Positions 1 to 64,000 of a stretch of 64,000 bases of DNA are shown here, piece after piece. Each line of letters starts with the position of its first letter. Positions within the stretch are counted from its first letter, which is position 1. The DNA lies in NCBI GenBank assembly GCA_027624625.1, contig JAQBWH010000002.1, positions 24,271 through 88,270 on the forward strand. Reading direction: 5' to 3'. The DNA is from Verrucomicrobiota bacterium. Its GTDB lineage: Bacteria; Verrucomicrobiota; Verrucomicrobiia; Chthoniobacterales; JACTMZ01. The notes under the pieces are model-generated. The model was not told where the DNA came from, did not search any database, and saw nothing but the letters and a program-made list of their open reading frames with translations. The translations under genes were made by a program, and so were the position numbers.

Positions 1-264
1 GCGCCGCCAGAAAAAGCCTTCGCTCGGGGCAGAGTATGCGAGGCGAAACGGCAAGCCTCCCAGGGATCATCTTGCCCGGCCGGGGGATCCTTTTATTCGC
101 AACCGGTGGGGGAAAAGAACCAAGCCGAAGGTGATCGGCAGGATGGAGCGGTGAGGCACAGGATGTTTCATGGTGCGTCCGCTGCGCGGTGGTCCATGGG
201 ATTCCCGGTCATTTGCTGCTTGCCGCGGGGGCGCGGGAGGCGTATTCGGCAAGGCCTTTTTTCG

Positions 265-1002
265 ATGACCGAGCCGCTTCAACCTGAATTCAACGACGCC
301 CAAGTCGCGGCATGGAACCGTGAACTCGGGGGGCAATCCGCGGCCCAGCGCGTGCGCTGGGCCCTCGAAGAGTTCCGCGGCCATGCTGCTTTGAGCACGA
401 GCTTCGGGGTGCAGGCGGCCGTCATGCTGCATTTGGTCACGCGGGTTGACCCGCAGATTCCCGTGGTCTTGGTCGACACCGGCTACCTTTTTGCCGAGAC
501 CTACCGGTTTGCCGCCGAGTTGACGGAAAAGCTGGGGCTGAATTTGAAGGTTTATTCGCCCTTGCTCACTGCAGCGCGTCAGGAGGCGCTTTACGGAAAA
601 CTTTGGGAGCAGGGGATCGAGGGTTTGGAGAAATACGGTCGCCTGAACAAAGTCGAACCGATGAACCGTGCGCTGCAGGATTTGGGGGCCCACGTTTGGA
701 TCGCCGGACTGCGCCGCGAGCATGCCTCGACCCGCGAAGATTTGCCCGTGATCAAACGCCAGAACCGGGTGCTCAAAATTCATCCGATCGTCGACTGGAC
801 CGACCGGCAAGTGGGCGAATACCTCCACGAGCACGGGCTGCCTTACCATCCGCTCTGGGAAAAGGGCTACATCAGCATCGGCGACACGCATAGCACGATG
901 CGATATGCCGACGGGATGAAGGCGGAGGACACGCGTTTCAGCGGATTAAAGCGCGAGTGCGGTCTGCATGAATTGTCGGGCGGGCCCGAGTATATGATTT
1001 GA
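265..1002 (+). CDS. cysH: Phosphoadenylyl-sulfate (PAPS) reductase
   Basis: Motifs [28 protein letters not shown] and C-terminal ECGLH; no CC/CxxC Fe-S motif, so PAPS type. Start taken at ATG 265 inside ORF 106..1002. Confidence 0.93.
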
Positions 1003-1099
1003 GGGGGAGTTGAGGGTTGAGGGATTTGGTCGACCGCGGTGTCCTCATCACCATTTCGCGAGGGTATCGCGCCGGGACGGCGCAATCCACCGAGCGCGG

Positions 1100-1957
1100 T
1101 CAAAGCAACTCTGACGCGAGTTGGATCGCGGCAAGCATGCTTTGGTGGTTGGCGCGGCCGGTGCCGGCCAAGTCGAAGGCGGTGCCGTGGTCGGGGCTGG
1201 TCCGGGGGTGGGGCAGACCAAGGGTCACGTTCACGCCGGTGTCGAAGGCGAGGAGTTTGAGCGGGATCAGCCCTTGGTCGTGATACATGCAGAGCACGCC
1301 GTCGAATTCCCCGGTCATGGCGCGATGGAAAACGGTGTCCGGCGAGTGCGGCCCGGTGAAGTCACCCTCGCGGGCGAGTTGTTCGATGGCAGGGGCGATG
1401 ATTTTTTTTTCCTCCTGCCCGAATTGCCCGTTCTCACCGGCATGGGGATTGAGTCCGGCCACGGCGATGCGCGGTTTGCGGGCCAGGCGCCGTTGCAGAA
1501 AAGCGTGGAGCAGTTTTCCGGTGCGGACGATTTCTTCGGTGCGGAGCAGGCCGGGCACATCGCGCAGAGGCAGGTGCGCGGTGGCCAGGACCACGGTGAG
1601 CGGTCCGCCGGTCAGGCACATGGCAAAATTTTCCACCCCGGCGCGGGCGGCGAAGAATTCGGTTTGTCCCGGAAAAGGAAAACCGAGGGCGTGGAGGGAG
1701 GCTTTGTGGACCGGGCCGGTGACCACGCCCTGGATGGTGCCGTCTTGCAGAAGCCGCGCGGCTTCCTCGAGGGCATCCCACGCGGCCTGCGCGGAAGCGG
1801 GCGTCGGTTGCCCGGGGGGATGTCCGTCGGCGCGACCGATGAATCGGAAGTCGACGCCGCCGGGCCGTCCGGGGTCGGCGAGGCAGCGGGTGATGAGTTC
1901 CGGTCCGATCCCGGCCGGATCGCCAGTGGTGATTCCGAGAACGGGACGCGCGGGCAC
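1100..1957 (-). CDS. pdxA: 4-hydroxythreonine-4-phosphate dehydrogenase
   Basis: ITTGDPAGIGPE, GQTEFF, LNPHAGE, MYHDQGLIP and RTSPDHGTAFD motifs. Confidence 0.95.
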   Translation of the reverse strand: MPARPVLGITTGDPAGIGPELITRCLADPGRPGGVDFRFIGRADGHPPGQPTPASAQAAWDALEEAARLLQDGTIQGVVTGPVHKASLHALGFPFPGQTEFFAARAGVENFAMCLTGGPLTVVLATAHLPLRDVPGLLRTEEIVRTGKLLHAFLQRRLARKPRIAVAGLNPHAGENGQFGQEEKKIIAPAIEQLAREGDFTGPHSPDTVFHRAMTGEFDGVLCMYHDQGLIPLKLLAFDTGVNVTLGLPHPRTSPDHGTAFDLAGTGRANHQSMLAAIQLASELL

Positions 1958-1959
1958 GC

Positions 1960-2946
1960 TCAGTAGATTTTGACGTAAGCTTTCTCGCGAAGGGTGGCGA
2001 TCCAGCGGTCCTGCATGCGGATGCGTTCTTCCTCGATCAGCTTCTTGGTGATTTCCTCGCGTACTTCCGAGAGGGGTTGTACCACGGCCGGCTTTTTGGC
2101 TTCGATGCGCATGATGTAAAAGGTGTCCCCGACTTGAATGACCTCGCTCAGCGTTCCCGGTTCGATTTCAAAGGCGATTTTGTTGAGCGATCCGGTGAGT
2201 GTGTTCTCGTCGACCCACCCCCAATCACCGCCGAAGTCGGCCGTGCTGTCATCCGAATACATTTGGGCCATGCCGGTAAAATCGCCGCCGCTGGCCAGCT
2301 TTTCGCGTATTTCTTTGGCCATGGCGCGTTTGGCTTCGACCGGGTTGTCCGATCCGTCGAATTCGGGCCGCAGGACGATCATGTTGAGCTTGATTTCCGC
2401 TTGGGTGGAATACTGTTTGAGGTTCTTGCGGTAGTAAGCGTCGACCTTGTCGGGCGAGATAATGAAGTCAGAGCGCACGGCGCGCTGCCGCATGGCTTGC
2501 ACCACGATTTTGTCGCGTTCGATTTCGCGGAAGCGTCCGAGGCTGAAACCCTGGGCCTTGAGGGTGCGGACGAATGCCACTCGGTCGCCGCCGAATTCCT
2601 CGCGGATGATGGTGTTGACCCGGTCTTCGACCACGTAGACCGGGATTTGAAATCCCTCGGTGTTGAAGTAATCGATGATGAGTTGGCGGTCGATGAGGTC
2701 TTTCAGTGCGGCGTCCTGTGATTCCTTCATTTTGGCGCGCAGTTCGTCTCCCTGATAAATTTCGGAGAGGGAGCGCTGGCGGAACATGAGGAGTTCGCGG
2801 ACTTGACCGAAGGTGATGGCGTTTGAATTGACCACGGCGGCGATGCCGTCGACCAACCGGTCGCGCTGCTGGCCTGGGGCGGTGAGCGGGAGCAGGACGA
2901 GGGTGAGGGCAAGGGCACCCGGCAGGAAGCGGACAGCGGTGATCAC
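1960..2946 (-). CDS. SurA/PrsA-like parvulin peptidyl-prolyl isomerase
   Basis: Signal peptide, DGIAAVVN SurA N-domain, AQMYSDD..GGDWGW rotamase motif. GTG start at 2946 overlaps the mfd stop (GTGA). Confidence 0.85.
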   Translation of the reverse strand: MITAVRFLPGALALTLVLLPLTAPGQQRDRLVDGIAAVVNSNAITFGQVRELLMFRQRSLSEIYQGDELRAKMKESQDAALKDLIDRQLIIDYFNTEGFQIPVYVVEDRVNTIIREEFGGDRVAFVRTLKAQGFSLGRFREIERDKIVVQAMRQRAVRSDFIISPDKVDAYYRKNLKQYSTQAEIKLNMIVLRPEFDGSDNPVEAKRAMAKEIREKLASGGDFTGMAQMYSDDSTADFGGDWGWVDENTLTGSLNKIAFEIEPGTLSEVIQVGDTFYIMRIEAKKPAVVQPLSEVREEITKKLIEEERIRMQDRWIATLREKAYVKIY

Positions 2947-5900
2947 AACTTTTGCAAGAGTGTAAGAATCTGGCGCAATTTCAAGGCGGGATCTTCGGAG
3001 TCCAGCCGGGGGTGGCGGTGGCCGATCATGATAAAATCCCCCCCCCGGCGGAAGCGGAGGACTTTTCCCTCTGTCTCGACGAGGTCGATGTTCGCCGCGG
3101 CGGCGCGCAGACGGACCGCGGCGGTCTTGAGAAGGTTCCGGGCGGCGGCCGGGAGGCGCCCGTAGCGGTCGCGCCACTGGTTTTTCAGCTGGTCGAGTCC
3201 GGTGAGGGTTTCCGTCTCGGCCAAGGCCCGGTGGGCGGCGATACGTTCCTTCGGCTCGGCGATATAATCGGGCGGGATCCAGGAGGGTAGTTGCCCGCCG
3301 CGGGCTGTCGCGGGGTCCGGCGCGATGAAGTCGAGGTTGACCTTGATGTCCGGCCGGCCGGGCGCCCTCTCGCCTTTGAGCTTGGCCACCGCCGCTTTGA
3401 GCAGGCGGCAGTAAAATTCGAAACCGATGGCGAGAATGTGCCCGCTTTGTTCGGTGCCGAGGATATTGCCAGCGCCGCGGATTTCGAGGTCGCGCATGGC
3501 GACGCGGAATCCGGCGCCGAGGTTGGAATATTGGCGGATCGCGGCGATACGCTGGCGCGCTTCACCCGCGCCCATCATGTCGCGCGGCAGGAGAAGATAA
3601 GCGTAAGCTTTGTGATTGGAGCGTCCGACGCGTCCGCGCAATTGGTAAAGGTCGGCCAAGCCGAAGCGGTCGGCACGGTCGATGATGATGGTGTTGGCGT
3701 TGGGAATATCGAGGCCGCTCTCAATGATCGTGGTGCAGAGCAGGATGTCGGCCCGGCCGGCGACAAAGGTGGCCATGATGTCCTCGAGTTCCTCTTCGGG
3801 CATTTGGCCGTGTCCGGTCAGGATACGTGCGTCGGGCAGGAGTTCTTTCAGTCGTTTTTCAAGCAGGCCGATCGATTTGACCCGGTTGTGCAAGAAGTAG
3901 ACCTGGCCCCCTCGGGTCAGCTCGCGTTGGATCGCATCACGGATGAGCCGTTCGTCATAGCCGCAGATGACCGTCTCGACCGGTATGCGGTTGGCCGGCG
4001 GTGTTTCGATCGTGCTCATGTCACGCGCCCCGAGCAGGGAAAGATAAAGCGTGCGGGGGATGGGGGTGGCCGAGAGGGTAAGAACATCGACGCCGCTGAA
4101 GTTTTCTTTCAGCCGTTCCTTGTGCAATACGCCAAAGCGCTGTTCCTCGTCGACCACGACGAGTCCGAGATTCTTGAAGAAGACATCTTTGCCGAGCAGG
4201 CGGTGGGTGCCGACCACGATGTCGACACTGCCATCGCGCAATCCGGCCAAGGTTTGTTTTTGCTGTCTGGCCGTGCGAAAGCGGCTGAGCAATCCCACGG
4301 TGACGGGGTAGTCGGACATCCGTTCGCGCAGGGTCTGCCAGTGTTGCTGGGCCAACACGGTGGTGGGGGCGAGCAGGGCGACTTGCCGGCCGCCCATGAC
4401 GGCTTTGAAAGCCGCCCGGATGGCGACTTCGGTTTTGCCGAAGCCGACGTCGCCGCAGATGAGTCGGTCCATCGGCTTGGTCGATTCCATGTCGGTTTTG
4501 GCGTCGATGATGGCGCGGAGTTGGTCGGGGGTTTCGTCGAAGGGGAACGAGTCTTCAAATTCGCGTTGCCAAGCGTTGTCCGGGGGAAAGACGACGCCGG
4601 TCTCGAGTTCCCGTTCGGCCTGCACGCGGAGGAGTTTCTCGGCGTAAACCAGGACGGACTTTTCCGCCTTGCTCCGCGCGCGTTGCCAGCGGCCGTCCCC
4701 CAGTTCGCTCAGCGCGGGATTTTTCCGACCGACCCCGACATAACGGGAAACTTTCCACCCCTGCTCGAGCGGTACGTAGAGTTTCGACCCGCGGGCGAAT
4801 TCCAGGGTGAGGACTTCACCGGCGTCCTCTTGTCCGGGCAGCACCTGCAGCCCGCGGTAGCGCGCGATGCCGCAATCGAGATGGACCACGAGGTCGTCGG
4901 TCTCGAAATCGTCGAAGCGCAAAGTTTGGCGCGAGAGGGCGGCGCGGGCACGGGCCCAACCGCCCCGGCGCTGTTCCAAACTGGCCGCGCGGCCGAAGAG
5001 TTCGGCATCGGTGAGGAGGGCCAGTTTGGCCTCCGGCAGGGTGAATCCGCGGGTCAGGGTGCCCAAGACCACGGGCAATTCGCGCGGGGCAATTTCTGCG
5101 GAAGCAGCCAACTCGCGTAACCGCGTCGCTTCACCTTCGTTGGTGCAGACGATGCGCACCGTCCATCCGTCGGCCTGCCATTGCCCGATCTGGCGGAAAA
5201 GATCGCGGCGGCGTTGCTCGAGAAGAACAATATCCCCCGCGGCGAAATCCCCGAGCGGGTGGTCGGTGGCGAGGAGGTCGAACTCTTCGTCGCCGGCCAG
5301 CACGGGCCGGGAATGAAGCTGGGCCGGTGTCTCCGGTGCCGCGTCCTCGACCGAGAGGAAAAGCGTGTCGGGGGCGAAGTGCTCGCGCGGGGTGGCGTCA
5401 TCCGTTCCACCCCCGTCCCCGAGGCCGAGTTCGCAACTTTCGAGCGTTTCGACCGAGCGTTGGGAGTCGGGATCGTAGGAGCGGATGGATTCAATTTCGT
5501 CGCCGAAAAATTCGAGGCGCAAGGGCAGGACGGTCTGCCACGGGAAGACATCGACGATGCCGCCGCGCACCGCGTAGTTGCCGCGTTGCGCCGCCGTGGG
5601 GACGCGGGTAAAGCCGGTGCGGTCCAGTTGCGCGATGAGGTCGGCCAGCGGCCGTGTTTCTCCCCGCCGGAGAATGACGGTGTCGCCGGCTAGCTTTTGC
5701 CGCGACGGTGCGGGGTGCTCGAGCCCGTCTGCGGTCACGACGACGAGCGGCGGCGGGGTGGTGTCGAGTTCGCGCAGCGCGGCGAGGCGGGCGGCGGCCA
5801 TTTCGGGATCCGGGTTGCCCACCCCCGCGGCGGCCAGTTCCAGATCCGGCATGAAGAGGGCGCGTTCGTTCCAGAATTGCAGGTCGTGGTGGAATTCCTC

Positions 5901-6089
5901 CTGACGTTTGACGTCGGGACAAATCACGCAAACCGGCCGCTCTAGTCGGGCGGCCAACCATGCGGCAAGGAATGGCTGGGCCGGGGCGGCGGTACCTCCG
6001 GCCACGGCGGGCGCACCCCGGCGGATGGCCTCAAGCCAGGCCCGCGCGGCGGCGCTGGCTTCGCCGGCGGAAAGAAGCTCGTGGTTCAC
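2943..6089 (-). CDS. mfd: Transcription-repair coupling factor
   Basis: RGGIVDVFP, CarD-like VVHLDCGIARY, DRLICGDVGFGKTEVA, DEEQRFG, SATPIPRT, QLRGRVGR, DLEIRGAGNILG. GTG start at 6089 overlaps the upstream stop. Confidence 0.96.
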   Translation of the reverse strand: MNHELLSAGEASAAARAWLEAIRRGAPAVAGGTAAPAQPFLAAWLAARLERPVCVICPDVKRQEEFHHDLQFWNERALFMPDLELAAAGVGNPDPEMAAARLAALRELDTTPPPLVVVTADGLEHPAPSRQKLAGDTVILRRGETRPLADLIAQLDRTGFTRVPTAAQRGNYAVRGGIVDVFPWQTVLPLRLEFFGDEIESIRSYDPDSQRSVETLESCELGLGDGGGTDDATPREHFAPDTLFLSVEDAAPETPAQLHSRPVLAGDEEFDLLATDHPLGDFAAGDIVLLEQRRRDLFRQIGQWQADGWTVRIVCTNEGEATRLRELAASAEIAPRELPVVLGTLTRGFTLPEAKLALLTDAELFGRAASLEQRRGGWARARAALSRQTLRFDDFETDDLVVHLDCGIARYRGLQVLPGQEDAGEVLTLEFARGSKLYVPLEQGWKVSRYVGVGRKNPALSELGDGRWQRARSKAEKSVLVYAEKLLRVQAERELETGVVFPPDNAWQREFEDSFPFDETPDQLRAIIDAKTDMESTKPMDRLICGDVGFGKTEVAIRAAFKAVMGGRQVALLAPTTVLAQQHWQTLRERMSDYPVTVGLLSRFRTARQQKQTLAGLRDGSVDIVVGTHRLLGKDVFFKNLGLVVVDEEQRFGVLHKERLKENFSGVDVLTLSATPIPRTLYLSLLGARDMSTIETPPANRIPVETVICGYDERLIRDAIQRELTRGGQVYFLHNRVKSIGLLEKRLKELLPDARILTGHGQMPEEELEDIMATFVAGRADILLCTTIIESGLDIPNANTIIIDRADRFGLADLYQLRGRVGRSNHKAYAYLLLPRDMMGAGEARQRIAAIRQYSNLGAGFRVAMRDLEIRGAGNILGTEQSGHILAIGFEFYCRLLKAAVAKLKGERAPGRPDIKVNLDFIAPDPATARGGQLPSWIPPDYIAEPKERIAAHRALAETETLTGLDQLKNQWRDRYGRLPAAARNLLKTAAVRLRAAAANIDLVETEGKVLRFRRGGDFIMIGHRHPRLDSEDPALKLRQILTLLQKL

Positions 6090-6868
6090 GGCACGATGTT
6101 TTCGCGGAGGAAGGTGGCGCGCAAGGCGCGGCCGAGAGGGCCGGGGGTGATGGCTTCGCATTGCAGGGGCATGACGCCGAGCCGGCTGTTGGTCAGGAAA
6201 AGTTCGCTTGCTTCGGGAAGGCGCGCGGCGGGAAATTTTACTTCGCGCACGGTCTGATCTTGCATGAGGCGGGAACGGATGACCCCGGGGCGGACGGCCA
6301 GGGCGAGCGACGGGGTGCAGAGTTGGCCGTCGAGGACGAAGAAGAGGTTGCCGAAGGCGGCGGAAAGCAGATTGCCGTCGTGGTCGGCAAGGAGGGCATG
6401 ATGGCAACCGGCCTGCCGAGCGGAGGTCTGCGCCGCGCAGTTCAGCCAGTAGTTCGCCGTTTTCCTTCCGGACGCGAATGGGGCGACCGGTTCGGGGTGC
6501 AAACGCGCGGTTTGCTCGTCCGTCCTGCCGGCGGGATCGTGCGGTTCGAAAAGGGCGAAGAGGCGCGGTGCGGAAACGGGCGCGGTGGGAGCTCCGTCGC
6601 CGGCCGTGAGGTAGAGGCGGAGGACGCCGGTGGCGTCGAGAGACAGGGCCGGCAGTTGGATTTCGGGAAGGGTTGTGCCGAGGAGGTCCGCACCGCTTGC
6701 GGCAAGCAGGGCGAGATGCTCGGCCAGCAGGAGCGGTTTACCCGCGCGAAGGCCGATGGTTTCAAAGACGGACATGCCGTAGCGCACGCCGCGGTCGGTG
6801 AGGGGAAGGTCCGCACCCGGCTGCCATGAGCCGTCGCTACGGAGCCAGGCGCGCGGGGCGCTTTTCAC
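6086..6868 (-). CDS. Class IV PLP aminotransferase (PabC/IlvE-like)
   Basis: DRGVRYGMSVFET, KTANY, PGVIR and FLTNS motifs. Confidence 0.85.
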   Translation of the reverse strand: MKSAPRAWLRSDGSWQPGADLPLTDRGVRYGMSVFETIGLRAGKPLLLAEHLALLAASGADLLGTTLPEIQLPALSLDATGVLRLYLTAGDGAPTAPVSAPRLFALFEPHDPAGRTDEQTARLHPEPVAPFASGRKTANYWLNCAAQTSARQAGCHHALLADHDGNLLSAAFGNLFFVLDGQLCTPSLALAVRPGVIRSRLMQDQTVREVKFPAARLPEASELFLTNSRLGVMPLQCEAITPGPLGRALRATFLRENIVP

Positions 6869-8289
6869 GCGAGGGCGCCGCGCAAATGTTCGAGGCGTTT
6901 GCGCAGGGTGGCGCGGGTGATGCCGAGAAGCTTGGCTGCGCGCACTTGGTTGCTCCCCGTGGATTCCATGGCGCGGCGGGTGAATTCCTGCTCGAGCCAG
7001 GGGAGAAGTTCGAGCCCGGGCTGCGCGGCGGCCGCCTCGAAAAGCACGCGGGCGGCCTCGTCGAGATTGGCCGGTGCGGGAACCGCGACGAACGCTTCAC
7101 CGGGTGGCGCGGTGGCGGCTTGTCCCAGCGGCAGATCTTTGGGCAGGAGGACGTCGCTGGTTGAAAGGACGGCGGCCCGCTGGATGGTATTTTCCAATTC
7201 GCGGACGTTGCCCGGCCAAGGATGGTTCTCGAGCAACTCGACCGATTCCTGGCTCAGCTGGAGCTGCGGCTTGAGTTTTTGGGTCGCGATGCGCTTGAGG
7301 AAATACTCGGCGAGAAGACGGATGTCTTCCTTGCGGCTGCGCAGTGGCGGGAGGTGCAGACGGACGACATTGAGCCGGTAAAAAAGATCCTCGCGGAATT
7401 TTTTGTCGGCCACTTCGGCCTCGAGGTTTTTGTTCGTCGCGGCGACGATGCGAACGTCGGTCTGGATGGTCTGGTTGCCGCCGACGCGGGAGAAGGTTCC
7501 GTCCTGCAGGACGCGCAGGAGTTTGCTCTGGATGGAGAGCGGCATATCGCCGATCTCGTCGAGAAAGAGAGTGCCGCCATCGCACTGCTCGAAGCGTCCG
7601 ATACGTTGGGCGCTGGCCCCGGTGAAGGAGCCTTTTTCGTGGCCGAAGAGTTCGCTTTCGAGGAGGTTTTCCGGGATGGCCGCGCAATTGATGGCAAGGA
7701 ACGGACGGTCGTGTCGCGCGCTATATTGGTGGATGGCCCGGGCCACGAGTTCCTTCCCCGAGCCGCTTTCGCCGGTGATCATGACGGCGGCATCGCTGTT
7801 CGAGATGCGGCCGACCATTTTGAAAACCTCCTGCATGGCGGCGGACTGACCAACGATGCTGTCTTGATGCTGCTCGAGGCTGAGGGTGGGTTCGAAAGGT
7901 TTGGCCAGGCGCATTTCGGCGGCGACTTTGAGCGCGGAGTCGACCACGATTTTCAGGTTGAAGGGCAACTGCTCTTTGCGCACGAAATCGAAGGCGCCGA
8001 GGCGCATCGATTCGATGACGCTCTGCGTGGTGCCGAGGGCCCCGGTGATGACGACCAGCGCGTTGGCATCCCGCTTGCGCAGACGGGCGAGCAGTTCCAA
8101 GCCGCTGTGGATGCCGAGCCGCATCTCGGTAATGACAATGAGAGGGTTCTCTGCGCAGAAAACTTTGAAGGCCTCTTCGGAGCTTTCCGCGGTGAGGACG
8201 CGGACATCCTCGGCGGCCAACTGGCTGCGGGCCCAATCGAGAAAGTCGGAATCGGGGTCGACGACAAGAACTGTCTGCTTCGCGGGCAT
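6865..8289 (-). CDS. Sigma54-dependent response regulator (NtrC family: REC-AAA+-Fis HTH)
   Basis: GESGSGKE, ESELFGHEKGSFTGA, FLDEIG, REDLFYRLNV, WPGNVREL and C-terminal AAKLLGITRATLRKR. Confidence 0.93.
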   Translation of the reverse strand: MPAKQTVLVVDPDSDFLDWARSQLAAEDVRVLTAESSEEAFKVFCAENPLIVITEMRLGIHSGLELLARLRKRDANALVVITGALGTTQSVIESMRLGAFDFVRKEQLPFNLKIVVDSALKVAAEMRLAKPFEPTLSLEQHQDSIVGQSAAMQEVFKMVGRISNSDAAVMITGESGSGKELVARAIHQYSARHDRPFLAINCAAIPENLLESELFGHEKGSFTGASAQRIGRFEQCDGGTLFLDEIGDMPLSIQSKLLRVLQDGTFSRVGGNQTIQTDVRIVAATNKNLEAEVADKKFREDLFYRLNVVRLHLPPLRSRKEDIRLLAEYFLKRIATQKLKPQLQLSQESVELLENHPWPGNVRELENTIQRAAVLSTSDVLLPKDLPLGQAATAPPGEAFVAVPAPANLDEAARVLFEAAAAQPGLELLPWLEQEFTRRAMESTGSNQVRAAKLLGITRATLRKRLEHLRGALA

Positions 8290-8300
8290 GGGCAAACCTG

Positions 8301-9026
8301 TCAGATGCCTCCGTATCGGCGGTGACGTCCAGCATATTCCCGGATTGCGGCGAAAAGATCATCCCGGCCGAATTGCGGCCAAAGTTTCGGCGTGACCACG
8401 ATTTCGGCGTAGCTGATTTGCCAGAGGAGAAAATTCGAAACCCGCATTTCACCGGAGGTGCGGATGAGGAGGTCGGGGTCGGGGAGTGCCGCGGTGTAAA
8501 GACGGGAGGTGATGGTTTCTTCGGTCACGGCATCAGGATCGAGGCTCCCGTCACGCACCTCGCGGGCTATCGTGCGCGCCGCGTCGGTGATCTCGGCGCG
8601 CGCGCTGTAGCTGAGGGCGAGGGTGAGAGTCATTGCGGTGTTTCCGGCCGACTTCTCCATTGCGGTATCGAGCCGCCGCCGCGTGTTCTCGGGCAAATCA
8701 TCGAGGTGCCCGATAGCGCGCAGGCGGACGTTGCGCTCCATGATTTCAGCCGTGCGCTCGGCGAGGAAACGGTCGAGCAGATTCATCAGGGCCTTGACCT
8801 CGTCGGGCGGACGTTGCCAGTTCTCCTTGCTGAAAGCGTAGAGGGTGAGGTGGGAAACGCCGGCCTCGATGCATGCGGCGGCGCAGGCCCGCACCGCTTC
8901 GGACCCGCGGCGGTGCCCTTCGATGCGGGGCAAACCGCGCTCGCGGGCCCAGCGTCCGTTGCCGTCCATAATGATCGCGATGTGGCGCGGGATTTTGTCG
9001 GCCGATATTCCGGTCGGGTTGCTCAC
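8301..9026 (-). CDS. uppS: Undecaprenyl diphosphate synthase (isoprenyl transferase)
   Basis: HIAIIMDGNGRWA, YAFSKENW, DLLIRTSGEMRVSNFLLWQ, RRYGG. GTG start overlaps the purA stop. Confidence 0.95.
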   Translation of the reverse strand: MSNPTGISADKIPRHIAIIMDGNGRWARERGLPRIEGHRRGSEAVRACAAACIEAGVSHLTLYAFSKENWQRPPDEVKALMNLLDRFLAERTAEIMERNVRLRAIGHLDDLPENTRRRLDTAMEKSAGNTAMTLTLALSYSARAEITDAARTIAREVRDGSLDPDAVTEETITSRLYTAALPDPDLLIRTSGEMRVSNFLLWQISYAEIVVTPKLWPQFGRDDLFAAIREYAGRHRRYGGI

Positions 9027-10291
9027 AGCCGGATGGTCTCGTCGTGTGCGGCGCCGATACTGACAATGGAAAGCTTTGCCCCGGTCAATTCCGCGAGGGC
9101 CTTGGCGTAGACACGGGCGGCGGGGGGCAACTGGCCGAAGCGGCGCGCTTTCGAAGTGTCCTTCATCCAACCGCGGAAGGTGCGGTAGACCGGACGGCAG
9201 AGGGCCCAGTCGGCCGCGCTGGTCGGCGGGTGTTTGAGCGTTTTGCCGCCGAGTCGGTAAGCGGTGCAGACTTTGATCACCGGGACGTGGTCGAGTCCGT
9301 CGAGATTGGTGATGGCCAGTTCATCGATGCCGTTGATCATCGCGGCATAACGGGTGGCCACGGCATCGAACCATCCGCAACGCCGGGCGCGCCCGGTGGT
9401 CGCCCCGTATTCGCGGCCCATGCCATGGAGCAACTCGGAGACGTCTTCGTTCTCGGTCGGAAACGGTCCTTCGCCGACGCGCGTGGTGTAAGCTTTCATC
9501 ACCCCGATGACTTTGTCCATGCGGTGCGGCGGCACGCCGGAACCGGTGCAGGCGCCGCCGGCTGTGGTGTTCGAACTGGTAACGAACGGGTAGGTGCCGT
9601 GGTCGAGGTCGAGGTAAGTGCCTTGGGCTCCCTCGAAGAGGAGGCCGCGGCCGCGGGCCATGACGCCATGGAGCCAGACGACTGTATTGGTGACGAACGG
9701 GCGCAGTGTTTTGGCTGCGGCGAGGTAATGGCGGAGCGAAGGCTGCAGCGGGATGGGCTTCGCGCCCATTGTGCGCAGGACGGCATTGTTTTCCCGCTGG
9801 CGTGCTTTGAATTTTTCGGCGAATTCCTTGGGGTCAAGCAGATCGCCGACCCGCAGCCCGGTGCGCGCCGCTTTGTCACCGTAGGCCGGACCGATGCCGC
9901 GCTTGGTCGTGCCGATTTTGTTTTTCCCTTTACGCTGTTCGCGGGCTTCGTCCAAGGCGTGGTGCCAGGGCATGACGAGGTGGGCTCCATCGCTGAGCAG
10001 GAGGTTTTTCCCCACGGGAATTCCTTGTTTGCGCAGCCCGGTGATTTCGGCGACGAGGGCCAGCGGGTCGACCACGACACCATTGGCAATGACGCACGTT
10101 TTGCCGCGCCGCAGGATACCGCTGGGGATGAGGTGGAGGACGAATTTCCTCTTGCCGTGCACGATGGTGTGGCCGGCGTTGTTGCCGCCTTGCGTGCGGA
10201 CGACGGCATCGGCCTCGTCGGTGAGGTAATCGATGATTTTGCCTTTGCCTTCGTCACCCCACTGGGCGCCGACAAGGATTGTGTTAGCCAT
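9023..10291 (-). CDS. purA: Adenylosuccinate synthetase
   Basis: GAQWGDEGKGK, QGGNNAGHT, GTTKRGIGPAY, EGAQG, TTGRARRCGW. Confidence 0.98.
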   Translation of the reverse strand: MANTILVGAQWGDEGKGKIIDYLTDEADAVVRTQGGNNAGHTIVHGKRKFVLHLIPSGILRRGKTCVIANGVVVDPLALVAEITGLRKQGIPVGKNLLLSDGAHLVMPWHHALDEAREQRKGKNKIGTTKRGIGPAYGDKAARTGLRVGDLLDPKEFAEKFKARQRENNAVLRTMGAKPIPLQPSLRHYLAAAKTLRPFVTNTVVWLHGVMARGRGLLFEGAQGTYLDLDHGTYPFVTSSNTTAGGACTGSGVPPHRMDKVIGVMKAYTTRVGEGPFPTENEDVSELLHGMGREYGATTGRARRCGWFDAVATRYAAMINGIDELAITNLDGLDHVPVIKVCTAYRLGGKTLKHPPTSAADWALCRPVYRTFRGWMKDTSKARRFGQLPPAARVYAKALAELTGAKLSIVSIGAAHDETIRL

Positions 10292-10384
10292 AATATTTGG
10301 TCGGGACGAAGGCTCCTGACCCGCGCCGCAAATGGGTATCATTCTGACCAAGCAGCGGTGGGCGGCAAGAATAACCTCGCCGCT

Positions 10385-11119
10385 TTACCCGGCAACCCGC
10401 GGTGCGACTCTGCGCCGGATGCGGTTCATCACTTCGGTGGCGCGGCGGCGAGAGACGGACAATTCGGTGCCGTCATGCAGCACGAGGCGGAGCCCTCGTT
10501 GTCCGCTGCCGCTCCAGGCTTGCACCGCGGATGGGTTGACGGCCTGGCGGCGGTTGAGCCGGATCAATTGGTCGTTCGGCAACTCGGCAAGCAGACCCTC
10601 GAGGGTGCGGCGCACCAGTCCGCGGCCCCGCTCATGGACAACTTCAATGTAGTTGCCGTCGGCCTTGAGCAGACGAATGGAATCCATAGCCACGCGCACA
10701 TGGCGTCCGCGCTCCTCGATTTCCAGCGTGCCATTTTGCCTATCGCCACTTTGCCGCCGAAGGATTTCCCGCGCCCGCTCGATGGCCCGCCGGCAGCGGT
10801 CTTCCTCGACCGGTTTGAGCAGGTAGTCTGCGGCACCCACTTCGAAAGCACGGATGGCAAATTGCGCGTAGGCGGTGGTGAAGATAACGCAGGTCTGCAT
10901 GGTATCAATTTCGTCCAAGGCGGTGAATCCGTTGGCTCCCGGCAATTGGATATCCAGGAAGACGAGGTCCGGACGGTGGCGCCGCGCGAGTTGTTGCGCG
11001 GCGATGGCATCGGAAGCTTGCGCCACGACGTTCACCTGGCCGATGGATGCGAGCACTTGGAGCAGGTCGCGGCGGGCGGCGGGTTCGTCGTCGACGACCA
11101 GGGCGGTGAGGGTTTCCAT
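10385..11119 (-). CDS. LytTR-family response regulator
   Basis: REC domain (VVDDE, FLDIQLPG, DYLLKP) plus LytTR domain (ADGNY, RRTL, VSRR). ATG at 11119. Confidence 0.9.
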   Translation of the reverse strand: METLTALVVDDEPAARRDLLQVLASIGQVNVVAQASDAIAAQQLARRHRPDLVFLDIQLPGANGFTALDEIDTMQTCVIFTTAYAQFAIRAFEVGAADYLLKPVEEDRCRRAIERAREILRRQSGDRQNGTLEIEERGRHVRVAMDSIRLLKADGNYIEVVHERGRGLVRRTLEGLLAELPNDQLIRLNRRQAVNPSAVQAWSGSGQRGLRLVLHDGTELSVSRRRATEVMNRIRRRVAPRVAG

Positions 11120-11121
11120 GG

Positions 11122-12966
11122 TCAGGCGGTTGTGCCCGGGGGAGGCTCGGCGGGCAGGTGCAGTGAGGCGGTGACTTCGCCGTCGGCTCCCGAGATGTCG
11201 ATCAAGGCTGCGCTCCCGTAGACGGCCTGCAACCGTGCGCGCGCGATGCCGAGGCCCCCCGGACGGTTGGCCGGCTCGCGCCCGAGTTTGCCCCGGTTGC
11301 ACACGGAGACATCGAGGTATCCGCCGTTGAGGCGCGCGGAGACGATGAGTGGGTGGAGTTGGTCGACCTGGCCGTGCTTGACCGCGTTTTCGACAAAGTT
11401 AAGCAGGGTCATAGGGGGGACACGGGCATGGTAGGCCGCGCCTTCAATCTCGACGAGGCGCGGCAGGTCACGCTCGAATCGCATGGCTTGCAGGGCGAGA
11501 AAATCTTCGCAGAGCTGCCATTCGTCGAGCAACGGGATGGTTTCGCGAGACTGCGCGGTGGTGCTGTCCCGCAGGAAGCGCGCAAGATGGTCGATGAAAG
11601 CGCGGGCGCGTTCGGGATCGGCGCGCACGATGCCGCGCATCGCGGCGAGGCAATTGAAAAGCAGGTGCGGGGCGAGGCTGGCCCGCAGGTTGCGCAGTTC
11701 GATTTCCGACTGCCACGCTCGGCGCCGCGCCTGTTCGAGGGAGAGGCGTTCGGAAAGGTCGAAAACGACGCCGTTGGCCGCACTGGCTCGTCCGGAAGGG
11801 AGCCGTTGCGACACTTCCCAGAAAGAGAGCACGGGCCGCCCCTCGATTTCCGTCTCGCGTGTGCCGTGGTCCTGATCCGCATCAAACAGCATCTCCGGGG
11901 CGATCCGCGAAACCGGCTCCTTGGCGAGCAGGCCTCCGTTGCCGATCCGGTCGAAGCACAAGCCCTCTGCCTCTTCCCATGCCCAAACCTGGAGTCCGGC
12001 ACTGGCCGTACCGCGCGCGGCGAAATTAAGCCGGCGCCGGTAATGATCGACCATGGCGGCGATGCCCAAGGTGGAAACCGCAATGAAGGCGAGGAAGAGA
12101 TACATGGATCGATAAACCCCGGCCCCTTGGCCCAGGTCGGCGAAGGGGCCGCTGCTCTGGAGGACGGAGAATCCGATGAGCAGCGACTCCGCGGCAACGA
12201 GCGGTGCTGCTCCCCGCAGTCCGAGAACAGCCGCGGCAGCGAGCAGCGGGAGAAAGAGAAGGTAAGGAGGCAGACCGAATGAGGTGAAAAAGACAAGCCA
12301 TCCCGTTCCCAGACAGAGCGGCCCGAGAACAAGCATGCGCCGCCACCAGGCAGAGTCCGGAGCCTGCGTCCAGACCGCGAAAGCGGGGGCGAGCAGCGCG
12401 ATACCGCTGCCGTTGGCCAAAACAAAGGTCGCCAATTCCTGTCCGAACTGCTGACCGAGGATGGTTTCGTCGGCGAAGAGCAAGCCGGCGCCGAGGAACC
12501 CGTTGAGCAAGGCGGGCAACCATGGGATGACGACAAGGAAGACGAGGCACCCGCGCAAGTCGGTCAGCCGGGGCCGAGGTCCGAGAAAAAGGGACGCCAG
12601 CCAGTAAGCGGCCAAAGATTCCAAGGCAAGGCCGAGCGGTCCCAGCCAGGTGAGCAAAGCAGGCAAGCCCCACATCGCATTGTGCAAGACGAGGCCGGCA
12701 TAGACGCCGAGCGCCATCCATGGTCCACCAAGCAGAATGCATCCCGCGGCCACTCCCGAGAGCGGCCAAAAAGGACTAAAAAAAATATCACCGCGGGTGA
12801 AGATTAGTCCCACAGAACCGGCCACCATGCTGGTCAGTGCGGTCAAGACCAAATGAGCCCAGACCCGCGACCGCTGGAAAGTGCGGAGAGGAGACGCCTC
12901 CGCAAGAAGGGCTGCCGAGGACGATTGCACTGCTTGGTCAGACCAAAATCGCGAGGCAAGCGTCAA
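11122..12966 (-). CDS. LytS/YehU-type sensor histidine kinase with multi-TM (MASE1-like) input
   Basis: About 9 hydrophobic helices, SLAPHLLFNCL His box, LLNFVENAVKHG N box, GLGIARARL G box. Start uncertain. Confidence 0.82.
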   Translation of the reverse strand: MTLASRFWSDQAVQSSSAALLAEASPLRTFQRSRVWAHLVLTALTSMVAGSVGLIFTRGDIFFSPFWPLSGVAAGCILLGGPWMALGVYAGLVLHNAMWGLPALLTWLGPLGLALESLAAYWLASLFLGPRPRLTDLRGCLVFLVVIPWLPALLNGFLGAGLLFADETILGQQFGQELATFVLANGSGIALLAPAFAVWTQAPDSAWWRRMLVLGPLCLGTGWLVFFTSFGLPPYLLFLPLLAAAAVLGLRGAAPLVAAESLLIGFSVLQSSGPFADLGQGAGVYRSMYLFLAFIAVSTLGIAAMVDHYRRRLNFAARGTASAGLQVWAWEEAEGLCFDRIGNGGLLAKEPVSRIAPEMLFDADQDHGTRETEIEGRPVLSFWEVSQRLPSGRASAANGVVFDLSERLSLEQARRRAWQSEIELRNLRASLAPHLLFNCLAAMRGIVRADPERARAFIDHLARFLRDSTTAQSRETIPLLDEWQLCEDFLALQAMRFERDLPRLVEIEGAAYHARVPPMTLLNFVENAVKHGQVDQLHPLIVSARLNGGYLDVSVCNRGKLGREPANRPGGLGIARARLQAVYGSAALIDISGADGEVTASLHLPAEPPPGTTA

Positions 12967-13240
12967 CGGTTAATGGTAGTTGCTCGCTGGGGATTAAATC
13001 AAAAAATCGTCTTAACGGGTTAGAATTGAATAATTAACACATGATTGCGACCGCTTGTCACTTTTTCACCGCCATTCGTCCCATGGCCCGCTCGTCCCGC
13101 GGATTGCGGGGACAGACTGCCTTTGGTTAGGCGCAAGTCTGCCTTGTTCTTTGTTGGTTGTCGGGCGCAAGCCCGGCCAACGCCAATGTGGGTCGGGCGC
13201 CCGCTGGGGCGGAGCGTCCGGTCTTCTAGCGTAGTGAGCG

Positions 13241-13270
13241 GCGCCACGGTGGGTTTACCTGCCGTGGCGC
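13241..13270. terminator. GC-rich hairpin downstream of tilS
   Basis: gcgccacgg (13241-49) and ccgtggcgc (13262-70) form a perfect 9-bp stem just past the tilS stop; no U tract. Confidence 0.4.
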
Positions 13271-13286
13271 TTGTCATTTGGTCTCC

Positions 13287-14252
13287 CTACGCTTGCGCGA
13301 CGAACAACTTTCCGGCCCGTCGGCGCAGGTGGCGGCCGCGCGGCAGATTGAGTTTGGCTGGTTGGCCGGAGGAAAGCGCCAACTGGCGTGCGGCCTCGAT
13401 GGTTTCGAAATCCACGCTGGTCCCGGTGTGTGCACCGAGCCAGCTACGGAGCAACCGGCGTTGATGGGCCAGCGTTTTGCTCCGCAGGCTGCGGAGTTCG
13501 AGTTGAGCGAGGCTTGCTTCGGGTGCGACGAGGCTCCCGATCCATTCTTCTTCCGCCGCGAGGATTTCCGCGGTGCGGGCCAGGGCGGGTACGGGGTCGA
13601 ATCCCATGGCTTGGGTCAGGGCGGGCAGCACATCGCGGCGCAGGCGATTGCGGGTGAATTTCCGCGAAGCGTTCGATGTGTCCTCGCGCCATGCGAGCTT
13701 GCGGGCGCGGGCATAAGCGGTGATTTCGGCCCGGGTGAATCCAAGGAGGGGACGCACGATGGTGGCACCGCTATTTTCCAGCGGCACCTCGCCCCGCAGG
13801 CTGCTCAAGCCGCGGCGTCCCGCCCCCCGCGCGAGGTGGAAGAGCAGGGTTTCCGCGGCATCGCCGGCGTGGTGGGCCAGGAAAACAGTGGTGGCGTCAT
13901 GTTTGGCCGCCGCCCGGGCGAAGAAGCGCCGCCGTAATTCGCGGGCCGCTTCCTCCAGCGATTCTTTGTTTTTTGCGGCGCGTGTTCTGGCCCGGCCGCG
14001 GCCACAGGCGAACCGGGCGCCGGCCGTAGCGGCCAGTTGGCGCACGAATTTCTCGTCACGATCCGCGGCCTTCCCGCGCAGACCGTGGTGGAAATGGGCC
14101 ACGACGAGTCGGGGGAAACCCGCCCGCTGGAGAAGATCGAACAGGACGACCGAATCGATTCCACCGGAAAGACCGACCAGCGCGCACTGCGCGGGGCAGA
14201 CCCTTTCCATCCGGCGGAGGAAGCGCGGCAGGAGTTCGGCCGCTTTTTTCAC
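13287..14252 (-). CDS. tilS: tRNA(Ile)-lysidine synthetase
   Basis: VGLSGGIDS PP-loop, EEAARELR, AHHAGDAAET, DTSN..RNRLR. Confidence 0.93.
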   Translation of the reverse strand: MKKAAELLPRFLRRMERVCPAQCALVGLSGGIDSVVLFDLLQRAGFPRLVVAHFHHGLRGKAADRDEKFVRQLAATAGARFACGRGRARTRAAKNKESLEEAARELRRRFFARAAAKHDATTVFLAHHAGDAAETLLFHLARGAGRRGLSSLRGEVPLENSGATIVRPLLGFTRAEITAYARARKLAWREDTSNASRKFTRNRLRRDVLPALTQAMGFDPVPALARTAEILAAEEEWIGSLVAPEASLAQLELRSLRSKTLAHQRRLLRSWLGAHTGTSVDFETIEAARQLALSSGQPAKLNLPRGRHLRRRAGKLFVAQA

Positions 14253-14255
14253 GGG

Positions 14256-15524
14256 TCAGGAAAGTTTGGCCGCTCCGAAATAGGGCTGGAGGAGTTCCGG
14301 AAGGTGCACCGAACCATCGGGCTGCTGGCCGTTTTCAAGCAGTGCGACATAGAGCCGGGCCAGTGCGGTGCCGGAACCGTTGATGGTGTGGCAGAAGATA
14401 TTTTTGCCGTCCGCCCCCCTGAAGCGCAGGCCCATGCGGCGTGCCTGATAGTCGCCGAAATTCGAGCAACTGGAAACCTCGAGCCAGCCTTGGTGGCCCG
14501 GGGCCCAGACTTCAATGTCATAAGTGCGGAGCGCGCTGAAGCCGAGGTCGCCGCCGCAAAGCTCGATCACGCGATAGGGCAGCCCGAGCAATTGCAGCAC
14601 GCGTTCGGCGTCGGCGGTGAGCGATTCGAGGCCGGCCGCGGAATGTTCCGGCATGGTGATGGTGACCAGCTCGACTTTGTCGAACTGGTGCATGCGAATG
14701 AGGCCGCGCGTTTCGCGGCCGGCCGAGCCGGCTTCGCGGCGGAAGCACGGGGTGTAGGCCGCGTATTTGAGGGGCAGCTTTTCCACAGGGAGGATTTCCT
14801 CGCGGTGGAAATTCGTCACTGGGACTTCGGCTGTGGGAATGAGGAAGAGGTCGCTTCCGGCCACCCCGAAGAGATCGGCCTCGAATTTGGGCAGTTGTCC
14901 CGTGCCGGTCATGGTCGCACGATTGACCAGAAACGGCGGGCTCATTTCGGTGTAGCCGTGGTCGCGCGTGTGCAGGTCGAGCAGGAAAGAAATGAGCGCC
15001 CGTTCGAGCCGTGCGCCCTGCCCGGTGTAGCAAATGAACCCACTCCCGCTGATTTTCGCCGCGCGCTCGGCATCGAATAACCCGAGCCGTGTGCCGATCG
15101 CCATGTGGTCCCGGGCACCGGGGAGTTCCGGCGGCTCGCCCCAAGTGCGGAGGACGGGGTTGGCCCCGGCGTCCTGGCCGGCCGGGATTGCATCGTGCGG
15201 CGTGTTGGGGATGGAGAGCAGCAGTTCGCGTTGTTTTTCCTCCGCCGCAGTCGAGGCGAGTTGCAGGGCTTCCATTTCCGCGCCCATCTTTTTCGCTGCC
15301 GCTTCCAAGGCGGTGCTGTCCTCCTTTTTCGACCGGAGGGCGCCGATCTCCTTGCTCAGCTGTTTGCGCTCGGATTGCAGGTGCTGCCAGCGGGTCTCGT
15401 TGGCGCGGCGTTCGAGATCGGTGGCGAGCACTTCGTCGACCATGGCTTCCAGCCCCGGGCCGCGGCGGGCGAGGAGGGCTTTGACAGTTTCCGGGGTCTC
15501 CCGGAGGCGGCGGATATCAAGCAT
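14256..15524 (-). CDS. serS: Seryl-tRNA synthetase
   Basis: N-terminal coiled coil, [42 protein letters not shown]. Confidence 0.98.
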
Positions 15525-15626
15525 GGTCGGAAGAGCGTAGCGCGGCCGCCGGCCCCCGCCAAGCGGCGGAATCTGTTCGCCGGGTGAGGGGGAGGGAACC
15601 TATCATTCCGGGACAATTTTTGGCCT

Positions 15627-16562
15627 GTGGAATTTCGCGACTACTACAAAACCCTCGGCGTGGCCAAAACGGCCACGGCCGACGAAATCAAGAAGGCCTT
15701 CCGCAAGCTGGCCCGCCAGCACCATCCCGATCTGGCCAAGGACAAAAAAACGGCCGAGGAAAAATTCAAAGAGATCAACGAGGCCTACGAGGTTCTCAGC
15801 GATGCGGAGAAACGGAAAAAATACGATGAACTCGGTCCGAATTGGCAGCAGGCCGGCGGCGGGTTCCGTCCGCCTCCGGGTGGCGGCGGTTTCCCCGGTG
15901 GCTATGGCGGCTATGGCCCCGGCGCGGGCGACGAGGAGTTCCAATTCGGCGGCACGGGCTTCAGCGATTTTTTCGAGGCATTTTTCGGACGTTCGGCGCG
16001 CGGCGGTCGCCGCGGCAGCGCCTTCCACGGCGAGGACACCCCATTGCGCGGGCAGGATGCCGAAGCCGACATCATGGTCACGCTGGAGGAAGCGCTGCAT
16101 GGATCGACGCGGCAGATTTCCTTCACCCGCGGCCGCTCCGGCAAGGTCGAGACCTACACCGTGAAAATCCCCAAGGGGGTGGCCGAGGGACAGCGGATCC
16201 GCTTGGCCGGCATCGGTGGCGAGGGCAGCGGGGGCGGCCAGGCCGGCGACCTGTATCTGCGCGCGCGCTTCGAGCGTCATCCGGAGTTTACGGTGGAAGG
16301 CACCGATATCGTCCACGAAGTCGAATTGCCCGTCACGCAGGCGGTGCTCGGCGGGGAAATCATGATTCCCACCTTGGACGGACGAGCCAAGCTGAAGATT
16401 CCGCCCCTCACCCAGAACGGCCGCAAATTCCGCATCCCGGGCCGGGGCATGCCGCAACGTGGCGGCACGCGCGGGGATTTTTATGCCGTGGTCGACGTGG
16501 AATTGCCCGTGGCGCTGTCCGATGGGCAACGTGCGGCCTGGGAAGCCTTGGCCAAAACCTGA
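15627..16562 (+). CDS. DnaJ-class II co-chaperone (CbpA-like)
   Basis: J domain [14 protein letters not shown]-rich linker, C-terminal domain, no zinc finger. Confidence 0.9.
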
Positions 16563-16568
16563 GTGCCA

Positions 16569-17591
16569 ATGTCCGACCTGACTGACATCGCTTCGCTCCG
16601 CGTCGTGGCCCGTGCCGGGCGTGCCGGAGCCGTTTTGCCGGTCCTGGTCGAGACGGTGACGGAAAAAGCGTCCAAGGATGGCAAGCCGTTCCTCGAAGTC
16701 CAATTGGTCGATGCGCGCGACCGTTTTGTCCTGCGGGTCTGGTCGGACAGCGGACAGTACACCGCCGCGCAGGAACTGGCGACCGGCGCCTGTCTCAAGC
16801 TCGAAGGCGAATTCACCGTGCACCCGCAATTTGGTCTCGAAGCCAAGCGCTGGAGCTTTGCCCCCCTGAGCGGTGCGGAAAAAGACGAGTTCCTCGCCGG
16901 TCCGGCCGACCTGCGGGCCCGGCAGGATGAGGATTACAAATGCATCGAGTCCACGGTCGCGGCGCTGCAGGACCCGAGGCTGAGAGAATTGGGTCAAAGT
17001 TTCCTCCAAAAATTCGGCCCCCGCTTCCGTCGTACGGCGGCCGCCCGTTTTTTCCATCACGCGCGGCGCGGCGGATTGATCGAGCATGTGGCGCAGATGA
17101 TGCGCTACGCGGATGCGGTCTGTGCCGCCAATACCTCACTGCACCGCGACCTGCTGCAAGCAGGGGTTCTCTTCCACGACTGCGGCAAGCTTTGGGAAAA
17201 CTGTATGGAGGAGGACGGTTTCGCCATGCCGTTCGACGAACGGGGCGAGTTGCTCGGTCACATCAATATCGGGATTGAACTGGTCAACACCCTCTGGAGA
17301 ACCCTTCCGCTCGAAGATTGGCAAGACCTCCAACCGGAGAGCGAAGACGTGCGCCTCCATTTGCTGCACCTCATTGCCGCGCACCATGGCGAGCTTCAAT
17401 TCGGCTCACCCGTCCAACCGAAGACACCCGAGGCCGTCGCGCTGCATTACATCGACAACCTCGACGCCAAGCTCGAGATGCTGGCCCGCGGCTACGAGGG
17501 CGGGCCGACCGTCGCCGGGCGTATTTATGACAAGGTCAAGCCCCTCAATGTCCGCCTTGTCGCGCCTTTGGGGCTCCCGCCCCGGGCATGA
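16569..17591 (+). CDS. OB-fold + HD domain 3'-5' exoribonuclease (YhaM/Cbf1-like)
   Basis: N-terminal OB fold, HHARRGGLIEH, FHDCGK, GHI, AHHG, IDNLDAK. Confidence 0.85.
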   Translation: MSDLTDIASLRVVARAGRAGAVLPVLVETVTEKASKDGKPFLEVQLVDARDRFVLRVWSDSGQYTAAQELATGACLKLEGEFTVHPQFGLEAKRWSFAPLSGAEKDEFLAGPADLRARQDEDYKCIESTVAALQDPRLRELGQSFLQKFGPRFRRTAAARFFHHARRGGLIEHVAQMMRYADAVCAANTSLHRDLLQAGVLFHDCGKLWENCMEEDGFAMPFDERGELLGHINIGIELVNTLWRTLPLEDWQDLQPESEDVRLHLLHLIAAHHGELQFGSPVQPKTPEAVALHYIDNLDAKLEMLARGYEGGPTVAGRIYDKVKPLNVRLVAPLGLPPRA

Positions 17592-18844
17592 GACACGCCG
17601 GCCTGTTTGTCGCGCTACTGGCTAGTCTTCTGCCGGTGCAGGCCGAACCACCCGCCACCGCCGGGATGAACACGACGGCCGGCGCGCCGATTTTTCCGGA
17701 GGAAGGCACACTCTGGGACGAACAGGCCGATGTTGTCGCGAAGCGTCTTGGTCTCCCGGTGGAATCGCGCGCTCCCGGCGATGCGAGTTACCGGCTTTAT
17801 CCCCCGGAGGAGGCGCGCCTTTTCGGTTGTCGTCCGCACTCGGTGTCACTCTCTGCCCGGGAGGGCAAGCCCGTGGCCCTCAATATCATTTTTGCCAACA
17901 AAGGGGATTCGGTCGGCCAGTTCGTCCGCACTGGTCCGGGTGAACGTCCCCGTTCGGCCGCGCAGGTCCTCCGCGATTACGGCAAGGCCATCACGGCTGA
18001 TGACGAAGCGCTCGATGCGGTGCTCGGCGATCTGCTTGGTCCGGCCGCGGCGGAGAAAACCGGGGCGGGCGGCAAAATGCAGGAACGCAGCCGCCGGCGC
18101 GACTGGAACGGCCATGCCCTGCAACTGGTCTCCGTGCGCGAAGAATACGTCGCCCTGCGCATTGTCCCCGTGGAAGAGGCGGGCGATCGGCCGCGCGCGG
18201 AGCGCATGACGGACCAAGAATTGCGGGCCCGGCTGGCCGAGCACGTCGAGCGCCGCCCGAACGGCGACGTTGTTATACGCGATATTCCGATGGTCGACCA
18301 AGGACCGAAGGGCTTTTGTGTCCCGGCCACCATGGAACGGATGCTCCGTCATCTCGGCATTCCGTCGGATATGTATTTGCTGGCCATGGCGGCGAACACC
18401 GGGCCGGGCGGAGGAACATCGGTGGCCGACGCGGTGGCGGCCGTCCGCCAGACCGCGCAGCGGCACGGACGGCGCGTGGTCAGCGTTTCCGGCCGGCCGG
18501 CCGGCCGCACGGTTGCTTCTTGGATCGAATCCGGCATTCCGGTTTTGTGGGCCATCGACACCTCTTCGTCGGTTGACGACTTGATCAACCGGCGCACGCG
18601 CCAGCGGGCCGAGGTCGACGATTGGGTGCAATGGAAGGAATCGTTGCGGGAGGCGCGTCGCGCGGCCCGTCAACTGGCCCGCGGCGCGGGCGACGGTCAT
18701 GTCTGCCTGGTCACGGGTTTCAATGCGGAAACCGGAGAAATCGCACTCTCCGACTCGTGGGGCCCGGGTTACGAGGAACGTTGGATAACCGAAGAAGAAG
18801 CTGCCGCCATCTCGCAAGGATCAATGGCTGTCGTCGCCTGGTGA
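17588..18844 (+). CDS. Secreted protein with C-terminal C39-like cysteine peptidase domain
   Basis: Signal peptide; DQGPKGFCVPA (Cys), GHVCLVTG (His), SDSWG. Confidence 0.65.
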   Translation: MRHAGLFVALLASLLPVQAEPPATAGMNTTAGAPIFPEEGTLWDEQADVVAKRLGLPVESRAPGDASYRLYPPEEARLFGCRPHSVSLSAREGKPVALNIIFANKGDSVGQFVRTGPGERPRSAAQVLRDYGKAITADDEALDAVLGDLLGPAAAEKTGAGGKMQERSRRRDWNGHALQLVSVREEYVALRIVPVEEAGDRPRAERMTDQELRARLAEHVERRPNGDVVIRDIPMVDQGPKGFCVPATMERMLRHLGIPSDMYLLAMAANTGPGGGTSVADAVAAVRQTAQRHGRRVVSVSGRPAGRTVASWIESGIPVLWAIDTSSSVDDLINRRTRQRAEVDDWVQWKESLREARRAARQLARGAGDGHVCLVTGFNAETGEIALSDSWGPGYEERWITEEEAAAISQGSMAVVAW

Positions 18845-19878
18845 AATTTCTTTTCCTTATCGTTTTTTTGCTGGCCGCCGCCACGCCAATCCGCGGGGAG
18901 CAAGTGGTCCTGCCGCCGCCGCTGCCGCCCACGAGTACGGTTTTTCTCGCCGAATACCCGCGGGAGGTCCGCGGCGGAAAGTTCGAAGCCTCAGCCGTGG
19001 GCAGGATGGTCGACAGCTTGGTCATGGCGGCCGCCGGCCGTGACAATATCGGCGACGCCTGGCGTGTTTTTGTGCGGCCGCAGGACCGCGTCGGACTCAA
19101 AGTGTCCGCTTCCGGCGCCCCGGTTTCTTCGACCCACCCGGCGGTGGTTGCCGCGGTGGCCGAGGGACTGGTCGCGGCGGGAGTCGCGCCCTCGCGCATC
19201 ATCATCTGGGACCGCGAGTGGGATGACATCAAACGCGCGGACTACGGCGCCCTCGGGCACCGCTTCACCGTCGTCGCGACCGACCGCGTGGGCGGTTACG
19301 ACTCCAAGCAGACGGTCATGGCCGCGGTCATGGGCAAGCTGATCATCGGCGACCGCGATTTCGATCCGTCTCCCTCCGCCGGTCAGACCGCGAGCAAGAG
19401 CCATCTTTCCGTGGTGCTCGGCGCAGTCGATAAGGTGGTTCATTTGCCGGCCTTGACCGACCATTTGTCTTCCGGGGTGAATGGCGCGCTTTCCGGCATG
19501 GTCTTGGACAATCTCGACAATTGGCGTCGCTTGGCCCGTCCTCCCCACTTCGGGGATCCATTCCTGCCCGAGATTTATGCCGATGAGCGGATCGGGGGAA
19601 AAGTCGTGCTGACTATCCTCGATGCCCTGCGCCCGCAGTACGGGGGTGGCCCTTTTCCCGGACCGCAATACACGGCGCAGTACGGCGGGATCTACGCGTC
19701 GCGCGATCCGGTGGCCCTCGATGCCCTGGGACTTGAGTTGCTCGATCGCTTCCGGGGCAAAGGAGGATTGCCGCTGCTGACCAAGGATATTCATTGGATA
19801 ACCTCCGCCGAAACGCTCGGCCTCGGTACGGCCGCCCGCGAAAGGATCCGCTTGCTCCGCGTCGGTCCGCACTTATGA
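18841..19878 (+). CDS. DUF362-like exported protein
   Basis: GTG start overlapping the previous stop; signal peptide, DRVGLKV, THPAVVAAV..GL, ASRDPVALDA. Confidence 0.65.
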   Translation: MKFLFLIVFLLAAATPIRGEQVVLPPPLPPTSTVFLAEYPREVRGGKFEASAVGRMVDSLVMAAAGRDNIGDAWRVFVRPQDRVGLKVSASGAPVSSTHPAVVAAVAEGLVAAGVAPSRIIIWDREWDDIKRADYGALGHRFTVVATDRVGGYDSKQTVMAAVMGKLIIGDRDFDPSPSAGQTASKSHLSVVLGAVDKVVHLPALTDHLSSGVNGALSGMVLDNLDNWRRLARPPHFGDPFLPEIYADERIGGKVVLTILDALRPQYGGGPFPGPQYTAQYGGIYASRDPVALDALGLELLDRFRGKGGLPLLTKDIHWITSAETLGLGTAARERIRLLRVGPHL

Positions 19879-20765
19879 ACGAGAAGGAAATCCTCCGCCG
19901 CACTTCGCGCTCGTTTTACCTAACGATCCGTCTGCTTCCGAAGGTGGTGCGCGAGGATATCGCTTTGGCCTATCTGCTGGCCCGGGCGACAGACACCATT
20001 GCCGATACCTACGTGGTGCCCGTGGCCGAGCGGATGAGTTGGTTGCAAGCCGCGCGCCACGCTGTGCCAAGTGGCAAGTGCTGGGCCGTATCTTGGTGCT
20101 TAGAACAATACGTTCCTGCGGAACGAGAGTTGCTCCGCAATCTTCCTCGCCTGTCTTCCCGCTTGCTCGCCCGTGCCGAACCGGTGCGCGCACTCCTCGG
20201 GCAAGTGATGGATCACATTCTGGCGGGACAAATTTTCGACTTGGAGCGTTTTGGTCCGGGAGCTCTTCCCCTGACGGAAGAAGAATTGACGCGCTACACT
20301 TACTTGGTGGCTGGAAGCGTCGGCGAATTCTGGGACGATCTCTGTCGTCTCAGGCTGCCAAATTATACGACCGCGCCGCCCGATTTGATGCGGGTGCGGG
20401 CGTGCCGTTACGGTCAGGCTTTACAGTTGGTCAATATCCTTCGCGACCGCCAAATGGACGATGCTCTTGGTCGTGTCTATGTGCCTGCCGGCCAGGTAGC
20501 GCAGACCGAGGCTCGCGCCCGGGAAGGACTGGTTGAAGGCGCATCTTACTGCGGAGCCCTCCGTTCGGGTCGTTTGCGCTATGCCACGCTACTGCCCTTC
20601 CTCCTTGGTGGGCGCACATTGTCTCTTGTCTCGGCACAGCAGGACTTCATGATCACGCCGGCCAAGGTCCCGCGTGCCGAATTGCGTCGTTGGATGCAGC
20701 GTGCCTTGCCGGTTTGGTGGTCGCCCGCGGCCGTCGGCCGTTTGGTGCGCCAAGTGTCAGAATAG
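19875..20765 (+). CDS. Squalene/phytoene synthase family protein
   Basis: SRSFYLTI, ARATDTIADT, YTYLVAGSVG, LQLVNILRD, GRVYVP. Confidence 0.85.
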   Translation: MNEKEILRRTSRSFYLTIRLLPKVVREDIALAYLLARATDTIADTYVVPVAERMSWLQAARHAVPSGKCWAVSWCLEQYVPAERELLRNLPRLSSRLLARAEPVRALLGQVMDHILAGQIFDLERFGPGALPLTEEELTRYTYLVAGSVGEFWDDLCRLRLPNYTTAPPDLMRVRACRYGQALQLVNILRDRQMDDALGRVYVPAGQVAQTEARAREGLVEGASYCGALRSGRLRYATLLPFLLGGRTLSLVSAQQDFMITPAKVPRAELRRWMQRALPVWWSPAAVGRLVRQVSE

Positions 20766-21650
20766 CACCAACACGACCGCGACAATGATGAGAATACATC
20801 CTATGACACGCACGACAAATGTACGACGATCAAAGACACTGTCCGAAATCGACAGGCGGCGGGCCACCACTGCGAGGAGCAGCAGGCTCCACAAACCGCG
20901 TGAGCTGTAGACAACATTCGCTGCCGTTGCGTCGCCGAAGAGGCCAATCGCTGAGGCCATCCCCGTAGCCTGCAGACCGAGCAGAAGCACACCGACGGCC
21001 AGCCAACGACGCGCGCCCGGCGCTTCCCTGCGTCGTGGAGGGCGCAAAATGTGCGGCCACAACAAGGGAAGTGAAAGGACGGCCACGCTACCGAACATCA
21101 CGGGCATGAAGAGAGTGAACCCGGCCACCGGCGCGCCGACTTGCACCACAATGTCGGCTGCGGCGAAGCTCAGCGCGGCGAAGAGGGCCCAACTTAACGT
21201 GGTGAGGGGGCGTGAGGCACTCACCTTCGGTCCGCGGTGCAGCAGAATCACCCCGGCCATGGTCAGGCCCACCGCCAGCCAAAGGTCGGGGTCCGGCCGG
21301 TTGCCGGGAACGAGGAGACTGAGCAGCGCGAGAAAGACCACCTTGGCTGCGAGGGCCGGCGTCGCCACGGAAACGTCGCCGCTCTGCAGCGACCGGAAGG
21401 TCCCGACCTGCCCGAGAAAAAAAAGCACGCCCGCCGCGACCGCCCAGCCCGCCGCGCCGGGGTTCCACCCGGATGGACCGGCCAAAAGCAGAGGAGCAAA
21501 GATGCAGCCCAGAACGAGGTTGCTGAAAAACAGGACCGACCAAGTAGTCACGCCGCGCCCGAGGGCGATTTTCAGACAGAGCGCGGCTGCGGCGTAGAGC
21601 ACGGCTGCGGCCAGGGGCAGAAGGAGGTAGGGATGCAAGGACGCGGTCAA
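20757..21650 (-). CDS. DMT/EamA family transporter
   Basis: About 10 TM helices in two repeats; overlaps the convergent gene by 9 nt. Confidence 0.75.
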   Translation of the reverse strand: MTASLHPYLLLPLAAAVLYAAAALCLKIALGRGVTTWSVLFFSNLVLGCIFAPLLLAGPSGWNPGAAGWAVAAGVLFFLGQVGTFRSLQSGDVSVATPALAAKVVFLALLSLLVPGNRPDPDLWLAVGLTMAGVILLHRGPKVSASRPLTTLSWALFAALSFAAADIVVQVGAPVAGFTLFMPVMFGSVAVLSLPLLWPHILRPPRRREAPGARRWLAVGVLLLGLQATGMASAIGLFGDATAANVVYSSRGLWSLLLLAVVARRLSISDSVFDRRTFVVRVIGCILIIVAVVLVLF

Positions 21651-21815
21651 TTTAGACTATTCCACGTTCCGGGGCCAGCCTGGCCAACTTGGCGGCTCCC
21701 GACAGAAGACAAGGCGGGCTTTGACCACAGGCTGGCCCGGTCGCCTTGGTTTGGGAGCACCATCCGCGCACGCTTTCCGCTTGCCCGGGCGTGGGGCTCT
21801 CCTACGCTCATTTTT

Positions 21816-22628
21816 ATGAAAATCGGATTCATCGGTTGTGGAAAAATGGCTTCCGCTCTCATTCAAGGCGTTTTGGCGGCCAAAGTCTGCGAGCCCCCGG
21901 AAGTTGTCGTGCACGACAAGCTCTCCGAGCCGGCTGAAGTTCTCGGCACGGAAAGCGGCATTCGCGTGGCCCGTGACAATCGCGAGGTCGCCGCGGCTTC
22001 CGATGTTGTCCTCTTGTGCGTCAAACCCGAGGATGCGCTGCCTGCCTTGGCCGCAGCCTCGGCGGATTTGACCGGCAAGCTGCTTGTTTCCATCGTGGCC
22101 GGCGTCACCATTGATTCGTTGCAGCAGGCCGCGGGGCCGGAGTGCCGCGTGGTGCGCGTCATGCCCAACACGGCCGCCCTCGTGCAAAAGGGCGCCTCCG
22201 CTTATGCCACGGGCGCCGGGGTGACGGACCAAGATGTTGCCGCGGTGGAAGAAATTTTCACTTCGGTCGGCCGCGCCTTCCGGGTCAAGGAGCCCTTGCT
22301 TGATGCCGTCACTGGCTTGAGTGGGAGCGGTCCGGCTTACGTTTATCTTTTCATCGAGGCCCTCTCCGATGGCGGTGTGCAGATGGGTTTGCCTCGCGAC
22401 CTCGCCACCAGTTTGGCCGTGCAAACCGTAGCCGGTGCCGCTGGCATGGTCGCGGAGACCATGATGCATCCGGCCCTCTTGCGCGAAATGGTGACCAGCC
22501 CCGGCGGGACCACCATCGCCGGTCTGGCCGAGCTGGAGCGAGGTGGTGTGCGTGCCGCAGTGATGGACGCGGTGTGCGCGGCGACCCTTCGTGCGCGGGA
22601 ATTGGGTGGCGGCGATGCGGAAGACTGA
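21816..22628 (+). CDS. proC: Pyrroline-5-carboxylate reductase
   Basis: IGFIGCGKM, RVMPN, TGLSGSGPAY, VTSPGGTT. Confidence 0.96.
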   Translation: MKIGFIGCGKMASALIQGVLAAKVCEPPEVVVHDKLSEPAEVLGTESGIRVARDNREVAAASDVVLLCVKPEDALPALAAASADLTGKLLVSIVAGVTIDSLQQAAGPECRVVRVMPNTAALVQKGASAYATGAGVTDQDVAAVEEIFTSVGRAFRVKEPLLDAVTGLSGSGPAYVYLFIEALSDGGVQMGLPRDLATSLAVQTVAGAAGMVAETMMHPALLREMVTSPGGTTIAGLAELERGGVRAAVMDAVCAATLRARELGGGDAED

Positions 22629-23355
22629 ATACGTCCTCGTTGCCGCGTTTGCCCTCTCGCTGGCCACCTGGTCCTCCGCCGGGGAGACCGCGGAGGCCGT
22701 CCGCCCGCCTGCCCGCGGGCCGGGCGCCGCAATGCTCACGACACCGGGCCCCGCGCTTGTGCCGGTCAGCATTCCCCACGAGGCAAAACCTCCCGTGCAG
22801 ACCACGATCGCGGAAGAAATCGGTGCCGAGGGCATCGAAGCATTCCGGTCCGGTAATTTTGAGGGCGCGCGCGAGGCCTACCTTCGCGTGCTCAAAATCG
22901 AACCCGACAACCTGCCCGCCTTGGTCAATCTTGGTTCGACCGAATACCGGCTGGGCAACAGCAAGGAGGGGGAACGCCTGCTGCGCCGTTCGCTGCAAAT
23001 CAAACCCGACAACGCGACCGCTTGGCTCAACCTCGGCATCATCTATCTGGAACGCGATGAGCCGATGCACTCTCTCGCGGCGATCGCGCAAGCCGTGGCG
23101 CAGGACCCCAATGATGCGGTGGCGCGCAACTACCTCGGGGTGGCCGCGGGCCGCAACCGCTGGTTCGATGCCGCGGAAGCCGAATTGCGCCGCTCGGTCG
23201 AATTGCAACCGGACTACGCCGATGCGCATTTCAACCTCGCCGTTTTCTGTCTCGAGCGCGACCCGCCGGCCGTGGAACTGGCGCGCCGCCATTATCAGAA
23301 AGCCCTCGAATTAGGCGCCGTTCCGGACCGGCTGATTGAAAAAGCCTTGAAGTGA
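22615..23355 (+). CDS. Exported TPR-repeat protein
   Basis: Signal-like N-terminus and about 4 TPRs (ALVNLG, AWLNLG, ARNYLG, AHFNLA). Confidence 0.8.
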   Translation: MRKTEYVLVAAFALSLATWSSAGETAEAVRPPARGPGAAMLTTPGPALVPVSIPHEAKPPVQTTIAEEIGAEGIEAFRSGNFEGAREAYLRVLKIEPDNLPALVNLGSTEYRLGNSKEGERLLRRSLQIKPDNATAWLNLGIIYLERDEPMHSLAAIAQAVAQDPNDAVARNYLGVAAGRNRWFDAAEAELRRSVELQPDYADAHFNLAVFCLERDPPAVELARRHYQKALELGAVPDRLIEKALK

Positions 23356-23410
23356 GCTCCGTCCTCCGCTCCGCGAGGGCCGCCGGTTGATTTGCCCGAG
23401 GAAAAGGGGC

Positions 23411-24220
23411 ATGCTGTGCGGTCCCATGCGTCTCCTTCTTGCCTGTGCCATCGCCTGCCTTTGCGGCCAGACGATCCACGCCGCGGCCACCCCGCCGGCA
23501 GTGCATGGCAAAGCTTTCATCGTGGTTGATGTCCAGACCGGCCGCGTCCTCGGCCACCGCAACTCACGCGAACCCCGCGCCGTGGCCAGCACCCAAAAAC
23601 TTCTCACCGCCTTGATCATCGCCGAGGAAGGCAACCTGGAGGATATGGTCACGATCAAGCCTGCGGACACCGCCGCCGCCCCGACCAAACTTTACCTGAA
23701 GGCCGGCCAGACCTATTCGCGCTACGAATTGCTCCAAGCCTTGTTGGTCAAGAGCCCCAATGATGTCGCCCTCGCTCTGGCCCGCGACAATGCCGGCAGC
23801 ACGGATGAATTCGTGGCGAAGATGAACCGTCGGGCCCGCGCCATGGGGGCCAGTTCCTCACGCTTCAAGAATCCAAACGGCTTGCCCGCTGAAGACCAGT
23901 TTTCAACCGCTCGGGATATGGCGATTATCGCCCGCAACGCTTACTCCAATCCGGTCATCCGCAAAATCGTGGCCACCCCGCGTGCCGAATTCCATTACTC
24001 CGACGGTCGTGTGCGCCAACTGGTCAACACCAACCGCATCCTCCATCAGGTTCCGTGGTGCAATGGAATGAAGACCGGATATACCAACGCGGCCGGGCAC
24101 TGTCTTGTTTCGAGCGGACACAACAACGGGCGCGACGTCATTGCCGTGATTCTCGGCAGCAACAAAGCCCACGTCTATGCCGACTCCAGGCGGCTGCTGG
24201 AATGGGGGTTGCGACTTTGA
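23411..24220 (+). CDS. D-alanyl-D-alanine carboxypeptidase (peptidase S11)
   Basis: STQK (SxxK), SPND (SxN), NPNGL, KTGYT. Confidence 0.92.
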   Translation: MLCGPMRLLLACAIACLCGQTIHAAATPPAVHGKAFIVVDVQTGRVLGHRNSREPRAVASTQKLLTALIIAEEGNLEDMVTIKPADTAAAPTKLYLKAGQTYSRYELLQALLVKSPNDVALALARDNAGSTDEFVAKMNRRARAMGASSSRFKNPNGLPAEDQFSTARDMAIIARNAYSNPVIRKIVATPRAEFHYSDGRVRQLVNTNRILHQVPWCNGMKTGYTNAAGHCLVSSGHNNGRDVIAVILGSNKAHVYADSRRLLEWGLRL

Positions 24221-26241
24221 ACGGTGCTTTCGCGCCGTCGGCCGGCACCCGCATTGATTACGCAGCCGAGTTGAACGAGCAGCAACTTGCGGCCGTGACC
24301 TCGCCGGGTGGTGGAGCCTTGGTCATCGCCGGCGCAGGCAGCGGCAAGACGCGCACCCTGATTTACCGTGTGGCCTGGCTGCTCGAGAACGGGGTCAAGC
24401 CGTGGGAAATCCTCCTCCTCACCTTCACCAACAAGGCCGCGCGGGAAATGACCGGCCGGGTCACCGAATTGCTCGGTCCTGAGGCCGACGGCATCTGGGG
24501 CGGCACCTTCCACTCGATTGGCAACCGCATTCTCCGCCGCCATGCCGAGACGATCGGCTTCCGGCCCGGGTTCAGCATTCTCGACCGCGAGGACCAGTCC
24601 GATTTGCTCAAGAGTGTGGCCAATGATGCCGGCCTGCCGCGCGACAAGCGTTTTCCCAAACCCGACGTGCTGGCCGAATTATTTTCTCTCTCCGCGAACA
24701 CCGGTCAACCGCTGGAGCAAATTGTGCACGACCGCTTCGGCTACTTCGACGGCATGGCTGATACCATCGCGTCCGTTCGTGGGGCTTACGAGCGGCGCAA
24801 AGTCGCGGCCAATGCGATGGATTTCGACGACCTGCTCATCCGTACCAATCAACTCCTGCGCGAGCACCCCGAGGTCGGCGAGCATTACCGCCATCAATTT
24901 CGCCATGTGCTGGTCGACGAATATCAGGACACCAATCTTGTGCAATCCGATCTTGTCGATTTTCTCGGCTCGAAACACGGCAATATTATGGTGGTCGGCG
25001 ACGACGCGCAATCGATTTACTCGTGGCGCGGGGCAAATTTTGAAAATATTCTCAATTTTCCCAAGCGTCATGCCGGGGCGCAGACTTACCGGATCGAGAC
25101 AAATTACCGCAGTGTCCCCGGGATTCTCGAAGTGGCCAATGCCGCCATCCGCGGCAACCTGCGGCAATTCGAAAAAAACCTTGTCGCCTGGCGCAAGGCG
25201 GGCGGGCGCCCCGTGCTCGCCGAATTGCCGACCAACAACGACCAAGCCGCTTACATTGCGCAGCAGATCCTCGAACTCAACCGCCAAGGCCTCGAGTTCC
25301 GCGAGATGGCCGTGCTTTACCGCGCCCATTTTCATTCGATGGAAATTCAGCTCGAGCTGACCCGCCGCGGCATTCCCTTCGAAGTGACCAGCGGGCTGCG
25401 CTTCTTCGAGCAGGCGCACGTCAAAGATGTCGCCGCCTTTTTGAAATTCGCGGTTAATCCGTCCGACGAGACCGCCTTCCGCCGCATGGTCCGTTTGCTG
25501 CCCGGGGTGGGGGAGAAAACGGCCGACACCCTGTGGTCGGTGGTCCGGGCCGGGGTCGAATCGGCCGCGCCCTTCGGCCAAGTTCTCCGCATGGCCAAGC
25601 CGCCGGTGCGGGCCGCCAAAATCTGGGAGCAATTGGCCGCCACCCTTGACGAAATCGCGCCGGAACGGAAGCCCATCGCGCCGGATCGCGCCATCGAGTC
25701 CATCATGGAGGCCTTTTACGAGGATTACATGAAGGCGGAGTTCGCCAATTTCGAAAACCGCCGGGAGGATCTGCGTACCCTCGCCGGTTACTCCCGGCAA
25801 TTCACCTCGACCGACGAATTCCTCGCGCAACTCGCCCTCCTGACCAATGTCGACGGCGCCGGATCGCGCCGCGACACCGAGACCGACCGCGTCGTCCTCT
25901 CCTCCGTCCACCAAGCGAAAGGCCTCGAGTGGCGCGCGGTCTTCGTCATTTGGCTGAGCGAAGGAATGTTTCCCGGTTCCCGCTCGCTGGAAAAGCCCGA
26001 CGCCCTCGAGGAAGAACGGCGTCTGTTCTACGTGGCCATCACGCGCGGACGCGACCACCTGCACCTTTGTTACCCGCAAATCCGCCTTGGTGGCGGCTAC
26101 GGTGAACCCTTCCAACGCCGCTCGCGCTTCATCGCCGAAATTCCCGCCCACCTGCTCGAGAAACCCGGCTCCGACGAATCTCCAAGGACCATCCCGCCCC
26201 AAGCCGCCAAAAAGCCCGGCGAACGCGATTGGTGGTATTAG
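24217..26241 (+). CDS. UvrD/PcrA/Rep family ATP-dependent helicase
   Basis: AGAGSGKT, TFTNKAA, VDEYQDTN, VGDDAQSIYSWRGA, HQAKGLEW, EERRLFYVAITR. TTG start overlaps the upstream stop. Confidence 0.93.
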   Translation: MNGAFAPSAGTRIDYAAELNEQQLAAVTSPGGGALVIAGAGSGKTRTLIYRVAWLLENGVKPWEILLLTFTNKAAREMTGRVTELLGPEADGIWGGTFHSIGNRILRRHAETIGFRPGFSILDREDQSDLLKSVANDAGLPRDKRFPKPDVLAELFSLSANTGQPLEQIVHDRFGYFDGMADTIASVRGAYERRKVAANAMDFDDLLIRTNQLLREHPEVGEHYRHQFRHVLVDEYQDTNLVQSDLVDFLGSKHGNIMVVGDDAQSIYSWRGANFENILNFPKRHAGAQTYRIETNYRSVPGILEVANAAIRGNLRQFEKNLVAWRKAGGRPVLAELPTNNDQAAYIAQQILELNRQGLEFREMAVLYRAHFHSMEIQLELTRRGIPFEVTSGLRFFEQAHVKDVAAFLKFAVNPSDETAFRRMVRLLPGVGEKTADTLWSVVRAGVESAAPFGQVLRMAKPPVRAAKIWEQLAATLDEIAPERKPIAPDRAIESIMEAFYEDYMKAEFANFENRREDLRTLAGYSRQFTSTDEFLAQLALLTNVDGAGSRRDTETDRVVLSSVHQAKGLEWRAVFVIWLSEGMFPGSRSLEKPDALEEERRLFYVAITRGRDHLHLCYPQIRLGGGYGEPFQRRSRFIAEIPAHLLEKPGSDESPRTIPPQAAKKPGERDWWY

Positions 26242-26425
26242 CGCGGCGGTTGTCCGGCCGGCGTGAACAGAAGGCAACGAAGAGCGTCCTTTGACTTCCG
26301 CCGGCGAGTTGGTTGGGCCCGGACGGCTCCGGAACGCGGACCAATCGTGACCATTTTTCGCTGGCTGTAGCGCGGTGTCCGGCACTGGTTGGGTAGAGGT
26401 GGCGCCGCCGGTCGCACGCCGAATT

Positions 26426-26442
26426 GTGACAGAAAATTCACA
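26426..26442 (+). promoter_or_regulatory. Candidate Pho box (11-bp direct repeat)
   Basis: GTGACA-gaaaa-TTCACA, 50 nt before the likely start of the phytase-like esterase. Confidence 0.7.
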
Positions 26443-26491
26443 TCTGCTGCCTTTGCGAGGGTGCGGGAGTGGACTCACAAATGGCCACGCT

Positions 26492-27793
26492 GTGAAACGT
26501 CTCTGCACCATTCTGATTCTAGCGGCGGCGGTCACTGTGTCCGGGGCGGAACCCTCCACCCTTCTGCTCGCCGCTGGGCGCATCGCAGCCGATGCGTGCG
26601 ACGCCGAAGGCGAGACGATCGGCGGCATCGGTTCTGCCATCGAAGTGATGCCCTCCGGGGAAATCGCCATGCTCAGCGATCGTGGGGCAGGGGACGGCAC
26701 CATTGATTACCGCCCGCGCCTGCAGTTTTTCACTATGACACATAGCGGGTCCAAGCTCGACATGCAGCTGGCCCGCACTCTGGTCTTGCGCGACTCCAAC
26801 GGCCGCGCCTTCACCGGACTGTTCCCCGATACGCCCGCGGCCGAGCCGCCTCAGCGTATTGACGGACGGATGTGTCATGATCCTGAAGGACTCGCTGTGG
26901 CGGACAACGGCCATTTTTTCATTGCCGAGGAATACCACCCGTCTGTGCGCGAATTCGACGCCACCGGGAATTTCGTGCGGCGCTTTTCCACGCCCGCGGG
27001 CTTCGTCCCGCGGGGCTCCGCCGGGCCAGATTTCTCCGCGGATGAGAAGGACGCGCTTGTCGCGGGCCGCGAACCGAACCGCGGCTTCGAGGGTCTGGCC
27101 CTCCTGCCCGACGGGAACCTTGCGACCGTGCTGCAAAGCGGCCTGGTGCAGGATGGCGGACGCGAGGCCGGTTCCACCCTTCTGGTTGTTTATAACACCG
27201 AGTCGGCGGAGGTGGCGGCGATTTATCTCCTGCCTCTGGCCGATGCGGCGGAACTAGACGCTTCGGCTCCCGCCGGAAAGAAAATTAAGACGCGCCATCT
27301 GGTGGTGAGTTCCCTCGCCGCGTTGCCTGATGGACGGTTGCTCGCTCTCGAGCGTGACAATTTCGGTGCCGATGGCTCGGACGAACATCCGCCGGCCCGC
27401 TGGAAAGCCGTCGTGCTGCTCGATCTGCGCCGGGCGGACAACCTGCTCGGGCGAGCGGATGTTTCCGGCGCAGCGCCGGTCCAGCGCACTGTTCTTTTCA
27501 ACCTCGCCGCCCTCGATACCGCGGCGCACGGTCTGTCGCGCACGGAAATGCCCGCCAAATGGGAGGGTATCGCCTTGGCCGCGATCGACGGCGACCGCGT
27601 GCGTCTGTTGCTTTCCTCCGACAACGACTTTCTCGTCCCCGAACTCCGCCTCCGGCGGGGTGAAGGGGAGCCGACGGTGGTTCCCTTTCCCCGCGCTGCG
27701 CGCACCCAGGACACTTGGATCATCGAAGTCGAGACTCTCGTGCCGCCCCTTTCCGCCTCCCGGAATGCCGTCCCATCCATCATCCGCACATGA
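26492..27793 (+). CDS. Esterase-like activity of phytase family secreted protein
   Basis: Signal peptide; LSDRG, DPEGL, AEEY.PSV, NRGFEGL, LLALERD, KWEGIA, SDNDF. Confidence 0.8.
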   Translation: MKRLCTILILAAAVTVSGAEPSTLLLAAGRIAADACDAEGETIGGIGSAIEVMPSGEIAMLSDRGAGDGTIDYRPRLQFFTMTHSGSKLDMQLARTLVLRDSNGRAFTGLFPDTPAAEPPQRIDGRMCHDPEGLAVADNGHFFIAEEYHPSVREFDATGNFVRRFSTPAGFVPRGSAGPDFSADEKDALVAGREPNRGFEGLALLPDGNLATVLQSGLVQDGGREAGSTLLVVYNTESAEVAAIYLLPLADAAELDASAPAGKKIKTRHLVVSSLAALPDGRLLALERDNFGADGSDEHPPARWKAVVLLDLRRADNLLGRADVSGAAPVQRTVLFNLAALDTAAHGLSRTEMPAKWEGIALAAIDGDRVRLLLSSDNDFLVPELRLRRGEGEPTVVPFPRAARTQDTWIIEVETLVPPLSASRNAVPSIIRT

Positions 27794-28482
27794 AAAACCG
27801 AACCCGCGCCTTCACCCTGATCGAACTCCTCGTCGTCATCGCCATCATCGCCGTTCTTGCCGCATTGGCTTTTCCTGCGGTGGGCAACGCCATGTCGTCC
27901 TCGCAGCGGGCCGCGGCCCTGAACAACATCAAGCAAATCAGCACGTTGACCGTGACCTATGCGGCCGACCACAACGGGCTGCTGCCCGAGGAGGGCGGCG
28001 AGGGGGTGCAGTCCTTCAGCCGCGTCAAGTCCGCGACCAACGCGTGGTATAACGTGCTTCCGCCGCTGGCCGGTCTGAAAGCGGCCCGCGAGCACGACCG
28101 CTTCACCTTCCACGGCCCCGAGTCGCTCTTTTTCGTCAAGGGCGCGAAATATCCGGCCCGCACCGGTTCCAGCGCTTACTTTGCCTATGGCATCAACTCG
28201 CAGTTGATGGACAACACGCGCACGCGGATCCGTCTCCACCAGATCACCCATCCCGCGCGGACCGCTCTCTTCGCCGAAGCCGGGTTGCCCGACGAGAAAG
28301 CGCTCCTGCCCAAGGGCGGGGCGGCTTCCGACCTCGGACAACCCAAGGTCCGCGACCGGCGTTTCATCGGCCGCCACAACGGCACCGGCATCATCGGTTT
28401 CGCCGACGGCCACGCCGAAGTCGTCCCGGTTGACCGTGCTTTCGACACCAACGTCGTGCGTTGGGAACTCGCCGCCAACTGA
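27790..28482 (+). CDS. Prepilin-type N-terminal cleavage/methylation protein with H-X9-DG motif
   Basis: AFTLIELLVVIAIIAVLA; C-terminal RHNGTGIIGFADGH. Confidence 0.9.
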   Translation: MKNRTRAFTLIELLVVIAIIAVLAALAFPAVGNAMSSSQRAAALNNIKQISTLTVTYAADHNGLLPEEGGEGVQSFSRVKSATNAWYNVLPPLAGLKAAREHDRFTFHGPESLFFVKGAKYPARTGSSAYFAYGINSQLMDNTRTRIRLHQITHPARTALFAEAGLPDEKALLPKGGAASDLGQPKVRDRRFIGRHNGTGIIGFADGHAEVVPVDRAFDTNVVRWELAAN

Positions 28483-28503
28483 ACCAATCCATCCTCCATT
28501 CCC

Positions 28504-31086
28504 ATGAAAAACATCCTCTCCCTCCTTGTGGCCGCGCTGGCCGTCGCCTCCACCGCCGCCGCGACTCCCATCCTCCGCATCACCGAAGTGATGAGTTCGT
28601 CCGGCAAAGGCGGCACGGTCGACTGGTTCGAATTGACCAACTACGGCGACACGGTCGCGGACATCACGGATTACCGGATGGACGACAATTCGTTCAGCTT
28701 CGCCAACTCAGTCGCGCTCATAGGCGTCAGCTCCATCGCGCCCGGCGAGTCTGTCATATTCCTCGAATCCTCCGGCGGTGCCGCCATCGCCGGCTTCCGG
28801 ACCTTCTGGGATCTCGGTGAGGCGCCGCAAATCGGCCACTACTCGGGCAGCGGCGTGGGCTTCAGCTCGAACGGCGACGGCGTCGTGGTTTTCGATGCAC
28901 TCGGTGTCGAGGTCACACCGCGGACCAGCTTCGGAGCCGCCACCTCGGGCAAGTCCTTCTACTGGGCCTACACTCCCTCCGGCGAAGCGGTGGCGACCGA
29001 GTCGGGCAACGTCAGCGCCAACGGCTTGCTCGACGGGCAGTCCACCTTCACCACGACCGGAGCCGTGCCGAACACCGGTTCGCCCGGCACGGCCGCCACC
29101 ATCGTGCCGGCGGAAATTGCGACCCTTTATTGGACGGCCAATGGCACCGCCCTCGGCGGCCATGGTCTCTGGACCGACGCCGGCGCGAATTGGTCCACGA
29201 ATACTTCGCCCGTCACAGGCACCGCGTGGATCGCGGGCAAGGAGGCCTCGTTCGGAGGGACAGCCGGCACGGTACAGGTGAACACAGCGCAATCGGCGCG
29301 CGCCCTTGCCTTCACGTCCGACGGCTACACGCTTTCCGGCAGCGGCAGCATCACGCTCTCCAACGGCATTGTCGCCGTATTATCGAATGACACCGCGACC
29401 ATCTCCGCCGCCCTGGCCGGCACCAACGGGCTGACCAGCTTCGGCTCCGGCACCGTCGTCCTTTCCGGAGCCAACACCTACACCGGAACCACGTCCGTCG
29501 CCCTCGGCTCCATGGTCCTCGGTGCGGCGCAGGGTCTTCCGTCCGGCTCGCTCGTCACCACCGCGCGCTTCACCACCTTCGACTTCGGCGCCCACGGTGC
29601 GATGGTCGGCGGCCTCGGCGGGGTGGGGACGTTTACCAATTTCAGCGGAACCCTCACCGTCAATGTCGCCGGCAGCGGCAACGTCCGCCTCGACGGCCGT
29701 TTGAGCGGCGCGGGCGATGTCGTCATCGACTCCGACGGCACCGGGGCGCAACGTTTCGACAGCTCGGCGCAGTCCCGCGCCGATGGCGCGCTCAAGGACT
29801 ACACCGGACGCACCATTGTGCGCCGCGGTTTGTTGCAGGTCGATGCGACCGGCGATCCCGTCTTCAACGGCGTGCCGGTCGCCACGTCGGAAGTCGTGGT
29901 CGAAGGCACATCCGAACTCTCCCGCGGCGAACTCGTGCTGGCCGGTGACGGCGGCGTCTACGAATTCGGGGCCGACCTCCCGCAGTTGCCCGTCATCACC
30001 CTCGCCGGCGGCACCCTTGGCAACGAAGCGCGCGAGGTCGTCGATCTTTACAACGACATCCTCGTCACCGGCACCGGCTCGGTCATCTCCTCGCGCGGCG
30101 CGGGCGACGGAGTCGCGACCTTCGCCGGCGAGTTCCAGTATTGGGGCGTGCTCGGCGGCAACGGCACCCTGCGCAAGTCCGGCCAGGGCGTTCTCATCCT
30201 GCACGAGGCCGCCGAATTCGCCGGTTCGTGGGACATCGCCAACGGCACCCTCGAAGTGCCGGCCGGGGGCGCGACCGGCAGCGGACCGGTGACGGTCACC
30301 CGCACGGTCACACCCGAGGGCGAAGAGCGGGGCGTGCTGCGCGGACGCGGCACCGCGGGCGGGAATGTCGCGGTGGCCGGAGAACTCGACCTGCTGGCCG
30401 AAAGCGGACGCCTGACCATCGGCGGTGATCTGGACCTGCTGTCCAGCGGCGTCCTGCGGTTCCATTTCTTCGGCGAAGCCGTGCCGTCCGTGCGCGCCAT
30501 CGCGACCGGCGCCTTCCGCGCACAAGCCGGCGCGGTGCTCCATGTCGAGGGCCCGGCGGTGGCCGGCACTTACCCTGTCCTGCTCGCCTCGGGCGGTCTC
30601 GATGGCGTCTTGTCGGTCACCGTGAGCGGACTCGAGGGCACCGGGTTGGCCGGTGTGCTCTCCGCGGACGGCAACACGCTCGTGCTGACCATTGCCGCGG
30701 ACACCGCGGAGACCTACGCATCCTGGTCGGGTGGCGTGCCCCCCGGCGACGATGTCAACGGCAACGGTTACACCGCCCTCGAGGAATTCGCCCTCGGTGC
30801 GGCCGCCCCGGGCGCATCTTTCTTCGTGCCTACGCAGGGCGCGACCAGTGCTGGCGGCACCAATTTCCTCACTCTCACCGCCGTGGTCCGCACCAACGGC
30901 ACCGGCCTGATCGTGACCGGCCAATCGGCGGCCGACCTCGCCGCGCCCGCGGCTTGGACAACAAACCGAGTCGACTACGTCCCCACGACCAACAGTGTGC
31001 CCGACGGTTGCCAGGAGCGCATCTACCGCACCCCGGCCGATGGAACCCGCAAATTCCTGCGGCTGCGCATGGAACTGGCGCCATGA
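28504..31086 (+). CDS. Large surface protein: lamin-tail-like domain, autotransporter-associated beta-strand repeats, C-terminal sorting-type tail
   Basis: Signal peptide; LRITEVM..DWFELTNYG; GSGTVVLSGANTYTGTT and KSGQGVLIL repeats; DVNGNG..LEEFALG...RKFLRL end; no beta-barrel. Confidence 0.78.
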   Translation: MKNILSLLVAALAVASTAAATPILRITEVMSSSGKGGTVDWFELTNYGDTVADITDYRMDDNSFSFANSVALIGVSSIAPGESVIFLESSGGAAIAGFRTFWDLGEAPQIGHYSGSGVGFSSNGDGVVVFDALGVEVTPRTSFGAATSGKSFYWAYTPSGEAVATESGNVSANGLLDGQSTFTTTGAVPNTGSPGTAATIVPAEIATLYWTANGTALGGHGLWTDAGANWSTNTSPVTGTAWIAGKEASFGGTAGTVQVNTAQSARALAFTSDGYTLSGSGSITLSNGIVAVLSNDTATISAALAGTNGLTSFGSGTVVLSGANTYTGTTSVALGSMVLGAAQGLPSGSLVTTARFTTFDFGAHGAMVGGLGGVGTFTNFSGTLTVNVAGSGNVRLDGRLSGAGDVVIDSDGTGAQRFDSSAQSRADGALKDYTGRTIVRRGLLQVDATGDPVFNGVPVATSEVVVEGTSELSRGELVLAGDGGVYEFGADLPQLPVITLAGGTLGNEAREVVDLYNDILVTGTGSVISSRGAGDGVATFAGEFQYWGVLGGNGTLRKSGQGVLILHEAAEFAGSWDIANGTLEVPAGGATGSGPVTVTRTVTPEGEERGVLRGRGTAGGNVAVAGELDLLAESGRLTIGGDLDLLSSGVLRFHFFGEAVPSVRAIATGAFRAQAGAVLHVEGPAVAGTYPVLLASGGLDGVLSVTVSGLEGTGLAGVLSADGNTLVLTIAADTAETYASWSGGVPPGDDVNGNGYTALEEFALGAAAPGASFFVPTQGATSAGGTNFLTLTAVVRTNGTGLIVTGQSAADLAAPAAWTTNRVDYVPTTNSVPDGCQERIYRTPADGTRKFLRLRMELAP

Positions 31087-31104
31087 CCGCCTCGTGCTGC
31101 TCTT

Positions 31105-31121
31105 GTGACAAAGAATTCACA
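31105..31121 (+). promoter_or_regulatory. Candidate Pho box
   Basis: GTGACA-aagaa-TTCACA, 100 nt upstream of the PEP-CTERM gene. Confidence 0.7.
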
Positions 31122-31220
31122 ACTTTGGCCTCTTACTGCAGCGCTTCCCTGCTTTCAATTCCTCAGCTGCAAGGTCCTACCCGCGGATCCAAACAAACAA
31201 CGATCAACATCCATCCAACC

Positions 31221-32003
31221 ATGAAAAAACTCCTCACCACCATCGCCCTCGCGGGCGCAATCATCACCGGCGCGCAAGCGCAGGGCATCATCATCTCCGA
31301 AATCAACTCCAACGGCACCGGAGGTGATTTCTTCGAGATCTACAACTACGGCGCGACGGCCGTGGAACTCGGCGGCTGGAAATGGGTCGACAATGCCAGT
31401 GCGGCCAATGGCGGCCCGTCCTTCAATGGCGCCCGCGCCTACGCCTTCGACGCGTTCAGCCTCAATCCCGGGGGCATTGCGCTGGTCCCCACCGATGCCG
31501 GCGGCAACGCGGCGGGCAATACCGCCTTTGCCACCTCCTGGGGACTGATCGGCGCGAATTTCCTTACCTTCAACACCGGCCTCGGCACCGGCAACGGTCT
31601 CGGAAAGAACGATCTTGTCGCTCTCTTCGACAGCGCTGGCGTTTTCCAAACCGGGCTCAACTACGGCACGGCTGCGGTCACCGTCACCAACGGCGATAAC
31701 ACCACTGTCTCGCTCGCTCCTTTCAACCGCGTCGGTGGCGGCACCAGCGCTGGCGGACACGCCGGTGCGGCCGGTGGTGGCGCGGCCGCGCAGTCGCTCA
31801 TCTGGGATCCCGCCTCGCCCGGCAACGCCCCGCTCTACACCGCAGCCTCGAGCGTCGGCCTCTACGGCTCTTTTGAAAATCCCAGCGACGCAGGGACCAT
31901 TGGTTCCCCCAGCGTTGTCCCCGAGCCCAGCACCTATGCCATGCTGGCCCTAGCCGGTATCGGTCTTGCCGCCTACCGCCTGCGCCGCCGCGCGCGCCGT
32001 TGA
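31221..32003 (+). CDS. PEP-CTERM protein with lamin-tail-like domain
   Basis: Signal peptide; IIISEINSN..DFFEIYNYG; VVPEPSTYAMLALAGIGLAAYRLRRR. Confidence 0.9.
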   Translation: MKKLLTTIALAGAIITGAQAQGIIISEINSNGTGGDFFEIYNYGATAVELGGWKWVDNASAANGGPSFNGARAYAFDAFSLNPGGIALVPTDAGGNAAGNTAFATSWGLIGANFLTFNTGLGTGNGLGKNDLVALFDSAGVFQTGLNYGTAAVTVTNGDNTTVSLAPFNRVGGGTSAGGHAGAAGGGAAAQSLIWDPASPGNAPLYTAASSVGLYGSFENPSDAGTIGSPSVVPEPSTYAMLALAGIGLAAYRLRRRARR

Positions 32004-32035
32004 TTTTATTCCCCGGGTTGGGTCACTCCGCAGCG

Positions 32036-32070
32036 CAGGCGCCTTCGCAAGGAGGCGCCTGTTTGCTTTC
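32036..32070 (+). terminator. Rho-independent terminator
   Basis: caggcgccttc-GCAA-ggaggcgcctg followed by tttgctttc. Confidence 0.8.
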
Positions 32071-32079
32071 GTTCAGAGG

Positions 32080-32187
32080 GTAGAGACGAGCAGCCCGCTC
32101 GTCCGCTCCCCAACTATTTGGTGAGCGAGTTTGCACGTGGCCAAGGGGGGCACGGACAGGACATCATCGGCAGGATGCCGATGCCAC
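32080..32187. repeat. REP-like palindromes
   Basis: GTAG-a-gacgagc-agccc-gctcgtc (32080-32103) and catcggca-gga-tgccgatg-ccac (32165-32187). Confidence 0.45.
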
Positions 32188-32264
32188 AATGGCTACAGCA
32201 AGGTGGATCGCGATGTCCCCATCGCGATAAATCGTGCAGACAAATCGCGTCGCTACAACCTCCC

Positions 32265-33005
32265 TCAACGCTCACGCTCCGCGAGATAAACCGTGCTCGA
32301 CGATTCGCACTCCAGCAACGGATTAGGGAAACGCACGGTTTCAACCCGCACGCGGCCGAAGACTTCACGCAATGCGGCAAGGAACACCTCATCCGCAGGG
32401 TCATCCGACCACATGGCGAAAATTCCGCCGGGATGCAACTGTGCGGCGAGCGCCCGCAAGCCCTCGGGCCGGTAAAATGCCGCATTTGTATCGTCCAGCA
32501 GATGGCGCGGGGAATGATCGATATCGAGCAAGACCGCATGCCACCGTGAGCCCGGCGCCCCCGGGTCGAAACCCCTTGCCGGATCTGCCGCACAGGCAAA
32601 AAAATCGGCATGGACAAACCGGCATCGCGCCTCGCCGGACAACTCCGCTCCAAGTGGCACGAGTCCGCGTTGGTGCCAACCGATGACCGGTTCGAGCGCT
32701 TCAATCACGGCCAGCGAACGCACTGCGGGATAGCGCAAAGCGGCTTGCGCGGTGTAACCCAAGCCCAGCCCGCCCACCACCACATCGAGCGGACCCTCGC
32801 GCCCGGCCAAGGGCAAATCGGCCAGCGCGACCTCCACGGCATGGAAGAGACTCGACATGAGAAAACCCCCGCCGAGCGTGACCTCGTAGACCTCGGCATC
32901 ATCCAATGCCGCGACCCGCCGCCGCCGCAAAGCCAGATCACCAATCGGCGTATGCTGGAAATCCAACTCTTCGAAAAAAGGTGTGCGTGGATGCTGAGCG
33001 GTCAT
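32265..33005 (-). CDS. Spermidine synthase-like SAM-dependent methyltransferase fold protein
   Basis: VVVGGLGLGYT motif I, LAVIE, HADFF, LLDIDHSP. ATG at 33005. Confidence 0.78.
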   Translation of the reverse strand: MTAQHPRTPFFEELDFQHTPIGDLALRRRRVAALDDAEVYEVTLGGGFLMSSLFHAVEVALADLPLAGREGPLDVVVGGLGLGYTAQAALRYPAVRSLAVIEALEPVIGWHQRGLVPLGAELSGEARCRFVHADFFACAADPARGFDPGAPGSRWHAVLLDIDHSPRHLLDDTNAAFYRPEGLRALAAQLHPGGIFAMWSDDPADEVFLAALREVFGRVRVETVRFPNPLLECESSSTVYLAERER

Positions 33006-33259
33006 GAACAAGGGCACCCTGACGGCTGGCCTACTTCGGTCCAAGACCGAATTACCCCGCGGCGGCCGGCTGTTTCGGCGGCGGTATTCTGCCTTGCTGC
33101 AGCGGGCATAGGTCTTTGTAATACTGAGTTCCACGTCGCAAGCCAGCCGGTCGCGCTCCCGCACGCCGAGGTTCGTGCAGTGTTTCAGGAGGATGCCGCG
33201 GCTTCGCGCCCCACCGCTTTGCCGCGGTAGCCGCGCCCGGCATGCGTCTTGATCGACCG

Positions 33260-34741
33260 ATGAATTTTCAGGATTTACCCAAAGATTGGTTCGGCAATGT
33301 CCCCAAGGACTTGGTGGCGGGCTTGGTCGTGGCCCTCGCCCTCATCCCCGAAGCGATCGCCTTCTCCATCATTGCCGGGGTTGATCCGCAAGTCGGCCTT
33401 TACGCCTCGTTTTGCATCGCGGTGGTCACGGCCTTTGCCGGCGGACGTCCGGCCCTGATCTCGGCCGCCACCGGTGCGATGGCCCTGCTCATGATCACAC
33501 TGGTGCGCGAACACGGATTGCAATACCTCCTCGCGGCCACCCTCCTTACCGGATTGCTGCAGATTGCGGCCGGTTTTCTGCGGCTTGGTGAGGCACTCAA
33601 ATACGTCTCGCGATCGGTCATGACCGGATTCGTCAACGCCCTGGCTATCCTCATCTTCATGGCCCAGCTGCCGGAACTGCGTGGCGTTGGATGGCTGACT
33701 TACGCCATGGTCGCCGCCGGCCTCGCCATCATCTACCTGCTTCCGCGCCTGACCAAGGCTGTCCCGTCGCCGCTGGTCTGCATCGTGGTGCTCACGGTCC
33801 TAGCGGTGTTCACCGGCATGGACCTGCGCACGGTGGGCGATATGGGCCAACTGCCCTCGACTTTGCCCATCTTTCTTTGGCCCCAAGTGCCGCTCAACCT
33901 CGAGACCCTGCTTATCATCCTGCCCTACGCCATCGGGCTGTCCATTGTCGGCCTGCTTGAGTCGGTCATGACCGCTTCGATTGTCGATGACCTCACCGAC
34001 ACCGACAGCAATAAGAACCGCGAGTGTATCGGGCAAGGTTGCGGCAACATCGTCGCCGGGCTCTTCGGCGGGATGGCCGGTTGCGCCATGATCGGCCAGA
34101 CGGTGATCAACGTGAAATCCGGCGGTCGCGGCCGGCTCTCCACCTTGGCCTCCGGTGTTTTCCTCATGGGGCTGATTGTGCTTGTCGGGCCCTACTTGAA
34201 ATTGATCCCCATGGCCGCGCTGGTCGCCGTCATGATCATGGTGTCAATCGGCACTTTCAGCTGGGCCTCGTTGCGCGACCTGCGGACCCACCCGAAGATG
34301 TCGAGCTTGATCATGGTCACCACGGTGGTGGCCGTGGTGCTGACCCACAATCTGGCCCTCGGTGTGGCCCTCGGCGTGTTGATGAGTTTGTTCTCTTTCG
34401 CCCGCAAAGCGGCCCTGCTTGTGCGGGTCGGAACCAAGCTCGACGACGGTGGTGAAGCGCGCACCTATTTTGTCGAAGGCAATCTCTTTTTTGTCTCCGC
34501 CGGCGCGTTCGGCCGCGCTTTCAATTTCCAGGAAGTTCTCAGCCGTGTGATCATCGACGTCTCACGCGCGCATTTTTGGGATATCAGCTCGGTGGCCGCC
34601 CTGGACAAAGTGGTGCTCAAGTTCCGTCGCGACGGTGCCCGGGTCGATGTTGTCGGCCTCAACGAGGCCAGTGCCACCTTGATCCGACGTGTTGCGGTGC
34701 ACGATAAAGCTGGCCCCTCGGCGGAACTGCCCCTCCACTGA
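33260..34741 (+). CDS. SulP (SLC26) family anion transporter with STAS domain
   Basis: [30 protein letters not shown]-terminal STAS ([13 protein letters not shown]). Confidence 0.92.
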
Positions 34742-34753
34742 ACCAATCTCCAC

Positions 34754-35608
34754 ATGCGTCATATCCTCACCTGCACGGACGGATCACCCTACGCCCGCAG
34801 TGTCTATGAACTCACGGCCTGGGCCGCACAGCGGCTCGATGCCGCGGTCCATGTCCTCCACATGCTCGACCCGCACCGCGAGCGAGCCGAGAGTGTCGAC
34901 TTGAGCGGCAACATCGGTGTCGATACCGCTCCGGCCTTGCTCCATGAATTGGTCGACCGCGAGGAAAGGCAAAACCGTCTGGCCCGCGAGCAAGGCAAGC
35001 AGGTCCTCGCCGGAGCCGAGCGGCAACTCACGGCCGCCGGGGTCTCCCGTCTCACCGTCGAGCAAAGGCACGGCGAGCTGGTTGAGACCGTCACGCGGCT
35101 CGAGGAAAAATCCGACCTCCTCATTCTCGGCAAGCGCGGACATGGTGCCGGCCACGCGCCCGGCCGACTCGGTTCGAATCTGGAACGTGTCATCCGCGCC
35201 AGCATCCGCCCGGTTTTCATCGCCGCGCGCGAATTTTCCCAGGTCGAGAGCTTCCTTCTCGCTTACGATGGTGGGCAAAGCATGGACAGGGCCCTCGCTT
35301 TTCTCGCGGCCCAGCCGCTCTTGCGCGGCCTCCATTGTCATCTGCTCCGTGCCGGCAAGATTGATGGCAAGGCCGAGCGTCTGACCTTGGAGGCTGCCGC
35401 CAAACTGCAGTATGCGGGCTACGAGGTGGAGGTCGCACTGGCCGCCGGCGATCCTGAAAAAGCCATCGCCGACCGCGTGGCGCGGCACCGGATCGGTGTC
35501 GTCCTGACGGGTGCCTACGGCCATTCGCGCATCCGGCAGTTGATCGTCGGCAGCACGACCACGGAGATCCTCCGCACCTGCCACGTGCCGGTGCTGATGT
35601 TCCGGTAG
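34754..35608 (+). CDS. Tandem universal stress protein
   Basis: ILTCTDGS, LLILGKRG, GSNLERV, GAYGHS, GSTTTEIL. Confidence 0.9.
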   Translation: MRHILTCTDGSPYARSVYELTAWAAQRLDAAVHVLHMLDPHRERAESVDLSGNIGVDTAPALLHELVDREERQNRLAREQGKQVLAGAERQLTAAGVSRLTVEQRHGELVETVTRLEEKSDLLILGKRGHGAGHAPGRLGSNLERVIRASIRPVFIAAREFSQVESFLLAYDGGQSMDRALAFLAAQPLLRGLHCHLLRAGKIDGKAERLTLEAAAKLQYAGYEVEVALAAGDPEKAIADRVARHRIGVVLTGAYGHSRIRQLIVGSTTTEILRTCHVPVLMFR

Positions 35609-35715
35609 AGCGATTCGCGGCCTTTTGACGCGAAAAGTTGCCGGTGCCACCGTGGCAACCGAGAGGCGGTTTGTTCGCTGCGCCGGCGTGATCACTTTTT
35701 TGGAGGTGTCGTCCC

Positions 35716-35904
35716 ATGACGCCAAAGAAACTCCTCGTAACGAGGCCCCGCAAAAATTACTGCCCGATACGCTCTGGTTCGCGCTATATTCCGGAACGGC
35801 AGGGCCGCGATGGTCTCGTTCCTCCGGCGGGCCCGTGTCTTGGCGAACCGGCGGAGCGCCTCCCGGGGCACGGTGCCCAGCCCGTCTTGCCGGCACAATC
35901 ATGA
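35716..35904 (+). CDS. Possible 62-aa upstream ORF coupled to prfC
   Basis: GGAGGT 8 nt before the ATG; its stop overlaps the prfC ATG (ATGA). No recognisable domain. Confidence 0.3.
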   Translation: MTPKKLLVTRPRKNYCPIRSGSRYIPERQGRDGLVPPAGPCLGEPAERLPGHGAQPVLPAQS

Positions 35905-37520
35905 GCGAGCACAGCGCAAACGAAAAGGCCGTCCGCGAAACCGCGCGGCGGCGCACTTTTGCCATCATTTCGCATCCGGACGCGGGCAAGACGACGCTGA
36001 CCGAAAAATTCCTGCTTTACGGCGGGGCGGTGCAATTGGCCGGCAGTGTGACGGCGCGCCGCAACCAGAGGTCCACGACAAGCGACTGGATGGAACTGGA
36101 AAAGCAGCGCGGTATTTCGGTGTCCTCCACCGTGCTGCAGTTCGACTACGACGGCTACGTGGTCAACCTGCTCGACACCCCGGGCCACCAGGATTTCTCC
36201 GAGGACACCTACCGGGTGCTCACGGCCGTCGATGCCGCGGTCATGGTCATCGATGCGGCCAAAGGCATCGAGCCACAGACCCGCAAGCTTTTCGAAGTCT
36301 GCCGCCGCCGCGGGGTGCCGATTTTCACCTTCATCAACAAGCTCGACCGCCCGGCCCGCGCGCCGCTCGCCTTGCTCGACGAATTGGAGACCGTGCTCGG
36401 CATCCATGCCGCACCATGCAACTGGCCGCTTGGTGATGGCCCGGAATTTCGCGGGGTCTATGACAGAATTTCCGGCGAAGTTCACCTTTTCGAGAAAACC
36501 CCGCAAGGTGCCTTCCGCGCGCCGGAAAAAGTGGCGGGGGCGGACGACGAACTGGTGCGGAAGGTGCTGGCGCCCGATGTGCATGCGCGTTTCCTCGAGG
36601 AGATAGACTTGTTGGACGGCGCCGGGGCGGGCTTTGATCTCGAGGCGCTACGTGCCGGACGGCAGACCGCGGTTTTCTTCGGCAGCGCGATGAACAACTT
36701 CGGGGTGCGTCTTCTCCTCGACCGCTTTCTCGAATTCGCCCCGCCGCCGGCCGGGCGCGTGGCGGCCTGCGGTCCGGTCGACCCGTCGGCCCCTCCCTTT
36801 TCCGGCTTCGTCTTCAAAGTGCAGGCCAACATGAACCCGCGCCATCGCGACCGGGTCGCCTTCGTCCGGATTGTTTCCGGCCGTTTCCGGCGCGACATGA
36901 CGGCGCACAATCCCCGCACCGGGCGCGATCTGCGTTTGTCCAACGCGCAGCGGTTGTTCGCCCGCGAACGCGAGACGGTGGACGACGCATGGCCCGGCGA
37001 CGTGGTGGGTCTGGTTGGAAACTATGACATCCAGATCGGCGATACGCTGAGCGAAGACGCGACGGTTGTCTTCCACGAGATCCCGCGCTTCCCGCCGGAG
37101 TGTTTTGCCTCGGTGCACTGCTCCACTTCGGCCATGCAGAAACGTTTCCGGGCCGGTCTCGACCAACTGCTCAAAGAAGGTGTGGCCCAGCGCTTTCATC
37201 CGGAAGGTGCGGTCACGGCGGCGCCGCTGCTCGGGGCGGTCGGACCTCTGCAATTCGATGTGTTGCGTCACCGGTTGTTGTCCGAATACGGCGCCGAGTG
37301 CCGCCTCGAGACGGCAAGTTGGAACCTGGTCCGCTGGTTGCCGGCCATGACCGCTTTGGAGAATTCGCTCTTGATGCTCCCGACCGGTGTGGTGCGGGCC
37401 AGCGATGAGGACAACCGTACTGTGCTCCTTTTCGACAGTGCATGGGCTTTGCGCTATTTCACGGAGAAACACGCTCACATCACGCTAGCCGAGACTGCAC
37501 CGCAGGGGCCGGGTGGGTGA
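35901..37520 (+). CDS. prfC: Peptide chain release factor 3
   Basis: RRTFAIISHPDAGKTT, SDWMELEKQRGISV, DTPGHQDFSED, NKLD, GAVGPLQF. Confidence 0.96.
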   Translation: MSEHSANEKAVRETARRRTFAIISHPDAGKTTLTEKFLLYGGAVQLAGSVTARRNQRSTTSDWMELEKQRGISVSSTVLQFDYDGYVVNLLDTPGHQDFSEDTYRVLTAVDAAVMVIDAAKGIEPQTRKLFEVCRRRGVPIFTFINKLDRPARAPLALLDELETVLGIHAAPCNWPLGDGPEFRGVYDRISGEVHLFEKTPQGAFRAPEKVAGADDELVRKVLAPDVHARFLEEIDLLDGAGAGFDLEALRAGRQTAVFFGSAMNNFGVRLLLDRFLEFAPPPAGRVAACGPVDPSAPPFSGFVFKVQANMNPRHRDRVAFVRIVSGRFRRDMTAHNPRTGRDLRLSNAQRLFARERETVDDAWPGDVVGLVGNYDIQIGDTLSEDATVVFHEIPRFPPECFASVHCSTSAMQKRFRAGLDQLLKEGVAQRFHPEGAVTAAPLLGAVGPLQFDVLRHRLLSEYGAECRLETASWNLVRWLPAMTALENSLLMLPTGVVRASDEDNRTVLLFDSAWALRYFTEKHAHITLAETAPQGPGG

Positions 37521-37588
37521 CCCGCGGCAGTCGGGACGCAACACCATGGCTGAGGAGACCGGGGCAGGCCAATAAGCCGCGGCTTTTT

Positions 37589-37605
37589 GTGACCAAATCT
37601 TCACA
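37589..37605 (+). promoter_or_regulatory. Candidate Pho box upstream of structured RNA
   Basis: GTGACC-aaatc-TTCACA followed by atttcccctttg, near-identical to the flank at 42650. Confidence 0.65.
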
Positions 37606-37693
37606 ATTTCCCCTTTGGAGAGTTGGCCCCGGTACGCTTTGCTTTCCTCCTATTCCCGCGGGCCTCCTGTCCGCGGAATTTTCCGGGGGGAAA

Positions 37694-37723
37694 AATGAAG
37701 GGTGCCGCAAGGTGCCCTTCATT
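37694..37723. terminator. 13-bp hairpin (leader hairpin on +, or terminator on -)
   Basis: aatgaagggtgcc-GCAA-ggtgcccttcatt. Two G-U pairs favour +; the A-run before it gives a U tract on -. Confidence 0.55.
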
Positions 37724-37902
37724 GCTCCTCCTGCGGAACGCATCAAGGGATGGCTGGTGCCAACCTCCACTTCCTGCTTCGCCGTGACAAGTCCCCGGCC
37801 CTGGCGAGACCGGTTTTACTTCAAAACCAGGGATTTGGCCTCCCGCTGAGCCTGGCGCCGAAGTGCGGCGCAGCAGCTTGATTTCGGCGGAGCGGGAGAA
37901 AT
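37724..37902 (+). ncRNA. 6S-like rod-shaped ncRNA candidate
   Basis: Nested helices gctcc/ggagc, atcaag/cttgat, gctg/cagc, cgcc/ggcg, ggcc/ggcc, ccctgg/ccaggg, apical ggtttt/aaaacc; pyrimidine-rich 5' bubble opposite hairpin gcgccg/cggcgc. Confidence 0.55.
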
Positions 37903-37919
37903 CCCGTCGGTCCCTTTTT

Positions 37920-37936
37920 GTTGCGGCTTTGTCACA
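37920..37936 (+). promoter_or_regulatory. Weak candidate Pho box upstream of ppk2
   Basis: GTTGCG-gcttt-GTCACA; first half degenerate. Confidence 0.4.
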
Positions 37937-37981
37937 TTCCTGTGCTTGGCCTCCGCGTGGCAGACGCGCATTTTGAGGAGG

Positions 37982-38893
37982 ATGCCCGAGCGCACCACCG
38001 ACGACCGACTTTTGGCGGAAACCATCCGCAGCGAGATGCTGGAGGACATCGACGAGGAGCTGGAGTTGGAGATGGAGGAAGTCCGTTCCGAGGGCTCACG
38101 GGAGGGCGGTGACCACTCGCGCCGGTTCCGCCGCCAATACTTCCGCGAATTGTTCCGGCTGCAAACCGAGTTGGTCGCCCTGCAGGACTGGGTGGTCGCG
38201 ACCGGTCAAAAAATCGTCATCCTTTTCGAGGGCCGCGATGCCGCGGGCAAAGGCGGCACGATCAAGCGTTTCACCCAGCGTCTCAACCCGCGGGTTTGCC
38301 GCGTCGCCGCCTTACCCGCACCGAGCAGCCGCGAACGCACCCAATGGTATTTCCAGCGCTACGTGGCCTATCTTCCGGCCGCCGGCGAAATCGTCCTTTT
38401 CGACCGCAGTTGGTACAACCGCGCCGGTGTCGAGCATGTCATGGGTTTCTGCAGCGACGAGGAATACAAAGGTTTTTTTCGCGATGTGCCCGAGTTCGAG
38501 CGCATGCTGGTGCGCTCCGGCATCCGCCTGGTCAAGTATTGGTTCTCCATCACCGACGCCGAGCAAGAACAGCGTTTTCTGGCCCGCATTCACGATCCGC
38601 TCAAGCAGTGGAAGCTCAGTCCGATGGACCTCGAATCGCGGGCGCGCTGGGAGGACTACACCGTGGCCAAGGAGATCATGCTCCAGCGCACCAGCATTCC
38701 CGAGGCTCCGTGGTGGGTGGTCCCGGCGGTGGACAAAAAGAAAGCGCGCCTCAACTGCCTCGACCATCTCATCTCGCTCCTCCCTTACACCGAGACCCCG
38801 CACCAACCGGTTGTTCTGCCCCCTCGCCACCACCATGAGGACTACCACCGGCACCCGGTGCCGGAGGACATGATCGTGCCGCAAAAATACTGA
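37982..38893 (+). CDS. ppk2: Polyphosphate kinase 2
   Basis: FEGRDAAGKGG, WYFQRY, FDRSWYNRAGVE, WKLSPMD. Confidence 0.95.
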   Translation: MPERTTDDRLLAETIRSEMLEDIDEELELEMEEVRSEGSREGGDHSRRFRRQYFRELFRLQTELVALQDWVVATGQKIVILFEGRDAAGKGGTIKRFTQRLNPRVCRVAALPAPSSRERTQWYFQRYVAYLPAAGEIVLFDRSWYNRAGVEHVMGFCSDEEYKGFFRDVPEFERMLVRSGIRLVKYWFSITDAEQEQRFLARIHDPLKQWKLSPMDLESRARWEDYTVAKEIMLQRTSIPEAPWWVVPAVDKKKARLNCLDHLISLLPYTETPHQPVVLPPRHHHEDYHRHPVPEDMIVPQKY

Positions 38894-39021
38894 ACCTTTG
38901 GGCCCGTGGCCGCGAGCGTCGCCGGACTTCCTTACCGTGAACCTCCTTCTGCTGCAAAACATGTCAAAACTCTCACCTTCCCGTTCTTGCTCTCGCCGGC
39001 CAAACCTCTGATCTGCTTCCC

Positions 39022-40521
39022 ATGGAATTTCTCGCCACCGCCTTCACTGATCCGACCTTCCTGACTTACTTTCTGCTCGCCCTCGCTGTGGGTCTTGCCC
39101 TTGGTTTCGAGTTCGTCAACGGCTTCCACGACACGGCCAACGCGGTTGCTACGGTCATCTACACACACACCTTGAAGCCTACGCCTGCCGTGGTCTGGTC
39201 CGGCATCTGGAATCTCATCGGCGTGCTCACCTCTTCCGGCGCGGTCGCCTTCGGCATTGTCGAACTGCTGCCGGTCGAACTGGTCATCAACATCGGGTCT
39301 TCCGCCGGTTTTGCCATGGTCTTCTCCCTCCTCGTCTCGGCCATCATGTGGAATATCGGGACCTGGTATCTCGGATTGCCCGCTTCCAGTTCGCACACGC
39401 TTATCGGCTCCATCCTCGGCGTCGGCTTGGCCAACGCGCTGATGGGTCCGGATCATTCGGTGACCGACGGTGTCAACTGGGCCAAGGCGCAGGAAGTCGG
39501 CCTCGGCTTGCTCATTTCGCCGGTCGTCGGTTTTGTCGCTGCCGCCCTGTTGCTCATCACGCTGAAGATTCTCGTGCGCAAGCCCGAACTCTACCGCGCG
39601 CCGGTGGGCAAGACCCCGCCGCCTCTCTGGATCCGCGGGATCCTCATGTTGACCTGCACCGGGGTAAGTTTCGCCCACGGGTCGAACGATGGACAAAAAG
39701 GTATGGGGCTCATCGTCCTCATTCTCGTCGGGATCCTGCCCGGCACCTACGCGCTGAAAATGTCGGCCGATCACGAAACCGTGGCCGGCCTCTCGGCCGA
39801 AGCCGCGCAATTGTCGTCCGTCTTTGCTGCCGAGTCCGATGGGTCTGTCATCCGCGGCCGGGAGGCCAACGATAAGCTCGCCGCCTTTCTCAAGCCGAGC
39901 GGCCAGCCATCGGCCGAAATCTTCGCCGCGCTGGCCGGGGCAACGGCTGACATCAGTGTGCGGCTCAAAAATGCCGAAACATTCCAAGCCCTGCCAGCGA
40001 GCGACCGCGGCGGTGTGCGCACCGACCTTTATCTCGTTTCCAAAACCATCGCCAAACTCGACAAGGCCGGCCGTCTCGCCCTCGACCCGGAAGTCCGTGC
40101 GGCTGAGCAGGCTTTGGGTAAGCATGCCGACGCTTTGACCAATTACATCCCCGATTGGGTCAAATACGCCGTGGCCCTCTCGCTCGGTCTCGGCACGATG
40201 ATCGGCTACAAGCGCATCGTCAAAACGGTCGGCGAAAAAATCGGCAAGGACCACCTCACTTATGGTCAGGGCGCCTCGGCCGAGGCGGTGGCCATGGGCA
40301 CAATCATGGTGGCCGATCACTTCGGCCTCCCGGTCAGCACGACCCACGTGCTTTCCTCCGGCATCGCCGGCACCATGGCGGCTAACAATTCCGGCCTGCA
40401 GATGGCAACGGTGCGCAATATTCTCATGGCCTGGGTGCTCACCCTGCCGGTGTGCATTTTCCTCGGGGCCTTGCTTTTCGCCGGGGCGCTCAATGCCATC
40501 GCCCTGCTCGGGTTCCGCTGA
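39022..40521 (+). CDS. PiT family inorganic phosphate transporter
   Basis: NGFHDTANAVAT, PASSSH, AHGSNDGQK, PVSTTHVLSSGIAG. Confidence 0.93.
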   Translation: MEFLATAFTDPTFLTYFLLALAVGLALGFEFVNGFHDTANAVATVIYTHTLKPTPAVVWSGIWNLIGVLTSSGAVAFGIVELLPVELVINIGSSAGFAMVFSLLVSAIMWNIGTWYLGLPASSSHTLIGSILGVGLANALMGPDHSVTDGVNWAKAQEVGLGLLISPVVGFVAAALLLITLKILVRKPELYRAPVGKTPPPLWIRGILMLTCTGVSFAHGSNDGQKGMGLIVLILVGILPGTYALKMSADHETVAGLSAEAAQLSSVFAAESDGSVIRGREANDKLAAFLKPSGQPSAEIFAALAGATADISVRLKNAETFQALPASDRGGVRTDLYLVSKTIAKLDKAGRLALDPEVRAAEQALGKHADALTNYIPDWVKYAVALSLGLGTMIGYKRIVKTVGEKIGKDHLTYGQGASAEAVAMGTIMVADHFGLPVSTTHVLSSGIAGTMAANNSGLQMATVRNILMAWVLTLPVCIFLGALLFAGALNAIALLGFR

Positions 40522-40569
40522 CCGGTATTCGGGCAGAAGAAGCGAAAAGCAAGATCATCGCCTGGCAGC

Positions 40570-42015
40570 ATGCATCTTATCCTGCTCCTTGCGATTTTGC
40601 TGGCGGCTCACGCGCAAGCCGCGCCATCCGCGGCAACCACCACGGTCGACGAGGAGAAGCGGGCCAACCCGATTTTCATCCGCAACCCTGAAGACATCAC
40701 TTCGGGTGACATCCTCGCCGGCACGGCTGGCACAATCAGCGGCGAGCGGCGTCCCCTGCGTGAGCGCATGGGCGGGGCCTTGGAAGATTGGTGGAATGGA
40801 CCGCACATGCTCGGTGGCGACGGCAACCGTTTCGGGCCAAACCGCCGTCAGTGGCTCAAGGACCACGGGCTTTCCTTCGATGGCAATTACCAGGGCGCTT
40901 ATTTCGGCGTGGTCTCCAGCCAGAGCGGCTCGCGCGGATTCTGGGACGGGCAGCTGAATTTTTCCGGCCAATTCAATTTGGGTGATGCCTTCGACAATGA
41001 GCAACTGCGCGGTGTCCAGATGTTCGGGGCGACCCGTTACCGCAGCAATTGGGAGGAATCCAATCCGAACAACTCCGTCCTTGCCCAAAGCATGTTCAAT
41101 CCTTCGAACTGGCAATCCGGCACCCAGTTGCGCCTGCTCAACTTCGGCCTCCTTCTCGACAGCGCGAAAAACCTCCCTGTCGAGCACATGCTCACCCTCA
41201 AACTCGGATGGCTCCAACCCCAGCGCGAATTTGCCGACCAGCCGCTGAGCAAATTATTCCTCAACAATGCGGTGAACAGCGCCAAAGGCCTCGGGGGCAA
41301 TATCCCCTTCTCCTCGAGTGAATCCACCTGGGGCGGCACGCTCACCGTGCGTCCGCAGGATGACTTCTACCTGCGCAATGCGCTCTTCATGTCCTTTCCC
41401 AACCCCACTTCCTCGCAAAACCACGGGCTTATGTTCCAAGGCTCCCTCAACCCCGCGCAGAACGGACTTTGGTATATGGGCGAAGGCGGATGGACTCCGT
41501 CTTTCGGGCCGGAAAGCCTGCCCGGCAAATACGCTTTCGGCGGATTTTACTATGGCACGCCGGCCGGGCAGGCGACTTGGGGCGGGTCGACCGCTTCCGG
41601 TCAATATGGTTTTTACGCGCAGGCCGACCAAATGCTTTACCGGGAAGCCTCGACTGGTTCGGCGGCCGACCTCACGCCGCAAGGCTTGAACACCTTCAAT
41701 CTTTTTTTCTTTACCACGAGCGAGACAAAAGCGGACGTCTATCCTTTCTACTTCCAGAGCGGATTGGTCTATACCGGTCTCCTCCCGCGCCGCGACCTCG
41801 ACCTGGCCATGATCTCGCTCGGCTGCGGCGTCTACAGCCAGGCCTCTGGCGCACCTTCCCGCACCCAAACTGCGGTGTTGGAAGGAGCCTACCGCTGGCA
41901 GGTCAACGGCTGGTTCTATGCCCAGCCGTTTTTTCAATACTTCTCCCGTCCCAACGGCACCTCCTCCGTGGACAATGCCGGCATCCTCGGGATCACCGTC
42001 GGCACGGTCTTTTGA
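40570..42015 (+). CDS. OprB-like (carbohydrate-selective) porin
   Basis: Signal peptide, beta-strand pattern, GFYAQADQMLYRE, LEGAYRWQV, QPFFQY, terminal F. Confidence 0.78.
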   Translation: MHLILLLAILLAAHAQAAPSAATTTVDEEKRANPIFIRNPEDITSGDILAGTAGTISGERRPLRERMGGALEDWWNGPHMLGGDGNRFGPNRRQWLKDHGLSFDGNYQGAYFGVVSSQSGSRGFWDGQLNFSGQFNLGDAFDNEQLRGVQMFGATRYRSNWEESNPNNSVLAQSMFNPSNWQSGTQLRLLNFGLLLDSAKNLPVEHMLTLKLGWLQPQREFADQPLSKLFLNNAVNSAKGLGGNIPFSSSESTWGGTLTVRPQDDFYLRNALFMSFPNPTSSQNHGLMFQGSLNPAQNGLWYMGEGGWTPSFGPESLPGKYAFGGFYYGTPAGQATWGGSTASGQYGFYAQADQMLYREASTGSAADLTPQGLNTFNLFFFTTSETKADVYPFYFQSGLVYTGLLPRRDLDLAMISLGCGVYSQASGAPSRTQTAVLEGAYRWQVNGWFYAQPFFQYFSRPNGTSSVDNAGILGITVGTVF

Positions 42016-42063
42016 CCTTTTGCCCGCGAACCGCCCCGACGGGCACGAGATGGACGAAGCTAA

Positions 42064-42258
42064 CCTGCGCTCGGGCCGCGGGCCGACTTTCGCCTCGACG
42101 GACTTGTCCTGCCCGCCTCCGCCATGGGTACCCGGAGCATGAAACTCCAGTCGTCAGACAACCTCGGCAGCTGGACTGATGTCGCCGTGGTGCCGGACGT
42201 GCAGATCAATCTGAATGGACCGAAAAAGTTCTTCCGCTTCCAGGCTGTGGCACCGTGA
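42064..42258 (+). pseudogene. Orphan 3' remnant of a surface-protein gene (C-terminal tail only)
   Basis: Frame reads ADFRLDGLVLPASAMGTRSMKLQSSDNLGSWTDV...KKFFRFQAVAP*, with a stop at 42061-63 upstream and no signal peptide. Confidence 0.55.
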
Positions 42259-42277
42259 AGATCTTGAGTTCTTTACC

Positions 42278-42310
42278 AAAAGGCGCCCCGGCAACGGGGC
42301 GCCTTTTTTG
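42278..42310 (+). terminator. Rho-independent terminator
   Basis: aaaaggcgccccg-GCAA-cggggcgcctttt followed by ttg; potentially bidirectional. Confidence 0.88.
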
Positions 42311-42359
42311 CTTTGGTTCGACCGGGATATCTCCTCGTGGCTATGACACTCTTTCCCGA

Positions 42360-42524
42360 TCAGCGCGAAGCAAGATAAATGGCTAGGGCAAGAAATACGG
42401 CGAAGGCGAGCAGTCCGATGCCGGCCGCCATCCAGCGTCTGCGGGGAAATGGATCGAGGGACGAGCAGGACGGACAATAGCCGCGCACGGCCCCGCGTGA
42501 ACCGCAACGTTGACATCGTGCCAT
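42360..42524 (-). CDS. 54-aa zinc-ribbon plus single-TM protein
   Basis: MARCQRC...CPSC followed by a hydrophobic C-terminal helix. Confidence 0.55.
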   Translation of the reverse strand: MARCQRCGSRGAVRGYCPSCSSLDPFPRRRWMAAGIGLLAFAVFLALAIYLASR

Positions 42525-42570
42525 GGTCAGAGCGGTAACCGCCCACCGTGGCCAAGGCAATCCCGGAAAT

Positions 42571-42587
42571 GTAACAAATAGTTCACT
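42571..42587 (+). promoter_or_regulatory. Candidate Pho box (distal, sigma factor promoter)
   Basis: GTAACA-aatag-TTCACT. Confidence 0.45.
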
Positions 42588-42638
42588 ATCAGCAACTTGA
42601 GATTGCAAACGCAAGGCCGGAAATTGGCCGGCCGGGGT

Positions 42639-42655
42639 GTGGCGAAATTTTCACA
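42639..42655 (+). promoter_or_regulatory. Candidate Pho box (proximal, sigma factor promoter)
   Basis: GTGGCG-aaatt-TTCACA followed by attccccctttg. Confidence 0.55.
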
Positions 42656-42708
42656 ATTCCCCCTTTGCCATCGGGGTGTCCCGGCGGTTCCCCTTGGGTC
42701 TGCCCGCC

Positions 42709-43596
42709 ATGCTCCCCAGCTACTTTCACGAAATCAGCCTCGTTCCGCTTTTGAGCTTGGAGGAAGAAACGGCGTTGGCGGAACGGGTGCAAGCGGGGTG
42801 CGAGGCGGCCCGGCACCGCATGATTGTGGCCAACTTGCGTCTTGTCGTGAAAATCGCCGGTGAATTCGTCCATCGGGGGGTGCCGCTCGACGACCTTATT
42901 TCCGAAGGCAACCTCGGGCTGATCCGGGCGGTGGAAAAATTCCGCCCTCAAAAAGGCGGCAAATTCAGTTCCTATGCCGCGTGGTGGATTCGCCAGGCCA
43001 TCCACCGCGCGCTCGGTGAGCAAAATCATGCCGTCCGGCTGAGCCCGCTCGCCATGAGCAAACTGTCCAAGCTCCGTCGCATCGCGCACAGCATGTCGGA
43101 CGCCCTCGGCCGCGAACCAACCGACGAGGAGTTGTCCGATGAACTCGGACTGGAGGCCGTCACGGTGACCAACCTCAAGAACGTGGCGGCCCGCCCGGCC
43201 TCGATGGACTCTTTGCTTTCCGGAGAGGTCGGGGCCACGCTGGGAAGTCTGCTCGTCGACGAACAAGCCGAGGACCCTCTAGAGGCGCTGAGCGGCAAAG
43301 ATCTGAGGGACAAAGCAGGGGAATTGCTCACCGTGCTGAAAAGCAGGGAGCGGGCGGTGGTCGTCCGCCGTTTCGGTTTGGACGGACACCAACCCATGAC
43401 CCTCGAGCTGATCGGCGCGGAACTCGGCTGCACCCGGGAAAGGGCGAGGCAAATTCTGCAGGACGCCCTCAAGCGGATGCGGCGCACTTTTTCCCGACAC
43501 CAGTCGCGGCAGTTCCTGCAAGTGGTGGCGGCCAACCCTCTCCGGTCACCCGGCGCAGCCACCATCTTGCTTCCTCCCGCCCGCTGTGCGGCCTAG
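42709..43596 (+). CDS. Group 2 (RpoD/RpoS-like) sigma-70 factor lacking region 1.1
   Basis: ANLRLVVKIA, DLISEGNLGLIRAVEKF, KFSSYAAWWIRQAI, TRERARQI. Confidence 0.92.
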   Translation: MLPSYFHEISLVPLLSLEEETALAERVQAGCEAARHRMIVANLRLVVKIAGEFVHRGVPLDDLISEGNLGLIRAVEKFRPQKGGKFSSYAAWWIRQAIHRALGEQNHAVRLSPLAMSKLSKLRRIAHSMSDALGREPTDEELSDELGLEAVTVTNLKNVAARPASMDSLLSGEVGATLGSLLVDEQAEDPLEALSGKDLRDKAGELLTVLKSRERAVVVRRFGLDGHQPMTLELIGAELGCTRERARQILQDALKRMRRTFSRHQSRQFLQVVAANPLRSPGAATILLPPARCAA

Positions 43597-43712
43597 GCGT
43601 CCCGCGCTGAGTGCTTGGCAGAGCCCGAGAGGGGATGCTGGCGGGCCGTATGGCCGGACAAACCCTCCACCGGCCGGTTTACCGTCGGGTGTAACTGGGG
43701 TAGTTTTGCCAG

Positions 43713-44120
43713 GTGGTGTTCAACAGGCGTCTTCGTTTGGTCGGCTACGCGGCCGCTGCGGTCGCCATGTTTCTCATGGCCGGTGGCCATTGGGGCGCCC
43801 TGCAAACCGTGGCGTGGTCCGGGATGCTGTGGACGTATTCGCAGGAAGACGGATCATGGCTCTCCGGCATGAAGAAGACGTTCGATGGCGAGCATCCTTG
43901 CACGATGTGCACCTCGATCAAGACAGGGCAGGAAAATGAACGCACCTTGCCGGCGGCCATCGCGTCGCTGAAAAAGCTGGAAGCCTTTCCCGCCCCTTTG
44001 CGCGCCGCTCTGCCACCTCGCGACTGCCGCGACTTTGTTTTCCCCGCGGCGGGTGCTGTGCGGCCCGCGGCGCGTTCCGACGCGCCGCCCGTGCCGGTGC
44101 CCATTTCGGATCTCGTTTAA
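43713..44120 (+). CDS. Small membrane protein with HPCxMC motif (DUF2946-like, putative metal-binding)
   Basis: Hydrophobic N-terminus, LQTVAWSGM, TFDGEHPCTMC, Pro-rich tail. Confidence 0.6.
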   Translation: MVFNRRLRLVGYAAAAVAMFLMAGGHWGALQTVAWSGMLWTYSQEDGSWLSGMKKTFDGEHPCTMCTSIKTGQENERTLPAAIASLKKLEAFPAPLRAALPPRDCRDFVFPAAGAVRPAARSDAPPVPVPISDLV

Positions 44121-44233
44121 GATCCGCCGCGCGGAGTGTTTCCGCGTTGCTTTTCCGAACGGCCTTCCGGCCGGTTCGCGCCACTTCACCCGCACCGCGC
44201 GTGCGCCCCACATGGCGCGAAAGAAATCAACCA

Positions 44234-45058
44234 ATGCACAGCAACAAAATGAAATCTCTAAATTATCTTGTCCTTACTCTGGTCGCGGCATGTGTCGCAC
44301 CTTCGGGCCTGCAGGCCCATATCAGTTACGCCGGCCGCGACATCGGCACGGATCCCCTGTCGGTGACGGTCAGCAACCAAGCAGCGAGCAGCGCCTTCGG
44401 CTGGGCCGACGCCACCGACGCCGATTGGGGCGACAGCCATCGCGGACGCTTCTTCCGCTTCACCCTGACCACCCCGGCTTCGATCATGATCAGCGTGACG
44501 CGCGGGGGTTCTGCCTCACAAACCGGAGCAGTAGGTGCCTTTCTCCCGGGCTTTTCCCTTTATTCGGGTTTGGCACAGGGCTCGCCTGAGGCGCTGGCGC
44601 ACGATTCGTCGGCGCTTTCCGTGGCTTCGCGTCCCGGCGATAAGCGGGGTTCCTTCCGAGCGCTGGACAATTGGTCGATCGGTAACGATCCGACGTATGT
44701 AACGGCGGGCGATGCGACCAGCGGCATCCTCATCGAGGCGCGCTTGGCTTACTTCACCTACATCGGCAACGCGGCGGATGGAACGAGCGCCAACTATGGC
44801 AATGCCGCAGGAATCAATGGCGATGGAGTGGCTGATGGCAGTGTCACCGCGACGTTCAACAACCTCGCGGCAGGCGACTACTCGTTCTTTGTCGGTGGCG
44901 CGAACTATGACGCCCGACTCGCCGAGACTGGTCCGACTTATCCGACATACGCCTTCACCACGACGGTGCAGACCGTGCCCGAGCCTTCCACGTGGGGGCT
45001 GCTGGCCTTGGGTGGTGCGACGCTGGGAGTCGCTCTGCGGAAACAACTACGCCGATGA
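44234..45058 (+). CDS. PEP-CTERM surface protein
   Basis: Signal peptide; mature protein begins HISY; TVPEPSTWGLLALGGATLGVALRKQLRR. Confidence 0.88.
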   Translation: MHSNKMKSLNYLVLTLVAACVAPSGLQAHISYAGRDIGTDPLSVTVSNQAASSAFGWADATDADWGDSHRGRFFRFTLTTPASIMISVTRGGSASQTGAVGAFLPGFSLYSGLAQGSPEALAHDSSALSVASRPGDKRGSFRALDNWSIGNDPTYVTAGDATSGILIEARLAYFTYIGNAADGTSANYGNAAGINGDGVADGSVTATFNNLAAGDYSFFVGGANYDARLAETGPTYPTYAFTTTVQTVPEPSTWGLLALGGATLGVALRKQLRR

Positions 45059-45666
45059 AAAAATTAGCCCCGGCCTTCACCTTGGTCGAGTTGCTCGTGG
45101 TCATCGCCCTTCTGGCGGTGCTCGCTTCGCTGGCCTATGCAGGGGCCGGGGTCGTGATCGGCAAGGGCCAGGCGGCCAAATGCCTCTCGAACATGCGCCA
45201 GATCGGCGCGGCCATGCAGATGTTTGCCAACGATCACGATGGTCGCTTGCCCGGAACCGCCCACGGCGTGTCGTGGACCAATTCCTTGGGTGCTTACCTT
45301 GGCCCGAAATTCATCGGCAGATGTCCGGCGGTTCCGAACCACCGTGCGCGCGTGAGCTATGGTTGGAACGACAGTTTGGCCGACTCGCGGGGGCAGGGGA
45401 TCCGCTTGGTTGCGGTGCGCGCACCCGGCGCCACTATGGCTGCGGCGGAAATCGCGACCAACCAAAGCAGCGAGCATTTTCACTTTGCCGGCGGCCGTCA
45501 CGGGGCGAGCCGGGTCACCCCCAACCAGTTCCAGACAGCAGTCAATGTGCAGGTGCACAATGGCAGCGCGAATTATCTTTTTGTCGACGGACACGTGGAG
45601 AATCTCCCGTGGAATGAAGTGCAAGGACGGCTGTGTCAGCCTGGAGCAAACTTTCTCGTGCCATGA
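45055..45666 (+). CDS. Prepilin-type N-terminal cleavage/methylation protein with H-X9-DG motif
   Basis: AFTLVELLVVIALLAVLA; VHNGSANYLFVDGHVE. Confidence 0.9.
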   Translation: MKKLAPAFTLVELLVVIALLAVLASLAYAGAGVVIGKGQAAKCLSNMRQIGAAMQMFANDHDGRLPGTAHGVSWTNSLGAYLGPKFIGRCPAVPNHRARVSYGWNDSLADSRGQGIRLVAVRAPGATMAAAEIATNQSSEHFHFAGGRHGASRVTPNQFQTAVNVQVHNGSANYLFVDGHVENLPWNEVQGRLCQPGANFLVP

Positions 45667-46409
45667 AAAATATTTTCTTCATGCTCATGGTGTCCTCTTG
45701 CCTGCTCCACGCCCACGACCACATCGAGGTGGGCTTGGTTCCTGGCGAGGAGTCCTTCCTGGCCTTGGATGGTCCTGATTTCCAGTTGGCGCTTTACGTC
45801 CCTCCGGGTGAGCCGTTCAGCGGTTATCTGTCGCAGTTTCCCGGCGGCTGGCACGCCTGCGAACTGACCTTTACCACGGAATTAAATGCCCTGGAGCCTG
45901 CCGAGCAGGCCGATCCGCGGATCGAAATGGTTTCGGTCAGCGGGCCGCCGGGAGGATCATTTGCCTTTTGGGAGGTTGGTGCCCTCGAGCCGACGATCTT
46001 GCTGCCGGTCGGCTGGGCGGAGTCGGATGCTTCGTTCCCGGTCGTCTTTGCCGGCGACACGCACGCGCACGGACGGTGCTTCACCATGGACAAACCCGGA
46101 ATCTACACGGTCACTTTTCGTGCTGTCGACAGTGCGGATCTATTCGAACCGAGCGCAAATAAGACAATCACCTTCAACGCCCTGCCGGCCCCGAAATTGT
46201 CTATCAGTGCGGCGGGCGGGAGTGTGTCACTTTCATTTACCAGTCGCGCGAACCTCAATTACGACCTGCAAGTGTGCACGGACCTTGCCTCCGGTGGCTG
46301 GGTCAATGTCGAGCCGCACGTTTCCATCAACGGGGACGGCCGCCGGATCGAAGTGAACGATCCTGTGGCAGCGCGCCCAAAGGCCTTTTACCGTCTGGTC
46401 GAATACTGA
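45663..46409 (+). CDS. Secreted His-motif protein (choice-of-anchor M-like) with C-terminal sorting-type tail
   Basis: AHDHIEVG; HAHGRCFTMDKPGIYTVTFRA; YDLQVCTDL..W...KAFYRL. Confidence 0.65.
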   Translation: MKNIFFMLMVSSCLLHAHDHIEVGLVPGEESFLALDGPDFQLALYVPPGEPFSGYLSQFPGGWHACELTFTTELNALEPAEQADPRIEMVSVSGPPGGSFAFWEVGALEPTILLPVGWAESDASFPVVFAGDTHAHGRCFTMDKPGIYTVTFRAVDSADLFEPSANKTITFNALPAPKLSISAAGGSVSLSFTSRANLNYDLQVCTDLASGGWVNVEPHVSINGDGRRIEVNDPVAARPKAFYRLVEY

Positions 46410-46438
46410 AGCCTTCGCGGGGAGGACCCCATTGGCGG

Positions 46439-47146
46439 TCAGTCGTCCTCGTCGGCCCGGAAGAGATAGCCTTCCCCGTGCACGGTCTGGAGGCGGGCTT
46501 GGTGCGGCTTGAGCTTGGCCCGCAACCGGCGGACGTGCGTGTCCACGGTGCGGCTGCTGCTCATGTTGCGGTAGCCCCAGACGTCATGGAGCAGAGTTTC
46601 CCGGGTCAGCACCTGTCCGCGCTTTTCCATCAGGGCCACGAGGAGTCGGAATTCGAGTGCTGTCAGGTCGAGCTTGCGTCCGCCCAAGCGCACTTCGAAA
46701 GTTGCCCGGTCGAGAGCAAAGGGCCCGACCTGGAGCTGCTCGCCGGAATTGGAGGTGCGGGATTTTTGGATAAGCAAGCGGAGCCGCAGGACGAGTTCTC
46801 GCGGGCTGAAAGGTTTGGTCAGGTAATCGTCGGCACCCAACTCGAGACCGGCCACCCGGTCCTCGGGGCGGGCTTTGGCCGTGAGCATAATGACCGGAAT
46901 CCGGGCTGTGATCTCGCGCGCGCGCAATTGACGGCAAACATCTTCACCTCGCATCTCCGGGATCATCAGGTCGAGCACGACGGCCGAGGGCAATTTTTCG
47001 CGCGCCAATTTCAGGCCTGCCATCCCGTCCGATGCTTCAATCACGACAAAACCTTCTTTGCGCAAATGCAACCGGATCAGGTCGAGAACGTCGGGCTCGT
47101 CCTCGATGATCAGAACAACGTCTTTTGGGGGCGATTTGGCGGGCAT
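46439..47146 (-). CDS. Orphan PhoB/OmpR-family response regulator
   Basis: IIEDE, VVLDLMIP, IMLTAK, DDYLTKPFSPREL, SRTVDTHVRRLRAKL. Confidence 0.92.
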   Translation of the reverse strand: MPAKSPPKDVVLIIEDEPDVLDLIRLHLRKEGFVVIEASDGMAGLKLAREKLPSAVVLDLMIPEMRGEDVCRQLRAREITARIPVIMLTAKARPEDRVAGLELGADDYLTKPFSPRELVLRLRLLIQKSRTSNSGEQLQVGPFALDRATFEVRLGGRKLDLTALEFRLLVALMEKRGQVLTRETLLHDVWGYRNMSSSRTVDTHVRRLRAKLKPHQARLQTVHGEGYLFRADEDD

Positions 47147-47223
47147 GCGTCGTTTGGCGCTCGGTAGCTTCCTCGCAGAGGAAAGGCCTAACAGCGGGAT
47201 CGCCGCCCGGCCAATCAATATCT

Positions 47224-47240
47224 GTGACGAAATTGTTACA
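47224..47240 (+). promoter_or_regulatory. Candidate Pho box
   Basis: GTGACG-aaatt-GTTACA between the divergent response regulator and metallophosphoesterase genes. Confidence 0.65.
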
Positions 47241-47288
47241 CCTTTGGCGCTTTACCCGAGGCAACGGTGATGGGATGGATTTTACCGA

Positions 47289-48047
47289 ATGATGACCCAT
47301 CGCGCGGGCTGGATTTCCGATGTGCATCTCGGCACCAGAGGTTGCCAAGCCGAGGCCTTGCTTGAATTTCTCCGCGACCACGAATTCGAGACATTGTATT
47401 TAGTGGGAGACTTGATCGATATCTGGTCCTTGCGCCGGCGCCGTTACTGGCCGCAGGCCCACAGCGACGTGGTGCAAAAACTCCTGCGCAAGTCACGCAA
47501 GGGCACCCGGCTGATTTACATTCCGGGTAACCACGACGAATTTGTCGCGGAATTTCCCGGTGATTTCGGCAATATCGAAATCATGCCGCGCGCCGTGCAC
47601 CGGACGTGGGACGGACGCAAAATTCTCATTATCCACGGGCATGAGTTGGATACCGTGGTGCAGAACATGGGGTGGCTGGCGCACGCCGGCGGGCTTGGTT
47701 ACGAACTACTGCTGCAGGCGAACCATCCGGTGCATTGGGTGCGCCACCGGCTCGGCCTCGCGCCGTGGTCGCTGAGCGCCTACATCAAATCACGGGTCAA
47801 AAATGCGGTGAATTTTATCAGCGACTTCGAGGAAGCGATGGCCCGCTACGCGCGGGATGCCGGCGCCAGCGCGGTCCTCTGCGGGCACATCCATATGCCG
47901 TCCGTGCGTAGAATCGGAGAGCTCAGCTATTACAATTGCGGCGATTGGGTCGAGCATTGCACCGCTCTGGTCGAGAACCGTGACGGAAAGATCGAACTGC
48001 TGCGCCTGCGCGATTCCGCGGCGGCCGTCGCCGCGACTTCGCTGTAA
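47289..48047 (+). CDS. LpxH-like metallophosphoesterase, PlcP-type phospholipase C candidate
   Basis: SDVHLGTRGCQA, VGDLID, WPQAHSDVVQKLL, PGNHD, GHIH, NCGDWVE. Confidence 0.8.
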   Translation: MMTHRAGWISDVHLGTRGCQAEALLEFLRDHEFETLYLVGDLIDIWSLRRRRYWPQAHSDVVQKLLRKSRKGTRLIYIPGNHDEFVAEFPGDFGNIEIMPRAVHRTWDGRKILIIHGHELDTVVQNMGWLAHAGGLGYELLLQANHPVHWVRHRLGLAPWSLSAYIKSRVKNAVNFISDFEEAMARYARDAGASAVLCGHIHMPSVRRIGELSYYNCGDWVEHCTALVENRDGKIELLRLRDSAAAVAATSL

Positions 48048-48074
48048 GGCCGGTGGGGTGCGGTCCGCCGCGGC

Positions 48075-48533
48075 TCAGCAGCAGCCCGACCCTGGCGTGC
48101 CGCAACCCGCCGCCGCGCCCGGGACCGGGAGGCAAATTTCCTTGGCCAGGCAGTCTGTGTGCTTGGTTCCGAGGTGCAGGACCACGGCGTCACCGGCACT
48201 GACCGAGAGGAGGGGGAACTGCGAGATGATGCCGTCCTCGAACTCGATTTCCACCGGAAGACCAGCCAACCCGAGCGGTTCGAGGGCGCGGCTGATGATG
48301 GCCTTGAGCTTGCCGGCGGACAGACGGTGATCCGTGTCGTCCGCTACCCAGGCCTGCAAGCAGCAGAAGGAAGTGCGGCGCATGGCCCCGCCGCAGTCGA
48401 GAAACTCGCGGTCGATGCGGCCGACCTCGGTGATGTGCGCGTGGTCGGGGATGCGCCCGCCATCGGGCAAAACAAAGGACACGGGTTTTTCGCCGAAAGC
48501 GGCGAGCAGGGCGTTGAGTTCGGCAGTATTCAT
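48075..48533 (-). CDS. DUF6428-like protein of ars clusters
   Basis: HITEVG, FLDCGG, TKHTDCLAKEIC, Cys-rich C-terminus ending GCC. Confidence 0.72.
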   Translation of the reverse strand: MNTAELNALLAAFGEKPVSFVLPDGGRIPDHAHITEVGRIDREFLDCGGAMRRTSFCCLQAWVADDTDHRLSAGKLKAIISRALEPLGLAGLPVEIEFEDGIISQFPLLSVSAGDAVVLHLGTKHTDCLAKEICLPVPGAAAGCGTPGSGCC

Positions 48534-48979
48534 GGAAGAGCAGGTAGGGTTTGGGGCATGGTCAGGAGCCAGCAACGCAACCGTTCACTGATCTCGTCGC
48601 GGACCCGCCGGAAGACGGCAAGTCGGTCCGCTTCGGATCCGGTCGCCGCCGACGGGTCGTCAAAAGGCCAGTGCAGGACCTCGCCGAGGGCCGGGTAAAT
48701 GCGAGGACATTCGTTGCTCGCTCGGGCGCAAACGATGATGGCATACCGCACGGGCACATGACCGAGGATGCCCTCGAGGCCTTTTGAGGTGTGGCCGGAA
48801 AGGTCGATGCCGCACTCCCGCATGGCCTCCACCGCGAGCGGGTGCGGTTGACTTGGTTCGGTTCCCGCGCTGAAGACTTCGAACCGGTCGCCGGCCAGGT
48901 GGCGCAACCAACCCTCCGCCATCTGGCTGCGGGCCGAGTTGTGCGTGCAGAGGAAAAGAACGCAGGGTTTGCGGGTCAT
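48530..48979 (-). CDS. arsC: Arsenate reductase (LMWP fold)
   Basis: [32 protein letters not shown]. Confidence 0.88.
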
Positions 48980-49431
48980 CGGGGTGGTGGCGCGTTGGTT
49001 TTGTCGCGGCGTCCCGCCGCATAGGCTCCGAAAACACGGCGGAGTTCGTCGCGCACACGGCGGAATTGCGCGGCGATTTCTTCCGCGGTGCCGGTGGCGT
49101 GCGCCGGATCATCGAAGGGCCAGTGATGCCGGTTCACCTGGCCGGGAAAAACCGGACAAGCCTGGTCCGCATTCCCGCACACCGTGATGACCGTCTCCAC
49201 TTCACGGTCGAGAAATTCATCCATATGCTTCGAGGTGTGGGCGGAAATATCGATGCCGATTTCGGCGAGGGCCGCGATGGCTTGAGGATGGACATAGCCG
49301 GCCGGGTTGGATCCCGCACTACACACTTCGAGGAGGTCGCCGGCCGTGGCGCGAAGGATGCCCTCGGCCATGTGGCTACGGCAGGAGTTGCCCGTGCAAA
49401 GGATGAGGACACGCGGCTTCTCGGGCATCAT
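48976..49431 (-). CDS. arsC: Arsenate reductase (LMWP fold)
   Basis: [30 protein letters not shown]. Confidence 0.92.
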
Positions 49432-50618
49432 CTTGCTCCCTCCATGGCCTGGCGCACCGCACGGCAGGCCTCGCTTTGCAGGAACAGGCGGTCCGGTCCC
49501 GACAGCTCCTGCTCGCCGAGGCGGTCGGCTTCCGCGATGATTTCACGGGGGAAATATTTGCGCCGGAACCAGAGCGCGACATGGACGAGCCCGATGAGCA
49601 CGGGAACCTCGATCAGCGGCCCGACCACGGTGGCGAAGGCCACCCCGGAGGCGATGCCGAAGACACCGATGGCCACCGCGATGGCCAGTTCAAAATTGTT
49701 ACCTGCCGCGGTGAAGGCAAGGGTTGTGCTGCGCGAATAATCCGCCCCGATCCGGCGACCGAGAAAAAAGCTGAGGCCGAACATGAGAATGAAATAGATG
49801 GTCAGCGGCAGCGCGATACGGAGGACGTCCAGCGGGAGCTTCACGATGGCGCCGCCTTTGAAGGTGAACATCACCACGATGGTGAAAAGCAAGGCGATCA
49901 AAGTAACGGGTGAGATCACCGGGATGAATTTGCGGTCATACCACTCGATGCCTTTGAGCGGAATGAGGATAACGCGACTGAGCACACCCGCCGCGAAAGG
50001 AATTCCGAGGTAAATCATCACACTGGCGAAAATCTGGCCGATGGTCACGTCGGCCAGCGACTTTCCCCCGAGCCCCCGGACCATGGACAAGTCGATCCCG
50101 AGCAGACCGGGCAACCAGGTGATGAAGACCCACGCGTAGAGGCCGAAGGTGACAATCTGGAAGACGCTGTTGAGCGCAACAAGGCCGGCGCAATACTCGC
50201 TGCTCCCCTTGGCCAGCTGGTTCCAGACCAAGACCATGGCAATGCAGCGGGCGATGCCGACCAGGATGAGCCCGACCATGTAGTCCGGATGATCGCGGAG
50301 AAACAGGACGGCGAGGATGAACATGAGCACCGGACCGATGACCCAATTTTGCAGGAGGGACAACCCGAGGACTTGGGGGTTGGAGAAAACTTTGGGCATT
50401 TCCTCGTAGCGCACCTTGGCCAAAGGCGGATACATCATGAGGATGAGACCCGCCGCGATGAGGAGGTTTGTTGTTCCGACCGTGACCGGGGCGAAGAATG
50501 CCTCGGGATTAACAATGAGAAAATTGCCGGCCAGAACGCCGATTCCCATGGCGGCAAAAATCCACAAGGTGAGGTAACGGTCCAGGAAGGACATCCGGCG
50601 TGCGATCGAATCGTTCAT
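49428..50618 (-). CDS. acr3: ACR3 family arsenite efflux pump
   Basis: [53 protein letters not shown]. Confidence 0.95.
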
Positions 50619-50983
50619 ACCGGGGTGACGGAACCGCGATGCGGCGACTTGGTGTTGACAAGTTGGCCCAGCTTCCGCAAGTCCCGCCCGAAGACGGCCT
50701 CTTCACCCGCACAATCCTGCAGGCAGGCGAGGTTGGCTTCGAGCAGGGGAGGTCTCTTCTTGGTCAAACGATAAAGCACCCATTTGCCCTTCCGCTCGGT
50801 TGTCACCATCCCGTGGCGGCGCAGATAGGCCAGATGACGCGAAACCTTGGCCTGCGGTTCTCCGATGACATCCTGCAAATGGCAGACGCAGAGCGGTCCC
50901 CGGAGCAGCAAATGCACGATGCGCAAACGCGTGCGGTGACAAAGGCACTCGTGGATCCGGACCAAGTTCACGCCGGAAAACAT
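50615..50983 (-). CDS. arsR: ArsR/SmtB repressor
   Basis: [33 protein letters not shown]. Confidence 0.9.
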
Positions 50984-51025
50984 ATTCGGGCAGACGAATA
51001 TGTGTCCAGCGGGAAAAAGTCCGGT

Positions 51026-51211
51026 TCAGTCGTCCAGATCCGTATTCTGCATGCCCATGCGACTGCCCGGCAGATTGAACTGCGAGTAGCGCGATCCGCT
51101 GTCGGTCGGGTCTTGCTCGAAACCGGGACCGCCAGTGGGTGATTGCGCGGTTTGGCAACCGGGAAGCAAAAGCGCGAGGAGTAGGGCGAGAAGGAAGGTG
51201 GACTTTTTCAC
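51026..51211 (-). CDS. 61-aa putative lipoprotein
   Basis: GTG-KKSTFLLALLLALLLPGC lipobox, polar tail. Confidence 0.6.
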   Translation of the reverse strand: MKKSTFLLALLLALLLPGCQTAQSPTGGPGFEQDPTDSGSRYSQFNLPGSRMGMQNTDLDD

Positions 51212-51242
51212 GCCGGCAAATAACCACACCTGCGCTTCCGCA

Positions 51243-52223
51243 TCACGATTTTTCCGCCCTTGCTGGTCGAAAGCCGGCCAAGCCGTGGCGCGGCGGGAGG
51301 AAAGCTTCGCGGAAAATCCCGAGACGTTTTTTTGGGTATATCGGGCCTCTTTTTTCTGCCTCCGCCGAGACGTCGCTGTTCTGACGGATGGCCTGTGCCA
51401 TGAGGGAGAGCCACTCCAAGCGCGGTACCGGGGCGAGGTAGTAGCCGGAGTAAACGAGGGCATCGTCGGCGTCCTGCGGCGCGACCTGGAATGCCGCGCC
51501 GATGGTGTGGCCGAGTTGCCAGAGATTGTCATAGCGCAAAGATGCGTCGAGGCGCAGCGGCGTGGTGTTGGCGCTGTATCGGTTGTTTAGCTCCACGCTG
51601 CCGTGGAGGGGAAAGGAATCTTCCACCACCAGCTCCACGTCGACCGAGCCCGGCATGGCGCCGGGTTTGAATTCCGGGGTGACCCGCAGATCGGCGCGCC
51701 GGTTGAGCCGGATAACGTCCTTCTCCACGTCGCGGAAGTTCGGGATGGACCCCTCGGCGAGGGAGGGGGCCAGGCGTTTGATCCTTTCGATGTCGTGGTA
51801 TTTCGATCCGCGGACAGTGAGCCGCCCGACTGGCATTTCCTGCACGCTGAGGACAATGATTCCGCTGGTCGGATCTTGCGGCGGAATTTCCACGACCACC
51901 GTCTGGTAGCCCGCGCGGTGGTATCTTTGCTCCAGTGCGGCACGGGCCAATTCGACATCCTCCGCCGTGCGTTCCGGGCCGAGATAAGCGTAGACGGCGT
52001 AGTCCACTTGGTCGCGCGGCAGGTGGCGCGATCCGATCACGCGGTATTCGCGGATGTGGAAAGACGGAGGCGGGAGGTCGGAGCCCGTGCTTTCACCCGC
52101 CGCGTCCGTGGTCGGCACGGCCCGTGCAGCCTCGCGGGGCTCGGCCAGAAACGCGATCAGACCCACCGCAAAAAGGCAGGCGCGCAGAGACACGAGGCGG
52201 GCCAGTTTGGCGGGCGGGGACAT
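51243..52223 (-). pseudogene. Truncated ShlB/FhaC/HecB (TpsB) outer-membrane translocator
   Basis: Signal peptide, POTRA (IREYRVIG, LEQRYHRAGY), LHGSVELNN, YDNLWQLGH. Barrel-like sequence stops after QNSDVS (~51366) and runs into an unrelated tail. Confidence 0.75.
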
Positions 52224-52271
52224 GGACCATAAATAATAGGACGGGAATGCTTCTGCAGGACAGTCGCAGAA

Positions 52272-52288
52272 TGTGAAATTTCCGTCAC
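52272..52288 (-). promoter_or_regulatory. Candidate Pho box
   Basis: Minus strand GTGACG-gaaat-TTCACA, ~50 nt upstream of the TpsB start. Confidence 0.7.
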
Positions 52289-52315
52289 ATAGACCTTTTC
52301 CGACAGAGTAAAGGT

Positions 52316-53131
52316 TCAGCCGAAGCGGCCGGTGATGTAGTCCTCGGTACGCTTTTCCGAGGGGCTGGTGAAAATCTTCGCCGTGGTGCCGAATTCGACC
52401 AGTTTGCCGAGGTAGAAAAAGCCAGTGTGGTCCGAGCAGCGGGTGGCCTGCTGCATGTTGTGGGTCACGATGACAATGGTGAACTCTTTTTTCAGCTCGC
52501 TGATCAGCTGCTCGACCCGGGCCGTGGCAATGGGATCGAGGGCGGAGCAAGGTTCGTCCATGAGCAGAACCTTGGGCCGGTTGGCAATGGCCCGCGCGAT
52601 ACAGAGGCGTTGCATTTGTCCGCCGGACAGCCCGAGGGCACTCTGGTGCAAGCGGTCTTTGACCTCGTCCCACAAGGCGCCGCCGCGCAGGCTGCGCTCG
52701 GCCGCTTCGTCGAGCTGGGTGCGATCGTGCAGGCCGCAAATGCGCAGGCTGTAGACCACGTTTTCGTAGATCGACTTGGCGAAGGGGTTGGACCTCTGGA
52801 AAACCATGCCGACCAATCTCCGCAAGGCGATGACCTCGAGGGCAGGATCCCAGAGGCTGCGTCCGGCCAAAGTGATTTCCCCGGTGTGCCGCACGCCGTC
52901 GATCAATTCGTTCATCCGGTTGAAATTGCGGAGGAGGGTCGTTTTCCCACAGCCGGATGGACCGATGAACGCGGTGACCTGACGCTCGGGAATATCGAGG
53001 ACAACGTCGTGCAGGGCCTGGTTCTTGCCGTAGAAGAAGTTGAAGTCGCGCACCGAGATGATGGGCCGCCCTCCGGCAGGCGGGGACGTTTCCCGGGCGG
53101 GACCGGGGAGGGAAGTGGTCGCGTCAGGCAT
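52316..53131 (-). CDS. pstB: Phosphate ABC transporter ATPase
   Basis: [48 protein letters not shown]. Confidence 0.97.
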
Positions 53132-53134
53132 GGG

Positions 53135-54025
53135 TCAGTGTTTTTTGCTGAAAACGAGTTGGGCGGTCACGTTGGTCGCGGTGACAAGAAGAACCAGCAC
53201 GAGGGAAGCGGTCCAAGCCATTTTCACCTGATGTTCGAAGGGGACGATGGAAAAATTGTAAATGAGCACGGCCAGAGAGGCCGTTGGCTCCATCAGGGAG
53301 GACATCCAGAACTGGCTGAAGAGCGCAGTGAAGACAAGCGGTGCGGTTTCGCCGGCCGCGCGAGCCACGGCAAGCATCACTCCGGTCATGATGGCCGGCA
53401 TGGCTTCGGGCAGGACGATGCGGCGGATTGTCTGGAAGCGCGTGGCCCCGAGACCGTAGGAAGCCTCGCGGTAGGAACGCTGCACGCCGAGCAGGGCCTG
53501 CTCGGAGGTGAGCAAAATGGTCGGCAGCATGAGCACGCCGAGGGCGACACCGCCGGCCAGGGCGGAAAATTTTCCGGTGGCCAAAACAATCGCGGCAAAG
53601 GCGAAGACGCCGCAGATGATGGACGGGATGCCGGTGAGGAGTTTGGCCGTGAAGCGGGTGATGGTGGCGAGGCGCCCGGCCGGCTCGTATTCGCAGATGT
53701 AGATCGCGGCAAGAATGCCGGGTGGCCCGGACAGGGCCAGTCCGATCCCCACCATGAGGAAGGTGCCGACCACCGCGTTGCCGAATCCGCCGCCGGTCAT
53801 TCCGGCCGCGGGCGGCAACTGGGTGAAGATCGACCAGTCCAGCAAAGGCAGGCCATTCTTCACCACAAGGTACAGGATGGACGCGAGGGGCACGAGTGCC
53901 GCGAAGGACAGCGCGATGCACAGGCCGGTGAGGAGACGGTTGCCCAAGGAGCGGCCGATCAGTTTGGTCGAGTCGATGCCGTCTTCTTGGAAAAAGTTCT
54001 CGGCGTGGGTCAGAGGATTATCCAT
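53135..54025 (-). CDS. pstA: Phosphate ABC permease
   Basis: GIPSIICGVF, REASYGLGATR, ARAAGETAPL. Confidence 0.94.
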   Translation of the reverse strand: MDNPLTHAENFFQEDGIDSTKLIGRSLGNRLLTGLCIALSFAALVPLASILYLVVKNGLPLLDWSIFTQLPPAAGMTGGGFGNAVVGTFLMVGIGLALSGPPGILAAIYICEYEPAGRLATITRFTAKLLTGIPSIICGVFAFAAIVLATGKFSALAGGVALGVLMLPTILLTSEQALLGVQRSYREASYGLGATRFQTIRRIVLPEAMPAIMTGVMLAVARAAGETAPLVFTALFSQFWMSSLMEPTASLAVLIYNFSIVPFEHQVKMAWTASLVLVLLVTATNVTAQLVFSKKH

Positions 54026-54030
54026 ACGCG

Positions 54031-54987
54031 TCAGCGGATACCCGCCGTTCTTTTTTCGGTGTAGCGCAACACGGCTTCACCGGCGAAATTGACCGCGAGG
54101 GTCAGGGCGACGAGCACCAGCGCGGCATACATCAAAGCGGCGACCTGCATGCCCTCGGCCTCGCCGAATTGATTGGCCAACAGGCTGGCCAGGGTGCCGG
54201 ACGGGGCAAAAAGCGACCAAGAAAGGCGCGAACTGTTCCCGATGAGCATGGCCACAGCCATCGTCTCACCCATGGCCCGTCCCAGCGCGAGGATGGTTGC
54301 CGCGACCACTCCCGGTGCGGCGGTGGGGAGAATGACCCCGAGGATGGCTTCCCAGCGGGTGGCGCCGAGGGCGTAAGCACCCTCCCGTAAGGTCCGCGGC
54401 ACGGCGACGAGCGAGGCGCGTGAGATCGCGGTGATGGTCGGCAGCACCATAAGAGCAAGGACCACTCCGGCAGTGAGCAGGGAATTGCCGTAAGCGGGAC
54501 CGGTCAGGAAAGGAAGATAGCCGAAGCGCTCCGTGACCCAAGTGCCGAGGGATTGGATGAGGGGAACCACAACAAAGATGCCCCACAGTCCGTAGACCAC
54601 GCTGGGGATGGCGGCGAGAAGCTCGACGACAAAACGGACAAAGTCACGGGCCTGACGGGGGAGGAAATCCTCGCTCAAAAAGATGGCAATGGCCAAACCC
54701 GGGGGGAAAGCCAGGACCAAGGCGATGATCGCGGTGGCCACGGTGCCGACGAGGAAGGGCAGCACGCCGTAACGGTCGCGGTTGGGCTGCCACTGCGCGC
54801 CGGTCAAAAAACCAAGGCCGTGTTCTTCCAGGGCCGGTTTGGCTTCCTGGAAAACCTCCCAGAAAATCCAGCCAAGCACGAAGACCGAGGAGACTGCGGC
54901 CAGCGCGGTGAACCAGCGGAAAAAATCCGGAAGCCTGCGCGCCACGTTGTCATGGATGCCGCCCGAGCTGGTCTTGTCGGTCGTCAT
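54031..54987 (-). CDS. pstC: Phosphate ABC permease
   Basis: ELLAAIPSVVYGLWG, EGAYALGATRWE, GRAMGETMAV. Confidence 0.95.
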   Translation of the reverse strand: MTTDKTSSGGIHDNVARRLPDFFRWFTALAAVSSVFVLGWIFWEVFQEAKPALEEHGLGFLTGAQWQPNRDRYGVLPFLVGTVATAIIALVLAFPPGLAIAIFLSEDFLPRQARDFVRFVVELLAAIPSVVYGLWGIFVVVPLIQSLGTWVTERFGYLPFLTGPAYGNSLLTAGVVLALMVLPTITAISRASLVAVPRTLREGAYALGATRWEAILGVILPTAAPGVVAATILALGRAMGETMAVAMLIGNSSRLSWSLFAPSGTLASLLANQFGEAEGMQVAALMYAALVLVALTLAVNFAGEAVLRYTEKRTAGIR

Positions 54988-55003
54988 GGGGAGACGGGTC
55001 CGC

Positions 55004-56005
55004 TTAATCGATGGTGGAAAGCGCTGCGTTGGCCTTGGCCACCACGGACTCGGGCAGCGGGATGTAGCCGAGATCCAGCGCGAAGGATTGGCCCTCGGTC
55101 AGCCCGTAGGTCACGAAGTCCTTGAGCGCTTTGAGCTTCGCGGCATTGTCATACTTTTGGTAAAGCAAGAGCCAGGTGAACGAAGCAATAGGATAGCCGT
55201 CCGGAGCCGCGGTGTCGACCGGCCAGGCCCGAAGGTTTTCCGGCAACTCGACCGAGGCCAGCGCGGCGGCGCCGCTGAGTGGCGTGGGGACAATGAAGTT
55301 GCCCGACTTGTTTTCGACCGAAGCGACCGGCAACTTATTCTGTTCGGCGTAGCCGAATTCGACATAACCGATGGCGCCGGGAGTCTGTTTGACCAGCGCG
55401 GTGACCCCCTCGTTGCCTTTGCCGCCCACCCCGACGGGGAAGGTGACCGATTTGTCATATCCCACCTCTTCATCGAATTCGGGGCTGATCGCGGCCAGAT
55501 GTTGGGTAAAGACATAGGTTGTCCCGCTTCCGTCCGAGCGGTAGGCCACCATGATGGGTCGTGCGGGGAGCGGGAGGTCGGGGTTGGCCGCGACAATGGC
55601 CGGATCGTTCCACTTGGTGACCGTGCCCAAAAAGATGCCGGCCAGCGCGGCGCGGGACAACTTCAGCCCGGTCACGCCCTCCAGATTGTAGGCCAGCACC
55701 ACACTGCCGGCGGTGACCGGAATCATCACTGCCCCGCGTGGTGATTTGGCCATTTCGGCGTCGGTCATGGCGGCATCGCTCGCCCCAAAATCGACCACCC
55801 CTTGGAGAAAATTTTTCACCCCGGCCCCGCTGCCGACTGATTGGTAGTTTACTTCGATGGCCGGAACTTGCTTGTTGTATTCGACCGCCCAGCGCTGATA
55901 GAGCGGCGCGGGAAAGGTGGCGCCCGCCCCGGAAAGTTGCTGGGCTTGCAGCGGCGCGGTGAAGCCGGCCGCAAAAATGGCAAAATGGAATAGTGGCTTC
56001 TTCAT
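55004..56005 (-). CDS. pstS: Phosphate ABC substrate-binding protein
   Basis: GAGATFPAPLY, YQSVGSGAG, DFGASD, RSDGSGTT, YPIASFTW. ATG at 56005. Confidence 0.96.
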   Translation of the reverse strand: MKKPLFHFAIFAAGFTAPLQAQQLSGAGATFPAPLYQRWAVEYNKQVPAIEVNYQSVGSGAGVKNFLQGVVDFGASDAAMTDAEMAKSPRGAVMIPVTAGSVVLAYNLEGVTGLKLSRAALAGIFLGTVTKWNDPAIVAANPDLPLPARPIMVAYRSDGSGTTYVFTQHLAAISPEFDEEVGYDKSVTFPVGVGGKGNEGVTALVKQTPGAIGYVEFGYAEQNKLPVASVENKSGNFIVPTPLSGAAALASVELPENLRAWPVDTAAPDGYPIASFTWLLLYQKYDNAAKLKALKDFVTYGLTEGQSFALDLGYIPLPESVVAKANAALSTID

Positions 56006-56069
56006 CGGTGGGAGGTGGGAAGCAAAGTCTCGTTGCTGGGCGGACGCGAAAGAAGCGAAAAGCATGAAG

Positions 56070-56086
56070 GTGTCGGATTTGTCACA
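56070..56086 (+). promoter_or_regulatory. Candidate Pho box in pstS/phoU divergent promoter
   Basis: GTGTCG-gattt-GTCACA. Confidence 0.55.
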
Positions 56087-56170
56087 TTTGCAGCCGGGTT
56101 TTTCCCGAGACTTGGCAAGGTTCGCGCGACGGCTTGCCGCTGGGTCCATGCATGCGTATTGTCTGTAAGG

Positions 56171-56863
56171 ATGGAAGCTGCCACGACCAAACATATTTTG
56201 GGTGATTTTGACGATGGGCTGCGCTCGATGCGCGACACCGTGTTGATGATGGCCTCCCTGACCGAGCGCCTGCTGGCCTCCGCCAACGATTGCCTCTCTG
56301 CCCGCAGCTTCGAGGCGTGCGAGCGGGTCATTGCCGACGACGCAGAAATTGACACCTTGGAGAAGTCGGTCGACGAGGCAGGGGTCGCCATTTTGGTCCG
56401 GTTCCAACCGTTGGCCAATGATCTGCGTGAGGTGGTTGCCGCCATGAAGGTCAGCACCAACCTCGAGCGCGTCGCTGATCAAGCCGTGGGGATCGCCCGC
56501 CGCGCCCGCCGCCTCAACGAAGCTCCTACCTTGCCCGAGACGGACGGCTTGGTCAAAATGTGCCACGTTGCCGCGGGCATTTTTCGCGACAGCATCCGGA
56601 GTTACGCCGACCGCGACGAAGGTTTGGCCCGCGAACTGAAGGAGCGCGACCGCGAACTTGACGTCATGCACCATGCGTTTATCGATCAGTTGACCGTGCG
56701 CATGGCCAGCGATACCGGACGCATCCGTGACTATATTGATCTCGTGCTCATGGCGCGCAACCTTGAGCGCGTCGGTGATCACGCCACGAATATTGCCGAG
56801 GACGCCGTCTTCGCCGCATCCGCCGAAGACATTCGCCACACCGCGCCACTGGCGGGAGCCTGA
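56171..56863 (+). CDS. phoU: Phosphate signalling regulator
   Basis: DDAEIDTLE, QPLANDLR, NLERVADQA, DRELD, LERVGDHATNIAE. Confidence 0.95.
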   Translation: MEAATTKHILGDFDDGLRSMRDTVLMMASLTERLLASANDCLSARSFEACERVIADDAEIDTLEKSVDEAGVAILVRFQPLANDLREVVAAMKVSTNLERVADQAVGIARRARRLNEAPTLPETDGLVKMCHVAAGIFRDSIRSYADRDEGLARELKERDRELDVMHHAFIDQLTVRMASDTGRIRDYIDLVLMARNLERVGDHATNIAEDAVFAASAEDIRHTAPLAGA

Positions 56864-56868
56864 GTGGG

Positions 56869-57504
56869 TTAAAGCCCGCGCGGGGAATCAGGCGGTGGGC
56901 CGGCCAACCTTTCCGCTTGCGGCGGAGGAACTGCCGTAGTGGCTTGTCCCACGAACGGTACCAGCTTGGGCAGCCGTTCGGCCAGCGGTTCGCGGAAAAT
57001 GTCGACCCGTGCGCCGACGCCCACCCGGTCAAACAAGGCAATGATATCCCTCGAGCGCATGCGGATGCAGCCGTAGCTGACGGGGCGGCCGATGTTGCGC
57101 TCCTCGGGTGTCCCGTGGATGTAAATGAAGCGGCCGAAGCTGTTTCCGTTTTGGCGCTCTTTGCCCCCGAGCCAGAGGATGCGGGTGACGATGGGATCGC
57201 GTCCCGGTGCATTAACCGGGAGCACCTCGCCGGTGAAACGACGCGACTTGAAAACCGCCCCCGGCGGCAAACCATGGCCGATTTTTTTCAGCACGCGGTG
57301 CTTGCCGAGCGGAGTGCCGTAGCTGCCCGGCCGCGAACTCAGCCCGAATTTCGAGGTCGAGATGGGAAAGGTGGCCACGGGCTGACCTTGCTCGGTGAGA
57401 AGCATCTTCTGGTCGGTCACGCTGACGTGCATGGCATGACGGTTATCGAGCCGCGCGCAGCCGGCAAAAAGCAGGAGAAGAAAGAAAATCGGGCGGATCC
57501 TCAT
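56869..57504 (-). CDS. L,D-transpeptidase (YkuD) lipoprotein
   Basis: FAGC lipobox, TPLG, IYIHGT..SYGCIRM. Confidence 0.88.
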   Translation of the reverse strand: MRIRPIFFLLLLFAGCARLDNRHAMHVSVTDQKMLLTEQGQPVATFPISTSKFGLSSRPGSYGTPLGKHRVLKKIGHGLPPGAVFKSRRFTGEVLPVNAPGRDPIVTRILWLGGKERQNGNSFGRFIYIHGTPEERNIGRPVSYGCIRMRSRDIIALFDRVGVGARVDIFREPLAERLPKLVPFVGQATTAVPPPQAERLAGPPPDSPRGL

Positions 57505-57756
57505 CGCGAGGCAATAGACTTAACACAGCCCTTTGACCGGGGCGAGCGGCCCAGATTCTCCTGATATGAGAAGCATATCTTGAAACTGCGGGGCAAAAAG
57601 TTTTTTGAACGCCGGCCCGTTGGCGTGGTCGAAACTTTCGGTTTGGTTTGCGCCAAGAGCCGTCGGGCCGGTCAGTTTTCTTGTTTTCTGACCGGAATCA
57701 CCGGCGGCTCACTTTTTTATCTTGAGCAGAACCTCCCTCTTCTTAGCGTCCACGAC

Positions 57757-58467
57757 GTGAAACCCGCCCAGACCAAGCCGGCCAGCGTTCTGGTTATCGA
57801 GGACGAGGCCGACATGTTGGAGTTGGTCCGTTACCATATGGACAAAGCGGGGCTCCACGTTCTTCTGGCCCGCGATGGCCGGCAGGGACTGGAGAAAGCG
57901 AGGGCTCAATGCCCGGATGTCATCGTGCTCGACCTCATGTTACCGGCCATGAGCGGGGAGGATGTGTGCCGGGAGTTAAAGGCGGGCGCTGCCACCACCG
58001 CCATTCCGGTCATCATGCTCACGGCAAAAGCTCAACCGGAGGAACGCATCGCCGGCCTCGAACTCGGGGCGGACGACTACGTGGCCAAGCCTTTTAGTCC
58101 GCGCGAGCTTGTCCTTCGTGTCCAAGGCTTCCTCCGCCGTCAACGCGTGCCGGGCGCGGGCGATACACTGACTTTCGGGCCGTTCGAACTCGACCGGGGT
58201 ATCTTCGAGGTGCGCCTCGAAGGCGAGCGCCTCGACCTGACGGCCATCGAGTTCAAACTTCTTGCCATTTTGATGGAAAAGCGCGGCGCACCGATGGCGC
58301 GGGTTGATCTGCTGCGTGACGTCTGGGGCTACCGCCATCCGATCGACAGTCGCACGGTCGACACGCACATGCGGCGTTTGCGGGCCAAGCTTGGATGTTA
58401 TGCCGACTGCCTCGCCACGGTGCGCGGCGAAGGTTATTGTTTCAACGCGGGAAGGACGGAACCTTGA
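57757..58467 (+). CDS. phoB: Phosphate regulon response regulator
   Basis: VIEDE, IVLDLMLP, DDYVAKPFSPREL, SRTVDTHMRRLR; directly upstream of a PhoR-type kinase, near pst/phoU. Start at GTG 57757 is uncertain. Confidence 0.85.
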   Translation: MKPAQTKPASVLVIEDEADMLELVRYHMDKAGLHVLLARDGRQGLEKARAQCPDVIVLDLMLPAMSGEDVCRELKAGAATTAIPVIMLTAKAQPEERIAGLELGADDYVAKPFSPRELVLRVQGFLRRQRVPGAGDTLTFGPFELDRGIFEVRLEGERLDLTAIEFKLLAILMEKRGAPMARVDLLRDVWGYRHPIDSRTVDTHMRRLRAKLGCYADCLATVRGEGYCFNAGRTEP

Positions 58468-59792
58468 ACTGGCCGACGATAGCCGGGCTGTTCGCCACGG
58501 CCGTTCTCTTGCTCCTCGTCGTCCGCTATCTCGCGGGCATTCTGCGCCTGCGCTCCGCCTTGCGCCGGGTGGCCCACGGCGAGCTGACCCGTCCGCTCAC
58601 CCTCGATCTTCCGCCCGGTTTGCGCTGGGCACAGCGTGATGTCGAGGCGATCGCGCGGCAGGCTCGTGACCTTGACCGTGCCGCGCACCGTGAGCGCTCC
58701 GAACTTAATGCCATCCTGGCCAGCATTCCCGAGGGCATCTTCACCGTCGACCGGCGCCTCTGCCTCCTGCAGGTCAATCGCGGCGTTGAAGCCATGTTCC
58801 AGCTCTCCGCCTCGCCGGTCGGACGGACCGTGGTCGAAGCCTTCGGCCATGCCGCGATGCACCGCCTCGTGCAGACGGGATTGCAGGGGGGCAAAGAGCA
58901 TGGCGGCGAAATCACGGTCGAGCGGGACGGCGTCGCCCGGATTTTTGAATTGAGCATTTCGCCGCTGGAGCTGGGCTCCGACCATCCGGGTGCGGTCGTC
59001 GTGCTGCACGACATCACGCGGATCAAGAGCCTCGAGCAAGTGCGCCGGGAATTTGTGGCCAACGTTTCGCACGAGTTGCGAACCCCGCTCACCATCATCA
59101 GCGGTTATCTCGAAACGCTGGCCGATGGCGGCCTCGACGACCGGCCGATGGCGGAGAATGCACTGGGTGTTATGATCAAGCATGGTGATCGTCTCGGCCG
59201 CCTGGTTGATGATCTTCTGGTCATATCCCAGGCGGAATCTCGTTCCGTCCCGCTCGAGGTCGAGCGCATCGACCTCAGCGCGCTCCTGCATCATGTCGTC
59301 GAACAGTTCGACGAGCCGATCCGGAGCCAGGCGGCTACGGTGCGCATCCTTGCGGCGGGTGGGGACCTGACGCTCGAGGCCGATGCCGTGCGTCTCGAGC
59401 AGGTCTTCATCAACCTCCTCGAAAACGCGCTCAAATACGGCATCCGGCCCGGGTTGGTGGTCGACCTGCACCTTGAGCGATCCGGGCCGAATATCGAGGT
59501 GCAAGTCACTGACAACGGACCCGGGATCCCGCGGGCAGACCAGGAGCATATTTTCGAGCGCTTTTACCGGGTGCACAAAGACCGCTCACGCGAAACCGGA
59601 GGCACGGGACTCGGACTCTCCATTGTCAAAAATGTGATCCAAGCCCATGGCGGCAGCGTGTCCGTGCGCAGTGCGCCCGGCCAAGGTTCGACTTTCACCG
59701 TGGTCCTGCCGCTCCTCCAACCCGCCTCGGTGGCACCTGCGCCCTGGTCGGCCGCGAGAAAGACCGCAACCGAGGGGACGGGCGGGGGTTGA
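58464..59792 (+). CDS. phoR: Phosphate regulon sensor kinase
   Basis: TM, HAMP-like, PAS, VRREFVANVSHELRTPLT, NLLENALKY, FERFYRV, GTGLGLSIVK. Confidence 0.88.
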   Translation: MNWPTIAGLFATAVLLLLVVRYLAGILRLRSALRRVAHGELTRPLTLDLPPGLRWAQRDVEAIARQARDLDRAAHRERSELNAILASIPEGIFTVDRRLCLLQVNRGVEAMFQLSASPVGRTVVEAFGHAAMHRLVQTGLQGGKEHGGEITVERDGVARIFELSISPLELGSDHPGAVVVLHDITRIKSLEQVRREFVANVSHELRTPLTIISGYLETLADGGLDDRPMAENALGVMIKHGDRLGRLVDDLLVISQAESRSVPLEVERIDLSALLHHVVEQFDEPIRSQAATVRILAAGGDLTLEADAVRLEQVFINLLENALKYGIRPGLVVDLHLERSGPNIEVQVTDNGPGIPRADQEHIFERFYRVHKDRSRETGGTGLGLSIVKNVIQAHGGSVSVRSAPGQGSTFTVVLPLLQPASVAPAPWSAARKTATEGTGGG

Positions 59793-59802
59793 ACCCTTTG
59801 TT

Positions 59803-60462
59803 ATGAAATCACTCGTCCTCTCCGCTGCCCTCTGCGCCGCGCTGGTCACCGTTGCTCCCGGCAACCTTCAGGCGCAAAATCCCACACCGACCGAACGTCC
59901 CGCTAAACCACCGGGGAAAAAGCAGGGCAGGCCCGATGGCCCGCGCGAATCCATGGCCGGGCTGGATCGTGAGGAGGCACGGCGCCTCGCCACGGCCCGC
60001 GACAAGGCGAAAGACGATCCGACTGTCCGTTCACTTAAGGAGGCACGCGATGCGGTCGACAAGCAATTGGAAAGTGCCATGAATGCCGCGATTGTGGCCG
60101 CCGATCCGGGCCTCGCCCCCACCTTGGAAAAAGTGAAGCAATCCCGGGACCGGGCCCGAGGGATGCGCGACCGCTTCGAGTCGTTGACCCCCGAACAGCG
60201 GGAGCAATTGAAAGCCGCCCGCCAAGCCGCCCAAGACGATCCCGAAGTCATGGCCGCGCGCGAGAAAATGAGAGCGGCCGATTCGCCCGAAGCACGGCGT
60301 GAAGCCGGTCGGGCCATGCAAGAGGCGATGAAAGCCGCGGCGATCAAAAAGAACCCGGATCTTGCCCCTCTGCTCGAGCAACTTGGGCCCCCGCCGGGTG
60401 AACCGCGCGGCCCGAGAGGTCCCCAAAGGCCGGCACCTCAGATGCCAGACGGGAACGAGTAG
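59803..60462 (+). CDS. Exported helical protein with two internal repeats
   Basis: Signal peptide; repeats AR..A.DDP.V....E...AM.AA....P.LAP.LE. Confidence 0.7.
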   Translation: MKSLVLSAALCAALVTVAPGNLQAQNPTPTERPAKPPGKKQGRPDGPRESMAGLDREEARRLATARDKAKDDPTVRSLKEARDAVDKQLESAMNAAIVAADPGLAPTLEKVKQSRDRARGMRDRFESLTPEQREQLKAARQAAQDDPEVMAAREKMRAADSPEARREAGRAMQEAMKAAAIKKNPDLAPLLEQLGPPPGEPRGPRGPQRPAPQMPDGNE

Positions 60463-60871
60463 TCCCATCGCGGCAATCCGTGACCGACAATGGGCGGGTG
60501 AAGGGACATCACCTCGAGCGGCGATTTCTTTATTGCTTATTCGAGGTGTTGCTTTAGGTTGATGGGGTCCTATTCGGTCACGACAGCCATGATTGTTGTT
60601 ACGTCTTGTCTGCGGGCAACTTATGCATCCGGGCGCTTTTCGGCCAGCCTGCTAAACATCCTGCTGAACCTGCCGGTTATACGCCGGCTCGAGCGCGGCA
60701 TTCGTGTCGTCACCGGAAAAGTCACGGAAACGCCATCCGGCTGCGGAGTCCGCTCCGCCCGGCCAGCTGGCGCCATGTCGGCGCTGCTTCCGTTCCATCT
60801 CCGCGGGAAGCATCCCCAGCGCGAACAGCGCGCCCCGCGGTCCAAACCATCAAGTCATATTAATTGTTCTA

Positions 60872-61546
60872 ATGAATTCATCCCATTCCGATTCGGGTCC
60901 CCGTCGTCGCAGTCGCGGCGGACGCTCCCGCACCTCCTCCTCACGTCCGCCGCGTTCCGGCGACAACTTCAAAGTGACCCGCGAGCCCCGCAAACCAGCC
61001 GGTTTGTGGGATAAAATCAAAGCCTTCTTCGGCCTCGCGCCGCAGCCGGCCAAACCCTCCACCAACGGCTTCGAACGCTCCGCGCGCCCCGAGCGTCCCC
61101 CACGCTCCCGTGACGGATCCCGCGAGTCGCGTCCGCCTCGTGAACCCCGCGAGGACCGCCAGAGTCGTGAGACCCTCGTCCCGCGCGAGTCGCGCAAACC
61201 GGAGAACATCGAAGTCACCACCCCCCGCCTCTACATCGGCAACTTGTCCTATGATGCGGCCGAGAGCGACCTTTTCGAGTTGTTCTCCGGCGTGGGCACC
61301 GTGGCTCAAGTCGAAGTCATCTCCAACAAGCACACCCAGCGCTCCAAAGGCTTCGGCTTTATCCAGATGAACAGCATCTCTGAGGCCAAACGCGCCGTCG
61401 AAGAACTGCACGACAAGGAGTATATGGGCCGCAAACTCGTGGTCAGCGGAGCCAAGCTTCCGCCCGATCGCGCCATCGGCCGCGACCGCAACGAGGAAGC
61501 GCCGGCCGATGAGTCCGCCCCGGAGGAACCGGTTTCACAAGTCTGA
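60872..61546 (+). CDS. RRM RNA-binding protein with R/S/E-rich disordered N-terminus
   Basis: RNP2 LYIGNL, RNP1 KGFGFIQM, MGRKLVV. Confidence 0.92.
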   Translation: MNSSHSDSGPRRRSRGGRSRTSSSRPPRSGDNFKVTREPRKPAGLWDKIKAFFGLAPQPAKPSTNGFERSARPERPPRSRDGSRESRPPREPREDRQSRETLVPRESRKPENIEVTTPRLYIGNLSYDAAESDLFELFSGVGTVAQVEVISNKHTQRSKGFGFIQMNSISEAKRAVEELHDKEYMGRKLVVSGAKLPPDRAIGRDRNEEAPADESAPEEPVSQV

Positions 61547-61567
61547 TCAGGTTATTGACCACACACC

Positions 61568-61602
61568 ACCACGGGCCGGCTTTGCCGGCCCGTGGTTTCT
61601 TC
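61568..61602 (+). terminator. Rho-independent terminator
   Basis: accacgggccggc-ttt-gccggcccgtggt followed by ttcttc. Confidence 0.7.
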
Positions 61603-61703
61603 CTCGGCCCGGGACGCCGACGCGGCCCCCACGCCGCTAGGCCTGCCGCCGGCAAGCGTGCGGGCTGCCCCTTCCGCTTTTGATTTGCCGCGGCCCCTTG
61701 CGC

Positions 61704-62618
61704 ATGGCCTCACCACCCCGCAACATCCTCCAACACGCTATTTTCGTCACCGGCCCGACATCCGTCGGAAAATCGGAAATTGCCCTCGCCCTCGCCCAGA
61801 AGCATGCCGGTGAAATCGTCTGTGCCGATGCGTTCCAACTTTACTGCGCATGTCCCGTCCTCAGCGCCCAGCCGACCGCCATGGAAAAAGCGCTCGTGCC
61901 GCACCATTTGTTCGGGTCGGTCCCGGGCAACGAAGAAATGGATGCCGCTCGTTTTGCCCGTCTTGCCCGCCAAGCCATCAACGACGTCGTCGCCCGCGGT
62001 AAAGTGCCCATCGTGGTGGGCGGGAGCGGACTGTACCTGCAAGCGCTCATCGCGGGCTTGCCGCATCTTCCCGCCATTGATCCCGCGGTGCGTGAGGAGG
62101 TGCGGTCCATGACGCTCGATGAGATGGTGGCGCGGTTGGGTGAACTCGACCCGGCCAGCCTGCCGGCCATCGACCTGTGCAACCCCCGTCGTGTGGCGCG
62201 CCGCCTCGAGTTGTCTCGGCAGACCGGCCAACCCGCCTCCGGCTTGCTTGCCGAGCAACCGGTTCCAGCCGGACTGCGTGGCGTGGTCCTGACCCGCGAC
62301 CGCGATGAACTCAACATCCGCATCGCCGCCGCCGTGGAGGCGCGTCTGGCCGGCGGCGGCATCGAGGAGGTCCGCGCCGCCCGCGACTTGGCCGGCCGGA
62401 CCGCACGTCAGGTTATAGGGTGGCGCGAAATCAGCGCTCTGCTTGAAAACAAGATCGACCGTGCCACCTGTGCCGAACTTGTCACCATCGCCACCCGGCA
62501 ATACGCCAAAAGGCAGTTGACCTGGTTCCGGGCCAGATCCACATTCCCCGAGGAAAATCTTTCCCCCGTGACGCCCGGCTTTTTGGACCGCATCGCCCGT
62601 CAATTTGGTCTGCCATGA
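61704..62618 (+). CDS. miaA: tRNA dimethylallyltransferase
   Basis: GPTSVGKS, DAFQLY, VGGSGLYL, TRQYAKRQLTWFR. Confidence 0.95.
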   Translation: MASPPRNILQHAIFVTGPTSVGKSEIALALAQKHAGEIVCADAFQLYCACPVLSAQPTAMEKALVPHHLFGSVPGNEEMDAARFARLARQAINDVVARGKVPIVVGGSGLYLQALIAGLPHLPAIDPAVREEVRSMTLDEMVARLGELDPASLPAIDLCNPRRVARRLELSRQTGQPASGLLAEQPVPAGLRGVVLTRDRDELNIRIAAAVEARLAGGGIEEVRAARDLAGRTARQVIGWREISALLENKIDRATCAELVTIATRQYAKRQLTWFRARSTFPEENLSPVTPGFLDRIARQFGLP

Positions 62619-63889
62619 TCGTCGCCACACCTCCCCCCCGTGCCACCGAGAAAACCATTTTGGTCGGACTCGAACATGACGGCGTAACCAGGTGGGATCT
62701 GGAAGATTCTCTCAACGAATTGCGCGAACTGGCCGCCACCGCGGGTGCCAGCGTGGTCGACACCGTCACGCAAAAGCTGCAACACCCGACCGCCCCATAT
62801 TACATCGGCAAAGGTAAAGCCGAGGAAGTCGGGGCGCTCTGCACGGAACACGGCGCCGGCTCGATCATTTTCGACGACGAACTTTCGCCCGCCCAGGGCC
62901 GCAATCTCGAGAGTGTCACCTCTAAGAAAATCCTCGATCGCACCCAGCTGATTCTCGACATCTTCGCCCGCCGCGCGCGCAGCCGGGAGGGGCGCCTGCA
63001 AATCGAACTCGCGCAGTTGCAGTATCTCCTGCCGCGACTGACCCGCATGTGGACCCACCTTTCGCGCCAGACCGGTGGGATTGGCACGCGGGGCCCGGGC
63101 GAAACCCAGCTGGAAGTCGACCGTCGCCGCGTGCAGGAACGCATTGCGCGCCTGCAAAAAGATTTGGAGGAAGTGCGCAAACACCGTGCCATCCAGCGCG
63201 AAGGGCGCGCGCGGCACCAGTGGCCGGTCGTGGCCATTGTCGGCTACACCAACGCGGGTAAATCGTCCTTGCTTAACCGGCTGACCAAGGCCGGGGTTCT
63301 GGCCGAGGACAAATTGTTCGCCACCCTCGACCCGACCACCCGGCAATTCGTCCTCCCGAACAAGTTGAAGGTCCTTTTTACCGATACGGTCGGCTTCATC
63401 CGGAAACTGCCCACCACCGTGATCGAATCCTTCAAGGCCACGCTCGAAGAATTAAAATCGGCCGACCTGCTGGTCCATGTCGTCGACCTCAGCCACTCCC
63501 AGTGGGAGGAGCACATTGCCGCGACGGAAGAGGTCATTCGCGAACTCGAAGCCGACGGCAAACACACGCTCATTGTTTTCAACAAGATCGACCGGCTAGC
63601 CAATGCCGAAGCGGTCGATGCCGCGCTGGCTCGCCATCCGCAGAGCGTGGCCATTTCGGTGAAAACAGGGGAAAGTCTCGAGCAATTTGTCGACGAGCTG
63701 CAAAACCAACTTTCGGCCTGGCGCCTCCGCCAGAAGTTCCGCATCCCGCAAAGCGCCAGCCTTGCCCTGGCCGAATTGCACCGTGCCGGCCACGTCGTGG
63801 CCATCACCTACGAAGATGACGACGCCCTGGTCACCGCGCACATCCCGCCCGCCCTGGAAGCAAAATTTGCCCGCTATGCGGTGTCCTGA
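62615..63889 (+). CDS. hflX: Ribosome-splitting GTPase
   Basis: YIGKGK, LILDIFARRA, GIGTRGPGETQLE, GYTNAGKS, LFATLD, DTVGFI, FNKID. Confidence 0.97.
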   Translation: MIVATPPPRATEKTILVGLEHDGVTRWDLEDSLNELRELAATAGASVVDTVTQKLQHPTAPYYIGKGKAEEVGALCTEHGAGSIIFDDELSPAQGRNLESVTSKKILDRTQLILDIFARRARSREGRLQIELAQLQYLLPRLTRMWTHLSRQTGGIGTRGPGETQLEVDRRRVQERIARLQKDLEEVRKHRAIQREGRARHQWPVVAIVGYTNAGKSSLLNRLTKAGVLAEDKLFATLDPTTRQFVLPNKLKVLFTDTVGFIRKLPTTVIESFKATLEELKSADLLVHVVDLSHSQWEEHIAATEEVIRELEADGKHTLIVFNKIDRLANAEAVDAALARHPQSVAISVKTGESLEQFVDELQNQLSAWRLRQKFRIPQSASLALAELHRAGHVVAITYEDDDALVTAHIPPALEAKFARYAVS

Positions 63890-64000
63890 TTTTTTTAACA
63901 GATCACCGGAACGCACCGGCGCCCGGGGAAGATCTCGCCAAAGCGTGACCCGCAGGACGACATGAGCGGGAGCGAAGGAGTCAACAACATAACGAAGGTA

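Follow-up and report, generated by a model that had tools for sequence, protein, structure and literature searches.

A Candidate Pho Box in a Phosphate Gene Cluster of a Soil Verrucomicrobium

Genes and Sites of the Cluster

The window, the whole 64,000-nucleotide stretch of DNA from a soil verrucomicrobium analysed here, contains nine copies of a 17-bp motif within 30 kb. The copies and the surrounding genes are listed in Table 1. At the scavenging end, the genes for the phytase-like esterase, the N_methyl protein and the LTD/PATR protein may form one operon. The sigma-70-family factor has its best matches with the RpoS and RpoD models, with scores under their cut-offs, and thus looks like a group-2 type. 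The metallophosphoesterase is a candidate PlcP, and the TpsB-like protein of 326 residues has POTRA_2 only, without the ShlB barrel, and is a truncated remnant.

The window encodes canonical PhoR, PhoU and PstSCAB proteins plus two PhoB paralogues. The paralogues (RR#1 and RR#2) are 60% identical to each other and both match the PhoB model best, with scores under its equivalog cut-off of 296 bits. Their recognition helix, RTVDTH(V/M)RRLR, resembles that of E. coli PhoB (RTVDVHIRRLR). RR#2 and the PhoR/PnpS-like kinase (57757..59792) are presumed to be the PhoBR pair; no clear box was found upstream of RR#2/phoR in the window.

Table 1. Boxes, genes and other features of the cluster, in window coordinates.
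Feature	Coordinates	Strand	Remarks
Exact box GTGACAGAAAATTCACA	26426..26442	+	49 bp 5' of GTG start 26492 of secreted phytase-like esterase
Phytase-like esterase	26492..27793	+	PF13449, 162 bits; signal-peptide-like N-terminus
N_methyl gene	27715-28482	+	3' of phytase-like esterase, same strand
LTD/PATR gene	28504-31086	+	3' of N_methyl gene, same strand
Exact box GTGACAAAGAATTCACA	31105..31121	+	starts 19 bp past upstream gene's stop; ends 99 bp before ATG 31221
Secreted LTD-domain protein, PEP-CTERM anchor	31221..32003	+	
Exact box GTGACCAAATCTTCACA	37589..37605	+	no ORF behind
Structured segment	37650..37726	+	CCGCGG hairpin, UUUCCGGGGGGAAA, 10-bp GAAGGGUGCC/GGUGCCCUUC hairpin; common to L175
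Variant box GTTGCGGCTTTGTCACA	37920..37936	+	45 bp 5' of ppk2 ATG (37982)
ppk2	37982-38893	+	
PHO4-family phosphate transporter	39022-40521	+	
OprB-family porin	40570-42015	+	
U-tailed terminator	42278-42307		3' of ppk2/PHO4/OprB genes (37982..42015)
Distal variant box GTAACAAATAGTTCACT	42571..42587	.	minus-strand reading GTGAACTATTTGTTACA about equally good; kept in L173
Proximal box GTGGCGAAATTTTCACA	42639..42655	+	53 bp 5' of sigma-factor ATG (42709)
Sigma-70-family factor	42709..43596	+	regions 1.2, 2, 3, 4
RR#1, orphan OmpR/PhoB-family response regulator	46439..47146	-	223 bits on PhoB model
Box GTGACGAAATTGTTACA	47224..47240	.	142-bp gap between divergent genes; 48 bp to metallophosphoesterase ATG, 77 bp to RR#1 ATG
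Calcineurin-like metallophosphoesterase	47289..48047	+	homologues annotated LpxH-like
TpsB-like remnant, 326 aa	51243..52223	-	POTRA_2 domain present
Exact box	52272..52288	-	48 bp 5' of ATG 52223; kept in L001 at 13729
pstSCAB operon	52316..56005	-	pstS 55004-56005, pstC 54031-54987, pstA 53135-54025, pstB 52316-53131
Weak box	56070..56086	.	165-bp pstS/phoU gap; phoU-ward GTGTCGGATTTGTCACA
phoU	56171..56863	+	TIGR02135, 167 bits, over cut-off 130
RR#2	57757-58467	+	220 bits on PhoB model
PhoR/PnpS-like histidine kinase (ORF)	58395-59792	+	

Frequency and Placement of the Motif

The exact form of the motif, GTGACNNNNNNTTCACA (GTGAC-N6-TTCACA), occurs four times, at 26426, 31105 and 37589 on the plus strand and at 52272 on the minus strand, as the initial annotation had stated. 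The mean number expected from 100 dinucleotide-preserving shuffles is 0.02, and none of the 100 reaches four. When one mismatch is tolerated, the 42639 site is gained. Past about 22 bp the flanks of the exact sites are unrelated, so duplication of a longer repeat does not explain them. Each of the nine sites falls between genes; intergenic DNA makes up 10.8% of the window, and the naive chance of this placement is about 2e-9. In an unbiased count of all 5-mer/gap/5-mer pairs in intergenic DNA, the four top ranks are facets of the same motif. The first 26 kb of the window, which carries housekeeping genes, has no site comparable to these candidates.

A weight matrix was built solely from pstS-promoter sites in nine further Verrucomicrobia, with no sequence from the window in it. 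At a threshold of at least 12 bits it gives 15 matches in the window, compared with 0.9 expected, and these include all nine sites. The five variants named in the initial annotation (37920, 42571, 42639, 47224 and 56070) are therefore all re-found independently. The same matrix also picks up classical boxes 5' of PPK2 and pstS genes in metagenome contigs. The sites had been described as lying just upstream of likely starts, which holds for seven of them; no ORF follows the 37589 box, and the 42571 site is 121 bp from the sigma-factor start.

Architecture of the Box

Forty compiled sites give the consensus T-GTGAC-RAAATT-KTCACA-wTT. The most conserved positions (T2/T13, A4/A15 and C5/C16) are exactly 11 bp apart with an A/T-rich tract between, an arrangement that suggests two regulators one helical turn apart. 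A PHO box is defined as two 11-nt direct-repeat units, each with seven conserved and four less conserved bases, that are bound head-to-tail (PMC4415409). The distance from the end of the box to the start codon is 45–53 bp in five promoters, those of the phytase-like, ppk2, sigma-factor, metallophosphoesterase and TpsB-like genes (Table 1); it is 84 bp for phoU, 64 bp for pstS on the opposite strand and 99 bp for the LTD/PEP-CTERM gene.

Since the half-site core GTnAC is self-complementary, direct and inverted repeats are indistinguishable by sequence. All four exact sites are preceded by T and also read TGTGA-N8-TCACA, as previously pointed out; each is a perfect 5+5 inverted repeat with half-site pentamers identical to those of the CRP site TGTGA-N6-TCACA. 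The motif could be the target of a symmetric dimer of another regulator, for example of the CRP/FNR family, that co-regulates the phosphate genes, with the true Pho box elsewhere or absent. In the window's clade, the inverted reading has a slight advantage, with a core identity of 74% vs 57% for the direct one. The central bases differ between the halves (G3 in the left, C14 in the right), as a palindrome predicts; identical tandem protomers would not obviously give this asymmetry, which counts against a direct-repeat Pho box. G12, which completes the palindrome, is found in 7/7 sites between divergent genes vs 14/30 at one-way promoters, and the CRP-family protein GlxR of C. glutamicum binds the pstS promoter (PMC4415409). 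However, the left halves in distant Verrucomicrobia are GTCAC, GTTAC or GACAC, none of which pairs with the right half as a palindrome, and the L064 pstS promoter has three tandem 11-bp units. The spacer here is 8 bp, with 13 bp between the half-site centres, whereas the CRP site has a 6-bp spacer with centres 11 bp apart, and the FNR distance is 9 bp. Pfam scans of the window reveal no CRP/FNR-type gene, the regulon content is phosphate-specific, and two PhoB paralogues are present in the cluster, one with its own box. Moreover, no alternative conserved Pho-box-like element was noticed by eye in the pstS promoters. A CRP/FNR-type reader of the motif is on balance quite unlikely.

In about half of the 40 compiled sites, TTG recurs 10 nt downstream of the box as a second fixed element; it is at exactly positions 27–29 in 18 sites, where base composition would predict about 0.4. 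No −10 element of the TATAAT type can be seen after the boxes. The fixed distance of the TTG, the resemblance of the right half TTCACA to a −35 hexamer, and the presence in the cluster of a sigma-factor gene with its own box would all suit a promoter for an alternative sigma factor (e.g. 42709-43596) rather than an operator. Yet the gap between TTCACA and TTG is only 9 nt, too short for a −35/−10 pair, the left half of the box is as strongly conserved as the right, which such a promoter would not require, and the motif lies 5' of pstS in genomes without such a sigma gene nearby. We consider this possibility very remote.

Conservation in Other Verrucomicrobia

About 0.6 Mb of relatives' DNA, picked around phosphate genes, was scanned for boxes. 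The pstS promoters of ten other verrucomicrobial genomes have the same 17-bp architecture, GTnAC-N6-GT[C/A]ACA. In L170 and L171, where the gene order is PHO4-OprB-PPK2 and differs from that of the window, boxes are located 5' of PHO4, 5' of ppk2 (an exact GTGAC-N6-TTCACA), in the metallophosphoesterase/RR gap and in the phoU/phoBR gap. The metallophosphoesterase/RR pair keeps its box in L166–L170. Sigma-factor orthologues with 68–81% identity, including those of L173–L176, all retain theirs, and in L174 the sigma gene adjoins phoU-pstSCAB. The two-partner secretion (TPS) genes retain the box in L001 and L166. That the boxes stay with their genes despite shuffled gene order supports the reading as a Pho-box regulon.

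The regulon members suggested by the initial annotation fare differently in this comparison. The retained boxes agree with the assignment of ppk2 and of the sigma factor. The box of the supposed PlcP-like enzyme is likewise kept, with the PlcP identity itself only a candidate, and the supposed TpsB target has a conserved box in front of what is now a barrel-less gene. For the proposed ncRNA, the exact box and the structured segment are present, and boxes near-identical to that at 37589 occur in L175 (7730) and L176 (4784); the counterpart of the segment in relatives, however, comes after a conserved 34–35-aa ORF that the window lacks, and the segment probably represents what is left of a small-ORF (small-protein) transcript driven by the box, or its leader. 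The box claimed for pstS/phoU is matched by the matrix but has one good half only and is among the weakest in the window; read towards pstS it is TGTGACAAATCCGACAC then CTTTTCGCTTC, and CTTTTCGCTTC is kept in L001 and L174.

RR#2 had been named as PhoB, and it is indeed PhoB-like, but RR#1 is a second such regulator. The box may be read mainly by the orphan RR#1 rather than by the PhoR-coupled RR#2 and so mark a sub-regulon or second tier. The close similarity of the two proteins, the presence of a box in the RR#1 promoter in the window, L166, L167 and L170, and the missing clear box at RR#2/phoR are in line with this, while the boxes that precede pstS and phoU-phoBR in L170 and L174 tie the motif to the PhoR-coupled system. 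We hold a main role for RR#1 to be unlikely. With almost identical recognition helices, the two regulators most likely bind the same sequence, and this alternative refines the main explanation.

Proposed Function of the Box

The recovery of the sites by the independent pstS matrix supports, at the level of sequence, the original proposal of a Pho box marking a PhoB regulon. The 17-bp motif is very probably a PhoB docking site, the Pho box of the Chthoniobacterales/Terrimicrobiaceae lineage. It would be an ordinary kind of switch, previously unmapped in the phylum Verrucomicrobiota. Once the PstSCAB-PhoU-PhoR pathway signals low phosphate, response regulators of the PhoB type would, in their phosphorylated form, bind the box as their operator. 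RR#2, which has the PhoR-like kinase as its partner, is one candidate binder, and its paralogue RR#1, itself controlled by a box, is probably another; two molecules would sit one helical turn apart, like E. coli PhoB. The fixed distance of 45–53 bp to the start codon, often with the TTG 10 nt on, fits an activator at the −35 region, which would recruit RNA polymerase; activation rather than repression is the presumed effect, and the −35 placement is a guess.

Phosphate limitation would then be expected to switch on several units. The phytase-like esterase and the LTD/PEP-CTERM surface proteins are putative targets for scavenging. Uptake would involve pstSCAB together with the PHO4 transporter and its porin, and polyphosphate use would involve ppk2. 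Induction of the metallophosphoesterase might spare membrane lipids. Control of phoU and RR#1 would provide a feedback arm, and the group-2-like sigma factor a second regulatory tier.

Comparison with Known Systems

PlcP has been reported in Verrucomicrobia, and plcP clusters have Pho boxes (Sebastian et al. 2016, PMC4796936). The LpxH-like metallophosphoesterase of the window, a PlcP candidate only, resembles these lipid-remodelling clusters in its position behind a putative Pho box. It differs in having no adjoining glycosyltransferase or other lipid-synthesis gene and in its divergent pairing with a PhoB paralogue.

The PhoP box of B. subtilis consists of TT(A/T/C)ACA direct repeats, and the right-hand unit here (TTCACA, GTTACA or GTAACA) equals the Bacillus hexamer. 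GTTCAC is the core of the Streptomyces PHO box (GTTCACC), and the Bacillus, Streptomyces and window boxes are alike in their 11-nt units (PMC4415409). Bacillus and Streptomyces boxes usually have at least four units, whereas those described here mostly have two, with three only in L064.

The boxes of the window's clade differ from the E. coli/proteobacterial Pho box (CTGTCAT-N4-CTGTCAT; PhoB) in their palindrome-like character, with GTGAC as the upstream and TTCACA or GTCACA as the downstream unit, and in the conserved TTG 10 nt downstream in place of a TATAAT-like −10 element. The likeness extends to the 11-bp register, the TGTnA(C) core, the A/T-rich tract of 4–5 bp after each core, the location 5' of phosphate-scavenging genes, pstS and phoU among them, the encoded PhoR-PhoU-PstSCAB partner system and regulators with an RTVDxHxRRLR recognition helix. 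In the distant Verrucomicrobia L006 (TGTCACAGGATTGTAACA) and L169 (GTCACAGTCACGTCACA), the boxes are almost exact matches to the classical Pho box.

Occurrence of the box and gene map

The repeated motif reported in the initial annotation is confirmed. The 17-bp box GTGAC-N6-TTCACA occurs exactly at 26426(+), 31105(+), 37589(+) and 52272(-), and the site at 42639 is gained when one mismatch is allowed. The four exact matches compare with a mean of 0.02 in dinucleotide-preserving shuffles, none of 100 of which reached four. The exact sites do not belong to a longer repeated unit, since their flanks are unrelated beyond ~22 bp. Together with the conservation of the box in other genomes, these results rule out chance and a dispersed repeat as its origin. 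When every pair of 5-mers separated by a gap of 0-12 was counted in the 26 intergenic segments of the window, the top four ranked pairs were all facets of this one motif. All nine sites listed initially, variants included, are intergenic, while intergenic DNA constitutes only 10.8% of the window, and the housekeeping region (1-26 kb) contains no box site.

Because raw ORF lists are noisy at the G+C content of the window (63%), third-position G+C, Pfam and NCBIfam were used for the gene map, which is given below with the distance from the end of the box to the most plausible start codon. These distances are longer for phoU, pstS, the orphan response regulator and the LTD-PEP-CTERM gene (a secreted LTD-domain protein with a PEP-CTERM anchor), and no ORF was found behind the 37589 box.

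Features of the window and of selected comparison loci (window coordinates unless a locus is named)
Feature	Position	Strand	Box end to start (bp)	Remarks
Housekeeping genes	1-26 kb			mfd, NtrC-like regulator, uppS, purA, LytTR two-component system, tilS, serS, DnaJ-domain gene, proC, D-alanyl-D-alanine carboxypeptidase, uvrD
proC-TPR-S11 peptidase-uvrD block	21237-26241			L170/L171 copies at 12749-17131
Variant boxes	37920, 42571, 42639, 47224, 56070
Phytase-like esterase	26492-27793		49	followed by N_methyl gene, LTD/PATR gene
LTD-PEP-CTERM	31221-32003		99	followed by SulP, Usp, prfC
Structured segment	37630-37740			behind 37589 box
ppk2	37982-38893		45	followed by PHO4-family transporter, OprB-family porin
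Porin-sigma gap	42016-42708
Gene fragment, 44 aa	about 42124-42258			in porin-sigma gap
Bidirectional U-tailed terminator	42278-42307			in porin-sigma gap
Sigma-70-family factor	42709-43596		53	followed by PEP-CTERM and N_methyl genes
Orphan response regulator	46439-47146	-	77	divergent from metallophosphoesterase
Metallophosphoesterase	47289-48047		48	ars operon next
ars operon	48075-50983			ArsR, ACR3, ArsC, DUF6428
pstB-arsR interval	51026-52316			holds TpsB remnant
TpsB remnant	51243-52223	-	48	POTRA_2 only
pstBACS	52316-56005	-	64 (pstS, opposite strand to phoU)	divergent from phoU
phoU	56171-56863		84	YkuD gene next
Paired response regulator	57757-58467			with PhoR/PnpS-like kinase
Weak site in miaA	62468-62489			L001 copy at 3793-3814
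TTG element, examples	26452-26454, 37615-37617, 42665-42667
Box of 620-aa protein	L003 5036-5057
TPS exoprotein and upstream gene	L166 5792-13197
Basic ORF, 34-35 aa	L175 7793-7897; L176 about 4846-4953			behind box equivalent to 37589
Hydrophobic ORF, 26 aa	L176 about 5085-5165			strong RBS

The box upstream of pstS in other genomes

A pstS search with one genome per species (nearest relative L001 91% identical, L002-L005 ~70%) places the window in the Verrucomicrobiota, Chthoniobacterales/Terrimicrobiaceae. The same 17-bp architecture is found upstream of pstS in each of ten other verrucomicrobial genomes, with sites such as TTGTGACAAAATTGTCACAA in L003/L004, TGTGACAAAAATGTCACA in L005, TGTCACAGGATTGTAACA in L006, TGTTACGCCATTGTCACA in L007, CGTCACGTGATTGTAACA in L012, TGACACAT..TTGT(A/C)ACA in L016/L017 and GCCACACGATCGTAACA in L039, and three tandem 11-bp units, CGTCACGCGTT CGTCATCGGTT TGTAACA, in L064. 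A weight matrix built from nine foreign pstS sites, with the window and its nearest relative left out, gave 15 hits of at least 12 bits in the window versus 0.9 in Markov-simulated sequence, and re-found all of the sites listed initially. The hits beyond these, at 62468, 2949 and 50798, are all weak. The first of them, CTGTGCCGAACTTGTCACC, lies inside the 3' end of miaA, 125 bp before hflX, resembles the site between the metallophosphoesterase and the response regulator in L167, and is kept in L001; since it sits in coding sequence, its conservation may only mirror that of the protein. In 80 metagenome PPK2 loci, mostly of other phyla, the matrix also picks out classical Pho boxes, located upstream of PPK2 and pstS genes; a same-protein look-up for PPK2 returned the source organism only, with an identical PPK2 locus on contig JAQCJT010000092.1 of GCA_027592505.1. 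This cross-genome comparison of sequences makes it highly probable that the box is a Pho box.

Proposed regulon members and gene order in relatives

The association of the box with its genes is retained after rearrangement. In L170/L171 (PPK2 84% identical), the order differs (phoU / phoB-phoR-pstCAB, PHO4-OprB-PPK2, metallophosphoesterase / response regulator, proC-TPR-S11 peptidase-uvrD), and boxes are present in the phoU-phoB gap, in the metallophosphoesterase-regulator gap, at two positions upstream of PHO4 (44 bp from the ATG for the nearer), and before ppk2, where the exact GTGACGAATGCTTCACA lies ~46 bp from the ATG. In L172 (73%), a half-site, GTCACA, remains 49 bp upstream of PHO4. A box-like site lies upstream of each metallophosphoesterase orthologue in L166 (89%), L167, L168 and L169, and a box accompanies each sigma-factor orthologue in L173 (81%), L174 (73%), L175 (68%) and L176 (70%). 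In L174 the sigma gene adjoins phoU-pstSCAB, and other boxes precede a response regulator and a giant LTD/fn3 protein. The fetched loci contain no orthologue of the phytase-like esterase or of the LTD/PEP-CTERM gene. In L003, a Terrimicrobiaceae-like relative, the gene for a protein of 620 aa containing a pyruvate-kinase barrel domain has a good box, AGGTTACGAGATTGTCACA, 39 bp upstream; it is an unexpected candidate member of the regulon.

The Pho genes of the window genome have been reordered and have expanded (30 kb versus 12 kb in L170). The proC-TPR-S11 peptidase-uvrD block flanks the Pho cluster in all relatives compared (L170/L171 and L175/L176), on the opposite side. The ars operon adjoins pst or other Pho genes in the window, L166 and L174, so that arsenate resistance and phosphate uptake are a recurrent pairing in the window and two relatives. 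In the porin-sigma gap, which holds a bidirectional terminator and a called gene fragment, a block of ~140 nt is ~97% identical to L173, exceeding the 81% of the sigma protein. Since the distal box at 42571 fits the minus strand just as well, a minus-strand transcript ending at this terminator is possible.

Direct or inverted repeat

The consensus of 40 compiled sites is T0 G1 T2 G3 A4 C5 R6 A7 A8 A9 T10 T11 K12 T13 C14 A15 C16 A17 w18 T19 T20, with near-invariant pairs 11 bp apart (T2/T13, A4/A15, C5/C16) and a spacer (positions 7-11) that is 80% A/T. A T precedes all four exact sites, giving the reading TGTGA-N8-TCACA as well, for which the initial annotation had raised the CRP/FNR family as a possible binder. 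The fit to an inverted repeat is 74% in near relatives and 71% in distant genomes, and that to a direct repeat 57% and ~70%. Since the GTnAC core is its own reverse complement, a palindromic reading is available too, and neither half-site identity nor the composition of the flanks separates the two kinds of repeat. CRP/FNR sites are inverted pentamers with a 4-6 bp spacer and half-site centres 9-11 bp apart. Read as an inverted repeat, the box has an 8-bp spacer and centres 13 bp apart, outside this geometry, whereas read as tandem units it has centres exactly 11 bp apart. The geometry therefore favours PhoB over CRP/FNR. G12, which completes the palindrome, is present at 7/7 sites of divergent genes versus 14/30 one-way promoters, a difference that is suggestive only, since the sites are not independent.

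PhoB-type regulators

The initial annotation had assigned PhoB to the paired response regulator. The PhoB equivalog model (TIGR02154) is indeed its best-scoring model, and that of the orphan OmpR/PhoB-family regulator also, but both scores (220 and 223 bits, respectively) are below the curated cut-off of 296; PhoU and PstS score above theirs. The kinase that follows the paired regulator is PhoR/PnpS-like (342 and 279 bits), so that this regulator lies beside a PhoR-type kinase and near pstSCAB-phoU, and the same Pho arrangement, phoU with phoB-phoR-pstCAB, is found in L170/L171. The orphan and the paired regulator share 60% identity and have recognition helices that differ little, SRTVDTHVRRLRAKL and SRTVDTHMRRLRAKL; that of E. 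coli PhoB is RTVDVHIRRLRKAL. Before the paired regulator and phoR the window has no clear box, just one poorly spaced TTAACA half-site. The orphan regulator and the metallophosphoesterase invariably form a divergent pair, with a common box in four relatives.

Structured segment, small ORFs and TTG element

The initial annotation placed an ncRNA behind the 37589 box. A strongly structured segment is present there (MFE -55.4 kcal/mol, z = -4.75), though a free-standing sRNA is not its likeliest reading. No known RNA family matches at Rfam gathering thresholds, the only permissive match being a sub-threshold int-alpA (E=0.37) on the opposite strand, and neither a standard sigma-70 promoter nor an intrinsic terminator was found around 37400-38100. 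About 75 nt (37650-37726) are common to the window and L175, in which two U.G pairs are replaced by C-G and G-C. A box almost identical to the one at 37589 precedes, in both L175 and L176, a conserved basic ORF of 34-35 aa (MRK..WLEKLMDVFR...RKK.KG.I.W.C), and the CCGCGG hairpin of the window segment comes only after this ORF. L176 additionally has a 26-aa hydrophobic ORF and a U-tailed terminator, the stem of which resembles the second hairpin of the window segment. The box of L175 seems to be duplicated in tandem, but the copies lie on either side of a run of N and the duplication is taken to be an assembly artefact. With the small ORF absent from the window, as judged by alignment and the lack of a significant tblastn hit, the structured element is most plausibly either a truncated remnant of a small-protein transcript under control of the box or its leader. 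The ORFs of L175 and L176 are candidate phosphate-starvation small proteins.

A TTG trinucleotide lies at positions 27-29, 10 nt past the box, in 18 of the 40 sites compiled from the window and L001-L176, and within 1 nt of this position in 20; ~0.4 is expected from base composition. It is often part of CTTTGG or CTTTGC. No TATAAT-like hexamer follows the box or the TTG in these sites, and an extended -10 'TG' motif is ruled out by the lack of A(-11)/T(-7) conservation at positions 31-36. The TTG may be a -10-region element of box promoters. Known Pho boxes overlap the -35 element or take its place, about 10 bp upstream of the -10; the box-to-start distances of 45-53 bp and the fixed TTG may be indirect signs of such a placement.

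TpsB remnant and metallophosphoesterase

TpsB proteins (ShlB/FhaC) of two-partner secretion (TPS) have one or more POTRA domains and a C-terminal ShlB-type beta-barrel in about 550 aa. The gene initially called TpsB does encode a POTRA_2 domain (52 bits), but at 326 aa and with no barrel it is a truncated remnant, in a pstB-arsR interval of only 1.3 kb. L001 retains the box, there too before a TpsB-like remnant. L166 has a giant TPS-domain exoprotein of 3796 aa that is intact and, upstream of it, a 336-aa gene, each with its own box. This suggests that a phosphate-controlled secreted exoprotein was once present and has been lost from the window genome.

The metallophosphoesterase, initially described as PlcP-like, matches Metallophos and Metallophos_2 and thus has the fold required of PlcP. 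LpxH models match it weakly (46 bits versus a cut-off of 134), and no glycosyltransferase, the kind of gene for phosphorus-free lipid synthesis expected beside plcP, adjoins it in the window or in L166-L170. According to a published study, PlcP occurs in Verrucomicrobia and plcP clusters carry putative Pho boxes (PMC4796936), which fits the metallophosphoesterase as a target of the box; PlcP is a candidate identity only.

Implications and comparison with known systems

Full-text searches of the literature found no Pho box or PhoB regulon described for Verrucomicrobia, nor did they yield any kind of regulatory motif for Chthoniobacterales or their relatives. Unusual members of the proposed regulon are two regulators (a paralogue of PhoB and a group-2-like sigma factor), surface proteins of the TPS and LTD types, and a small-ORF transcript. 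A scenario that combines them can be proposed, and as a whole it is improbable. The Pho box of the family may have become nearly palindromic by drift and be recognized by two PhoB paralogues, one of them itself box-controlled, and the more symmetric (G12) boxes may serve divergent promoter pairs both ways. The genes that the box turns on may also include a dedicated sigma factor of group 2 as well as a transcript that codes for a small protein or is a structured RNA, and a three-tier cascade may run from PhoB to the PhoB paralogue and the sigma factor and then to late genes, from promoters in which an unusual TTG may replace the TATAAT-type -10.

The analysis contributes a usable motif for an unstudied phylum, whose Chthoniobacterales and related bacteria are abundant in soil. 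The Pho-box model allows direct prediction of phosphate-starvation genes in the many uncultured genomes of the phylum, and flags unannotated secreted proteins (the phytase-like esterase, LTD/PEP-CTERM proteins and a giant TPS exoprotein) as candidate scavengers of soil organic phosphorus. The fixed TTG provides a first handle on promoter architecture in Chthoniobacterales and relatives. The box system itself is of a well-known kind and its mechanism is textbook, so that annotation and ecology benefit and no new principle is involved. The published PHO box consists of two 11-nt units, each with seven conserved and four less conserved bases, on which PhoB is bound head-to-tail (PMC4415409), and the verrucomicrobial box is like it in this 11-nt unit architecture.

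Follow-up and report, generated by a model that had tools for sequence, protein, structure and literature searches.

6S RNA is a rod of about 185 nt with a central bubble that mimics an open promoter, binds the sigma70-RNA polymerase holoenzyme and templates pRNA. PhoB-dependent promoters, such as those of pstS and phoA in E. coli, contain two 7-bp repeats of the TGTCA type with an A/T-rich spacer, and the E. coli Pho box replaces the -35 element, lying about 10 bp 5' of the -10 element. Stress operons can have promoters in tandem and long, structured 5' leaders, and Pho-regulated small RNAs (sRNAs) have also been described, for example PsiR1 of cyanobacteria. The Correia elements of Neisseria are MITEs that carry promoters.

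A preliminary description of a 64-kb stretch of DNA from a Verrucomicrobiota bacterium, referred to here in its entirety as the window, placed a 6S-like RNA candidate beside a Pho box and ppk2. Genes and spacer run in the order SulP transporter, Usp, prfC, a 461-nt spacer, ppk2, PHO4/Pit phosphate transporter and OprB-family porin, and the candidate fills most of the spacer, which separates the prfC stop at 37520 from the ppk2 ATG at 37982. The assignment of the adjoining gene as ppk2 was borne out by Pfam, PHO4 and OprB domains were found in the genes downstream of it, and every sequence string quoted in the preliminary description is present at the position given there. By its RF3 homologues the window falls within Verrucomicrobiota, near MAGs of Terrimicrobiaceae/Chthoniobacterales. 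The ppk2 gene is identical on five public contigs, including the NCBI MAG GCA_027592505.1, and no tRNAs were found. The features of the locus are as follows:

35925..37520 (start approximate), + strand: prfC, encoding release factor RF3; Pfam GTP_EFTU and RF3_C
37534..37870 (+/- 15 nt), no strand assigned: extra non-coding spacer of about 330 nt, found in this species only
37588-37605, + strand: distal Pho-type box TGTGAC-CAAATC-TTCACA, TGTGACCAAATCTTCACA (proposed promoter P2); 12/12 match to the window-enriched motif
37612-37618, + strand: CCTTTGG element, 6 nt 3' of the distal box; possibly a -10-like element
37656..37676, + strand: leader hairpin 1, a GC stem of 8 bp and then AAUUUU; -15.4 kcal/mol, z -3.98
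37686..37731, + strand: leader hairpin 2, a 13-bp stem with a 6-bp extension and a four-base loop; -33.0 kcal/mol, z -6.75
37695..37787, + strand: 30-codon ORF that starts within hairpin 2; judged non-coding
37722..37896, + strand: rod of the preliminary description; unsupported structure
37886..37919, + strand: terminator-like hairpin (37886-37912) and U5 (37915-37919); -13.5 kcal/mol, z -2.77
37919-37936, + strand: proximal Pho-type box TGTTGC-GGCTTT-GTCACA, TGTTGCGGCTTTGTCACA (promoter P1), ancestral; CTTGG at 37945-37949
37975-37981, + strand: SD sequence GAGGAGG, just 5' of ppk2
37982..38893, + strand: ppk2, heading ppk2-pit(PHO4)-oprB; Pfam PPK2 (PF03976), E 1e-105

The exact box that had been reported at 37589 is real, is placed at 37588-37605 and is one of four exact copies of TGTGAC-N6-TTCACA in the 64 kb. 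With up to two mismatches allowed, the motif gave 13 strand-matches at 8 sites, compared with 2.5 +/- 1.7 in shuffled sequences, and a count of 13 was not attained in any of 100 shuffles. All but one of the boxes in the window are intergenic, every intergenic box lies 5' of a gene in matching orientation, and copies other than the distal box are situated 35-100 nt 5' of a start codon. The sites outside the prfC-ppk2 spacer are:

26425-26442, + strand: box 5' of a phytase-like esterase gene
31104-31121, + strand: box 5' of an LTD and PEP-CTERM protein gene (31221-32003)
42570-42587: further candidate operator site
42638-42655, + strand: box 54 nt 5' of a sigma-70-family gene (42709-43596)
47223-47240, + strand: box 5' of a calcineurin-like phosphoesterase (metallophosphoesterase) gene
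52272-52289, - strand: box 5' of a POTRA protein gene (52223-51243)
56086-56069, - strand: weaker box TGTGACAAATCCGACACC, 63 nt 5' of pstS (ATG 56005)

The gene content of this regulon supports well the label of Pho box given to the site next to ppk2, as the motif also stands 5' of pstS and of several phosphate-scavenging genes of the window. The distal box is identical at 26 of 30 positions to the sequence at 42638-42667, and this 30-nt box match was the only one obtained when the window was compared with the spacer. CCTTTG(G/C) also occurs 3' of the boxes at 26425, 42638, 31104 and 47223 and in the related loci L002, L041 and L079, at a distance of 6-7 nt from the box at most sites and 0-1 nt at two sites, and this recurrence is consistent with a part in the core promoter. 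A "gcggcttt" repeat before both the P1 and P2 boxes is a coincidence, since it is the box's own spacer in P1 and precedes the box in P2. Directly 5' of the distal box lies a 20-nt near-palindrome, CAATAAGCCGCGGCTTTTTG (37570-37589), which is unlikely to be a terminator, given that other strains lack C37580 and are left with too few loop bases.

The boxes mark a phosphate-scavenging island that comprises the phytase-like gene, LTD proteins, ppk2-pit-porin, the metallophosphoesterase, the POTRA protein and pstS/pstC-like genes. The sigma-70-family gene at 42709-43596 (+) is of group-2/3 type, with regions 1.2, 2, 3 and 4, and its position behind a Pho-type box suggests a phosphate-starvation sigma factor. 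A 54-aa protein encoded at 42363-42524 (-) contains a pair of CxxC motifs, ends in a hydrophobic helix (MARCQRCGSRG...CxxC...PFPRRRW...) and has no Pfam match; it is conserved in the distant relative L098 (about 1106-1270, -), where it lies directly 5' of ppk2, and in L098 as in the window it is encoded divergently from Pho-type boxes. The region 48075-50618 (-) encodes an ACR3-type (SBF family) transporter, a DUF6428 protein and small ORFs, and resembles an arsenic-resistance cluster within the phosphate island.

The motif recurs beyond the window at the verrucomicrobial ppk2 loci L002, L019, L041, L079 and L087-89, standing directly 5' of ppk2 in L019 and L087-89, and gave one match in 614 kb of mostly proteobacterial loci. 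An OmpR-family regulator gene adjoins ppk2 in L087 and L089. The boxes allow two readings, one as direct repeats of TGTSAC at a period of 11 bp and the other as the dyad TGTGAC-N6-GTCACA, which is a perfect inverted repeat and the best-conserved form of the motif (L041, L079 and L002); conservation of the terminal A makes the dyad a better fit than head-to-tail repeats. The proximal P1 box is the best-conserved block of the prfC-ppk2 spacer in L083-86, L095 and L098. The motif is bipartite and recurrent, lies 5' of phosphate-acquisition genes that include pstS and is kept at orthologous and related loci of the clade, as is characteristic of Pho-regulon promoters. TGTGAC-N6-(G/T)TCACA, usually followed by CCTTTGG, is a candidate operator of the clade, and no published description of a verrucomicrobial Pho box or of this motif was found in the literature.

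The spacer was compared with those of related loci. L083, L084/85, L086 and L095 share the prfC-ppk2-pit-oprB order and have ppk2 genes of 90-96% nucleotide identity, with a spacer of 137-154 nt in which nothing but the terminator-like hairpin and the proximal box of ppk2 is retained. Homology to these relatives extends to about 37533 and resumes at about 37861-37880, so that about 330 nt (37534-37870) have no counterpart in them. The segment is carried only by L090-L094, which are at least 99% identical to the window and vary at 37567, 37580, 37629, 37751, 37789 and 37814; because it is confined to one species at this level of identity, conservation and covariation are silent on its function. 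The segment is non-coding, with a codon-position GC of 0.54-0.63 across the six frames versus 0.66/0.45/0.79 in neighbouring genes, and its overall GC content is that of the genome on average. In five independent assemblies the extra spacer, the 30-codon ORF included, has no called gene, and no Pfam match was obtained for the spacer-overlapping ORFs other than that one. A tblastx comparison of the spacer with every locus and with the remainder of the window returned nothing significant. The best match in a ppk2 search of GTDB representatives had 74% identity, and the matches were mostly from Burkholderiales, none of them with the spacer; more distant ppk2 loci have other neighbours and no similarity to the segment. 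Among prfC relatives, gene order is lost beyond the genus, with rpsO downstream in one and, in another, a 2-kb uncalled gap showing no similarity.

On ppk2 identities, the window is sister to L083/L084 and L086 and L095 lie outside, which on its face suggests that the segment was gained in the window's lineage. The flanks give a more complex picture. Over 35600-35900 and 36300-37100, L086 and the window are 100% identical, after which identity falls to 94, 91, 84 and then 69% by 37400-37500. Identity to L083 drops as well in this 3' stretch of prfC, about 94% giving way to 71%. Identity to L083 and L086 is back above 90% only from about 38000, reaching the 90-96% of ppk2. The last ~300-400 nt of prfC belong to a divergent haplotype, and the mosaic identity of L086 marks a recombination breakpoint inside prfC. 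The ppk2 5'-UTR (37958-37984 with the start codon) differs as well: the window has a strong SD, GAGGAGG, and L083-86 and L095 have ...CCTGTCACCC-ATG with no SD, next to coding sequences that are about 95% identical. Since the 3' end of prfC and the ppk2 5'-UTR are both divergent, the long spacer is part of a divergent haplotype that begins within prfC and reaches as far as the start of ppk2, and this haplotype, judging from the identity profiles, is moved about by recombination. A recent in-situ insertion, as parsimony would have it, is accordingly the less apt description in view of these divergent flanks and the mosaic L086.

Two leader hairpins in the 5' part of the segment, seen already in the preliminary description, are real and far more stable than expected by chance (z -4.0 and -6.8), and owing to them the region 37630-37912 as a whole has a z of -3.1. 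Hairpin 2 buries GGGGGG-AAAAA-AUG and is the fifth distinct hairpin locus by energy among 25,580 50-nt windows on both strands. Its energy is -33.0 kcal/mol on the + strand versus -25.9 on the - strand, where it is followed by U5 and is terminator-like. The choice of the + strand in the preliminary description is mildly supported, because hairpin 2 is stronger on that strand and the extended motif of the box points rightward. A small hairpin that it had also drawn, gcgccg/cggcgc, does exist at 37855-37871 but is unremarkable (z -1.66). At the 3' end of the spacer, the terminator-like hairpin has CC between its stem and U5 and abuts the P1 box. Relatives carry a positionally equivalent hairpin and T-rich tract, and the element at 37886-37919 is probably the ancestral prfC terminator. 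A strict terminator scan of 37300-38200 returned zero sites, the hairpin itself being uncalled, and a sigma-70 promoter scan of the same interval also returned zero sites, with no recognisable -10/-35 pair. When the full transcript is folded, its minimum free energy (MFE) structure pairs the 5' arm of the hairpin with 37771-37784 instead, suggesting that read-through into ppk2-pit-oprB is at least as plausible as termination.

The best explanation, which is put forward tentatively, is that the segment is a divergent spacer allele with a second Pho-type promoter, P2, acting in cis, plus a leader. The proposed P2 (37588-37605 and CCTTTGG at 37612-37618) would sit 330 nt 5' of the ancestral P1 (37919-37936). 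A Pho regulator would activate P2 under phosphate starvation, and transcription would start near 37625-37635 on the + strand. The resulting RNA is predicted to form the two strong 5' hairpins and may either stop at the old, probable prfC terminator or run into ppk2-pit-oprB as a long leader. P2 has all the marks of the functional-looking sites, namely a 12/12 box, CCTTTGG and a rightward orientation, and would therefore be expected to be active when phosphate is limiting. What this reading draws on was observed directly: the box, the hairpins, the restriction to one lineage and the lack of a coding signal. A second promoter is further favoured by the enrichment of the motif, its exact copies and the gene-facing orientation of the other copies, by its occurrence at other verrucomicrobial ppk2 loci and the retention of the P1 box in all relatives, and by the significance of the hairpins (z -3.1 over 37630-37912) in a region with no coding signature. 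However, P1 alone is evidently enough in the sister lineages, no recognisable sigma-70 -10/-35 pair accompanies the distal box, and neutral DNA could have carried the box along as a passenger.

This last point leads to a somewhat unlikely reading, in which the segment is inert spacer DNA, either a divergent haplotype or a copy from another Pho-regulated locus, that was fixed neutrally with the box and hairpins as passengers, left over perhaps from the promoter and terminators of some other gene. Its restriction to one species, the mosaic flanks (L086 at 100% to about 37100, then 69%), the replacement of the ppk2 5'-UTR and a GC content equal to the genome average are all consistent with inert DNA, as is the U5 that follows hairpin 2 on the - strand, like a terminator from another context. 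A decayed passenger would be expected to drift, however, whereas the distal box is a 12/12 match, is followed by CCTTTGG and is correctly oriented.

A trans-acting, Pho-induced sRNA of about 285-295 nt, running from P2 (about 37625-37635) to 37886-37919 and recent in this lineage, is unlikely. The complete promoter-like box, the strongly structured 5' part, the hairpin and U5 positioned exactly before P1 and the non-coding nature of the segment are what such a gene would show. Against this, the segment is absent from the closest relatives, the putative terminator is weak, uncalled by the scan and has its 5' arm sequestered by 37771-37784, favouring read-through, and neither a target nor a seed region suggests itself. 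If the ~290-nt sRNA were real, the birth of an sRNA gene would have been caught between sister lineages that still have the empty site, the gene having been created when the allele set a complete Pho-type promoter before the old prfC terminator.

The ~330-nt presence/absence polymorphism in an intergenic spacer also raises the possibility of a MITE-like non-autonomous mobile element that carried in a promoter, and a weak 10-nt inverted repeat, GGCAGGCCAA/TTGGCCTCCC, is present at 37563 and 37835. This origin is very unlikely: the inverted repeat is at chance level, with no terminal inverted repeats or target-site duplication evident, and no second copy of the segment was found in the 64-kb window, 99 fetched related loci, a JGI metagenome scan, or plasmid or phage collections. 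Searching the metagenomes with the hairpin-2 pattern produced 84 matches, each confined to the hairpin (<=26 nt), and these are therefore GC-rich hairpins arising by chance. Divergence extends into the flanking coding sequence, which is a better fit to recombination.

A gene for a 30-aa protein at 37695-37787, with GGGGGG as SD and driven by P2, is highly improbable. The distance of 89 nt from box to ATG and the G-rich SD give it a geometry like that of other box-gene pairs, but its GC3 is 0.55 versus 0.78-0.80 in neighbouring genes (about 0.79 in real genes), and its SD and AUG are buried in the -33 kcal/mol hairpin. Furthermore, the only strain variant within the ORF, 37751 T>C, is a non-synonymous change of Trp to Arg, and the ORF is uncalled in every assembly.

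The preliminary description had folded about 180 nt of the spacer by hand into a single irregular rod, from which the 6S-like identity was proposed. To evaluate this structure, the interval 37722-37896 (about 175 nt) was folded and compared with dinucleotide shuffles. Its MFE of -71.9 kcal/mol is no more stable than that of the shuffles (-68.3 +/- 4.3 kcal/mol; z -0.84), 36 of 200 of which were as stable, and the MFE fold is a multibranch structure; over 37700-37915, z is -1.04 for the + strand and, for the - strand, -0.33. The best fold forced to hold the proposed helices reaches -58.6 kcal/mol, which is 13 above the MFE and worse than the mean shuffle. In the Boltzmann ensemble, the pair probabilities of gctcc/ggagc and atcaag/cttgat are 0.000 and that of ccct/aggg is 0.007, leaving the apical ggtttt/aaaacc hairpin as the only favoured helix of the rod (p 0.86-0.99). 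C37827-C37828 are used twice in the hand fold, in aaaaCC and in CCaggg. The arms of the rod also differ in origin: the 3' arm (cttgat at 37877-82 and ggagc at 37889-93) is in ancestral spacer common to the relatives, whereas the 5' arm (37724-37747) is inside the extra segment and absent from the nearest relatives. Strands with such different histories, the 5' strand being dispensable in sister lineages, do not make up a conserved RNA.

Covariance models gave no support either. No Rfam family, RF00013 included, was matched at its gathering score across the 64 kb; a search at E<=0.5 over the window did not match 6S and added nothing, and one at E<=10 over 37400-38100 yielded scattered noise with no 6S model. 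The noise matches (int-alpA, mir-761, Termite-flg and ROSE_3) were far below thresholds. A 6S RNA that sequesters the sigma-70 RNA polymerase holoenzyme, favoured only by a length of about 180 nt and a hand-drawn rod with a bubble, has a negligible likelihood, as a covariance-model match, a dominant rod fold and conservation each failed to appear, with the segment missing at the locus in sister genomes and the two arms being of different evolutionary origin. The literature search returned nothing specific on verrucomicrobial 6S RNA.

A 6S identity would have mattered, and what remains is of modest value. The lineage-restricted spacer allele is a fresh instance of familiar, ordinary regulatory variation, and offers a clean presence/absence case of an extra, putatively stress-responsive promoter before a polyphosphate and phosphate-uptake operon. 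The candidate Pho operator, together with the phosphate-scavenging island, may prove more useful than the original RNA candidate: the sites help to define a Pho-regulon operator for Chthoniobacterales-like Verrucomicrobiota, and the motif could assist the annotation of regulons for phosphate starvation in this group, most of which is uncultured.

Among the known systems, 6S RNA resembles the candidate in length (about 180 nt) and in its location within an intergenic spacer, but the candidate is not matched by any covariance model, lacks a favoured rod or central bubble and is not conserved in sister genomes, and it lies under a stress-specific box as opposed to housekeeping control. Correia elements are likewise short intergenic presence/absence segments with promoter and hairpin elements, although terminal inverted repeats, target duplication and further copies were not detected here. 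Like the PhoB promoters, the window sites are 18-bp bipartite boxes of the TGTGAC/TGTCAC type with an A/T-rich centre and an 11-12-bp periodicity, and they lie 5' of a putative promoter element and 35-100 nt from the starts of pstS, phosphatase, phytase, ppk2 and pit genes. Unlike the head-to-tail sites of PhoB, however, the motif in its best-conserved form is a perfect inverted repeat, the conserved final A is a better fit to a dyad, its downstream element is CCTTTGG and not TATAAT, and its regulator is putative. In comparison with the leaders of stress operons and with PsiR1, the candidate is known from sequence and confined to one species, but it shares with them a Pho-type box placed, as predicted, to drive a non-coding RNA beside Pho-regulon genes. 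As in Pho-regulon promoter regions, the prfC-ppk2 spacer contains Pho-type boxes in tandem.

What the first reader, a model, noticed from the sequence alone, without database searches (positions are those of the whole stretch)
47224..48047. Pho-boxed PlcP-like phospholipase C: possible membrane lipid remodelling
Seen: SDVHLGTRGCQA / WPQAHSDVVQKLLRKSRKG / PGNHD motifs with a box 50 nt upstream. Known: the PhoB-regulated PlcP of Sinorhizobium and marine heterotrophs is an LpxH-like metallophosphoesterase that releases DAG for P-free lipids. Inference: the same strategy in a verrucomicrobium; no partner glycosyltransferase is adjacent, and the usual HGD reads HGH.
Basis: partly seen in the sequence, partly recalled or inferred. 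Interest (0 to 1): 0.65.

Follow-up and report, generated by a model that had tools for sequence, protein, structure and literature searches.

The report
Phosphate-starvation phospholipase C (PlcP) gene
This gene encodes an ordinary member of the PlcP family, enzymes that cut the phosphate head off membrane lipids when phosphate runs short, and it sits behind a conserved phosphate-starvation control site in an aquatic verrucomicrobium.

Summary
ORF 47289-48047 (+) is a 252-aa metallophosphoesterase with the quoted motifs. An 18-bp box (47223-47240) lies 49-66 nt upstream.

It is a PlcP, not LpxH:
- It is 49% and 53% identical to the S. meliloti and P. aeruginosa PlcP genes, against 26% and 33 bits to E. 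coli LpxH.
- It falls far below both NCBIfam LpxH cut-offs.
- It groups with both PlcPs, apart from six LpxH rows, with 100/99 support.
- The genome has LpxI beside lpxB.

The box is real. A similar site lies 62-101 nt upstream in 28 of 30 loci from the order. A matrix built only from other genera ranks this site first in the genome. The same matrix also finds sites before phytase-like, ppk2-PHO4-porin and phoU/pstS genes.

The gene lies in a phosphate gene island and is divergent from an orphan PhoB paralogue. HGH for HGD is real, not a metal ligand, and recurs in the family (23 of 150 representatives).

No partner gene is adjacent. One MGDG-synthase-like gene lies elsewhere, without a box. 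Activity, regulator binding and lipids are untested.

PlcP in Verrucomicrobia is already in print (PMC4796936). Earlier notes of this scan had found Pho boxes in this same window. This is a new member of a known kind.

The parts
47289..48047 (+). plcP-like gene: 252-aa cytoplasmic metallophosphoesterase of the PlcP family
   Evidence: ORF. Pfam Metallophos_2/Metallophos. 49% identity to the S. meliloti PlcP gene and 53% to the P. aeruginosa one. It sits in the PlcP clade of the tree. All seven metal ligands are present: D11 H13 D41 N81 H116 H200 H202 (against the list in PMC5016852). The protein starts directly at the DxH motif, so I read no signal peptide (by eye).
47223..47240 (+). Pho-box-like operator TGTGACGAAATTGTTACA, shared by the two divergent genes
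   Evidence: Sequence. Similar sites lie 62-101 nt upstream in 28 of 30 order loci. It is the top hit of the genome with the out-of-genus matrix, at 28.3 bits.
46439..47146 (-). RR1: orphan PhoB-like response regulator, divergent from plcP (start taken at the ATG at 47146; the ORF could begin at TTG 47218)
   Evidence: Response_reg + Trans_reg_C. Best NCBIfam family is PhoB TIGR02154 at 222.9 bits, under its cut-off of 296.2. 60.6% identical to RR2, with a near-identical recognition helix. Present upstream and divergent in 8 of 9 same-genus loci and 0 of 21 others.
52316..56005 (-). pstS-pstC-pstA-pstB operon (context: same phosphate island)
   Evidence: tblastn with the E. coli proteins gave 40%, 41%, 38% and 57% identity. 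ORFs. The pstS ATG was read.
56069..56086 (+). weaker box in the pstS-phoU intergenic region (16.7 bits)
56171..56863 (+). phoU (context)
   Evidence: Pfam PhoU, 128.4 bits.
57787..58467 (+). RR2: PhoB-like regulator encoded with the kinase (context; the likely canonical PhoB)
   Evidence: 39% identity to E. coli PhoB. TIGR02154 219.9 bits, under cut-off.
58395..59792 (+). PhoR-like histidine kinase (context; true start uncertain, because the ORF overlaps the end of RR2)
   Evidence: 35% identity to E. coli PhoR. PAS, HisKA and HATPase_c domains.
37588..37605 (+). box (25.5 bits) before ppk2 (37946-38890), PHO4 transporter (38941-40518) and OprB-type porin (40522-42012)
26425..26442 (+). box (20.6 bits) before a phytase-like esterase gene (26453-27790)

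Best explanation
The gene encodes a PlcP-type, probably Mn-dependent, metallophosphoesterase. It most likely works on the cytoplasmic face of the inner membrane as a phospholipase C. When phosphate is scarce, a PhoB-type regulator binds the box 49-66 nt upstream and switches the gene on; the regulator would be the PhoR-linked RR2, the neighbouring paralogue RR1, or both. The enzyme then cuts the phospho-head group from the cell's own glycerophospholipids. The phosphate is recovered, and the diacylglycerol is left for phosphorus-free lipids. The most likely route to those lipids is glycosylation by the single MGDG-synthase/UgtP-like glycosyltransferase encoded on another contig. Shown here: family membership, intact metal ligands, a conserved operator shared with phosphate genes, the phosphate-island context, and a separate lipid A enzyme (LpxI). 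Inferred: the substrate, the metal, the binding regulator, the induction, and the fate of the diacylglycerol.
For: Family. The protein is 49.2% identical over 96% of its length to the S. meliloti CDS and 53% identical to the P. aeruginosa CDS. The S. meliloti CDS lies next to the LuxR-type and AHL-synthase genes. The P. aeruginosa CDS is followed by a GT1 gene and cyaB. Those two references are 47% identical to each other, which matches the 46% printed for PA3219 against S. meliloti PlcP in PMC8528852. In a 27-row IQ-TREE tree, the LpxH clade (6 rows) and the PlcP-like clade (21 rows) are each supported 100/99. The window's protein sits in a 99/99 clade of 19 rows with both PlcPs.

Not LpxH. 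The NCBIfam LpxH equivalogs score 46 against a cut-off of 134 and 41.8 against 190.35. Solved LpxH structures score at most 32 bits. The motif is GNHD, as in all PlcP-like rows, where the five proteobacterial LpxH rows have GNRD; that Arg80 binds the lipid X phosphate (PMC5016852). LpxI (142 bits, over its cut-off) lies beside lpxB in the same genome.

Regulation. The box is conserved in 28 of 30 order loci. One relative, L021, carries four GTCAC-type repeats in the same direction at an 11-nt phase. The out-of-genus matrix ranks this site first in the genome. It also finds sites before phytase-like, ppk2-PHO4-porin and phoU/pstS genes. Six of the 12 sites of 18 bits or more fall in this window, which is 3% of the genome. 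In 3 of 29 relatives the upstream ORF picked by the script is phoU.

DAG sink. An MGDG_synth + GT28_C gene lies at C10:4176-5273. This family is present in 120 of 121 order genomes. A homologue lies tail-to-tail with plcP in one relative, L038. PlcP-like genes with an adjacent glycosyltransferase are seen in Parabacteroides, Pannonibacter, Sphingomonas and P. aeruginosa.
Against: There is no assay, no lipid data and no binding data. No glycosyltransferase is adjacent in G000, and only 2 of 28 relatives' downstream ORFs are glycosyltransferases. The MGDG-synthase-like gene has no box: the best site upstream scores 9.5 bits. It also does not co-vary with plcP (120 of 121 genomes against 78 of 121), so its link to plcP is weak. 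The pstS-phoU site, where the strongest Pho box would be expected, scores only 16.7 bits. The half-site GTnAC is itself palindromic, so the 18-mer can also be read as an inverted repeat (GTGAC-N6-GTCAC) that a dimeric regulator of another family could bind. Several strong sites precede genes with no known phosphate link: a sigma-70 factor, HflX, a TamB-like gene and ORFs with no family. Both regulators score below the PhoB equivalog cut-off. HGH replaces the HGD of every PlcP-like reference row in which the motif could be read. RNA-library contigs overlap the gene, but two of them span the divergent intergenic region, as carried-over DNA would.
Confidence: 0.75

Rival explanations
1. It is the lipid A enzyme LpxH (UDP-2,3-diacylglucosamine diphosphatase), as automatic annotation names it and its relatives.
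For: JGI and NCBI names of homologues say LpxH. The best NCBIfam and PDB hits are LpxH. The seven metal ligands are shared.
Against: Scores are far below both equivalog cut-offs. Identity to E. coli LpxH is 26% over 118 aa. The protein is separated from six LpxH rows by a 100/99 branch. It has GNHD rather than GNRD. LpxI sits next to lpxB in the same genome. A Ralstonia record carries both paralogues, which fall in the two different clades. The gene was not found in 43 of 121 order genomes, which is odd for an essential step.
Confidence: 0.02
2. It is a phosphate-starvation hydrolase of the PlcP family that serves scavenging only, or acts on another phosphodiester or pyrophosphate lipid (for example CDP-diacylglycerol or a phosphoglycolipid). 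No replacement lipid is made, and the H-for-D change marks an altered head-group preference.
For: There is no adjacent or box-controlled partner gene. BtaA (PF11899), OlsB-type (PF13444) and DgkA (PF01219) families were not found in a 98%-complete genome. HGH is fixed in 30 of 30 order loci and in 118 of 120 close homologues. A GT4 gene on C67 looks most like N-acetylglucosaminyl-phosphatidylglycerol synthase (284.7 bits, under its cut-off of 480), so unusual phospholipids may exist here.
Against: Sequence similarity to proven PlcPs runs through the whole protein, including the insertion region WSLSAYIKSRVKNAVNFISDFEEA. The D/H position is not a metal ligand and switches repeatedly in the family: 23 H against 121 D among 150 representatives, with at least 12 changes on a rough tree. 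A diacylglycerol glycosyltransferase family is present. plcP without a neighbouring partner is known (types 4 and 6, PMC4796936).
Confidence: 0.15
3. The box is not a PhoB site but the operator of another regulator, for example a dimeric CRP/FNR-type protein reading GTGAC-N6-GTCAC. The gene would then answer a signal other than phosphate.
For: The 18-mer is nearly palindromic: its minus strand still scores 16.9 bits. Only 9 of 14 positions match the E. coli consensus CTGTCATNNNNCTGTCAT as printed in PMC8528852 (my count). Some sites precede genes unrelated to phosphate.
Against: Sites precede phosphate-linked genes: phytase-like, ppk2-PHO4-porin, phoU/pstS and plcP. The two halves are unequally conserved; position 5 carries 0.44 bits and position 16 carries 1.5 bits. 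L021 has four same-direction repeats at an 11-nt phase. Two PhoB paralogues share the recognition-helix core RTVDxHxRRLR with E. coli PhoB, and one of them shares this very promoter region.
Confidence: 0.08

Closest known systems
PlcP of Sinorhizobium meliloti (SMc00171; Zavaleta-Pastor et al. 2010, seen only as a citation; called 'phospholipase C SMc00171' among Pho regulon genes in PMC3596328, passage read)
   Same: 49% identity over 96% of the protein. Same clade in the tree. Shared GNHD, all metal ligands and the insertion region. Pho-regulon setting. No glycosyltransferase next to it there either.
   Different: HGH instead of HGD. The protein is shorter at both ends (252 against 281 aa). 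Its neighbour is a PhoB paralogue. That the CDS in L005 is SMc00171 rests on three things: its position beside the LuxR-type and AHL-synthase genes, my recall that sinR is SMc00170 (a search listing holds both words), and the 47% match to the PA3219-like CDS.
PlcP of Pseudomonas aeruginosa (PA3219, with Agt1 PA3218; PMC8528852, passages read)
   Same: 53% identity. Same clade. A Pho box upstream is also reported for that operon in the paper.
   Different: In P. aeruginosa plcP forms an operon with a GT4-type glycosyltransferase. Here the gene stands alone. The best Agt1-like hits in the genome (32% identity, on C36 and C67) have no box, and the C67 one looks like another enzyme.
PlcP of marine heterotrophs (Phaeobacter sp. 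MED193 MED193_17359, SAR11 HTCC7211; PMC4796936, passages and section 13 read)
   Same: The same proposed role and the same Pho-box logic. The paper already lists Verrucomicrobia among the groups that hold PlcP, and describes contexts (types 4 and 6) without a neighbouring lipid gene.
   Different: I did not compare these sequences, because none was available from a tool.
LpxH (UDP-2,3-diacylglucosamine diphosphatase; P. aeruginosa structures 5B49 and others, PMC5016852)
   Same: The same superfamily and probably the same fold with a helical insertion. The seven Mn ligands are shared.
   Different: 26% identity and 32-33 bits. Arg80 of GNRD is replaced by His. A separate clade. The lipid A step is covered by LpxI.

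Membership tests
PlcP (PhoB-regulated phospholipase C of the LpxH-like metallophosphoesterases) | Groups with experimentally characterised PlcPs and apart from LpxH in a phylogeny | tested here: met
   a 19-row clade holding both PlcPs, support 99/99. The PlcP-like and LpxH clades are each supported 100/99. 27 rows in all; 13 of the 29 fetched order loci were used.
PlcP (PhoB-regulated phospholipase C of the LpxH-like metallophosphoesterases) | Sequence identity to characterised members in the range they show to each other (46-47%, PMC8528852) | tested here: met
   49% and 53% identity. The two references are 47% identical to each other.
PlcP (PhoB-regulated phospholipase C of the LpxH-like metallophosphoesterases) | Intact dinuclear metal site of the metallophosphoesterase superfamily (seven ligands) | tested here: met
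   D11, H13, D41, N81, H116, H200 and H202 are invariant in alignment A1. They correspond to D8, H10, D41, N79, H114, H195 and H197 of PaLpxH (PMC5016852).
PlcP (PhoB-regulated phospholipase C of the LpxH-like metallophosphoesterases) | HGD after the fourth metal ligand, as in every PlcP-like reference row in which the motif could be read | tested here: not met
   HGH here, in 30 of 30 order loci and in 118 of 120 close homologues. However, 23 of 150 family representatives also carry H. The position is not a metal ligand, so I do not treat it as defining.
PlcP (PhoB-regulated phospholipase C of the LpxH-like metallophosphoesterases) | Pho box upstream / membership of the Pho regulon | tested here: met
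   Met at the sequence level only: conserved box, top genome-wide hit, and sites shared with phosphate genes. Binding and induction were not testable.
PlcP (PhoB-regulated phospholipase C of the LpxH-like metallophosphoesterases) | Mn-dependent release of diacylglycerol from glycerophospholipids | not testable with these tools
   Needs an enzyme assay. The Mn dependence of PlcP is known to me only from the title of Wei et al. 2018 in a reference list; the paper is not held.
PlcP (PhoB-regulated phospholipase C of the LpxH-like metallophosphoesterases) | A gene for a phosphorus-free lipid next to it, or elsewhere in the genome | tested here: inconclusive
   None is adjacent. One MGDG_synth/GT28 gene lies elsewhere without a box. 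BtaA and OlsB-type families were not found.
LpxH (lipid A pathway) | Scores over the curated equivalog cut-offs | tested here: not met
   46 against 134 (NF003743) and 41.8 against 190.35 (TIGR01854).
LpxH (lipid A pathway) | Arg in GNRD that binds the substrate phosphate | tested here: not met
   GNHD here. The role of Arg80 is taken from PMC5016852.
LpxH (lipid A pathway) | It is the genome's only UDP-diacylglucosamine hydrolase | tested here: not met
   LpxI_C scores 142.4 bits (cut-off 25) at C74:14067-14453, about 1 kb before lpxB.
Pho box (PhoB operator) | Two 7-nt direct repeats at an 11-nt period close to the promoter | tested here: met
   CTGTGAC-GAAA-TTGTTAC, 49-66 nt before the ATG. 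It matches 9 of 14 consensus positions (my count against the consensus printed in PMC8528852). No sigma-70-type -35/-10 pair was found by the simple scan, which is not informative for PhoB-dependent promoters.
Pho box (PhoB operator) | Bound by phosphorylated PhoB | not testable with these tools
   Needs a gel shift or footprint with RR1 and RR2.

The most novel reading that the evidence does not exclude
In this genus, lipid remodelling may have its own regulatory module. A second, kinase-less PhoB paralogue (RR1) is transcribed divergently from plcP, and one shared Pho box controls both. The canonical PhoR-PhoB would then first raise RR1, and RR1 would then drive plcP as a feed-forward step. 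In addition, the clade-wide H-for-D change next to the metal site could give this PlcP a head-group preference different from the proteobacterial enzymes.
Probability: 0.15. Interest if true: 0.5.

Novelty: new member of a known kind. Interest (0 to 1): 0.3.

Why it matters
It corrects a routine mis-annotation: relatives of this gene are named LpxH in public records. It also adds sequence-level support that aquatic Chthoniobacterales can save phosphorus by dismantling their phospholipids. That capacity is known from Proteobacteria and Flavobacteria and has so far been only listed for Verrucomicrobia. As a by-product, the work gives a usable Pho-box matrix for this order (consensus TGTGACGAAATTGTCACA) and a map of a compact phosphate island. 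Both can guide regulon prediction in uncultured relatives. It changes no concept.

Tried and rejected
So there is no model, no fold search, and no view of where H118 lies relative to the metal site.

Partner genes.
- BtaA (PF11899), OlsB-type (PF13444) and DgkA (PF01219) were not found in the 98.4%-complete genome.
- P. aeruginosa Agt1 gave only 32% hits on C36 (an 810-aa PHP+GT4 protein) and C67. The C67 protein is closest to GlcNAc-phosphatidylglycerol synthase, under that family's cut-off. Neither gene has a box.
- Co-occurrence of plcP with MGDG_synth across the order says nothing, because the latter is nearly universal.

Neighbour survey. It used a crude rule: the longest flanking ORF with high GC3 within 1.5 kb. 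It therefore missed, for example, the regulator in L010, L011 and L013, which tblastn later found. My tblastn with the G000 PhoU found no PhoU in the loci, although Pfam found PhoU in 3 of 29 upstream ORFs. The query was cut out of frame at its end, and I did not repeat the search.

Box detection. The strict regular expression for the box found it in only 9 of 30 loci. The figure of 28 of 30 comes from a matrix refined on those same sequences, so it is partly circular. The genome scan avoided this by using only sites from other genera.

Promoter scan. No sigma-70 promoter, and one terminator-like site inside the gene on the other strand, within chance.

RNA runs. Only assembled contigs were available, so they show neither level nor strand. 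Bins without cover mean nothing.

H/D tree. It is a FastTree on 153 rows, after I dropped representatives shorter than 225 aa or without a readable motif. In it the order's sequences were not even monophyletic, so '12 changes' is rough.

Papers. Wei et al. 2018 (PMC6052262) is not held. Zavaleta-Pastor et al. 2010 was not found by the search for SMc00171.

Printed record. For verrucomicrobial PlcP I ran search 72 (PlcP + Verrucomicrobia: 6 papers, none experimental on Verrucomicrobia by their listings and the passages I read) and search 11.
Full report
WHAT IS THERE. The window is G000:C11:24271-88270 of a 2.12-Mb, 79-contig, 98.4%-complete genome. ORF 47289..48047 (+) encodes 252 aa. The quoted strings SDVHLGTRGCQA, WPQAHSDVVQKLLRKSRKG and PGNHD are present, as is IIHGHELD. 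Pfam finds only the two general calcineurin-like phosphoesterase families. The DNA upstream reads CTGTGAC GAAA TTGTTAC at 47222-47239, which is 49-66 nt before the ATG. Upstream and divergent lies an OmpR/PhoB-type response regulator, 46439..47146 or 47218 (-). Downstream and convergent lies an ars operon: DUF6428, two LMWP-type ArsC, an ACR3/SBF carrier and ArsR. The gene is therefore monocistronic and has no glycosyltransferase neighbour. Close homologues are named after Chthoniobacterales or Chthoniobacteraceae in their source records.

PlcP OR LpxH.
- The two NCBIfam LpxH equivalogs are the best named hits, but at 46 and 41.8 bits against cut-offs of 134 and 190.35.
- Solved LpxH structures match at 32 bits or less. 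E. coli LpxH matches at 26% over 118 aa, 33 bits.
- A tblastn against the plasmid collection, which holds some chromosome-sized records, found 33 records.
- One hit is a S. meliloti CDS at 49.2% identity. It lies beside the LuxR-type regulator and AHL synthase genes. By my recall of the locus tags that is the position of SMc00171; a search listing holds 'SMc00170' together with 'sinR'.
- Another hit is a P. aeruginosa CDS at 53% identity, followed by a GT1 gene and cyaB. That is the PA3219-PA3218 arrangement described in PMC8528852.
- The two reference CDSs are 47% identical to each other, against 46% printed in that paper. This supports their identification.
- I built a 27-row maximum-likelihood tree. 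It held the window's protein and 13 of the 29 order loci fetched. It also held the two PlcPs, five other PlcP-like CDSs (three of them with an adjacent glycosyltransferase), five proteobacterial LpxH sequences and one Bacteroides 'LpxH'.
- The tree splits into an LpxH clade (6 rows, 100/99) and a PlcP-like clade (21 rows, 100/99). The window's protein lies in a 99/99 clade of 19 rows with both characterised PlcPs, and the order's 14 rows are monophyletic (97/99).
- A Ralstonia record holds both paralogues, one in each clade.
- All PlcP-like rows read GNHD and the five proteobacterial LpxH rows read GNRD. That Arg80 binds the lipid X phosphate (PMC5016852).
- The genome has LpxI (142.4 bits, cut-off 25) about 1 kb before lpxB, so the lipid A step is covered.

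ACTIVE SITE AND THE HGH. The seven metal ligands listed for PaLpxH (D8, H10, D41, N79, H114, H195, H197; PMC5016852) correspond to D11, H13, D41, N81, H116, H200 and H202, which are invariant in alignment A1. The H of HGH (H118) is two residues after ligand H116 and is not itself a ligand. HGH is fixed in 30 of 30 order loci and in 118 of the 120 listed homologues; 1 reads D and 1 was unreadable. Six of the seven PlcP-like reference rows from outside the order read HGD, and the Parabacteroides row was unreadable. Among the 150 best representatives of 50%-identity clusters, 23 read H, 121 read D and 6 were unreadable. On a rough FastTree the state changes at least 12 times. I therefore read HGH as a tolerated, recurrent variant and not as a loss of function. 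Whether it shifts specificity is open. No structure could be predicted.

THE BOX.
- The gene is present in 78 of 121 sampled genomes of the order at E <= 1e-10. I analysed the 30 loci that were fetched: G000 plus the 29 best matches.
- A strict pattern found the box in 9 of 30. A matrix refined on these sequences places an 18-mer of consensus TGTGACGAAATTGTCACA 62-101 nt before the start in 28 of 30; L018 and L026 are poor.
- L021 shows four GTCAC-type repeats in one direction at an 11-nt phase, which is the architecture of multiple Pho boxes.
- To avoid circularity I built a matrix from 18 of the 21 out-of-genus sites and scanned both strands of G000. The plcP site is the best in the genome, at 28.3 bits.
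- Sites of 20, 18, 16 and 14 bits or more number 7, 12, 18 and 36. Three Markov-1 simulations gave 0.67, 1.3, 9.3 and 26. Two sites are counted on both strands.
- Six of the 12 sites of 18 bits or more lie in this 64-kb window, and one more lies 10.7 kb beyond it.
- Downstream genes:
  - a phytase-like esterase (site at 26425);
  - an LTD + PEP-CTERM protein (31104; 17.2 bits);
  - ppk2, then a PHO4 transporter, then an OprB-type porin (37588 and 37919);
  - a sigma-70 factor (42638);
  - a POTRA_2 ShlB-type gene (52272, minus strand);
  - phoU, with pstS divergent (56069; 16.7 bits);
  - HflX (62469);
  - on other contigs, a PEP-CTERM protein, a TamB-like protein and ORFs without a family.
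- So the motif marks phosphate genes, but not only them, and the pst site is weaker than expected.
- Earlier notes of this scan had also called Pho boxes at the phytase-like cassette, the ppk2 spacer, the sigma factor and the POTRA gene. I re-found those sites independently with the out-of-genus matrix.

THE PHOSPHATE ISLAND AND TWO PhoB PARALOGUES. tblastn with E. coli proteins places pstSCAB at 52316-56005 (-). phoU starts at 56171, a PhoB-like regulator (RR2) lies at about 57787-58467, and a PhoR-like kinase follows it; all three are on the + strand. RR1, beside plcP, and RR2 are 60.6% identical. Both score best to PhoB TIGR02154 (222.9 and 219.9 bits), under the cut-off of 296.2. They carry SRTVDTH(V/M)RRLRAKL where E. 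coli PhoB has DRTVDVHIRRLRKAL. A divergent regulator upstream of plcP is found in 8 of 9 same-genus loci and in 0 of 21 loci from other genera. In 3 of 29 relatives the upstream ORF is phoU, and in 5 of 29 it is a NusG-like gene.

WHERE THE DIACYLGLYCEROL COULD GO. G000 has one MGDG_synth + GT28_C gene at C10:4176-5273. It scores 62.7-65.1 bits, and its best NCBIfam hit is diglucosyl-diacylglycerol synthase at 123.5 bits, under that family's cut-off of 500. It starts at the stop codon of the gene before it and has no box; the best site scores 9.5 bits. The family is in 120 of 121 order genomes. In one relative (L038) a 36%-identical homologue lies tail-to-tail with plcP. A UgtP-type diacylglycerol glycosyltransferase beside plcP is also reported in type Ia methanotrophs (PMC9239053, passages read). 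BtaA, OlsB-type and DgkA families were not found. The glycolipid route is thus the best candidate, but it is weakly tied to plcP.

IN NATURE. Near-identical DNA occurs in aquatic, estuary and marine metagenomes: 20 rows from 13 studies, one of which may be the source. Contigs from RNA libraries overlap plcP in X15, X17 and X19, with 7-13 differences, so they may come from close relatives. In X15 and X16 contigs span the RR1-plcP intergenic region. Contigs give no level or strand, and DNA carry-over is not excluded, so this is only a weak hint of transcription.

COMPARISON AND VERDICT. In how it works and in family membership, the gene fits PlcP. The one reference feature tested and not met is HGD, which is not a ligand and varies within the family. 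It is not LpxH. The literature already states that PlcP occurs in Verrucomicrobia and that some plcP genes lack a neighbouring lipid gene (PMC4796936; repeated in PMC13086504). PMC9239053 reports none in verrucomicrobial methanotrophs. I found no experimental work on a verrucomicrobial PlcP. The finding is real and correctly read, but ordinary: a new member of a known kind. The genus-specific PhoB paralogue sharing the box, the lineage's Pho-box consensus and the compact phosphate island are the only mildly new points.

Noticed in passing
window 26425-62486 (boxes at 26425, 31104, 37588, 37919, 42638, 47223, 52272, 56069, 62469): A compact phosphate island. Nine sites of the same box lie within about 36 kb, before phytase-like, LTD/PEP-CTERM, ppk2-PHO4-porin, sigma-70, plcP, POTRA/ShlB-type, phoU/pstS and hflX genes. 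Six of the genome's 12 sites of 18 bits or more lie here.
   Followed up: partly
loci L022, L024, L029, L030, L032-L037, about 20-50 nt before the plcP start: A second conserved motif, roughly TTGTGAATAAcTTGTGAACAA (an 11-nt direct repeat), lies between the Pho-type box and the start codon in relatives outside the genus. It is absent in G000 and its genus (read by eye). It could be a second regulator site or the core promoter.
   Followed up: no
window 48075-50983 (-): An ars operon (ArsR, ACR3, two LMWP ArsC, DUF6428) sits between plcP and the pst operon. This links arsenate defence physically to the phosphate-uptake genes. No box of 14 bits or more lies before it.
   Followed up: no
G000:C67:7713-8870 (L046:1713-2870, -): A 386-aa GT4 protein whose best NCBIfam hit is N-acetylglucosaminyl-phosphatidylglycerol synthase (284.7 bits, under its cut-off of 480). 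This hints at a glycosylated phospholipid in this organism.
   Followed up: no
upstream ORFs of plcP in 5 of 29 relatives' loci (alignment A2): In five relatives a NusG-family gene (two of them also with a KOW motif) is the ORF picked upstream of plcP. I did not record which loci, nor whether it is a specialised NusG paralogue.
   Followed up: no
window 51246-52223 (-): A POTRA_2 (ShlB-type) gene lies behind a 24.9-bit box directly after pstB.
   Followed up: no
plasmid collection records CP090106.1, NZ_CP115947.1, NZ_CP119142.1, NZ_CP077849.1: Several records filed as plasmids are chromosome-sized and carry chromosomal genes. Examples are a 3.7-Mb S. meliloti 'pSymB' with sinI/sinR-type genes, and 2.2-3.7-Mb Neisseria and Acinetobacter 'plasmids' with lpxH. 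They were useful here as a source of reference genes, but they are mislabelled.
   Followed up: no
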